DNA from: Reclinomonas americana ATCC 50394
Lineage: Eukaryota
NCBI GenBank assembly: GCA_048213135.1
Contig: PS015035.1
Location: forward strand, 83,363-122,734
DNA length: 39,372 bases
Reading direction: 5' to 3'
Below, in pieces: positions 1 through 39,372 of the stretch (within the stretch, counting starts at the first letter, position 1; each line of letters starts with the position of its first letter). The position numbers and the translations under genes are program-made. The notes below the pieces were generated by a model that saw only the letters and a program-made list of their open reading frames with translations, was not told where the DNA came from and did no database searches.

Positions 1-15
1 GAGGAGGAGAGGAAG

Positions 16-17
<2 letters not shown>

Positions 18-63
<46 letters not shown>
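18..63. repeat. (CA)n microsatellite
   Basis: Perfect CA run. Similar CA/GT and GA/TC tracts recur in introns and intergenic DNA throughout the window. Confidence 0.95.
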
Positions 64-65
<2 letters not shown>

Positions 66-105
66 GAGTAGCTGGATTCTAATTAGATCTCAAACGACTC
101 GGTTA

Positions 106-1680
106 CTACGACACCCACTCACGCGGATGCAGCTGGTGAGGTTGCGACGGAGTGTGTCTCCGCGCCGACGGCACTGGTGCGGCTGTCGGTGGTGGTGAGG
201 GTTGATCCCACGCAACAGCAAAGTCGTCGGCCGGTTGTGACAACATCTGGCATCGCACCGCCCACCTCAGCTCCTTGTGGCCACGCTGATCCTGCACCAG
301 GAAACGGTCGCGACTCCACACATCTTGCATGCGATGGTAGCTGGAGACCGGATCGTGTCGCCGACGGCTGCTGGACACGGACCTCACAGCGGCGGCGCTG
401 CCGAGTGGTCGTGAGGACAAACCGCCGTGAATGACACTTGCCGAGCCTGTCGAACAGGGTGAGGAGCGAGCAGACAACAGAGAAGGAGAGAGAGTGAGAG
501 AGAAACGCAACCTGGCGTGCCAGGTGCTCGTGACTGGCGGCTCTGCGCTGACGGAGGTCGCCGGCCCGCTGAGGCTGGTCGCTGCTGCGACTGAGGACCG
601 GGAGTGGGAATCCGCCGTGGTGGGCCGAGTCGAGAGACACCAACCTGCGTGTAAAAAACAGAAGGTCATCAGTCACAGGAGTACGTCCAATTGTTTCCGC
701 ACTGAAGCACACAAACCCCTCGATCCACCATGTCGTCTTCATAGTGGTGGTATTCCTCCTCGCCCTCCGACCGGTCGTCCACGTGCTCCGGTGTCACCAA
801 CCGATGACCGCTGCGTGGCGACGGCATCTCCGCTCTCCTCCTGAGCGCGGCATACATGTCCTCAACCTCGTTGTGCTGCTGACGCTGCGGCGATGATGAT
901 CCACGCTGACGTGAACTGCCGCTGCTGCCTGGTCGTTTGGAGGCGGACTTCTTTGAGCGTGTGCGACTGGCGGAACGCGGCCGAGGCTCGCCCTCAGCCT
1001 GGATGATGATTGGTGAGCGATTGCGACAATACCTCTGGCCAATGGTGCAGTGATATCTCGACGTACCGCGTTGCGTGATCGCACCGGCGGTCCGCGTGGC
1101 TGAATGTGCTGTGCCTGCTGTGCCGACGCGGGTCGCTTTCCTCCACTGCACAAGGCACCATCGCGTTACTCTCATGTGTTTCACGATGAAGCCAAAAGAC
1201 ACACACACACAATAGAGCACGCAACGAGTGTCGCCGCTGAGCGTGCAAGTGCGGCATCGGTGGCGCGCCCTCATCCAGTGCCGTTGGGTACGAGAGTGGA
1301 TGTGAGCCAAGGCTGTCGCCTGTGAGTGAGAGGGGCGGGCGTGAGTAGCCGACCACCAACAATGGATTCGTGTCGAACACGAACTCCCCCACCGCTCACC
1401 TGTGTGATCCGGCGGAGCGGTGCGTACGCGTCGCTCGTACGGGTCGTACGGATCGTAATAGTCGTCGTGCACTCGACCCTCATCACCATGGCGCCGCTCC
1501 GAGTCGTCAGACGAGTAGGTGTAATCCACATCGTCGCCTCGGTGGTGCGACTGATGATGACCACGAGATGATGATCGCGGACGCGATTCCATCTCGTGCG
1601 CGTGGTGGCGATGTGCTTGCGCCGCCGCCTGCTGATGGTGGTGCGGGTGGTGATGGTGGGGAAAGTTGAAGCCGCCAGAC
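106..1680 (-). CDS. HYLS1-like (hydrolethalus syndrome 1 C-terminal domain) centriole/basal-body protein; multi-exon, 5' end uncertain (gap 1746-1812)
   Basis: Five GT-AG introns join into one frame. The last exon encodes HDPVSSYHRMQDVWSRDRFLVQDQRGHKELRWAVRCQML, resembling the HYLS1_C motif (DxVxxYxxxxxxW...KELRWxVRxQML). The rest is low complexity. Confidence 0.65.
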
Positions 1681-2026
1681 TGTGTGCGTGACCGCAGTTG
1701 AGAATTGTGTGTGATCATTGTCGAACACATCAACACGCCAACGCTNNNNNNNNNNNNNNNNNNNNNNNNNNNNNNNNNNNNNNNNNNNNNNNNNNNNNNN
1801 NNNNNNNNNNNNGCTCACTGATCTCACAGGGTGGAGGCACGAGAGGCGGCGCGGGTGGCACTCGTGACCATGCAGGAGGTGCTGGTGAGCGGTGAAGTCG
1901 ACGAGCATCTCGCACGCATGCTCGACATGCGCCGATCGGAGCCCGAGTCGAGAAAGAGGTCGTGACACACGATGAGAAGCAAGAGACAGTTGTACTCTCG
2001 TTCTTGGCGGCCACTCGGCAAAACAA

Positions 2027-3891
2027 TCACCTCCGAATGCGACGCTTGCGGGGTCGCGGAGCGGATGGCACCGCACCGCCAGCTGCGGCGGCTGCCGCTG
2101 CAGCGGCTGCAGCTCCGGCCGAGCGACGTCGCGGAAACAGACGAATGGGAACGCCCTCCAACTCGAACTCATCGCGAATGGCGTTGGAGAGGAACTTGGT
2201 GGCCGACTCGGGGAATTCATCTGCCCCCAGATAGAAGACGGCAAAGGTCGGTGGTCTGGCCGTCACCTGCGTCACGTACTGCACGTGCAGGCCACTCTGC
2301 GCCAGTGGTCGCTCCACCAGCAGCGCACGAATGAATCGATTCAGTGGTGCGGTGGCGATGCGCTTGTTCCACTTGTCATACGTGCGCACCACCGTGTCCA
2401 TCAGCGACTGTGTGCCAGAGTGCGCAAGGCCACTCAGCGGTACCACCGGCACTCCGCGTGCCTGCACACGATCCAATCGCTCTCTCACGTACTTGAACAC
2501 TGGTTCGCGATCGGAGGACTCCTGCAGCAGGTCCCACTTGCTGACGCCAACCACCAGTGCCCGACCCTCTTCCAGCACCTGACGTATGAGCGTCAACTCC
2601 TCACGAGTCAGCACCTCATGCGCCTCCGTCAACAGCACCACCACATTGGCAAAATGGATCGCACGCAGTGCATCCTGGCGAGACTGCGTGTCCAACTGCG
2701 TGCCCATGGTCTGCGTAATGATTCGCCGACGCAGACCGGCCGTGTCCACCAGCAACAGCTCGCGCGATCCGTACCGGCAACGCAGCTGCACTGCGTCGCG
2801 TGTCACACCCGGCTGTGCGCCCGTGGCCACGCGCGAGAACCCGAGAAGGGCGTTCACCAGCGTGCTCTGTAGGAGAACGGGGAAGTGAGGCATCATGCAA
2901 AAGTCGCAAACACACACTCGTGCACACACACACACACAAACACACACCTTGCCGGCGTTTGGTCGCCCGATAATGGCCAGACGCAGCAAGTCCTCCTTCT
3001 CCGCCACGGGCAGCACGGTCTTGCGCGATGGTGGTCGCTGCATGATGGCCAGTGTTTCCGCACTGGTGCCCATTGCCGCGTGGTAGGCCTCGAAGTGTGG
3101 TCGCACGGCATCGGCGAGCGCTGCGAAGCCAAAGCCAGTCTCTGCGCTCACCTCGGCCGGTTCGTAGTCTCGGCGCAGCATGACACGCGCCACGTCGTTG
3201 TCATCGTACGACTCGGTGCCGGTGTCGCACTTGTTGAAGACGAGTTCGTACGGCACCGTCTGACTGCGCTGCGCCAACCACTTGCCAATGTGGAACTCGG
3301 AGGGCGTCAAACCCTCACGAATGTCGGCCACCAGCAGCACCAGGTTCGACGCACGGATGGCGTCCTGCACTTGGCTCTCGAGTGACGCCTATACGAGAAC
3401 GGTGAGAGAGTGGTACGCGCATCAAGAGCACGCATGCATGCATGCACGCAACAATGTCGTCGGCACCCGGTGCGTCAATCACGTGGAAACGCATGTTGCC
3501 GAGTTGCGCCACATCAGCTTGCCAGTCACGTGTGGTGCCTGCGCACACAGACCATGCATGGTGAGACTGAAGACACAGGCAGAGAGAGAAAGAGAGAGAG
3601 GCGACCAACCGGGCGTGTTGTTCACAATCGCATGCTGTGCGCCAACCAGGCGGTTAAAGATGGTGCTCTTGCCGACATTGGGTCGCCCCACAAGGCACAC
3701 CGTAAAGTCCTTCGGTTGTACAACCTGCGCCCACACGGATCGCGGGATCAGCTATTTCGTACACGGAGAGAAGAAAGAGAGAGAGCTGGATGCACCTCCA
3801 GCAGCGGCCTTGTGGATGCGGGTGGAGCAGGCAGACCACCTGAGGAGAACAGACGTGACACGCACAGCTGCAGACGTGCTCTCCACAGCAT
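2027..3891 (-). CDS. der: EngA/Der double GTPase, probably mitochondrion-targeted; 4 introns
   Basis: GD1 [26 protein letters not shown]2 GRPNAGKST..PGVTRD..DTAG..SKWD. KH-like end [23 protein letters not shown]-terminus [17 protein letters not shown] is presequence-like. Confidence 0.92.
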
Positions 3892-3948
3892 CGTCGTGTT
3901 GAATGATATGAATGAAGGACAAGTGTGCGTCCCACCACCAGCGAAGAG

Positions 3949-4950
3949 ATGAAACGCCGAGCGGGTATCGCCGGTCTCACACGAAAGCAACAGACAGAGG
4001 TGTGCTGCCGGTGCCTCTCTCCGTCTCCCTTGTCCACTCTCTCTCACACACGCTGACGAGCAGGAAAAGTTCAAGCGCGTGGGCGATGAGCTGGCCACCA
4101 GTCAGCGCACGCAGGTGAGAACCGTGCCTGTGACTCTGTTCCCAGTGTACATGCCCACCCACTCGCTCTTGCTGTGCGCGCGTCAGATGCTCGAGCAAAT
4201 GTCGTTCCTCAAGGGCAAGCTGGAGGAGTTTGCCGATCGCCACCGTGACGAGATTGCCGGCAACCCCGAGCTGCGTCGGCACTTTACCAAGATGTGCCAG
4301 CGCATTGGTGTGGATCCACTGGCCTGTTGCGTGGCATGAGGAAAAAGGCGCTCTTTCACACCCATTACTCACTGCCCTGGGCGTGATTAGCGAAAAAGGG
4401 CTTCTGGGCCGAGTTGTTGGGCGTCGGCGACTTTTACTACGAGGTGGCGGTGCGTGCTGCCGAGGTGTGTATGCACACGCGTGTTGACAATGGCGGCCTG
4501 ATGGATCTCGACGAGCTGGTCGACACGCTCAATCGACGCCGCTCACGAACGCAGCCAGAGGTTGTCTCTCTCTCTGCTCCTCTTGTCTCCTTTGCCACGC
4601 TGATGATCTCTCGGCGGTAGGTGGCGCGTCACGACGTGAAGCGGGCGATTGAGAAGCTGCGCGTGCTGGGCGGCGGTCTGCGCCTGCTCAAGATGGGCAA
4701 GCAGCACCACGGACGCACGCTGGTGCAGTCGGTGCCGCAGGAGCTGAACGTGGATCACCAGGCGCTGCTGCAACTGGCGGAGGAGCGCGGCTTCTTTACC
4801 ATGACGCAGGTGCGCGAGCGATTGCGGTGGGATGTGGAGCGCACGCGGCAGGCGCTGGAGCTGTTGATGCAGTCGGAGATGGTGTGGGTGGACGCGCAGG
4901 CGGCAGAGGAGGAGCAGTACTGGTTCTCGTGCTTCTTCACGTTTTCATGA
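3949..4950 (+). CDS. SNF8: ESCRT-II subunit VPS22/SNF8; 4 introns
   Basis: Spliced MKRRAGIAGL..LEEFADRHRDEI..FTKMCQRIGVDPLAS|KKGFWAELLGVGDFYYE..NGGLM..LVQSVPQELNVDH..VWVDAQ..YWF; stop TGA at 4948-4950. Confidence 0.95.
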
Positions 4951-5782
4951 TTAAAAAATAAAAAGAAGAAGTGGCAAAAAAGTGATGCGGTCAGGCCGAC
5001 GAGGCAGGAGTTGGTCCCACCCCTCCTCAGTGCGTTTTCTCCGCGACCTATGACACTGCCGGCTTTTGTTTGCTGCGAATACGCCCTCAACCGGTACACC
5101 GACTTCAAAGATGACGACTACTTGCGTAGCCTGTGTGCCACGCACGGCGCGAAGCCGAGGGACCACAGACCTGCGTCGCTTCCGCAAGACGCGGTCGACC
5201 ATCTAGTGCGACACCCGCAAAGGCACACGTCGTAGTCGGGTATGGGGGCTCACAACCCACGGCAACCTTCCACACATCACGAATGGGCACCTTGTCGCAG
5301 ATGCTTACAGAGACTCGCCACATCTCCCCGACTGAAGAGCATGCACTCGCGCTGCGCCTCTTACATGCGCGACGCCACTGGTGCATTGCTGGCTTGTGGG
5401 ATCATGGTGTGGAAATTGTTTCGCGCCGAATCATCTTGGAGGAATGCATGTCATGGGAGGAGGAGGAGGAGGAGTGCTGGCCAGGTGTTAACGAGTGATC
5501 ATGATGGTGGGGGAGGCTCGGTGCTTGCTGGTGGCGGGCACAAGTGGCCAACATGACTTGATTGCATTTGCTCGATGACTCATCACTGTCTGTCATCGAC
5601 TTGTTCATCCAGCGCGTGTGGTGAGTGCACGCCCGCTCCCCTCCTGTGCAGTCAGTCTGAGTACGAGTGAGAGAGGAGCAAGCAGCAACGAGTGCTGTGT
5701 CTGTCTGTGTTGGGGCGTGTCTTGTGTTGGCTCGTGCACATTCACATCAACAGCCTCGCTCACTCACGCACACACAGAAAAA

Positions 5783-7758
5783 ATGGAAGTCGACGAGCGG
5801 CTGGTGATGGGTGAGGCGGAGATGGGCGCCGACGATGACGCCGAGGCCATCCGCCGCATCAACAGCAACAATCGCAAGAATCGCGGTCTGCTGGAGAGTG
5901 GTGTGGGTGGCAGGAAAAAGGTCAAGTCGGGTGGCTTTCAGAGCATGGGTGAGTGCCTCCTCCTCCCCCCACCCTCCTGTGTTTGTGTGTTGTTCTCTCA
6001 ACACTGCGTGCACAGAGCTGTCGAAGCCGGTGTTTCAGGCCATTATGAAGAAGGGCTATCGAGTGCCCACTCCCGTGCAGCGCAAGGTCATTCCGATGGC
6101 GCTCGCCGGCAAGGACGTGGTGGCCATGGCCCGTACCGGTGTGTGTTCAACCCTCGCATCTGTGTGGCCTCTTCTTTGTGTGTGCTCATATGAGCCACCA
6201 CAGGTTCCGGCAAGACGGCTGCATTCCTCATTCCAATGTTTGAGCGGCTGCAGCAGCATCAGCAGCGAGTGGGCGCGCGTGCCGTCATCTTATCGCCGAC
6301 GCGTGAGCTGGCGCTGCAGACGTATCGCTTCGTGGAGGAACTCGGCAAGTTCCTCAACCTGCGCGCCAGTCTCATCGTTGGTGGTGATGCGCTGGAGGAG
6401 CAGGTTAGCGAGTCGGATTGTGTATGTGTGTGTCGTTCCCCCCTTGTTGTTGGTGCTCACCACATTGCTGCAGTTCACGGAGATGTTGAAGAACCCCGAT
6501 ATTATCATCGCCACCCCCGGTCGTCTGTTGCACGTGATGGTGGAGACGGAGTTGTCGCTGAAGACGGTCGAGTTTCTGGTGTTTGACGAGGCCGATCGGC
6601 TGTTCGAGATGGGCTTCTCGGTGCAAATTCACGACATTCTGCGGCGCATGTCGTCGGAGCGGCGACAGACACTGCTCTTCTCGGCCACCATGCCCTCGAT
6701 TCTGGCGGACTTTGCCAAGGCCGGTCTGCGCGATCCGGTGGTGGTTCGCCTCGACACGGAGCACAAGTTGCCTGAGCGCTTGCGCTTCTCGTTCTTCACC
6801 ACGCGCAAAGAGGAGAAGCTCTCCTGCTTGTTGTACCTGTTGGAGAACGTCATTTACCCGAAGGAACAGACGGTGGTGTTTGTGGCCACCAGGTATGCTT
6901 TCTGAGTGGATTTTCTCCTTTTACCAGTATCTGACTCTTTGCGGGACTGCGCAGGCATCACGTCGAGTACTTGCACGATGTGCTCGCCAAGATGAATATT
7001 CGCAGCTCGATGATTTACGGCCAGATGGACCAGCTGTCGCGTCGTCTCAACCTGGCGCAGTTCCGCACACGACAGACCATGGTGTTGATTGTGACCGATG
7101 TGGCGGCTCGTGGTATCGGTGAGAAAGGCGACAGCAAGAAAAAGGGGGAAGAGCGACTCGTGAACTGACGCGCTGGCGTTCTCGCAGATGTTCCGCTCCT
7201 CGACAATGTCATCAACTTTGACTTCCCGGCCAAGCCCAAGGTCTTTGTGCATCGTGTCGGTCGTGTGGCTCGTGCTGGCCGCACTGGTGTTGCCTACTCT
7301 CTGGTGGCGCCAGACGAGGTGTGTGTGTGTGTGTGTGTGTGCTTATCAAACGTGCGTGCGCGGTACTGTTGCTCACTCGCGCGCGCGTGTGTGTGTGTAT
7401 GTGCAGTTGCCGTACATGGTCGACTTGCACTTGTTCCTCGGGCGTCCGCTGCGCAACGACAAGCGACCCGGCGACAATGCCGACACGGTGTACTATGGCA
7501 AGTTCCCGCAAGATATCATTGACCATTACGGCGAGTCGGTGCGCAAGCTGCACGACAGCAATCCAGACATGGTGAGTTTGTCGCGTAAGGAGGAGGAGGA
7601 GGAGGAGGAGGAGCAGGGTGTATGTGCTCATCCCGGTCGCTTGCAGGAGGCTTTGTTGCGCATTTCCACCAACGCGTACAAGCTGTACAACAAGACGCGT
7701 TCTCGCCCGTCGCCCGAGTCCGTGAATCGTGCCAAGGAGCTGGATCTCAGTCGCATTC
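5783..7758 (+). CDS. DDX54: DEAD-box RNA helicase DDX54/DBP10; 3'-partial (truncated at gap); 7 introns
   Basis: [94 protein letters not shown]. Confidence 0.93.
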
Positions 7759-7778
7759 NNNNNNNNNNNNNNNNNNNN

Positions 7779-7974
7779 GGGAGCATGCGTTGCGTCTCTT
7801 TGTCTCTCGGCTGTTCTGCTCTCACCCCCCCCCCCCCCCCCGACGAGACTGACTGCGTGTGTGTGTCTCTCTCGCAGGTACTACCTCGATCACCAGAACC
7901 GCCGTGGCGAGTACGTGTCGCAATGGTGGGATGTCGTCAACTGGAAGTGGGTGGAGGAATCGCTGAGCTCGTAA
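7779..7974 (+). CDS. Fe superoxide dismutase, last intron and last exon only (copy 1)
   Basis: [35 protein letters not shown], same as copy 2. Confidence 0.85.
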
Positions 7975-8185
7975 GACAGAAAGTCAACTGTACTCTTGCC
8001 ATCTCTCTCGTCTCAATCCTGCCGTCTTCTCGCGTGCGAGAAAGAAATACATCGGCACGATGATGTTGTTGTCGTGGGGGAGAAGAAGGGCGCCCGTCGT
8101 CGTCCGAGTGTGCAGTGGAAGCCACCACGGCGTACGTCTCTGTCAGTGTCTGTACGCGAATGCTTCGTGCTTTCGATCCGTATGC

Positions 8186-9287
8186 TCACGTCTGTGGTGG
8201 TGGAGGCGGAGGCGGCAGCGGCACGTTGCGCTGCGCAATCACGTCGGACCACGTGACATCGGCGGTCACCAGGTGCGCATGCACGTACAGCGGGTCGACC
8301 GCCGAGTCGGGACTGTGCGGTCGAACCACCACCGGATGTGCCAGTCGGCACGCTCGTGTTGTCGACTCCTCCAGAATGCGTGGCAGCTCCCCGCAAAAGT
8401 GCTCAAAGTGATCCACCCTGTCCTCCCACAGCTCCAGGTGCTCGAGTCGTGGAAACCTGCGACGGCCGTGAAGTGAGGGGCGACTTATAGTTATGGAAAA
8501 GGGCGACAACACGCAACAGGCTTGTGAGACGAGTCAGAGACTCGATCTTTTGCTGGAGCGTGTCGCGATAGTCTCCTTGCGACTTGGTATACAGTGCATG
8601 CGGTGCGATCTGCAGACTCTCCTCAAAGATCTCCAACAGCCGCTGGCGGCTCGACGACAAGCGACCTGTGCGCAAGCAACGTGAGTCCACATTCGATGCG
8701 GAACAGAGGGGCGCGAGGTGGCTGACCAGTGAGAACCACCGACAGGCTGTCGGGCTCGTCGAAGCGCTCACGAAACACCGGCAATGCCTGTTCGGCCACC
8801 GACTGAGACACAGAAGGACAACAACAACAACAGCGACGACGACGACGACGACTCACCGGACCGGGGAGGATCTCGAACGGATGTGAGATGGACTCCACCG
8901 CGCTCCACCAGCTCCGCACCGGGAACTCGCTGCCAGTGACCTGCGCCAACATGTGAGTGCGTGATCCGCTCACACACGAATGAATGCACACACGCAACTT
9001 GTCGATAGTACGCCAGACCTTCGTCGGGCAGGGGAGTAAGGGCGAGTGTGCCGTCAAAGTCAAACACCTGTGTTTGTGTTGTGCCGACGCGTCACTCTGG
9101 TGCCACAGTTGGACAAGAGGAGTGAGATGCACGACTGACCTTCAGAGTGCGAATGTCTGCGACGCACTGTGAGAACACTGATGACCGGCTCCGTTGCGAC
9201 AAGCGATGACAACGCACCTGCTAGCGGAACATTGTGAAAGTGCGATGCCTGTGGCTGCAGATGGCACTCCCTCGTGTCGCTGCTCAT
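8186..9287 (-). CDS. Swiss-Army-knife RNA-repair-like HAD domain protein (copy 1)
   Basis: Same exon structure and motifs as copy 2: FDFDGTL, SWW, VLTGR, WEDR..H. Confidence 0.7.
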
Positions 9288-9600
9288 CGATGATGNNNNN
9301 NNNNNNNNNNNNNNNNNNNNNNNNNNNNNNNNNNNNNNNNNNNNNNNNNNNNNNNNNNNNNNNNNNNNNNNNNNNNNNNNNNNNNNNNNNNNNNNNNNNN
9401 NNNNNNNNNNNNNNNNNNNNNNNNNNNNNNNNNNNNNNNNNNNNNNNNNNNNNNNNNNNNNNNNNNNNNNNNNNNNNNNNNNNNNNNNNNNNNNNNNNNN
9501 NNNNNNNNNNNNNNNNNNNNNNNNNNNNNNNNNNNNNNNNNNNNNNNNNNNNNNNNNNNNNNNNNNNNNNNNNNNNNNNNNNNNNNNNNNNNNNNNNNNN

Positions 9601-10431
9601 CCACCGCCGCGCAGCAGGTACAGTGCAGATTCTCTTCTCTTCTCACGCATGCATGCGTGTGTCATGACGCACTGTGTGGTGATGCAGCAGCGATCGATCT
9701 TCACGCTGCCGCCGCTCGACTACCCCATCGAGAAGGGCATCGGCAAGGTCATCTCGCCCACGCAGCTCGACTTCCACTACAACAAGCACCACAAGGCCTA
9801 CGTCGACAAGGGCAACGCACTGGTCACTGGTGTGTGTGTGTGTGGACATCGCGCACGCTCTCACCCGCTTCCCCGTCCTCACGCGCCACACACAGGCTCC
9901 AAGTTCGAGGGCAAGTCCGAGGTCGACATTATGATTGCCACCGCCGACGACGCCTCCAAGCGCGCCATCTTCAACAACGTCGCGCAGCACTGGAATCACT
10001 CTTTCTACTGGAAGTGCATGCACCCGTCGCCGGCGCCCATGTCGGAGCGGTTGCGGAAGCGGCTGGTTGACGACTTTGGCTCCGTCGAGGACTTCAAGCA
10101 AAAGTTTGCCGAGTCGGCCGTCAACAACTTTGGCTCCGGCTGGACGTGGTTGGTGGAGCACTCGCAGGGCAAGCTGCACATTGTCAACACCTCCAACGCG
10201 GCGAACCCGGGCGTCGAGGGCCACTCGCCGCTGCTGACGATTGATGTGTGGGAGCATGCGTTGCGTCTCTTTGCCTCTCGGCTGTTCTGCTCTCACCCCC
10301 CGAGAGACTGACTGCGTGTGTGTGTGTCTCGCAGGTACTACCTCGATCACCAGAACCGCCGTGGCGAGTACGTGTCGCAATGGTGGGATGTCGTCAACTG
10401 GAAGTGGGTGGAGGAATCGCTGAGCTCGTAA
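9601..10431 (+). CDS. Iron superoxide dismutase (5' end lost at gap; probable N-terminus at 12015-12075 on minus strand); 3 introns
   Basis: [62 protein letters not shown] and NA (rather than GG..NH and NQD) indicate the Fe type. Confidence 0.92.
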
Positions 10432-10631
10432 GACAGAAAGTCAACTGTACTCTTGCCATCTCTCTCTCTTATCCTGCCGTCTTCTCGCGTGCGAGAAAGA
10501 AATACATCGGCACGATGATGTTGTTGTCGTGGGGGAGAAGAGGGGCGCCCGTCGTCGTCCGAGTGTGCAGCCACGGTGTACGTCTCTGTCAGTGTCTGTT
10601 CGCGAATGCTTCGTGCTTTCGATCCATATGC

Positions 10632-11736
10632 TCACGTCTGTGTTGGTGGAGGCGGAGGCGGCAGCGGCACGTTGCGCTGCGCAATCACGTCGGACCACGT
10701 GACATCGGCGGTCACCAGGTGCGCATGCACGTACAGCGGGTCGACCGCCGAGTCGGGACTGTGCGGTCGAACCACCACCGGATGTGCCAGTCGGCACGCT
10801 CGTGTCGTCGACTCCTCCAGAATGCGTGGCAGCTCCCCGCAAAAGTGCTCAAAGTGATCCACCCTGTCCTCCCACAGCTCCAGGTGCTCGAGTCGTGGAA
10901 ACCTGCGACGGCCGTGAAGTGAGGGGCGACTTATAGTTATGGAAAAGGGCGACAACACGCAACAGGCTGGTGAGACGAGTCAGAGACTCGATCTTTTGCT
11001 GGAGCGTGTCACGATAGTCTCCTTGCGACTTGGTGTACAGTGCATGCGGTGCGATCTGCAGACTCTCCTCAAAGATCTCCAACAGCCGCTGCCGGCTCGA
11101 CGACAGGCGACCTGTGTGCATGCAACGTGAGCCCACATTCGATGCGGAACGGAGAAGCACGAGGTGGCTGACCAGTGAGAACCACCGACAGGCTGTCGGG
11201 CTCGTCGAAGCGCTCACGAAACACCGGCAACGCCTGTTTGGCCACCGACTGAGACGCAGTAGGACAACAACAACAACAGCGACGACGACGACGACGACGA
11301 CTCACCGGTCCGGGGAGGATCTCGAACGGATGTGAGATGGACTCCACCGCGCTCCACCAGCTCCGCACCGGGAACTCGCTGCCAGTGACCTGCGCCAACA
11401 TGTGAGTGTGTGATCCGCTCACACACGAATGAATGCACACACGCAACTTGTCGATAGTACGCCAGACCTTCGTCGGGCAGGGGAGTGAGGGCGAGTGTGC
11501 CGTCAAAGTCAAACACCTGTGTTTGTGTTGTGCCGACGCGTCACTCTGGTGCCACGGTTGGACAAGAGGAGTGAGATGCATGACTGACCTTCAGAGTGCG
11601 AATGTCTGCGGCGCACTGTGAGAACACCGACGATCAGCCCCGCCACGACAAGCAATGACAACGCACCTGCTAGTGGAACATTGTGAAAGTGCGATGCCTG
11701 TGGCTGCAGATGGCACTCCCTCGTGTCGCTGCTCAT
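10632..11736 (-). CDS. Swiss-Army-knife RNA-repair-like HAD domain protein (copy 2); 6 introns including a 17-nt exon
   Basis: Spliced MSSDTREC..PLAD|IRTLK|VFDFDGTLALTPLP..|..RSWWSAVESI..VVLTG|R..TK..DT..K..LELWEDRVDHFEHF: HAD motifs DxD, TGR, K and EDR. 3' end uncertain. Confidence 0.72.
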
Positions 11737-12014
11737 CGATGACGGAAANNNNNNNNNNNNNNNNNNNNNNNNNNNNNNNNNNNNNNNNNNNNNNNNNNNN
11801 NNNNNNNNNNNNNNNNNNNNNNNNNNNNNNNNNNNNNNNNNNNNNNNNNNNNNNNNNNNNNNNNNNNNNNNNNNNNNNNNNNNNNNNNNNNNNNNNNNNN
11901 NNNNNNNNNNNNNNNNNNNNNNNNNNNNNNNNNNNNNNNNNNNNNNNNNNNNNNNNNNNNNNNNNNNNNNNNNNNNNNNNNNNNNNNNNNNNNNNNNNNN
12001 NNNNNNNNNNNNNN

Positions 12015-12075
12015 AAGCAGCCGCCATGTGGGCCGCTCGTCGGAGGGTGGGGAGAGCACGGCGCGCGGCAAGCAT
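12015..12075 (-). CDS. Mitochondrial-presequence-like N-terminal exon, probably belonging to the Fe-SOD
   Basis: MLAARRALPTLRRAAHMAAA is Arg/Ala/Leu-rich with no acidic residues. It ends in phase 1 and joins 9601 as T|CC (Ser). Confidence 0.6.
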
Positions 12076-12350
12076 GATGAGAGAGTAGAGACGGAGGGAA
12101 TTTCCACGGACAACTCCGACTTTGCACCCAGTGTTGTGGAGAGAGACACGCACACGCACACGCACACAGCGCAGTGCACACACGCACACATGCACACATA
12201 CACACAGACGCGACTGTGCCACGCGCTGCATTTCTGTGCGGCGCGCATTGCTCCAAGGTGACATGGCTTCCATGTGCATTTTTCTCACCCACAACCGTCA
12301 TTCGCGCGCAATCCGATTGATCACCCCCCGCTGTGCACCGCTGCAGTCTC

Positions 12351-12461
12351 ATGAGCCGGGCTGCAGAACATCATGCGTCTGCTTCGCCTTTTACTAAGCT
12401 AGACCAGTGGATTGCGGCCTATTTGAGCTCGCATCACGATTTTTCTGGGGCGTAAAGCCCT
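12351..12461 (+). ncRNA. U5: U5 spliceosomal snRNA
   Basis: Invariant loop 1 CGCCTTTTACT (12385-12395) closed by GTCT-GCTT/AAGC-T-AGAC. Lower stems GGCTGCAG/TTGCGGCC and GAGC/GCTC. Sm-like site GATTTTTCTGG (12438-12448). 3' hairpin GGGC-GTAAA-GCCC. Ends approximate. Confidence 0.9.
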
Positions 12462-14330
12462 CTTGTATGGACCTTGAAAACAGAAAACTTCATATGAGAA
12501 AAACACAATGATACACAATTGTTCGCCGCGTGTTGTTGCTCACATGCACACACATAGATTGAGACGCACATGTGCGTGCGTGTGTGTGTATGAATGTGCA
12601 CCACCATGTGCCCCACCGGTTGTCCGACACAGTGTGTGTGTGAGAGAGAACATTCTCTCTTTGCCCATTCATGGCTATCACTCACCGCGCATATGCAGTG
12701 TAAAAGAAGCGCACATTCTCTTGCACACAGTCGCATATGCACTCTCTTAATATCATCATCGCTGTCGTCGCTGCCCTCAGCGCAGCGTTGGTTTGATCGA
12801 TTTTCCTCTTTCCCCTTCCTTGTGCATTGTGCGCACTGTCCCACACACACATCACTCGCTGTTCACCAACACATGCTGTGGCCGCCTTGCAGCACGCATG
12901 CACAAGAGAGGACACACGAAACTGTGGATCTCTCTCTGTGTGTGCGAGTGGGGCCCTCATTCGCTGGCCGTCTGTCGCGTCAACCGACGCAAAAAAAGCG
13001 CACCGCATTTTTCATTCAATACAATCGCAACCGGTGCGCGCGGTGGTGGTGTGTTCCAGAGACGCGGGTGTGGAGTGCAGGTGAGTGGGTGGGGAGTGCA
13101 CACACACGCGCGCGTGAGGGTGAGTGCGCGAGAAAAGTGGCACGCAGTTTCACCCGTCTGCACGACAGATTAGCAGTGTACACTAGTCGTCTCCACCACC
13201 ACCACCACCAGCATGCAGACCGCGTTGCAACTGACACTCACATGTGTCACTGAGCGAGAGAGAGAGAGAGTCGCGCTCACTCGCAGACACGCACACACAC
13301 GCACGCACTCTCTCACTCTCACACACTGTCTAATTTGGCCTTCCTCTCCCATCGATTGACGTGCGCGTTTTTCGCCGTCTCCTCTCCCACCCACTTGCGC
13401 ACGCGCCCACACACACACACGCACGCACACGCAGAGGAGAGGTGGTGTGGGTGGGGCTGTTTTGTCGCTTATTATTCTTTCGTGTCCGTGTCTTGTTGTT
13501 TCTCACACACGCAAACGCACGCGTGCGCGTCATGTCCACCCGCGTGGTTTTCGAAAGATCGTGCATGATGTACATGCTGAACACGTCCTCCTCTCCCACC
13601 CCCACACACACGCACGCACACGCGCACACGCACGCACATGCGCGCTGTACGTGCGTGCACATAATTGCTGCTGCCGTGGCCGCTCAATTCGGGTTACGGA
13701 ATCCGCGTTGCCGCTTTTGGAGCCGTCGTCCCCAACATAACTGTTTCTTTCTTCTTTTTTTACACTCCATGCGGTGTATTCAACCACACTGTGTGCGCAC
13801 GATATACGCTCTGGTATTCTTTTTCTCCCACTTCTCACCATCCATCTCACCACCGTCCGCACATATGCGTGTGTGTCTTTTCGTGTGTCACTTGTGCGGT
13901 CGACTGGTTGGGTGAAGCAGCGATCTCCGAATTGCTGCCGCCTTTTTGGTGATATGTCCCCGATCGGGTCATGTCTCCTGAGGCCGAGCGCAGCTGGCTC
14001 TCGGCTGCTACAGGGGACACACGAAGACAGTAAGGGGCAGGGGCAGTTGCACGCAGCACATGTGCAGTCGGGGGGGCGAGTCGCAGTTGAGATTGCGCAC
14101 CGCCGCCGCATAATCTGCGCCGCGGTTGCACATACATTCACTCACTCACCTGCACACACGCACGCACACCCGGCACAGGAGTCTGTCTAGGGTTATTCCT
14201 TGTTCCACTCGTAATTCTTCTTCCTCCGCGCTTTGGTGATATCGTCTGCTGGCGTTCTGATTCGAATCCGTGTCTGTCTTTTTTCTGTTTCCATGTGTCG
14301 CCGCAGGGTTCGGACGGTGGTACCTTGTCA

Positions 14331-16110
14331 ATGAGCAGGTTGCCGCCACTGCCTCCAGACGCGCAGCAACAACAGGGGAGACGAATGGCTTCGTTACTGG
14401 AACTGCATCCGCCCATGACGCTAGAGGAGAGGCGCTTTGGCGCGGCCTCGGGCGCCCCATTCGGAGCTCCCCGCGGCTGGCCATCACCGCCCTCGTTTGC
14501 GCCGACACCCACCAGTATGGTGGGCGTGCGACGCGCCAGTCTTGCGGCGACCACCGTGGTGCCTCACGAGCCCCGCGAGATGCTCGTCTCTGCGCCGGTG
14601 CTGACCGAGGGCGAGTTCACTCAGCTTCCCGCTATGGAGCCGGCGGTGCACCGGGCAGTGCTGGCACCGGCGCACTTTTATCAGCCCTCGCCTCTGCAGG
14701 CACTCATGATAGAGCAGCAGCGGGTGCAGGAGGAAGAACAGCAGCAACAACGACAGCAGCTGCAGCTTCAGCTGCAATTGCAGCAGGAAAAGGCCGCTGC
14801 TGCTGCTGCGCCAATGCAGATACAGCAGTATGCGCAACAGCAGCGACTCCTCCAACAACAACTACAACAGCAGCATGTGCTGCTGCTGCACCAACAACAG
14901 CAACAGCAGCAGCAGCAGTGCAGTCCAGGAGCCATGTCGTCGGCGGCGGCAATTCCATCGACTTTTTCCACGCCGTCACCGCGCACCCGCCACATGCTGC
15001 CAGTGCACGTTGTTGGCGGTGGCGACGGCATGGGTCTCCTGGCCTCGCCCACTGCCATCACCGCCACCACCCCAACCCCAACCGCCATTGCTGCTTTCCC
15101 TTCCTCTGCAACAGGCCGTGATCGCGACACGCGGCCACGCTATCAACTTAACCCCGCCATGGACACAGCAGTTCTCGAACAGGACACTGGCTTCTCGATG
15201 GCCTCACACTCGTCGAACAAGCGCAGGAAGACGCGCTTCACGCGGGCGGAAGTTTCGTGCACGCATCCCACCCATGTCACCGTCACACACTGCACGCATT
15301 GACCTTTTCTTTACAGGTGGCGGTTTTGCTCAGACTGTACAACAGAAACAGGAGACCCTCCACTGCAGATATGGAGAAGGCCAGTCTGGAGATTGCCTCG
15401 CTCGGCACCATGCATCCACTGTGGAAGATTCGCAACTTTTTCTCCAACAAGCGGTGAGCCACGTCACACACAATTGCTGTATCTGTTTTCAATTATTCTT
15501 TTTTGACTTACTGCTGTCATCGTGGCACAAATGCAGTGCACAGGATCGCCGGAGTTCTCACAAACCTCCGACTCGCGGGGTTCGCGATGTGACAACGGCC
15601 GCGGCCATCGCTGCTGCCACTGCCGCGGTTGCAGGACGAAGAGCGTACAGTGCAATGCGTGCAGACGGTGTTGATGACGACGATGACGACGACGACCTCG
15701 ACTTCGACGACGATCTAGACGGCCTTGATGACCTGCTTGACGAGGATGATGAAGACGAGGATGGCGACGGCGACGGGGCGGCGACTGGAGTGAGGCGCCG
15801 ACCGAGTTCCGAATCCGTCGGCAGCTGTGGAAGTGGAGCCAGCGACATGGAGCAGCGGGCACATCAACCACCGCGGAAACGGCAGCGACTCAGTGGCGAG
15901 GCGTCGGCCACCGCAGCACAGCTCGACAGTTCTGACACCACGACGGTGCACATCGACATACCAGGACTAATCGCCTCGGCAGAGTTGGCCGCCGCCACCG
16001 CTCGGCTTCCTCCCTTGCCACGGACAGACGGCCAGCCGCCACGGATGCCGCAACCTGCAGCCATGGTGCCAATTCCCAGGCTGCCAATTAGGCGCACAGA
16101 TGAAGAATAG
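14331..16110 (+). CDS. Homeobox transcription factor with poly-Q and acidic tracts; introns 15252-15316 and 15454-15536; start uncertain
   Basis: Spliced KRRKTRFTRAE|VAVLLRLYNRNRRPSTADMEKASLEIASLGTMHPLWKIRNFFSNKR|AQDRR retains F8, L16, P26, F49, N51 and R53. Confidence 0.8.
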
Positions 16111-16353
16111 GCAGGAGACTAGAGGATTCAACCTGTAACCACGGCGCCACCGTCCAATTCACACGACCAACCGTCCGTGTACTATGTGTGTGTGTGTGCG
16201 TGCAATCTATTTGTATTTCTACATGCGATCTCCCTTTCTTTCTTTCTCTCTCTCTCTCTCTCTCTCTCCCCAAATCACTAATGAGCAACAATAGTATCAG
16301 CCAACTACACCTCTTCCCCTTCATTTCCGCAGCTCACTCGACACACGTCACGT

Positions 16354-17024
16354 CTACGCACTGGCACCGCTCATGCGAGCAATCGCCAGCTTCCGCAACG
16401 CACGATTGCCAAAGAACAAAGTCGGAGCGCCGACAATCATCATGTAGATCAGCGTCTGACCCAGGCGAGCAAACAACCAGAACATCACCGCCAGACCCAA
16501 CAACGAGGCGAAACAGCCGACAAAGAGCAGGCCGTCAAAGCTCAGAGCCCGCAAGTTGGCACCGGCCTTCCACGACTGAGAGAGGAGGAGGAGACGGTGA
16601 ACAATTCAAGCTTCTGGAAGCAATCAGGCAAGCAAGCACAATACCATTGTCAAGTAGAAGAAGAAGATGGCGCCAATAATGCCGCAGAACACCAGGCCCA
16701 GGAAGGCGCCAGGTCGCCTCTGTGGCGCAGCAAACGAGTGCTGAATGTGCGCCTTGACACGCTGCTCCGGCAGCGGCTGCACATACTTGACGGCGGCCTC
16801 GTCGGCATTCTCCGGCTCGCTCACCACAATGGAGCCAAACGTCCACCGAAGGGCATTGGCGGCCGACGGGTCGGCCACCAACATGGTGAGCTCGTACTCG
16901 CCCGGACGGAGAGAGTTTGTGGCGAGGAACTCACTCGTCAGCACCTGCACACTGCTAAGCACCACAACACTACACCTCCAACAGGCAGAGAAAATGCAGG
17001 GGGCACACCTGCTTCAGCAAGTAG
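16354..17024 (-). CDS. RPN2: Ribophorin II (OST subunit RPN2/SWP1), C-terminal part
   Basis: GEYELTMLVAD..LRWTFG..PLPE..IQHSFAAPQRRP followed by hydrophobic TM segments and GNRALRKLA. Confidence 0.75.
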
Positions 17025-17044
17025 NNNNNNNNNNNNNNNNNNNN

Positions 17045-17548
17045 AGAAAGAAACGGATCGGCTGATTATTTCGCTTGCCACGCAGCATCGTGTGCCGGTG
17101 GTGGAGGAACCGGTGGATCTGGAGGCGGCGGCGGAGGAGGCACGCTTGGAACGTGTGCGTCGCATGTCGATTGCCACCGGGCGTCGTGCCGAGGACGGCT
17201 ACAAGACACTGGAGATTCGCCACGTGGAGATCTCGGTGGCCGAGGCCGCTCGTGGTGGTGGCGACTTCCACGAGATTGCGTCGTACGGGTGTGTGTTGAC
17301 TGACTGACTCTGTGCGCTCTCCACTTTCTCCTTTGTCGCTCTGCTTCTGACTCCTCCGCGCGCTCGCGTGTGTGTAGCATCAAGACCGGCAACCGTCACT
17401 CGGCGGTGGAGGTGAAGAAGGGCCAGCAGATTGCCGTCCGCTTCGCCGTCTTCGCCAACGACAAGAAGACCTTTGTGCGCCAACCGTTTGTCCGCATCAG
17501 CGACGGCGTCACCGAAGTCACGCTGTCGGCGCGCCCCTCCAAGGGCGG
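17045..17548 (+). CDS. RPN2: Ribophorin II upstream exons on an apparently inverted segment
   Basis: ..QIAVRFAVF..FVRQPFVRISDGVTEVTLSARPSKG resembles the RPN2 'HQAFVRL...E' region. It ends GGC GG and continues in frame into C TAC TTG at 17024(-). Confidence 0.6.
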
Positions 17549-18227
17549 NNNNNNNNNNNNNNNNNNNNNNNNNNNNNNNNNNNNNNNNNNNNNNNNNNNN
17601 NNNNNNNNNNNNNNNNNNNNNNNNNNNNNNNNNNNNNNNNNNNNNNNNNNNNNNNNNNNNNNNNNNNNNNNNNNNNNNNNNNNNNNNNNNNNNNNNNNNN
17701 NNNNNNNNNNNNNNNNNNNNNNNNNNNNNNNNNNNNNNNNNNNNNNNNNNNNNNNNNNNNNNNNNNNNNNNNNNNNNNNNNNNNNNNNNNNNNNNNNNNN
17801 NNNNNNNNNNNNNNNNNNNNNNNNNNNNNNNNNNNNNNNNNNNNNNNNNNNNNNNNNNNNNNNNNNNNNNNNNNNNNNNNNNNNNNNNNNNNNNNNNNNN
17901 NNNNNNNNNNNNNNNNNNNNNNNNNNNNNNNNNNNNNNNNNNNNNNNNNNNNNNNNNNNNNNNNNNNNNNNNNNNNNNNNNNNNNNNNNNNNNNNNNNNN
18001 NNNNNNNNNNNNNNNNNNNNNNNNNNNNNNNNNNNNNNNNNNNNNNNNNNNNNNNNNNNNNNNNNNNNNNNNNNNNNNNNNNNNNNNNNNNNNNNNNNNN
18101 NNNNNNNNNNNNNNNNNNNNNNNNNNNNNNNNNNNNNNNNNNNNNNNNNNNNNNNNNNNNNNNNNNNNNNNNNNNNNNNNNNTTCCCGTAGCTGTGAGTT
18201 GTGGTTGCTCACCACTTGGGTGGTGGC

Positions 18228-18460
18228 AGAGATCATCCGCACGCAGATTGCGCGTGGTCCGGATCGCGCCAGCCGCGGCTTTGCCACGGTGCTCTACAAC
18301 ACCGCCGAGCAGGCTCAGGCTGCTATCGGTGCGTGTGTTCCTTCCTCCCATCTTCGTTGTCGTCGTCGTCGCTAACACTTGTGTTGTTGAACCAGACCGC
18401 TTCAACGACACCGAGTTCCAGGGCAATCGCCTGACGGTGTACATGGACCGCTTCGCGTAA
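18228..18460 (+). CDS. RRM protein C-terminus (Gbp2/hnRNP-M-like), 5'-partial
   Basis: RNP1 SRGFATVLY..AEQAQAAI|DRFNDTEFQGNRLTVYMDRFA*; one GT-AG intron. Confidence 0.7.
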
Positions 18461-18691
18461 GCGCTGGCCATTGATCATCGATGGTCGTTGTCGTTGTGTT
18501 TGTCGTCTGTTGCCGTCGTTCCGAGTCTATTTGCTGCCGTCGTTTTATCGAGAGGGAAAGAGAGAGTGAGTGGGAAAGAAGGAAGAACAAGTGAACCGCC
18601 CCCCCGTTACACAATCCTCTCTCTCCAGTCGTCGTCGTTGTCGTTGATCGATCGACGATAAGGGCCCGAAAATCCACACAAACGAACATCA

Positions 18692-19073
18692 ATGGTGCGT
18701 GTGCAGGAAGACGGCCTTCGCCCTCTACTCTCTTCCTCTGTCCCCCTCCCGCCTCCTTCCACTCGCACGCCACGTCTTCGGAAAATCCCGAACCCCAAAC
18801 CACTCTCTCACACACACTGCCATGTCCTCACACACACACACACGCAGACTGACTCGGCGACCAAGAGCGCCACCAGCTCGCCAGCGTCGTCCTCGGCCGC
18901 GGCCTCCATCGCGGACGATGCGAGCGGGAGCAGCCGCACGTTTGCGCACTTGGAGAAGAGTCTGATGTTCTTTCAGGAGACGTTTGCCTCGCGCCTCTTG
19001 TCGCTGGAGGAGGTCGTGCACAGTCTGTTTGCCAAGGTCGAGCATGTGGAGCAGAGGTGTGTGTGTGTGTGTG

Positions 19074-19104
<31 letters not shown>

Positions 19105-21886
19105 TTGACGGGGCGGCACTGATGTCATGTGATGCAGTGTGGCGGTGATTGATATCAAGTTGCAGCAAGAGACGGAAGCTCGTGGGCGCTTGGAGGTGGA
19201 GAGTCGCATGACGGACCGCGAACTAGAGGTCCTCCCAACGCCTCCTCCTTCCCTCCTCCATCTCTCGTCGTGTCGTGTCTCCTCACTGGTGTTCTCCAGG
19301 TGTCGATCAAGACCGGCATTCTGGAGCTGACGGCCGAGTTGAGCAACAAGCAGCGTGAGGAGATCATGCTGGTGGCACGCAAGGTGGCGTCGATGGATGC
19401 CGAGCTGAAGCGCGTGGGAACTACGGTCGACTCGGTGCAGGGTTTCATTGGCAAGCTGAAGAAGGATCAGAACGACTTTTTGCGGTGAGTGTTCGACACA
19501 GAGGTGGGCTCGCCGGAGTCCTTCCACCGCTAATCGCTGTCTGTGTGCCGTAGTGATGTGGGCGAGGCGACAAAACGATCGTTGGAGGAGCACGATGAGC
19601 GCACACGCACCAGGGTGACGGAGATGGTGCGACACGACTCACAGCGGCTGAAGGTCTGTCTGTCTGTCTGTATACAACAGCAGCACTCGTCATCGCCACA
19701 CGTTGCTCACTCGGTGAGTGGTGAATTGTGCCGCAGGACGATGTGGTCACAGAGGTGGTCGATCGACTGGAGCTGCCGGCGTTCTTCCAGCAGGCCGGCT
19801 CCGACATGGATCGCAAGCTGCGCGACTTCCAACAGCAAGTAACCGACCGTGTCGATCGCTCGCTGCAGGAGCAGTCGGCGACCTTTGCCGATCTGCGTGG
19901 ACAGTTGGAAGAGTCGCTGTTGGAACAGTTGGGTGGTTCTATGGAGGGAGAGCGTGCGTCGATGCGCAACGAACTGGAGGCCATGGACCGTCGCGTGCAC
20001 GACTTGACCAGGTGCGTTTTTCTTCATTCGCTCCTGCGTCGCGCGCAAGTTATTGAATGTGATTGGGGGTGTGTGGGTCCGACAGGCGAGTGAACGAAGT
20101 GTCGACGGGCAAGGGTGGGGCGGTGGGCGGTGGCGGCAAACTGCACGACGATGTGGCGTGCACGCACACGGTGGAGGCGATTTTCAACGCGCCGGCTGCT
20201 GAGCTCAGCAACGTGCACCGTGACGTGGAAGACATCAAACATCACCTGCGTCTTCTCGGCCAAGGCTTCCAGGGCTACGGTCGTCTCTCGGTGGCACAAC
20301 GCCCAGTGAGTAGTTGTTCGCTCTTATCGGCAATGAGTCGGTACAGTGACAGTCATCATTTCCGCTCTCTCGCAGGATGCTCAGTCGTCGGCTGGCGCGT
20401 CGCTGCCGTCGGGAGCCACAGCCGGTCGTGTGTATCGCTCGAATGCCAGCACTGCAGTGTCTGAGCTTGTGTCCAACGATCCCAGTACGGCAGTGGCGGA
20501 GCGGCCACCATTCACGTTCGGGTCGTCACCACCACCGTTGTCGTCCAGGAGCAGTGTGGTCGGTGGCGATATGCGCGACCGCGACCAGCGATTCACTCCC
20601 ATGTCACTGTTGTCTGGCGGCATGGGCAACACACCGGCACCACCCGGTGACGATGAGCTGGATGCATTGCTCGCCGAGTCGGGTGCTCTGGAGGCCGCCT
20701 CCATGGGCAGTGTGCAGCAGCACGGCAGTGGTGCACTTCGTGGTGGGGCCAGTATCGGTGGCGGTGGTGGCGGCGGTGGCGGTGGGTTTGGTGGGGGCGC
20801 AGCTGGCAGCGGTGTGGATGGTGGCGGCAGTCTGGGCAGTCGGTCGGCCAAACTGAGGGCACACCGCGACGATGAGATGTATGCGGGCGTGCATGGCGAC
20901 AAGGAGGTGTTCCCGGTCCTCGACGACGACGACGCGAAGATGTACCTCGATGTTCGTGTCGCTGGTGGTGGTGGTGGTTGGTGTCTTGATATTTGGCTCT
21001 CAACACTGCTTGCGCGCAGGCTGGTGGCATACGCGGTGACGAACTGGCGAGCCAGGTCGGCGTACACGCAAACGACCACAACGGACTGTCACTGGGCTAC
21101 GTTCCGCGATCGTACGGTGCGCCGAAGCGAGTGCGAGAAGTGGTGGTGACACAACAACAACAGCAGCAGCAGCAGCAGCAACACCAACAACAACAACAGC
21201 ACCAACAGCCACAACAGCAGCAGCAGTACAGGTCGCCGTCCGGCACTGGTGACGCCAATGATAGTACAGCATGTTGCGTGCGTGTGCGTTCTTTCTCGCG
21301 ACTCGATGTCTGTGCTTATGCGACGCGTGCAGTGTCCGGCTCACCACCATCGGCATCCATGGGTGCCGTGCAGGACCAGACGTACTCGCCGAGTGCACTA
21401 GCCGAGTTCCACCCGGCCAAGTACTTGTCACCGCCGTCGGGTGGCGGCAACCGCTCATCCGGCAGCATCGGTGCGCAGTCGCCACCATCACTGCAGCTGT
21501 CACCCAGACAGCCTGGTCGTGCGTCGGCATCAGCCGCCGCCAGCGCATCGTTGCCGTTGAGTTGCCTGCTCACTGTTAGGTCCCCAACCCCAGCGACTCG
21601 ATGCTGACTTTCCTCTTTTCGATTTCTCAGTGGCAGCAAGCGACCAGTGCACGTGCAGCTGGACAGCTCGCCGCTTACCTCACCACGCACCGCTGGTGTG
21701 GGCGGCAATTCACCGAGAAGTCCCACCAACAATGCTCAGTTCCACCTGCAACATCAGGCGCGAGCGAGGGGCAGTGGTGGAGTCCAGTCGGTCCGCTCGC
21801 CCAACTCTGTGCATCACCCCGCGTCAAGAGGTTCGGGAAGACCACAACAACCACGTGCGGGCACTGTGGTTGTCGACTTGCAGTGA
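18692..21886 (+). CDS. Coiled-coil / low-complexity protein of unknown function; ~10 introns
   Basis: ATG|GTGCGT first intron. Exons splice in frame through heptad-rich segments (LELTAELSNKQREE.., LRGQLEESLLEQL..) and Gly/Gln/Ser-rich tracts to TGA at 21886. Confidence 0.7.
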
Positions 21887-21982
21887 CCGCCAGTGACACG
21901 CACGGCCGGCCAGCAGGGTGCGCTGTGTGNNNNNNNNNNNNNNNNNNNNNNNNNNNNNNNNNNNNNNNNNNNNNNNNNNNNN

Positions 21983-22254
21983 CTGCGCATTCGTGCGTCC
22001 ATGACACGGCGCACGACGCCTGGTCTCGCCAACACTCGTGACACCATCCGCACTGGTATCACAATATCGGTACGCGCACAGCGACGACGACCTGTCTTTT
22101 TTGCGTGCGTCACCCCACTGTGCTTACTGGCAATGTGCAGGTGACTGGTCCAATTGACCTTCTCGAATCCTGGGAGGACAGTGCCAATCTGAAGCACCCA
22201 CCAGGCAGTCGGGCGGTGAACGATGGTTGGAATGCCGGTCTCGAACTGATGTGA
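21983..22254 (+). CDS. Terminal exons probably belonging to the large minus-strand gene (segment inverted)
   Basis: LRIRASMTRR..GITIS|VTGPIDLLESWEDSANLKHPP..LELM* with one GT-AG intron. It starts in phase 0, matching the phase-0 break at 22417. Confidence 0.55.
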
Positions 22255-22416
22255 GGGATCGTTTAGAGTGCGGGTCTTTCTTTCTCCCCGAGTCTGTGAT
22301 ATTCTTCCTCTTCTTCTCAAATGAATCAGTGTTGGTAATTTTTCTCACAACACGTCTGTCGTAATACATAGCACACACTTTCGTACACTACCACCANNNN
22401 NNNNNNNNNNNNNNNN

Positions 22417-25400
22417 TTCCGACTCGGGAACGACGGCGACACTGGCCACCTCCACCGACATGCCCGGCTCCAGACCCTGCAACAACGACACCAGCACCAG
22501 TAGCTCCTCTGCCGACGAGCACGGAATGCCGTGTCTTGAGCGCAGCTCCGTGGGGATGACACGCGCCAGCCAGCGGATGAGTGGGCCATCGGCGGCGTGG
22601 TGATACAGGCGGAATGCACGGACACCCAGTCCTGGTTCCGGCGTTGGCGGCTTGCTCCACGAGCTCTGCGAACTCTGCGAGCCCATCGACTGTACACTTG
22701 GGCGCCGCACAGCGCTGTGCGTGGGAGCAAACGTGGATTGGAACTGTGGCGCCATAGGTGGCTGCGGCGGTGGCAAATCAAAGCCGTGCGAGCCGCTGAA
22801 CAGCGCTCGTGAGGCCGGTTCGCCAGCGGGTGGAGGTGGCGTCTGTCGCTGATACACAGGCAGGTAGGCGGGACCGTTGCGCGCCATATCCTTGGCGAGC
22901 GCCACATCTCGCGGTGGGTACGCGGGCTCCGGCGACGCATTCACCACTGGCGACATGGCGGACCCAGGAGCATCTGTGCGCCAAACGAGAACAGTGAATC
23001 ACAGTCGTGTCTATGTGTGCGTGCGACACCATGCACACGCGCACCATCAAAATCGCGCAAAGCAAACAGCATCTGGTCCTGCAACGTGGCCGGGATGGAC
23101 GACTCCAGATCACTGCGCACCTCAATGTCGCTCGGCTTGGTATTGTTCACTGTGTGCCGAGAGCAACAGGACAAGGTTGTTAGCACTCTTTGTGCACGCA
23201 CACACACATGGACACATGCATGGCGACGCAACGCTGAGGCGTGGGTGAGAACATGGAGCCAGCACCGCTCGATGCCTCCGTCCAGCTCGCACTGCCGGGA
23301 CTTGGTGCTGCGGGAAGGGCGGCTATGGAAGCAGCATTGGGTCGCGCTGGAGCCGAGTGCGGTGGTCGCGCGGCTGTGCTGGCCTTTGGAGGTGACGGCG
23401 ATGCCTCGGCAGTCATGTTATACGGCGCCGTAGGCCGGGCCATGGGAGAACCGTAGAACTGCATCACTGGTGCCGGGTCGTCGGCCACCGCCGCTGCGTC
23501 GGCCGGCGACGGCTGCGACAATGGCGGTGGAATGGGAGACGACTCGGTGCCTCCTCTTGTCACTGGCTCTGACATTGCTGGTGGCGCTGATGGTTGTGGT
23601 GGAGGAGGCGGCTGGAGTTGCAGCAGTGGAGCAGGTTCCGAAAACTCGAGTACAGACGATCTGGCTGCACTGCCTGGCTCCTCCACATCTTGCTCTGCCG
23701 TTGCTGTTGCCGACGAGGCAGCAGTGGCAACTGCACCACCTTGTGGTGTTTCCGCGTCGACAAAGCGGTGCACCGTTGCTACACAAACAACAATGTAAGA
23801 CGCTGACCGGGGAAACGGAGCACATGCAGGCACGCAACGTTCACTCGTGCCGGCCACAGCTGGCGGAAGCGTTGCAGACTTGCGTCGCGGTTGCGGGGTC
23901 TGCTCTGCGGCTGCCTGAGCCACCAGTGCAGGATTGAGCACGGGATCGCGAGCTCGCAGTGCGCTCTACAACACGCGTGCGTGTAAGTCATTGTCCGTGA
24001 CCACCTGGAAAGCCATGGGAAAGCGAGTTGTAACCCACCAGTTCCTCCAGGCACACCACTTGATGCGGCTGCAGGAACACACCGTAGCCGGGAGCGCAGT
24101 CAAAGTACCGCGTTCCATTCCACGAGCCGTCATTGCGGCCATCTGTGTGCATCGTTNNNNNNNNNNNNNNNNNNNNNNNNNNNNNNNNNNNNNNNNNNNN
24201 NNNNNNNNNNNNNNNNNNNNNNNNNNNNNNNNGGTCAGCGACAGCAAAAGAGAGAGAGAGGGAGGGAGAAGCGATCGATAACGCAACTCGGCCCCTCCAA
24301 CTCCACTCCGATCCAGATGCTTGGCGCAAAGCGCACCTCACCCAGGTAACGCACAACGCCGACCAAGTCGCGCTCAGTGACCACCACTGCGTCGCCAACA
24401 ATGGGTAGTGTGCGGTCGGCACGCGGTCCGTATCGCTCCACAATCCAGGGATCACCAAACTGAACGCGCCTGATGCCCGAACGCGATGAGAAACAGAAGC
24501 AAGAAACCACAAAAAAATAAGACACAAGACAAACCTCAACAAGTCGACNNNNNNNNNNNNNNNNNNNNNNNNNNNNNNNNNNNNNNNNNNNNNNNNNNNN
24601 NNNNNNNNNNNNNNNNNNNNNNNNNNNNNNNNNNNNNNNNNNNNNNNNNNNNNNNNNNNNNNNNNNNNNNNNNNNNNNNNNNNNNNNNNNNNNNNNNNNN
24701 NNNNNNNNNNNNNNNNNNNNNNNNNNNNNNNNNNNNNNNNNNNNNNNNNNNNNNNNNNNNNNNNNNNNNNNNNNNNNNNNNNNNNNNNNNNNNNNNNNNN
24801 NNNNNNNNNNNNNNNNNNNNNNNNNNNNNNNNNNNNNNNNNNNNNNNNNNNNNNNNNNNNNNNNNNNNNNNNNNNNNNNNNNNNNNNNNNNNNNNNNNNN
24901 NNNNNNNNNNNNNNNNNNNNNNNNNNNNNNNNNNNNNNNNNNNNNNNNNNNNNNNNNNNNNNNNNNNNNNNNNNNNNNNNNNNNNNNNNNNNNNNNNNNN
25001 NNNNNNNNNNNNNNNNNNNNNNNNNNNNNNNNNNNNNNNNNNNNNNNNNNNNNNNNNNNNNNNNNNNNNNNNNNNNNNNNNNNNNNNNNNNNNNNNNNNN
25101 NNNNNNNNNNNNNNNNNNNNNNNNNNNNNNNNNNNNNNNNNNNNNNNNNNNNNNNNNNNNNNNNNNNNNNNNNNNNNNNNNNNNNNNNNNNNNNNNNNNN
25201 NNNNNNNNNNNNNNNNNNNNNNNNNNNNNNNNNNNNNNNNNNNNNNNNNNNNNNNNNNNNNNNNNNNNNNNNNNNNNNNNNNNNNNNNNNNNNNNNNNNN
25301 NNNNNNNNNNNNNNNNNNNNNNNNNNNNNNNNNNNNNNACGCTCGCGCTGAATAGTGCGTTCACGAGCAGCCGCGGCCTCATCAACCACCACGGCCTCTT

Positions 25401-28400
25401 CCGTCTGCTCCTGGGTAAAATCGCCGGCATCCTCCTCGGTGACCGCCGCTTCTCCTGCTGCCGCAGAAGCTGAGGCTGACGGAGCAGGAGCACCGCTCTC
25501 GTCCACCTCCCAGCCCTCCAGCATGCGCCGCTCTTCCGAATTCAGCACCGCGCCAGCACCCGCACCATTTTGCTGTTGCCGTTGCTGTTGCTGAGGTGGT
25601 GCGCGTGCAGCGCCGGTCGAGGACGATGCTGCCTGAGAGGGCGGTGGTGAGCCGCGCGTCCGTGCCGCCAGCTCCTGCGCGCGCCGATCGGCTTCCTTGG
25701 TTTGCGTCAAGTAGCGATCCAACTCGCGCGCAATGGCAGTGAACAGATTGCCGCGGGCACAGCGCAGGCAGTAGCGCAGCAGCTCTCGCTGTCGATCGAG
25801 TTGTTGATCCTGCAAAAGAAAGAACGACTCAGCACACGGATTGTTGAGAACGCGAGTCTGCAGTGCCACCAACCATGCCATCGAGACCCAGTTCAGTGTG
25901 GGCCACCTCAAACGCTGCAAACGACTGCAGCTGATCGTACACGCGATCGTACTCCTCGTGCGTGGTGAAAAAGTAGCACGTCTCCAACACTTGGTGATGC
26001 ATGGTGATGCAAAAGTCCTGTCGTATGAGAGCGCATGAGACAAGACGATTCACGCTTGGTCTGGGCGACCCCACCCACCTGCATGTCCTCGCGTGTGCGC
26101 GACTGTGAGCCCTCGCCGCGCATGTAGTCGTAAATGTGCTCCCACGGAGTGCGATCGCCTTCACGACCTGCATTGGCCAAGTCAGTACACATTCATGAAG
26201 CCAGCTGTGGTGACATGCACGCAACGAAGGAAGCGTCTGGCATCCTCACGCGCATTGAACGCTGCAAAATTGAAGGGTCCCGCCTCATGCGGATGCACCA
26301 AATGATCGTCGGGCACGTATGCAGCCGGTCCAGGGCTGTCGCGGCCAGGCAACCACGTCTCCTGCCGCACATCGCGACCTGCGACCCGTTTTTTCGTGAG
26401 CAAACATTTCTTACAAACGGCAGCGTGGACAATCACTCTCACCGACAACACTGGTCTTGACCGGCGATCGCACCGACGAGCGACCCGCACTGCGAGCGTC
26501 GGCAGAGCTGGCGCTGTACGACAGACCATCGGCGCTGCTGGCCACGGCATCGACGCGACGGCTGGAGGAGCTTGACGGCGGTGCAGACCGGCTGCGTGAT
26601 GGCGGCGAAATCTTGAGTGACGTGCTCCGCCCTTCAGAGCGGGCTGGCGGTGCAGCCAAATGATTCGGCGACGACGTGACGGACGCGGGACCGACTCGGC
26701 GTTTCGGCTGCACCGGTGACGGACGCTCTCCACCCCACGACCGTCGGTTCTGCTGACGAGCACGGCTGGCGGCGGCCGCAGCAGAGGCAAGCGACGGCTG
26801 CTCATGAGATTATTGTGAATGTATGAGTCCAACCAGCACAACGACACGGCGGCGAAAACGATACAACGCACCCCAGACGAAGTGCCTGCGGCGGGCGCAG
26901 TCGGAGCCGGCGCGTTGGTGTCGTCAGCGGCAACATTGGGAACGCTCGTCGGACGCTGTTGCGGCGACGACTTCCGCTGCTGCGTGGTGCGCGACGCACC
27001 CGGTGACTGTTTCGACGACTGCAAGCATGTCAGTATTCTGGCCAAACACATTCAAATCGACCACTCTCTGTCACGTACCGTGGCAGACGCGGGGCGACGC
27101 TGCTGTCGATCGGGTGCCGACGGTGAGCGACTCACCCGACGCTGACCCTGCCCGCTGCCGGACGAGCCCGACGACGGTGAGCCGGCTGAGCTCGGTCGCG
27201 GATTGGCGGCTGGGATCGTGTCACGCGGCTTGTTGTATGTCTGTGCAGGCACTGCCAAATGGCCTGCGTTTCGCTGTTGTTGTTGTTGTTGCTGCTGCTG
27301 TTGCTTGGTGGCGGGGCCCGGTGAAGCCGACGTGCTTCGCCGAGGGATGCCACTGCTTCCGGTACTCCGTGCAGGTGACGGCGTCTGCTGTGCGGAGGTG
27401 GAGGAGGCACCACGAGCGGCACCGCCGGCACTTGCACTCCGCTGATGCGCACCGCCGGCGGCTTGCGCAGATGAAGGAGGCGGCGTGCGGTTGGCTGTCT
27501 GAGACGTGCCACGCGACGCCGGACGCATGGTTTGACCCAAAGATTGCTGCGGCTGCTGCTTGGCAGGCTGTTGTGGCTCTGCAGGTGGCGTCTGCGCCGG
27601 CCCGCCACTCTGTCGCGCACCACCGCTCATCGCGCGCGTCGGCGGTTGCTGTGGCTGCTGAGCTGGCGGTTGCTGTGGTTTGCGGGTGGCGTACAAATCG
27701 TCGGCAGACTCGTCGAGTGCAGCGCGCTGCGCTGTGGATGCCGGCAACGGTGCTGGCTTGGCTGGTGTAACGGGAGGCGCATTGTCCTCAACAACAGGAG
27801 AGACAGCGCCTGCCGGTTCCGGCTGCGCCGGCGCTGCCGCAGACACCGGCGGCAGAGCAGGAGGAGGCGGCGGAGGAGGAAGAGCGGGCTGGACTGGTTG
27901 CGCACGCTGCGGTCCGAGCGCGAGAGTCGGCGCAGTTGGCGGCGCAGGCAGAGGCGGCGGAAGAGGTGGTGCCTGTTGAGAACTCGACGGAGCACCGCCT
28001 GCAAGCGCGGGCAACGGTTGCTTCTGCGAGAGCTGGCGCGGGACGGCAGGTGAAGCAGCAGAGCCGGCAGCCGCGGCAGTCGACGACAGCGGCGGCAGCG
28101 GCTTGGCCGGAGTCGCTCCGTCGCCATACGACAGCTCGAGAGTGGCATCACCAAAGGTGACGTCCTCCAGTGCAGTGGTGGGCGTCGTCGTATCCAGCAC
28201 CACTGGCTGCGGCGTGCCGAGTTGTGATGGTTGGGTGGGCGACACGACCAGCGCAGCCACAGTGTCGGTCTGTCGCGGTCGTCAGATGAGAAAAGAAAGA
28301 AGGATAGCAACAATTAAGGAGGGGTTACGCACATCGTATCCCGACATGATTTCAGACGAATGAGCAGCCAGGAGGCCACTGCCGGCTGCGGCCGAGCCGG

Positions 28401-30972
28401 TGCGCGTAATGGAACCGGCGCTGTTACCGCGCATATTCCCGTGCTGCATCTACACAGTCAGCACACATGCATTTGTATCCTTCCACATATGCACGACCCA
28501 ACAAACGAAACCTGTTTGACTGGCGTGGCGCGATCGACAACAACAATGTCTTCGGGCGAAATGACTGGCACGGCGGCGGCAGATGCTGACGATGATGAGA
28601 CGAGTGGAGGGACTGTGACACCTGCGGCGGCGGTGGCGTTCGGTGGCAGTGGTGCAGCGACGTGCTCGTGCATGGCGGCTGAGAGCATGCGGTCGGAGGA
28701 CAGGCGCTTGGGCGCCGCCAGATCCGTGTCCAATGGCGGCATCACGGCCACTGGCTGTCGCGGCGGTGACACACTGTTGGCGGTCACCGGCTCACGCTCC
28801 GACGGGAATGCCGACTGCTGCGACGACGGTTGCAGCGCTTCGGAGCTCACAGAACGCGGCAGCGCCGACTTTTCCGCAGGCTTCGAAGGACTCGGCGGCA
28901 GCACCGTCAGCGGAACCTGCGCACAATGTGAGATGGCGCAAAGATGATACCATTCGCAATCGGCGTCGACGCACCTGTGCGGCAGCACTGTCGACAGTGG
29001 CCGTTCGCAGCGGCTGCGCCTTGGCACCAGCAGCCGCCAGCGCCAGAGCCGACGCCGACTGGTGCAACGGCGGGAGTGACGGAGGTCGCTCGTGCGTGCT
29101 GTGATGAGTCGAGTGGTGCGAGGCGACCGAGGCAGTGGCCTGCACACACCAAAATCAGCCCATTGAAATGAAAAACAGAGAGAGACGAGTCGTAAAACGC
29201 AACTCGACGGATGCCAGTGGCGTCATCCTCGGAATCCGAGAACGCCATGTCAAACGACTCCATGCCGGCCTCGGACTCCTCCTGGTCGCGTGAGTTGAGG
29301 CGCGGCAGGTTGCGACGATTCTCTGGTGCCGGCGACGGAATCGACAGTGGAGGCACGACTGAAGGACGTGCACCAGCGGCTGCTGCCGCCGCAGCAGCAG
29401 TGGAGCGTGGTGGAGGCACGTCGAGAGACGGATCGCTGCGTGACTCGACCAGCGGCATCACAGCCGTGACGACGGGCATGCTCAATCCACTGCCCGACGC
29501 ACCGCCATTGGCACCTGCGGCGGCGGCGGCGGCGGTGGCGGTAGTCGCACCGGCATTGTTGGTGCCTGTGAGTGCGGCCACGGTTTCGTCGGACGCTGCC
29601 GGTGCGCCATTCGCCGGACGCCACGGTCTCCGTTCCAAGTACAGTGTCACCTGCGCGCACGAGAGTTGAGAACAACAAATAGAGAGAGCGGGTGGGGGAG
29701 CGATTGCACGACGTCGTCAACAAACCCGATGCAAGTACGGACCAAACACCTCGCGCTGACTGATGATGAGCAGCTCGGTGCACAGAATCGACACGTAGTA
29801 GGGTGCTGACGGGGGCAGCGCCAGAGCCTGGGTCACCTCGGCATCGGTGCGCGGTGGTATGGCAGCGCGTGGCGGAGCACCGGGTGGCGGAGGGAACATG
29901 GATGGACCAACACTGCACGACGACGACAGCAAGTGGGCATGCAAGCGGGACGAGAAGAATGGAGTAAAAAACACGCAACGCCATGGCCACCAGATCCGGC
30001 GACATGCGAGTCACTTGCTTGGCGGCCGCCACCTCGCGACACAGAGTGCACACGGCACACAGCACGGCGCGGTGCGGAACCGGGAGCTCGTTAACGAGCG
30101 CCTGCACGCGCGGCAACAGCGCTACCAATGTGTCACGCCGCTTCGTGTCGTTGCGCTTGGCCGCTCGCACCGGCTTGTACGCCTCTGCACGATCGGTCGG
30201 TCAAACAACGGGCGCGCGCGATACGCCAAGACGACAGCCAACCCCACACACAACTGGCAATCTCCTCCCACTGCGTGAATCGATCGGCTCCCATGAGCGT
30301 GCCCGGAATGAGCTGCAGAAACAGCTTGAGCACCGATCCCAGCGTCTGCGCATCGACCGCTCCCGAGTCCACCGCATGATACAAGCCCGCATCGATCTTG
30401 GCGCGCAGCTCGCGAATGTGCGTGCGACGACCGAGCTCACGCAGAAAGTTGCGCTGCGTCGGGCCTGCTCGTCGTACGCCACCACCGATCAGCACCATGA
30501 CAGCAATCGAAAGAAAGAAACAAGGAAAATGGCAACTGACCCTTCGCGCGCAGCACCTGCATGAGGAAGATGAGGAAGCGCGGGACGACATAGTCGGGCG
30601 ATGAGAGGTCGTCGCCGGAGGGCGAGTTGACGGCCGAGGTGGCGGCCGAGGAGGGCGATCGATTGCCGCGATTGTCGACCATGGCGGGCGATGAGGCGGC
30701 CGAGTCGCCGGCGGCATTGGCAGACGATGAAACGGCGCGTTCCTCGGCGCGTTCGCGCTGGAGAATGCGATCGAGCGCAACGCCAAACACCAGAGGTTGC
30801 GAGGCCGCGTCCAGACCGTTCAGACCTGCTGCTGCTGCGCCACCAGCGGCGGCCGTGGTCGCGCCAGGACGCGCCTTGGCGTCGGCACTCTGCTCACAGC
30901 CCCTGTGTGTGTGTGTGCGCGTGTGTGCGTCAGCGAAGGGAGCGAAGTGTGTGGGAAAACGATTTTGAACAT
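22417..30972 (-). CDS. Very large RhoGAP-domain ... CAP-Gly-domain protein; ~19 introns, interrupted by gaps, start uncertain
   Basis: RhoGAP ~29745-30790: VFGVAL..VPRFL..FLRELG..LKLFLQLIP..LPVPHRAVL..RMS..AVGPSMF. CAP-Gly ~24065-24400: GVVRYLGEVRFAPSIWIGVELEGP|NGRNDGSWNGTRYFDC..GVF. Long Pro/Ala/Ser/Gln linkers. Confidence 0.72.
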
Positions 30973-32499
30973 GGCCGCTCTCTCGCTCTGCCCTCTCTCG
31001 CTGTGCACACGCAGTTGCTCTGTGGATTCTCTGATTATATGTGTGTACATGTGTGCATGCGTGTGCGTGTGGGTGTGTGTGTGAGGGAATTGAGCGGTTA
31101 GGGGGGGTGCGCCATGGCGCGAAACTGGCGGCGGTGTTCACTCGGGGGTTTTATCGTGGTGGTGCGATGACAGTGGTGTGCGTACCCCCCGCCACATCGT
31201 GATGGTGGCATGTACGCAACATGAAGGCGCTCGCTGGGAAATCGAAATCCTGTTACTTCTGCAATTTGTGTTTTGGACCGACCGGCGGCGATCAATCGTC
31301 GCTTCGCGTCGTCATGTCGGCCACGAGAATCGGCACTGTGGCGGGTGCCAACTTCCCCCATCCCTTCCCATCCCCNNNNNNNNNNNNNNNNNNNNNNNNN
31401 NNNNNNNNNNNNNNNNNNNNNNNNNNNNNNNNNNNNNNNNNNNNNNNNNNNNNNNNNNNNNNNNNNNNNNNNNNNNNNNNNNNNNNNNNNNNNNNNNNNN
31501 NNNNNNNNNNNNNNNNNNNNNNNNNNNNNNNNNNNNNNNNNNNNNNNNNNNNNNNNNNNNNNNNNNNNNNNNNNNNNNNNNNNNNNNNNNNNNNNNNNNN
31601 NNNNNNNNNNNNNNNNNNNNNNNNNNNNNNNNNNNNNNNNNNNNNNNNNNNNNNNNNNNNNNNNNNNNNNNNNNNNNNNNNNNNNNNNNNNNNNNNNNNN
31701 NNNNNNNNNNNNNNNNNNNNNNNNNNNNNNNNNNNNNNNNNNNNNNNNNNNNNNNNNNNNNNNNNNNNNNNNNNNNNNNNNNNNNNNNNNNNNNNNNNNN
31801 NNNNNNNNNNNNNNNNNNNNNNNNNNNNNNNNNNNNNNNNNNNNNNNNNNNNNNNNNNNNNNNNNNNNNNNNNNNNNNNNNNNNNNNNNNNNNNNNNNNN
31901 NNNNNNNNNNNNNNNNNNNNNNNNNNNNNNNNNNNNNNNNNNNNNNNNNNNNNNNNNNNNNNNNNNNNNNNNNNNNNNNNNNNNNNNNNNNNNNNNNNNN
32001 NNNNNNNNNNNNNNNNNNNNNNNNNNNNNNNNNNNNNNNNNNNNNNNNNNNNNNNNNNNNNNNNNNNNNNNNNNNNNNNNNNNNNNNNNNNNNNNNNNNN
32101 NNNNNNNNNNNNNNNNNNNNNNNNNNNNNNNNNNNNNNNNNNNNNNNNNNNNNNNNNNNNNNNNNNNNNNNNNNNNNNNNNNNNNNNNNNNNNNNNNNNN
32201 NNNNNNNNNNNNNNNNNNNNNNNNNNNNNNNNNNNNNNNNNNNNNNNNNNNNNNNNNNNNNNNNNNNNNNNNNNNNNNNNNNNNNNNNNNNNNNNNNNNN
32301 NNNNNNNNNNNNNNNNNNNNNNNNNNNNNNNNNNNNNNNNNNNNNNNNNNNNNNNNNACCACTGTCTTCCGCACGGTTATATGAATGGGAAGTCTCTCTT
32401 TCACTGGACGCTTTCGTGATGATGCAACAACAACAAGGCAGCTGCTCCCGCTCACGCAAGGACAAGCAACGCGAGCCCCGCCACCACGGGCGCACGCGC

Positions 32500-35230
32500 T
32501 TACTTCTTCGACCAATCGCCCACCAAGCGAGCCAAACGCAGCTTGGACACCTTGCGGCGGTGCACCTTGCCAATGTTCTTCTTCTTGTTGGCCGCGGTCT
32601 GGACCGTCGGGTTGGCGGCGCGGAAGCGCTCGTAGTTGAGGGCCTTGCGCTTGAGGGTCTTGGCGTACGGGTTGAGGCGCAGCATCGTCATCAGGTTCTT
32701 CAGTGGGTTCTTCTTCAGCTGGAAGTTGCGCTTTGGCTTCTCGCGAGCGCGCAGCTTCGACTGCACTTCGTCGGAGTTGATGATGCGGTCCAGGTCAGCA
32801 TTGTTCATCGTCGGTCGCGGCAGGCTGCCAGTCACAACAACAACGACCATGAGTGCGTGGGTAGGGAATAGAGAAGGGAAAGCAATAGTCGTCGTCAACG
32901 CACCGGTATCCAGACTTGAGGGTAGCCTTGGCCTTCACGGTGCCGTACAGCTTGTTCAGGCGCTGGAATGCCGGCTCAGTCCAGATGATGAAGCGGCCGA
33001 GGTGGCCACCCGGGGCGAGCTGCAGCAGGTTCAGGCGGTTGACGTTGGCGACCTCCACACCAGGAATGTTGCGGAAGGCCTTCGCAATGCCCTTGTCGTT
33101 GGCGTACACCACCAAGGGTCCGCGGCGCTGCACGTAGCGGCGGTTGCGGTACTTGCCCTTGCCGGCGCGCACCTTGCGGCTCGAGTCGACACGCTTCACA
33201 TCGCTAAACGCATGCAGGCGCTTCAACACAGCCACAGCCTGCTTGGTCTTGCGGATGCTCTCCGCCTGCTTGTCCAGCACCAACGGCACCTCCGGGATGC
33301 GCGAGATGCGGTGACCGCGAGCGAGCACCAGAGGCGGCACCTACACGCACAAGCAAAACAANNNNNNNNNNNNNNNNNNNNNNNNNNNNNNNNNNNNNNN
33401 NNNNNNNNNNNNNNNNNNNNNNNNNNNNNNNNNNNNNNNNNNNNNNNNNNNNNNNNNNNNNNNNNNNNNNNNNNNNNNNNNNNNNNNNNNNNNNNNNNNN
33501 NNNNNNNNNNNNNNNNNNNNNNNNNNNNNNNNNNNNNNNNNNNNNNNNNNNNNNNNNNNNNNNNNNNNNNNNNNNNNNNNNNNNNNNNNNNNNNNNNNNN
33601 NNNNNNNNNNNNNNNNNNNNNNNNNNNNNNNNNNNNNNNNNNNNNNNNNNNNNNNNNNNNNNNNNNNNNNNNNNNNNNNNNNNNNNNNNNNNNNNNNNNN
33701 NNNNNNNNNNNNNNNNNNNNNNNNNNNNNNNNNNNNNNNNNNNNNNNNNNNNNNNNNNNNNNNNNNNNNNNNNNNNNNNNNNNNNNNNNNNNNNNNNNNN
33801 NNNNNNNNNNNNNNNNNNNNNNNNNNNNNNNNNNNNNNNNNNNNNNNNNNNNNNNNNNNNNNNNNNNNNNNNNNNNNNNNNNNNNNNNNNNNNNNNNNNN
33901 NNNNNNNNNNNNNNNNNNNNNNNNNNNNNNNNNNNNNNNNNNNNNNNNNNNNNNNNNNNNNNNNNNNNNNNNNNNNNNNNNNNNNNNNNNNNNNNNNNNN
34001 NNNNNNNNNNNNNNNNNNNNNNNNNNNNNNNNNNNNNNNNNNNNNNNNNNNNNNNNNNNNNNNNNNNNNNNNNNNNNNNNNNNNNNNNNNNNNNNNNNNN
34101 NNNNNNNNNNNNNNNNNNNNNNNNNNNNNNNNNNNNNNNNNNNNNNNNNNNNNNNNNNNNNNNNNNNNNNNNNNNNNNNNNNNNNNNNNNNNNNNNNNNN
34201 NNNNNNNNNNNNNNNNNNNNNNNNNNNNNNNNNNNNNNNNNNNNNNNNNNNNNNNNNNNNNNNNNNNNNNNNNNNNNNNTAACAGCAATGAGTCTCTGTG
34301 GATTGCATAAAAGAGAGTGGATGTGAGGGAAGATAAAACTCAACAGCCGAGGCGGCCAGAGCCGAGGTCACGGCGTAGCGCTTCTGGTTGAGGTTGATCT
34401 TGCGGTGCCAGCGGCGCCAGATCTTGGTGGGTGCGAACATGCGACCCTTGCGGCACATGTTGCCGAAGGCGCCCTGACCAGCGCGGATGGTGCCACCACC
34501 CGAGACACGGGGAATACGAGCCACGGCGCGACCAGTGCCCCACGACTCGGCAGAGTGCTGGTGACCAGCCTTCTCCGAGACAGCGTATGCCTGGCGGCTG
34601 TTCTTGCGCATGTTGGTGTGCACAAAGTGCACGATATCCGTGCGGATCGGCGCGACAAAGACCGACGGCAACGGCACCGACTTCTTGGTCGGCGTCGCCC
34701 GAGGGCCATCAAACGCGCGGAACACAGTCACCTGCGGACGAGCAGCGGCCTGCACACACACACAGTCAGAAGGGAGGGGCGTGTGTGTGCGCCATGCATG
34801 CACATGCACAACCACAAGAGGCAAGCCCACTCTCACACGAGGTACCCTTTCTCACTGCCGCACACACATGTACAAGGAGGGGGCATTGTGCAAAGGCGAG
34901 AGAGAGAGAGATGGAGTGGATAGACAGGGGGAGAGAGAACCATGCCATGTCGACTCACTCGCACACACACACACATCATCATGACCTTCCATCAATCTCT
35001 GCCATCTCGCTTCAAGCACATGCACGCATAACAACAACAACAACGGCCGCACACAGAAACGGCCGAGAAACCGCGCGTAGCACTCGTGCAGACCACGCGA
35101 CATGTCACACATGCAACGCACACACAGGCACACAGGCACAACCAAGCATCCACTGTTCTTTTTTCGTTTTGTGCGCTGCCCCCCTCCCATTCCCGCTACT
35201 GACACGCCCAGCCAAACCCACCGTTGACAT
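32500..35230 (-). CDS. RPL4: 60S ribosomal protein L4 (uL4); exons 35230-35222, 34749-34345, 33340-32904, 32824-32500
   Basis: [79 protein letters not shown]. Confidence 0.97.
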
Positions 35231-35836
35231 GGCTATTGCTCCAGTGTGTGGAGAGAGAGAAAGTGGACAATCTGGTGGCCGGCCGGTCGGGTGGACGGGT
35301 GGAATCTCCATATTTCACTGACACACAACCCGGAGAGTTGAGTCGGCGGGAGGGGCAGCAGTGTGTCACAGCAGCGGGTAGTGTCTGTCTGTGTATGTGT
35401 GTGCCGGGTGTCTGTTACAGGAGAGGAGAGCAGGGGAGAGGGAGAGCGAGGGGTGGAAAGTGTTTGTGAGTGGCGCATGTGCATGTGCGTCAATGTCCAT
35501 GGTGCGCGCGCGCCCCCTCTGCCCCCTTGTTTCCCCGCACCGCTTCGTGCGACGTGTACTGTGTGCCTGTGCTTGCGTCTGGCGATGTGGTGGGAGGGGA
35601 GCAGTGTGTTTTGGTGATTGATTGTCATGACACACTTGATAGAAAGGAGAAGGAGGAAGAAGTAATAGCAGACTGTGTTCTCTGTCTCCTTATTGTCAGC
35701 GACTGTCTGCGTGTGTTCGTGCGTGCGTGTGTGCGCGCGCGCGTGAGGAAGGGGGTGGGGAGAGTGAGAAGAGGGTAGGGCATGGCATGGCGACGGGAGA
35801 CCATGGCAGGCTTGCTCACTGTTTGCTCCGTGCAGG

Positions 35837-36931
35837 ATGGGTAAGATCATTCGCGCGCAGCGCAAGGGCGCGGGTAGCGTCTTCCGAGCGCACACTCACC
35901 ACCGCAAGGTGAGAGACTGGGAGAGAGAAAATGAGGCGCGGCTGTGTGTGGTGTGAATTCTCATTCCGTGCATTGTGGTGGTGGTGTAACAGGGTGCACC
36001 CAAGCACCGCGCGTTCGACTACGCCGAGCGCCATGGATACCTGAAGGGTGTCGTCCGTGAGGTATGCTGTTCGCATCTCGAGAATGTGTGTGCGCGCGCG
36101 CTTGATTGCTGAATACATTTTTCTGTTTGCCACGCACAGATCATCCACGACCCCGGCCGTGGTGCCCCGCTCGCCAAGGTGACCTTCCGTGATCCCTACC
36201 GCTACAAGGTGCGCCGCGAGACATTCCTCGCCGTCGAGGGCATGTACTCTGGCCAGAGCATCTACTGCGGCCGTCGTGGTGCGTACCAAAAAAAACTCAC
36301 CAAACGCGACAAGTGTGGAGTCGTGAGTTCTAAATGATAACGCACACAGCTCGCCTGAGCATTGGCAACACCACCCGCATCGGCACGCTGCCTGAGGGTA
36401 CCGTGGTGTGCAACGTCGAGGAGCAGGTTTGTTGTGATTTTTTATCTGAATGTCACTCACTCTCCCACCACGCTCACCCGTCGTCTCNNNNNNNNNNNNN
36501 NNNNNNNTGTGCAGCCGGGTGACCGCGGCAAGTTGGCTCGTTCGTCGGGCACCTACGCCGTCATCATCTCGCAGAACCCCGAGACCAACCGCACTCGTGT
36601 GCGCCTGCCGTCTGGCGGCAAGAAGTCTGTGCACAACGATGCGCGCGCCACTGTCGGCTTGGTCGCCGGTGGCAACCGCACGGAGAAGCCAGTGCTGAAG
36701 GCCGGCAACTCGTACTGGAAGTACAAGGCGAAGCGAAAGGCGTGGCCTGTGGTGCGTGGTGTGGCCATGAACCCCGTGGAGCATCCTCATGGTGGTGGTA
36801 ACCACCAGCATGTGGGTCACCCCACCACGGTGTCGCGCGGCGCACCGCCCGGCAAGAAGGTCGGTCTCATTGCTGCCCGCCGCACTGGTCGTCTGCGCGG
36901 CGGACAGAAGAAGGTGGCAGACAAGGATTAA
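35837..36931 (+). CDS. RPL8: 60S ribosomal protein L8 (uL2); 4 introns
   Basis: [71 protein letters not shown]. Confidence 0.97.
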
Positions 36932-38505
36932 GGTGCGAAGGATCGTGCGGAGGAGGAGGGGNNNNNNNNNNNNNNNNNNNNNNNNNNNNNNNNNNNNNNN
37001 NNNNNNNNNNNNNNNNNNNNNNNNNNNNNNNNNNNNNNNNNNNNNNNNNNNNNNNNNNNNNNNNNNNNNNNNNNNNNNNNNNNNNNNNNNNNNNNNNNNN
37101 NNNNNNNNNNNNNNNNNNNNNNNNNNNNNNNNNNNNNNNNNNNNNNNNNNNNNNNNNNNNNNNNNNNNNNNNNNNNNNNNNNNNNNNNNNNNNNNNNNNN
37201 NNNNNNNNNNNNNNNNNNNNNNNNNNNNNNNNNNNNNNNNNNNNNNNNNNNNNNNNNNNNNNNNNNNNNNNNNNNNNNNNNNNNNNNNNNNNNNNNNNNN
37301 NNNNNNNNNNNNNNNNNNNNNNNNNNNNNNNNNNNNNNNNNNNNNNNNNNNNNNNNNNNNNNNNNNNNNNNNNNNNNNNNNNNNNNNNNNNNNNNNNNNN
37401 NNNNNNNNNNNNNNNNNNNNNNNNNNNNNNNNNNNNNNNNNNNNNNNNNNNNNNNNNNNNNNNNNNNNNNNNNNNNNNNNNNNNNNNNNNNNNNNNNNNN
37501 NNNNNNNNNNNNNNNNNNNNNNNNNNNNNNNNNNNNNNNNNNNNNNNNNNNNNNNNNNNNNNNNNNNNNNNNNNNNNNNNNNNNNNNNNNNNNNNNNNNN
37601 NNNNNNNNNNNNNNNNNNNNNNNNNNNNNNNNNNNNNNNNNNNNNNNNNNNNNNNNNNNNNNNNNNNNNNNNNNNNNNNNNNNNNNNNNNNNNNNNNNNN
37701 NNNNNNNNNNNNNNNNNNNNNNNNNNNNNNNNTATGGCGGGCGGATTCGGAAATTTGTGGCTGCATGTCGTCGTATTACTTTATGTTTTGGTTTTTCCTC
37801 TTCATTGCCCGACGAGCCGTCCTGTTCTGGGTCTCTTGCCTCCCTTCTTTTCTGCAGTGTTCTCTCCTATCGCTCCGTTGGTGTCAGTACAATTGAGTGT
37901 TACTCAAATCAAACTTGGTGTGGACGATCGACATTATAGAGGGCGAGCTCTTCACCAGTGCTGTGATGACGCAACTTCGATGTCGACACGTCGGTGACCC
38001 ATGCGGGCTCTTCTGCCACCGCCATTGGTGCTCATGCCGAACGGCACGTACTCGACTTGGTCACGTGCCCCGCCACCACGTCTGGGTGACGATTGCGACG
38101 ATGGCGTGCCTCCAACAGCAGCGCAAAAGTTCGAACGTTACAAGCGGATACAACCAATGCACTTTCGCCACAATTGACGAGAAAAGTCAGCGCGACACCA
38201 GTTTCCGTCGCCTTGCGCTCTCCCAGTGATCGCCACGCGACACTGCAGTGCATAAACACGCACAGGAGGCTGGCGCGCATGCAACAGGCGCTTTCGCTTG
38301 GAAGAAACAGGCACTGTCGATTCTCGAGTCGACCGTTTCTCCTGACCGGCACACGCCCAAAAAAATGACCGTTCCAACAAAGCCACTTTTTCCTGTCGTC
38401 TTCGTGAGAGCGCAACCGCACTCCGACTGACCCTACACGCACTCTAGCAGGAAACAAGCACTCTTTCTCTCCACTTTCTCCTTTGTCTCTCTCACTCGTG
38501 CTCCG

Positions 38506-39372
38506 ATGACGCCCTCCGCTGTTCGCTGGATGCTGAGCGCAGCACTCCTCGTGCTGCTGTCGATGGTGGCCTTCTCCGCCGCGTCACCATTCGACATGGA
38601 CGTGCACCTCGACGACAACATTGACTTGCGTTGCGTCTCTCTCGCCCTCCCGACGACGATCGCCATGTGTGCAGGAATCCTCACTTGTTGTGTCGTCGTC
38701 ACACGCAGCGCTGTTTGCCGAACTGGCCGACAACCTTGTGATCAACGAGGCCGATCTGGAGGCGGTGGAGGCCGAGGCGCCGGAGCCAGCGCCCGTGTGC
38801 CCCGCCGGTGTGCTCTCGTGCACTGTCGTACACGCGACGGCGGTGATGGACGACGATTTGGATGCGTTCTCGGAGAACGACGACACAGTGATCGACTACA
38901 GCGAGCTCAACGAGTTCCCGGCCGTCACTGGTGAGTCCTCCCTCCGTTACACACACATGTGCCTTGACCGCTTGCTCACTGCTGTTGCGCAGAGGCGGAG
39001 GTTGTCGTCGCCGAGGTGGAGGTGCAGCAGCCGGAGAAGGCCGCCGCCGCGGAAGAGGTGCAGATGGAGGTGGAGGTGGAGCAGGAGGAGGCGGAGGAGA
39101 GCGCGGAGCAGATGCAGACGCTGGACGAGTCGTTCGACGACCTCGACGCTGCGCTCGACAGTATTGCGGCCGATGAGGTGCTGTTGGAGATGCTGGAGGC
39201 CGACGCGTCCGAGTTCGACGACTTGCTGGAGGAGGAGGAGGATGAGGAGGAGGAAGTCGAGGAAGAGGAGGAGGAGGAGACTGAGTTTGATGCCGCCTAC
39301 ATGTTCAACGAGTTGGACTTTGAGGAGGAGGAGGAGCAGGCAGAGGGTGACTGGGCGCAGACGGACGACATC
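38506..39372 (+). CDS. Signal-peptide-bearing, highly acidic protein, 3'-partial
   Basis: MTPSAVRWMLSAALLVLLSMVAFSAA then Glu/Asp-rich exons. Two introns (donors 38630 and ~38931) keep the frame open to the window end. Confidence 0.7.

Follow-up and report, generated by a model that had tools for sequence, protein, structure and literature searches.

Experimental proof of shifted and bulged registers of U1 pairing at the 5' splice site comes from human cells (PMC4856993). The shifted (+1) register, found at atypical human 5' splice sites, is credited to Roca and Krainer 2009 by Tan et al. 2016 (PMC4856993), where the test oligo for this register was ACA/GUCAAGUAUA. The bulge +2/+3 register was described by Roca et al. 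2012 and Tan et al. 2016 (PMC4856993, figure 1C, table 3). According to the latter account, the validated noncanonical registers combined amount to 1.5% of 201,541 human sites (PMC4856993). In other lineages, donor and U1 arm are described together: the Entamoeba donor GUUUGU(U) occurs with U1 AACAAAC, the Mastigamoeba donor GUACGU occurs with ACGUAC, and lineages of high GC content that have GYGCGY-type or +4C donors retain the standard U1 arm (preprint 10.1101/2022.06.08.495308).

In this study, donors of the form GTTGNGT (class 2) were analysed in a 39-kb window, the whole stretch of 39,372 nucleotides, and compared with these systems and with two others. Strict GTGCG(T/C) donors were reportedly described in Mamiellales green algae by Irimia and Roy in 2008, and Burge and Karlin, and later Carmel et al. 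in 2004, are said to have described compensation between the exon -1 G and intronic donor positions.

Existence and size of the donor class

All class counts were drawn from this one window. A first-pass annotation had listed 18 GTTG(C/A/T)GT donors, and a heptamer check found every one at its coordinates and on its strand. Three additional GTTGCGT donors were located at 7789 (+), 8517 (-), and 8998 (-). As these are tandem-duplication copies of 10260 (+), 10963 (-), and 11447 (-), respectively, the window holds 21 GTTGNGT sites, of which 18 are independent. The annotation had set its 18 sites against about 70 introns; the 18 were borne out, while the count was amended to 21 sites in 72 curated introns, or 18 of 66 independent introns (27%) once 6 duplicated copies were removed.

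Counted over both strands, there are 22 copies of the heptamer GTTGCGT where 9.5 would be expected (sd 3.0), a 2.3-fold excess that 0 of 100 dinucleotide shuffles of the window attained. Eighteen of the 22 copies serve as curated donors, at intron starts on the coding strand, and [ACT]GTGCGT is used as a donor in only 1 of its 68 occurrences. The first version of the gene finder, which used codon usage only and admitted any GT..AG pair of 35–400 nt, was too noisy; another run used an intron-only donor model. A donor-blind gene finder, which ignores the donor sequence, gave 79 introns as input for an unsupervised two-component mixture. A GTTGCGT component emerged from these introns with a mixture weight of 0.23, and the BIC was best for two components (1510.8, compared with 1533.4 for one and 1567.9 for three). 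Thirteen of the 18 independent class-2 sites rest on the gene finder and intron-like sequence. The existence of an abundant second donor class, N/GTTG(C/A/T)GT, was confirmed. The class-2 introns are listed below with strand, exon end/donor, and support.

447..511, minus strand: cag/GTTGCGT, the sole class-2 site with G at -1; gene finder only, no homology
1146..1225, minus strand: ctc/GTTGCGT; gene finder only
3389..3452, minus strand: mitochondrial-type Der GTPase gene, att/GTTGCGT; spliced model matches the Der profile end to end
4326..4390, plus strand: SNF8/VPS22, cct/GTTGCGT; exact, 3cuq_A residue 57, split codon, residues 59-60
7789..7877, plus strand: SOD copy 1, tgc/GTTGCGT, duplicate of 10260; WEH-A-YY junction identical to copy 2
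8457..8517, minus strand: cct/GTTGCGT, duplicate of 10963; gene finder
8941..8998, minus strand: caa/GTTGCGT, duplicate of 11447; gene finder
10260..10334, plus strand: Fe/Mn SOD copy 2, tgc/GTTGCGT; exact, Pfam Sod_Fe_C 73 / 74 (split codon) / 75
10903..10963, minus strand: cct/GTTGCGT; found without any donor model and by the gene finder
11390..11447, minus strand: caa/GTTGCGT; gene finder
21273..21332, plus strand: cat/GTTGCGT; intron-only donor model, the donor-blind run took an in-frame GT 9 nt upstream
21556..21630, plus strand: gcc/GTTGAGT; gene finder
23150..23232, minus strand: agc/GTTGCGT; gene finder
23779..23838, minus strand: aac/GTTGCGT; gene finder, the donor-blind run took an in-frame GT 6 nt upstream
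24143..24287, minus strand: CAP-Gly gene, cga/GTTGCGT; exact, CAP_GLY profile 36 / 37 (split codon) / 38
26168..26225, minus strand: ttc/GTTGCGT; gene finder
29140..29203, minus strand: RhoGAP gene, cga/GTTGCGT; gene finder
29913..29979, minus strand: RhoGAP domain, ggc/GTTGCGT; upstream exon ends at RhoGAP profile 137 of 148
30185..30254, minus strand: cca/GTTGTGT, the sole GTTGTGT; gene finder, RhoGAP profile 83 upstream and 93 downstream, with an insertion
33341..34344, minus strand: RPL4/uL4, gct/GTTGAGT; exact, human uL4 residues 132 / 133
38630..38708, plus strand: tgc/GTTGCGT; gene finder, no in-frame alternative GT within 30 nt

Exact junctions and intron type

The junctions that had been held to be fixed by protein motifs (SOD, SNF8, RPL4, and CAP-Gly) proved exact to the nucleotide by protein alignment. 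They amount to five alignment-exact junctions, namely four independent genes and one duplicated copy (SOD counted twice), and that of RPL4 at 34344 (-) lies in a gapless alignment to a profile of 50 uL4 sequences. In the case of Der (3389..3452), the junction falls in a variable loop where the alignment has a gap of 6 residues, and it is consistent with the profile, not exact. The exon downstream of 29913..29979 is too short for Pfam detection, and the site at 30254 (-) is ambiguous, with an in-frame T/GTGTGTG donor 3 nt downstream. N gaps lie within the introns at 24287 (-) and 34344 (-), so that their true lengths are not readable from the coordinates. Pfam searches with the homeobox exons, RhoGAP exon 3, and the exons around 26225 gave no usable match.

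All 21 class-2 sites begin with GT, and the reading frame of the conserved protein is restored in SOD, SNF8, CAP-Gly, and RPL4. Among the 16 independent class-2 introns with complete sequence, the 3' end was CAG in 13 and TAG in 3. A strict CTRAY branch-site motif was found 7–48 nt from the 3' splice site in 5/16 class-2 introns and 17/47 other introns, the rest being looser. Intron length, acceptor triplet, and phase did not differ between the two donor classes, as is expected if a single spliceosome handles both. Class-2 introns are best explained as genuine major (U2-type) GT-AG spliceosomal introns.

U12-type (minor) introns have the donor consensus RTATCCTT and the branch site TCCTTAAC close to the 3' end. 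This type was rejected for class 2: every intron of the class starts with GTTG(C/A/T)GT, and none has a minor-type donor. The share of class 2 (27% of the window introns) is also far above that given for human U12-type introns, 0.36% (PMC4856993). Introner-like copies were rejected, as the intron bodies share no sequence by eye, and so was boundary sliding, which is impossible where the -1 base is not G.

The exon base at -1 and motif composition

Of the 18 listed donors, 17 have a base other than G at exon position -1, just as the first-pass annotation had it. G at -1 was found at 1/18 GTTGNGT donors and 42/48 other independent donors (Fisher 6e-10). With homology-exact junctions alone, the counts were 0/4 and 13/13 (p 4e-4), and in the noisy donor-blind run they were 1/13 and 36/66 (p 0.002). 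Within class 2, G at -1 is below the background (1/18 vs 0.297, P 0.015). The curated set holds 23 donors without G at -1, 17 of which are GTTGNGT. The expectation that other donors rarely lack this G held as a trend, with a count of 6/48 in place of about 4 of 54. A at -1 occurs in 4/18 class-2 donors, and A at -2 in 24/48 other donors. A strong tie between the class and a non-G base at -1 is thus supported by these counts.

The heptamer is near-invariant, with 15 of the 18 independent class-2 donors being GTTGCGT, and +8 is G in 10/18. The two donor classes do share the word G-(G/T)-T-G-N-G-T with cut points one base apart, as had been proposed. The accompanying description of class 2 as the ordinary donor with one extra T stood for this shared word and failed at one position: +5 is C in 15/18 class-2 donors, while the matching +4 is C in 7/19 GTGNGT donors (p 0.007). 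Class 2 is therefore not merely an ordinary donor plus T. GCATG in the first 35 nt was found in 5/16 class-2 introns and 0/47 other introns, a comparison made after the pattern had been noticed.

U1 pairing and rival explanations

No register is predicted to yield a stable duplex between class-2 donors and the standard U1 arm, AUACUUACCUG. The best predicted duplex had a median of -1.15 kcal/mol for class 2 (-5.6 to +0.5) and -7.8 for GTGNGT donors. The shifted register surpassed the canonical register at 16/18 class-2 sites with this arm, all energies being weak or positive. N/GUGCGU would pair with U1 at least as strongly as N/GUUGCGU and yet is almost never used; thus, U1 pairing strength alone is insufficient for the rule. 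An Rfam gathering scan of the window gave 0 matches and thus no U1 or U6 gene.

A shifted or bulged U1 register had been suggested for this class. The missing -1 G fits the one-base shift, but the standard arm is too weak, the +5 C bias (15/18 vs 7/19) is not predicted by a pure shift, and the 'CA' that a shift predicts is absent from the exon (A at -1 in 4/18). As the standard arm pairs too weakly alone, a shift requires an adapted U1 arm or protein help. Taken whole, the best explanation, which we put forward tentatively, is that N/GUUGCGU constitutes a second major-type class recognised by U1 in a one-base shifted register, together with an adapted arm or protein help. All recognition information would then reside in the near-invariant intronic heptamer, leaving the exon end free of constraint. 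U1 would read the same seven-letter word, G-(G/U)-U-G-N-G-U, in both classes, and in class 2 the intron G+1 would replace the exon G-1 opposite U1 C9. Only at a later step, the handover to U6 and U5, would the cut be placed at the word's first GU, and to reach G+6 and U+7, U6 would need one U looped out. An arm adapted to GUGCGU-type donors, or protein help, would be needed in addition; since the GC-rich lineages named above keep the standard arm, an adapted arm is less likely beforehand.

A dedicated or remodelled U1, with an arm matching GUUGCGU (e.g., ACGCAAC) and acting beside the standard U1 or replacing it, would read class 2 by perfect pairing and make the exon base irrelevant. The near-invariant heptamer (15/18) and the G at +8 (10/18) make class 2 more uniform than ordinary donors; such uniformity is what a site fitted to a guide of its own typically shows, and it counts for this explanation, as does the failure of the standard arm to form a predicted stable duplex in any register. 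With the hypothetical arm AUACGCACCUG, the class-2 median was lifted to -7.3 kcal/mol, although this arm is a construct made for this analysis. Entamoeba (ACAAAC) and Mastigamoeba (ACGUAC) have co-evolved arms, and both a standard and a modified U1 are reported for Physarum, but arm changes are described as rare, and Thecamonas and Micromonas, with C-rich +4 donors, keep the standard arm (preprint 10.1101/2022.06.08.495308). The scan of the window gave no U1 gene either. We regard a dedicated U1 as a live rival, though a rather unlikely one. The related and broader proposal that the major spliceosome uses two parallel 5' splice-site codes, one dependent on the exon G and one an intronic 7-nt GUUGCGU read via a U1 variant (ACGCAAC) or a remodelled U1/U6, is considered unlikely. 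Alternatively, the same U1 could keep to the normal register by bulging out the extra U (+2 or +3), which U6 would bulge likewise. The form of class 2, an ordinary donor plus one inserted U, suits such a bulge; its predicted energies are similar to those of the shift, and a U6 bulge is required in every model. Humans have a few dozen sites for which a bulge +2/+3 register has been predicted and validated, with 68 predicted (PMC4856993, table 3). With a bulge, however, the -1 G would still pair with U1 C9 and be favoured as in ordinary donors (42/48), yet it was found in 1/18 class-2 donors against a background of 0.297, and with the standard arm the energies are close to zero in absolute terms. 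As a bulged register would gain from the depleted -1 G, the shift is favoured over the bulge, which we hold to be distinctly unlikely.

The very weak predicted U1 pairing and the GCATG difference (5/16 vs 0/47, post hoc) would also suit a largely U1-independent recognition, in which GUUGCGU, possibly along with the downstream GCAUG, is read by a protein or directly by U6/U5. The shared word G-K-U-G-N-G-U is, however, as expected from U1 pairing, there is no known candidate factor, and the GCATG signal lies in 5 introns only; this explanation appears improbable. It is very improbable that gene modelling, by hand or automatic, created the class artificially and that the true junctions lie at neighbouring GTs. 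Homology support is lacking at 13/18 independent sites, several sites have in-frame alternative GTs within 30 nt, and the donor-blind run chose a neighbouring GT at 4 sites, but 5 junctions are alignment-exact, the alternatives at most sites are non-consensus GTs, and the heptamer is 2.3-fold over-represented with 18/22 copies at coding-strand intron starts. The one-base shifted register with an adapted arm or protein help stays as our tentative preference.

Relatives and literature

For a comparison of orthologous introns, no relative close enough was found among the database protein matches. The best matches were 38–40% for Der, 73% for the uL4 exon, 65% for the DDX54 exon, and about 70% for the uL2 exon (80% on a short fragment). 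An exact 50-mer search of metagenome contigs gave 0 matches, and the best uL4 locus among 80 metagenome loci reached 68%. Literature text searches (the heptamer, GTGCGT donors, and noncanonical registers in protists) returned no report of a GTTGCGT class, although such searches do not prove its absence. The matches to the heptamer string, among those listed, were primers or unrelated sequences, and no mention of the class was found in the accounts of Mamiellales GYGCGY-type donors.

Significance and comparison with known systems

In humans, the one setting in which offset (shifted or bulged) U1 pairing is known, it is a rare exception and hard to study. An organism with about one in four introns on an invariant donor offset by one base would be a natural system for asking how the position of the cut is set once U1 has left, how the extra base is handled by U6, and why an exon-end G is normally needed. 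If the two-code reading were true, a quarter of the intron positions would be freed from exon constraint. In practical terms, gene finders trained on GTNNGT donors would get approximately one in four introns of this genome wrong, and picking a wrong donor usually produces a frameshifted protein prediction.

The ordinary class of the window (G/GTGCGT and relatives, with CTGAC-like branch sites) resembles the Mamiellales donors, but the genes here have many more introns, and the window proteins are without a close database match. As in -1 G compensation, the intronic part has to be nearer to consensus when the -1 G is missing. Unlike the usual compensation, it is a different motif, longer by one base, rather than a better hexamer match, with [ACT]/GTGCGT being used in 1/68 occurrences.

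Class 2 is like the human shifted sites in its non-G exon end and in an intron that opens with GU-N followed by the usual downstream donor part, here N/GUUGCGU; G+1 would face U1 C9, and the cut would be defined after U1 departure (PMC4856993). It differs from them in frequency (18/66 introns, against 1.5% for the pooled human noncanonical registers; PMC4856993), in its near-invariant motif, and in a predicted standard-arm duplex of about 0. Suppressor-U1 proof belongs to the human sites; for class 2, the register is a proposal. As at bulge +2/+3 sites, one extra U separates GU from the remaining donor, but the gain from a -1 G that a bulge predicts is not seen here (1/18), and only 68 such human sites were predicted (PMC4856993). 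With the Entamoeba/Mastigamoeba type, class 2 shares an extended near-invariant intronic donor, a U at +3, and weight on a seventh position (10.1101/2022.06.08.495308). However, Entamoeba and Mastigamoeba use one motif in nearly all introns, and Entamoeba is intron-poor (10.1101/2022.06.08.495308), whereas the genes of the window are intron-rich and use two motifs offset by one base.

Donor classes and the exon base at −1

The 18 donors of the form GTTG(C/A/T)GT (GTTGNGT, class 2; sites are named by donor position and strand) listed in the first-pass annotation were all located at the positions assigned to them, and a non-G exon base preceded 17 of the 18. Gene models were amended wherever homology required, which gave a curated table of 72 introns, or 66 independent introns without six duplicated copies. 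The DP introns at 13693, 13949, 14185, 30970, 34838, 34974, 9623 and 23044/23029 were omitted as dubious. The class and its bias against G at −1 were borne out (1/18 vs 42/48), with small corrections to the counts; the earlier figure of 18 class-2 introns stands, and the total of about 70 becomes 72, or 66 independent introns. These values derive from a single window, where 13 of the 18 independent class-2 sites rest on gene-finder models and the donor choice at 30254- is ambiguous. Conversely, 17 of the 23 independent donors lacking G at −1 were GTTGNGT.

Table. G at exon position −1
Intron set; GTTGNGT; other donors; Fisher p
66 independent introns; 1/18; 42/48; 6e-10
Homology-exact introns only; 0/4; 13/13; 4e-4
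Exact plus domain-supported introns; 0/7; 22/23; 4e-6

Positions +1 to +4 and +6 to +7 of class 2 are invariant by definition, whereas +5 was C in 15 of the 18 donors, with A in two others and T in the last, and +8 was G in 10/18. Exon positions −3 to −1 showed no consensus in class 2, in contrast to C, A and G at 22, 24 and 42 of the 48 other donors. Acceptor triplet, phase and length (median 65 vs 69) did not differ between the two groups of introns. Seven donors with T at +3 fell short of the full heptamer (3609-, 4561+, 6404+, 15252+, 28511-, 29725- and 36427+; GTTGGT, GTTGTC, GTTAGC, GTTTCGT twice and GTTTGT twice). Six of the seven kept G at −1. The full heptamer is dispensable when that G is present.

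Of 16 class-2 introns, five (3452-, 4326+, 23232-, 23838- and 26225-) carried GCATG, mostly as TGCATG, within 35 nt of their start, vs 0/47 others (p 6e-4, post hoc test). The motif could act as an enhancer within the intron, extend the pairing or reflect common descent.

Occurrence and use of the heptamer

GTTGCGT occurred 22 times in the window against 9.5 expected, a count reached in 0 of 100 shuffles. It was used as a donor at 18 of the 22 occurrences, compared with 1/68 for (A/C/T)GTGCGT. Three extra GTTGCGT donors, 7789+, 8517- and 8998-, are copies of 10260+, 10963- and 11447-, respectively, and arose by tandem duplication of the SOD gene and its neighbour. The introns of the duplicated pair are near-identical, including two with GTTGCGT donors in each copy, and N gaps break both copies. 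Of the four heptamers unused in the models, two, 31214-31220 (-) and 37969-37975 (-), are found either upstream of called coding sequence or outside it. The heptamer at 31220 immediately precedes the region where the RhoGAP gene starts and could open a 5'-UTR intron.

Introns were also predicted with a Viterbi gene finder using codon usage, intron body composition, acceptor region and intron length, with only GT demanded at the donor. This donor-blind run gave 21 genes and 79 introns, of which 13 were GTTGNGT; it was noisy, and an adjacent in-frame GT was chosen at four claimed sites. An unsupervised two-component mixture over +3 to +9 of the 79 introns separated a GTTGCGT component (weight 0.23) from a GTGnG component, and two components were favoured by BIC. 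G at −1 was found in 1/13 GTTGNGT donors vs 36/66 of the rest (p 0.002), the latter being diluted by false introns. In a second run, the learned donor mixture was added at intronic positions only, which kept −1 unbiased; its 77 introns covered all claimed sites whose intron is complete.

Genes of the window and exactness of junctions

The 39,372 bases include 14 N gaps (4,942 N), with G+C of about 60% outside the gaps. Gene content is eukaryotic and tightly packed, with numerous short introns.

Table. Genes assigned by homology
Mitochondrial-type Der GTPase
SNF8
DDX54
Fe/Mn SOD, two tandem copies
CAP-Gly protein
RhoGAP protein
Ribophorin II
RPL4/uL4
RPL8/uL2

Table. Other features
7780-9293 and 10250-11748: tandem gene-pair duplication; Fe/Mn SOD 3' end (+), adjoining gene of no assigned family (-)
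1813-3891 (-): Der/EngA double-GTPase gene; four introns, short N-terminal extension
15102-15536 (+): homeobox-like gene, split by two introns
16354-17023 (-) and 17047-17546 (+): ribophorin II matches flanking the 20-N gap 17025-17044
4115-4186 (+) 72 nt, 2867-2947 (-) 81 nt, 35909-35992 (+) 84 nt: stop-free introns, length a multiple of three

Top database identities were 73% (uL4 exon), 65% (DDX54 exon) and about 70% (uL2 exon), and the top identity among 80 metagenome loci was 68% (uL4). The Der/EngA gene matched alphaproteobacterial sequences best (38-40% identity); presumably it encodes a mitochondrial ribosome-assembly factor, and it may serve as a useful lineage marker. The homeobox-like gene has an unusual third helix (…WKIRNFFSNKR…), and its single exons gave no Pfam detection. 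For ribophorin II, a C-terminal domain match (E 4e-11) was accompanied by weak third-domain matches on both sides of the gap, and the opposite-strand pieces may reflect a mis-oriented contig in the scaffold. The three stop-free introns are open throughout, so ORF-based gene finding misses them and homology alone shows them.

Junctions were assessed by whether both exons around an intron abut on a homologue. At SOD 10260+, position 73 of the Sod_Fe_C profile was the last one matched by the upstream exon and 75 the first in the downstream exon, with 74 as the split codon; at CAP-Gly 24287-, the exons lay at profile positions 36 and 38 around split codon 37. The RPL4 34344- exons aligned to human uL4 residues 3-132 and 133-277, and the spliced model aligned without gaps to a profile built from 50 uL4 sequences. 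At SNF8 4326+, the upstream exon ended at 3cuq_A residue 57 and residue 2 of the downstream exon matched residue 60, which left 58 to the split codon. The Der junction at 3452- was consistent with the alignment but lay inside a variable loop. By these alignments, a cut directly before GTTG(C/A)GT is established in four independent genes, as well as in one duplicated copy. Because −1 is not G, the boundary cannot be read one base either way. Among the other donors, six DDX54 junctions sat in sequence that aligned without gaps to a profile built from 50 DDX54 proteins, with Pfam concordant; four uL2 junctions matched the uL2 profile, the first with a one-residue gap; and uL4 32903-, Der 3609- and Der 2947- were likewise exact. 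All 13 had G at −1.

Register of U1 pairing

Both classes share the word G-(G/T)-T-G-N-G-T and the cut precedes the first GT in each, which matches the prediction of a one-base shifted register in which U1 may pair with class 2. According to PMC4856993, shifted and bulged registers are proven at rare human sites, validated noncanonical registers make up 1.5% of 201,541 sites, and the bulge +2/+3 register is predicted at 68. A bulged register at class 2 would benefit from G at −1, yet G is depleted there (P 0.015 vs a background of 0.297 among coding-sequence bases that precede GT), and a shift is therefore favoured. With the arm AUACUUACCUG as the assumed U1 and naked-RNA parameters, the median best duplex was −1.15 kcal/mol for class 2, −7.8 for GTGNGT donors and −5.8 for the remaining donors. 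C was far more frequent at class-2 +5 (15/18) than at +4, its counterpart in GTGNGT donors (7/19, p 0.007), and a shifted 'CA' was looked for in class-2 exon ends and not seen. The shifted register proposed in the first-pass annotation agrees with the common word and the depletion of G, but these three results are at odds with a simple shift on standard U1.

With a hypothetical arm of our own construction adapted to GUGCGU, AUACGCACCUG, class 2 paired in the shifted register at a median of −7.3 kcal/mol (naked-RNA parameters), and such an arm would account for the +5 C preference. However, the preprint 10.1101/2022.06.08.495308 describes similar ordinary donors in Thecamonas and Micromonas with the standard arm retained, which counts against an adapted arm. 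Altered arms are given there, so far, only for Entamoeba, Mastigamoeba and perhaps Physarum. A competing model that can be tested just as well has a second U1 whose arm is complementary to GUUGCGU. In all models, general knowledge of U6 pairing suggests that U6 could reach G+6 and U+7 only by making room for an additional base. An Rfam scan of the window gave 0 matches; the window is therefore without a U1 or U6 gene.

Comparison with known registers

Among the main texts listed in literature searches, no description of a GTTGCGT donor class was found; a genome paper may hold one. Offset U1 registers are already known; the GTTGCGT class differs from them in motif invariance, in its clean exclusion of exon G and in scale, as it makes up about a quarter of the introns in the window.
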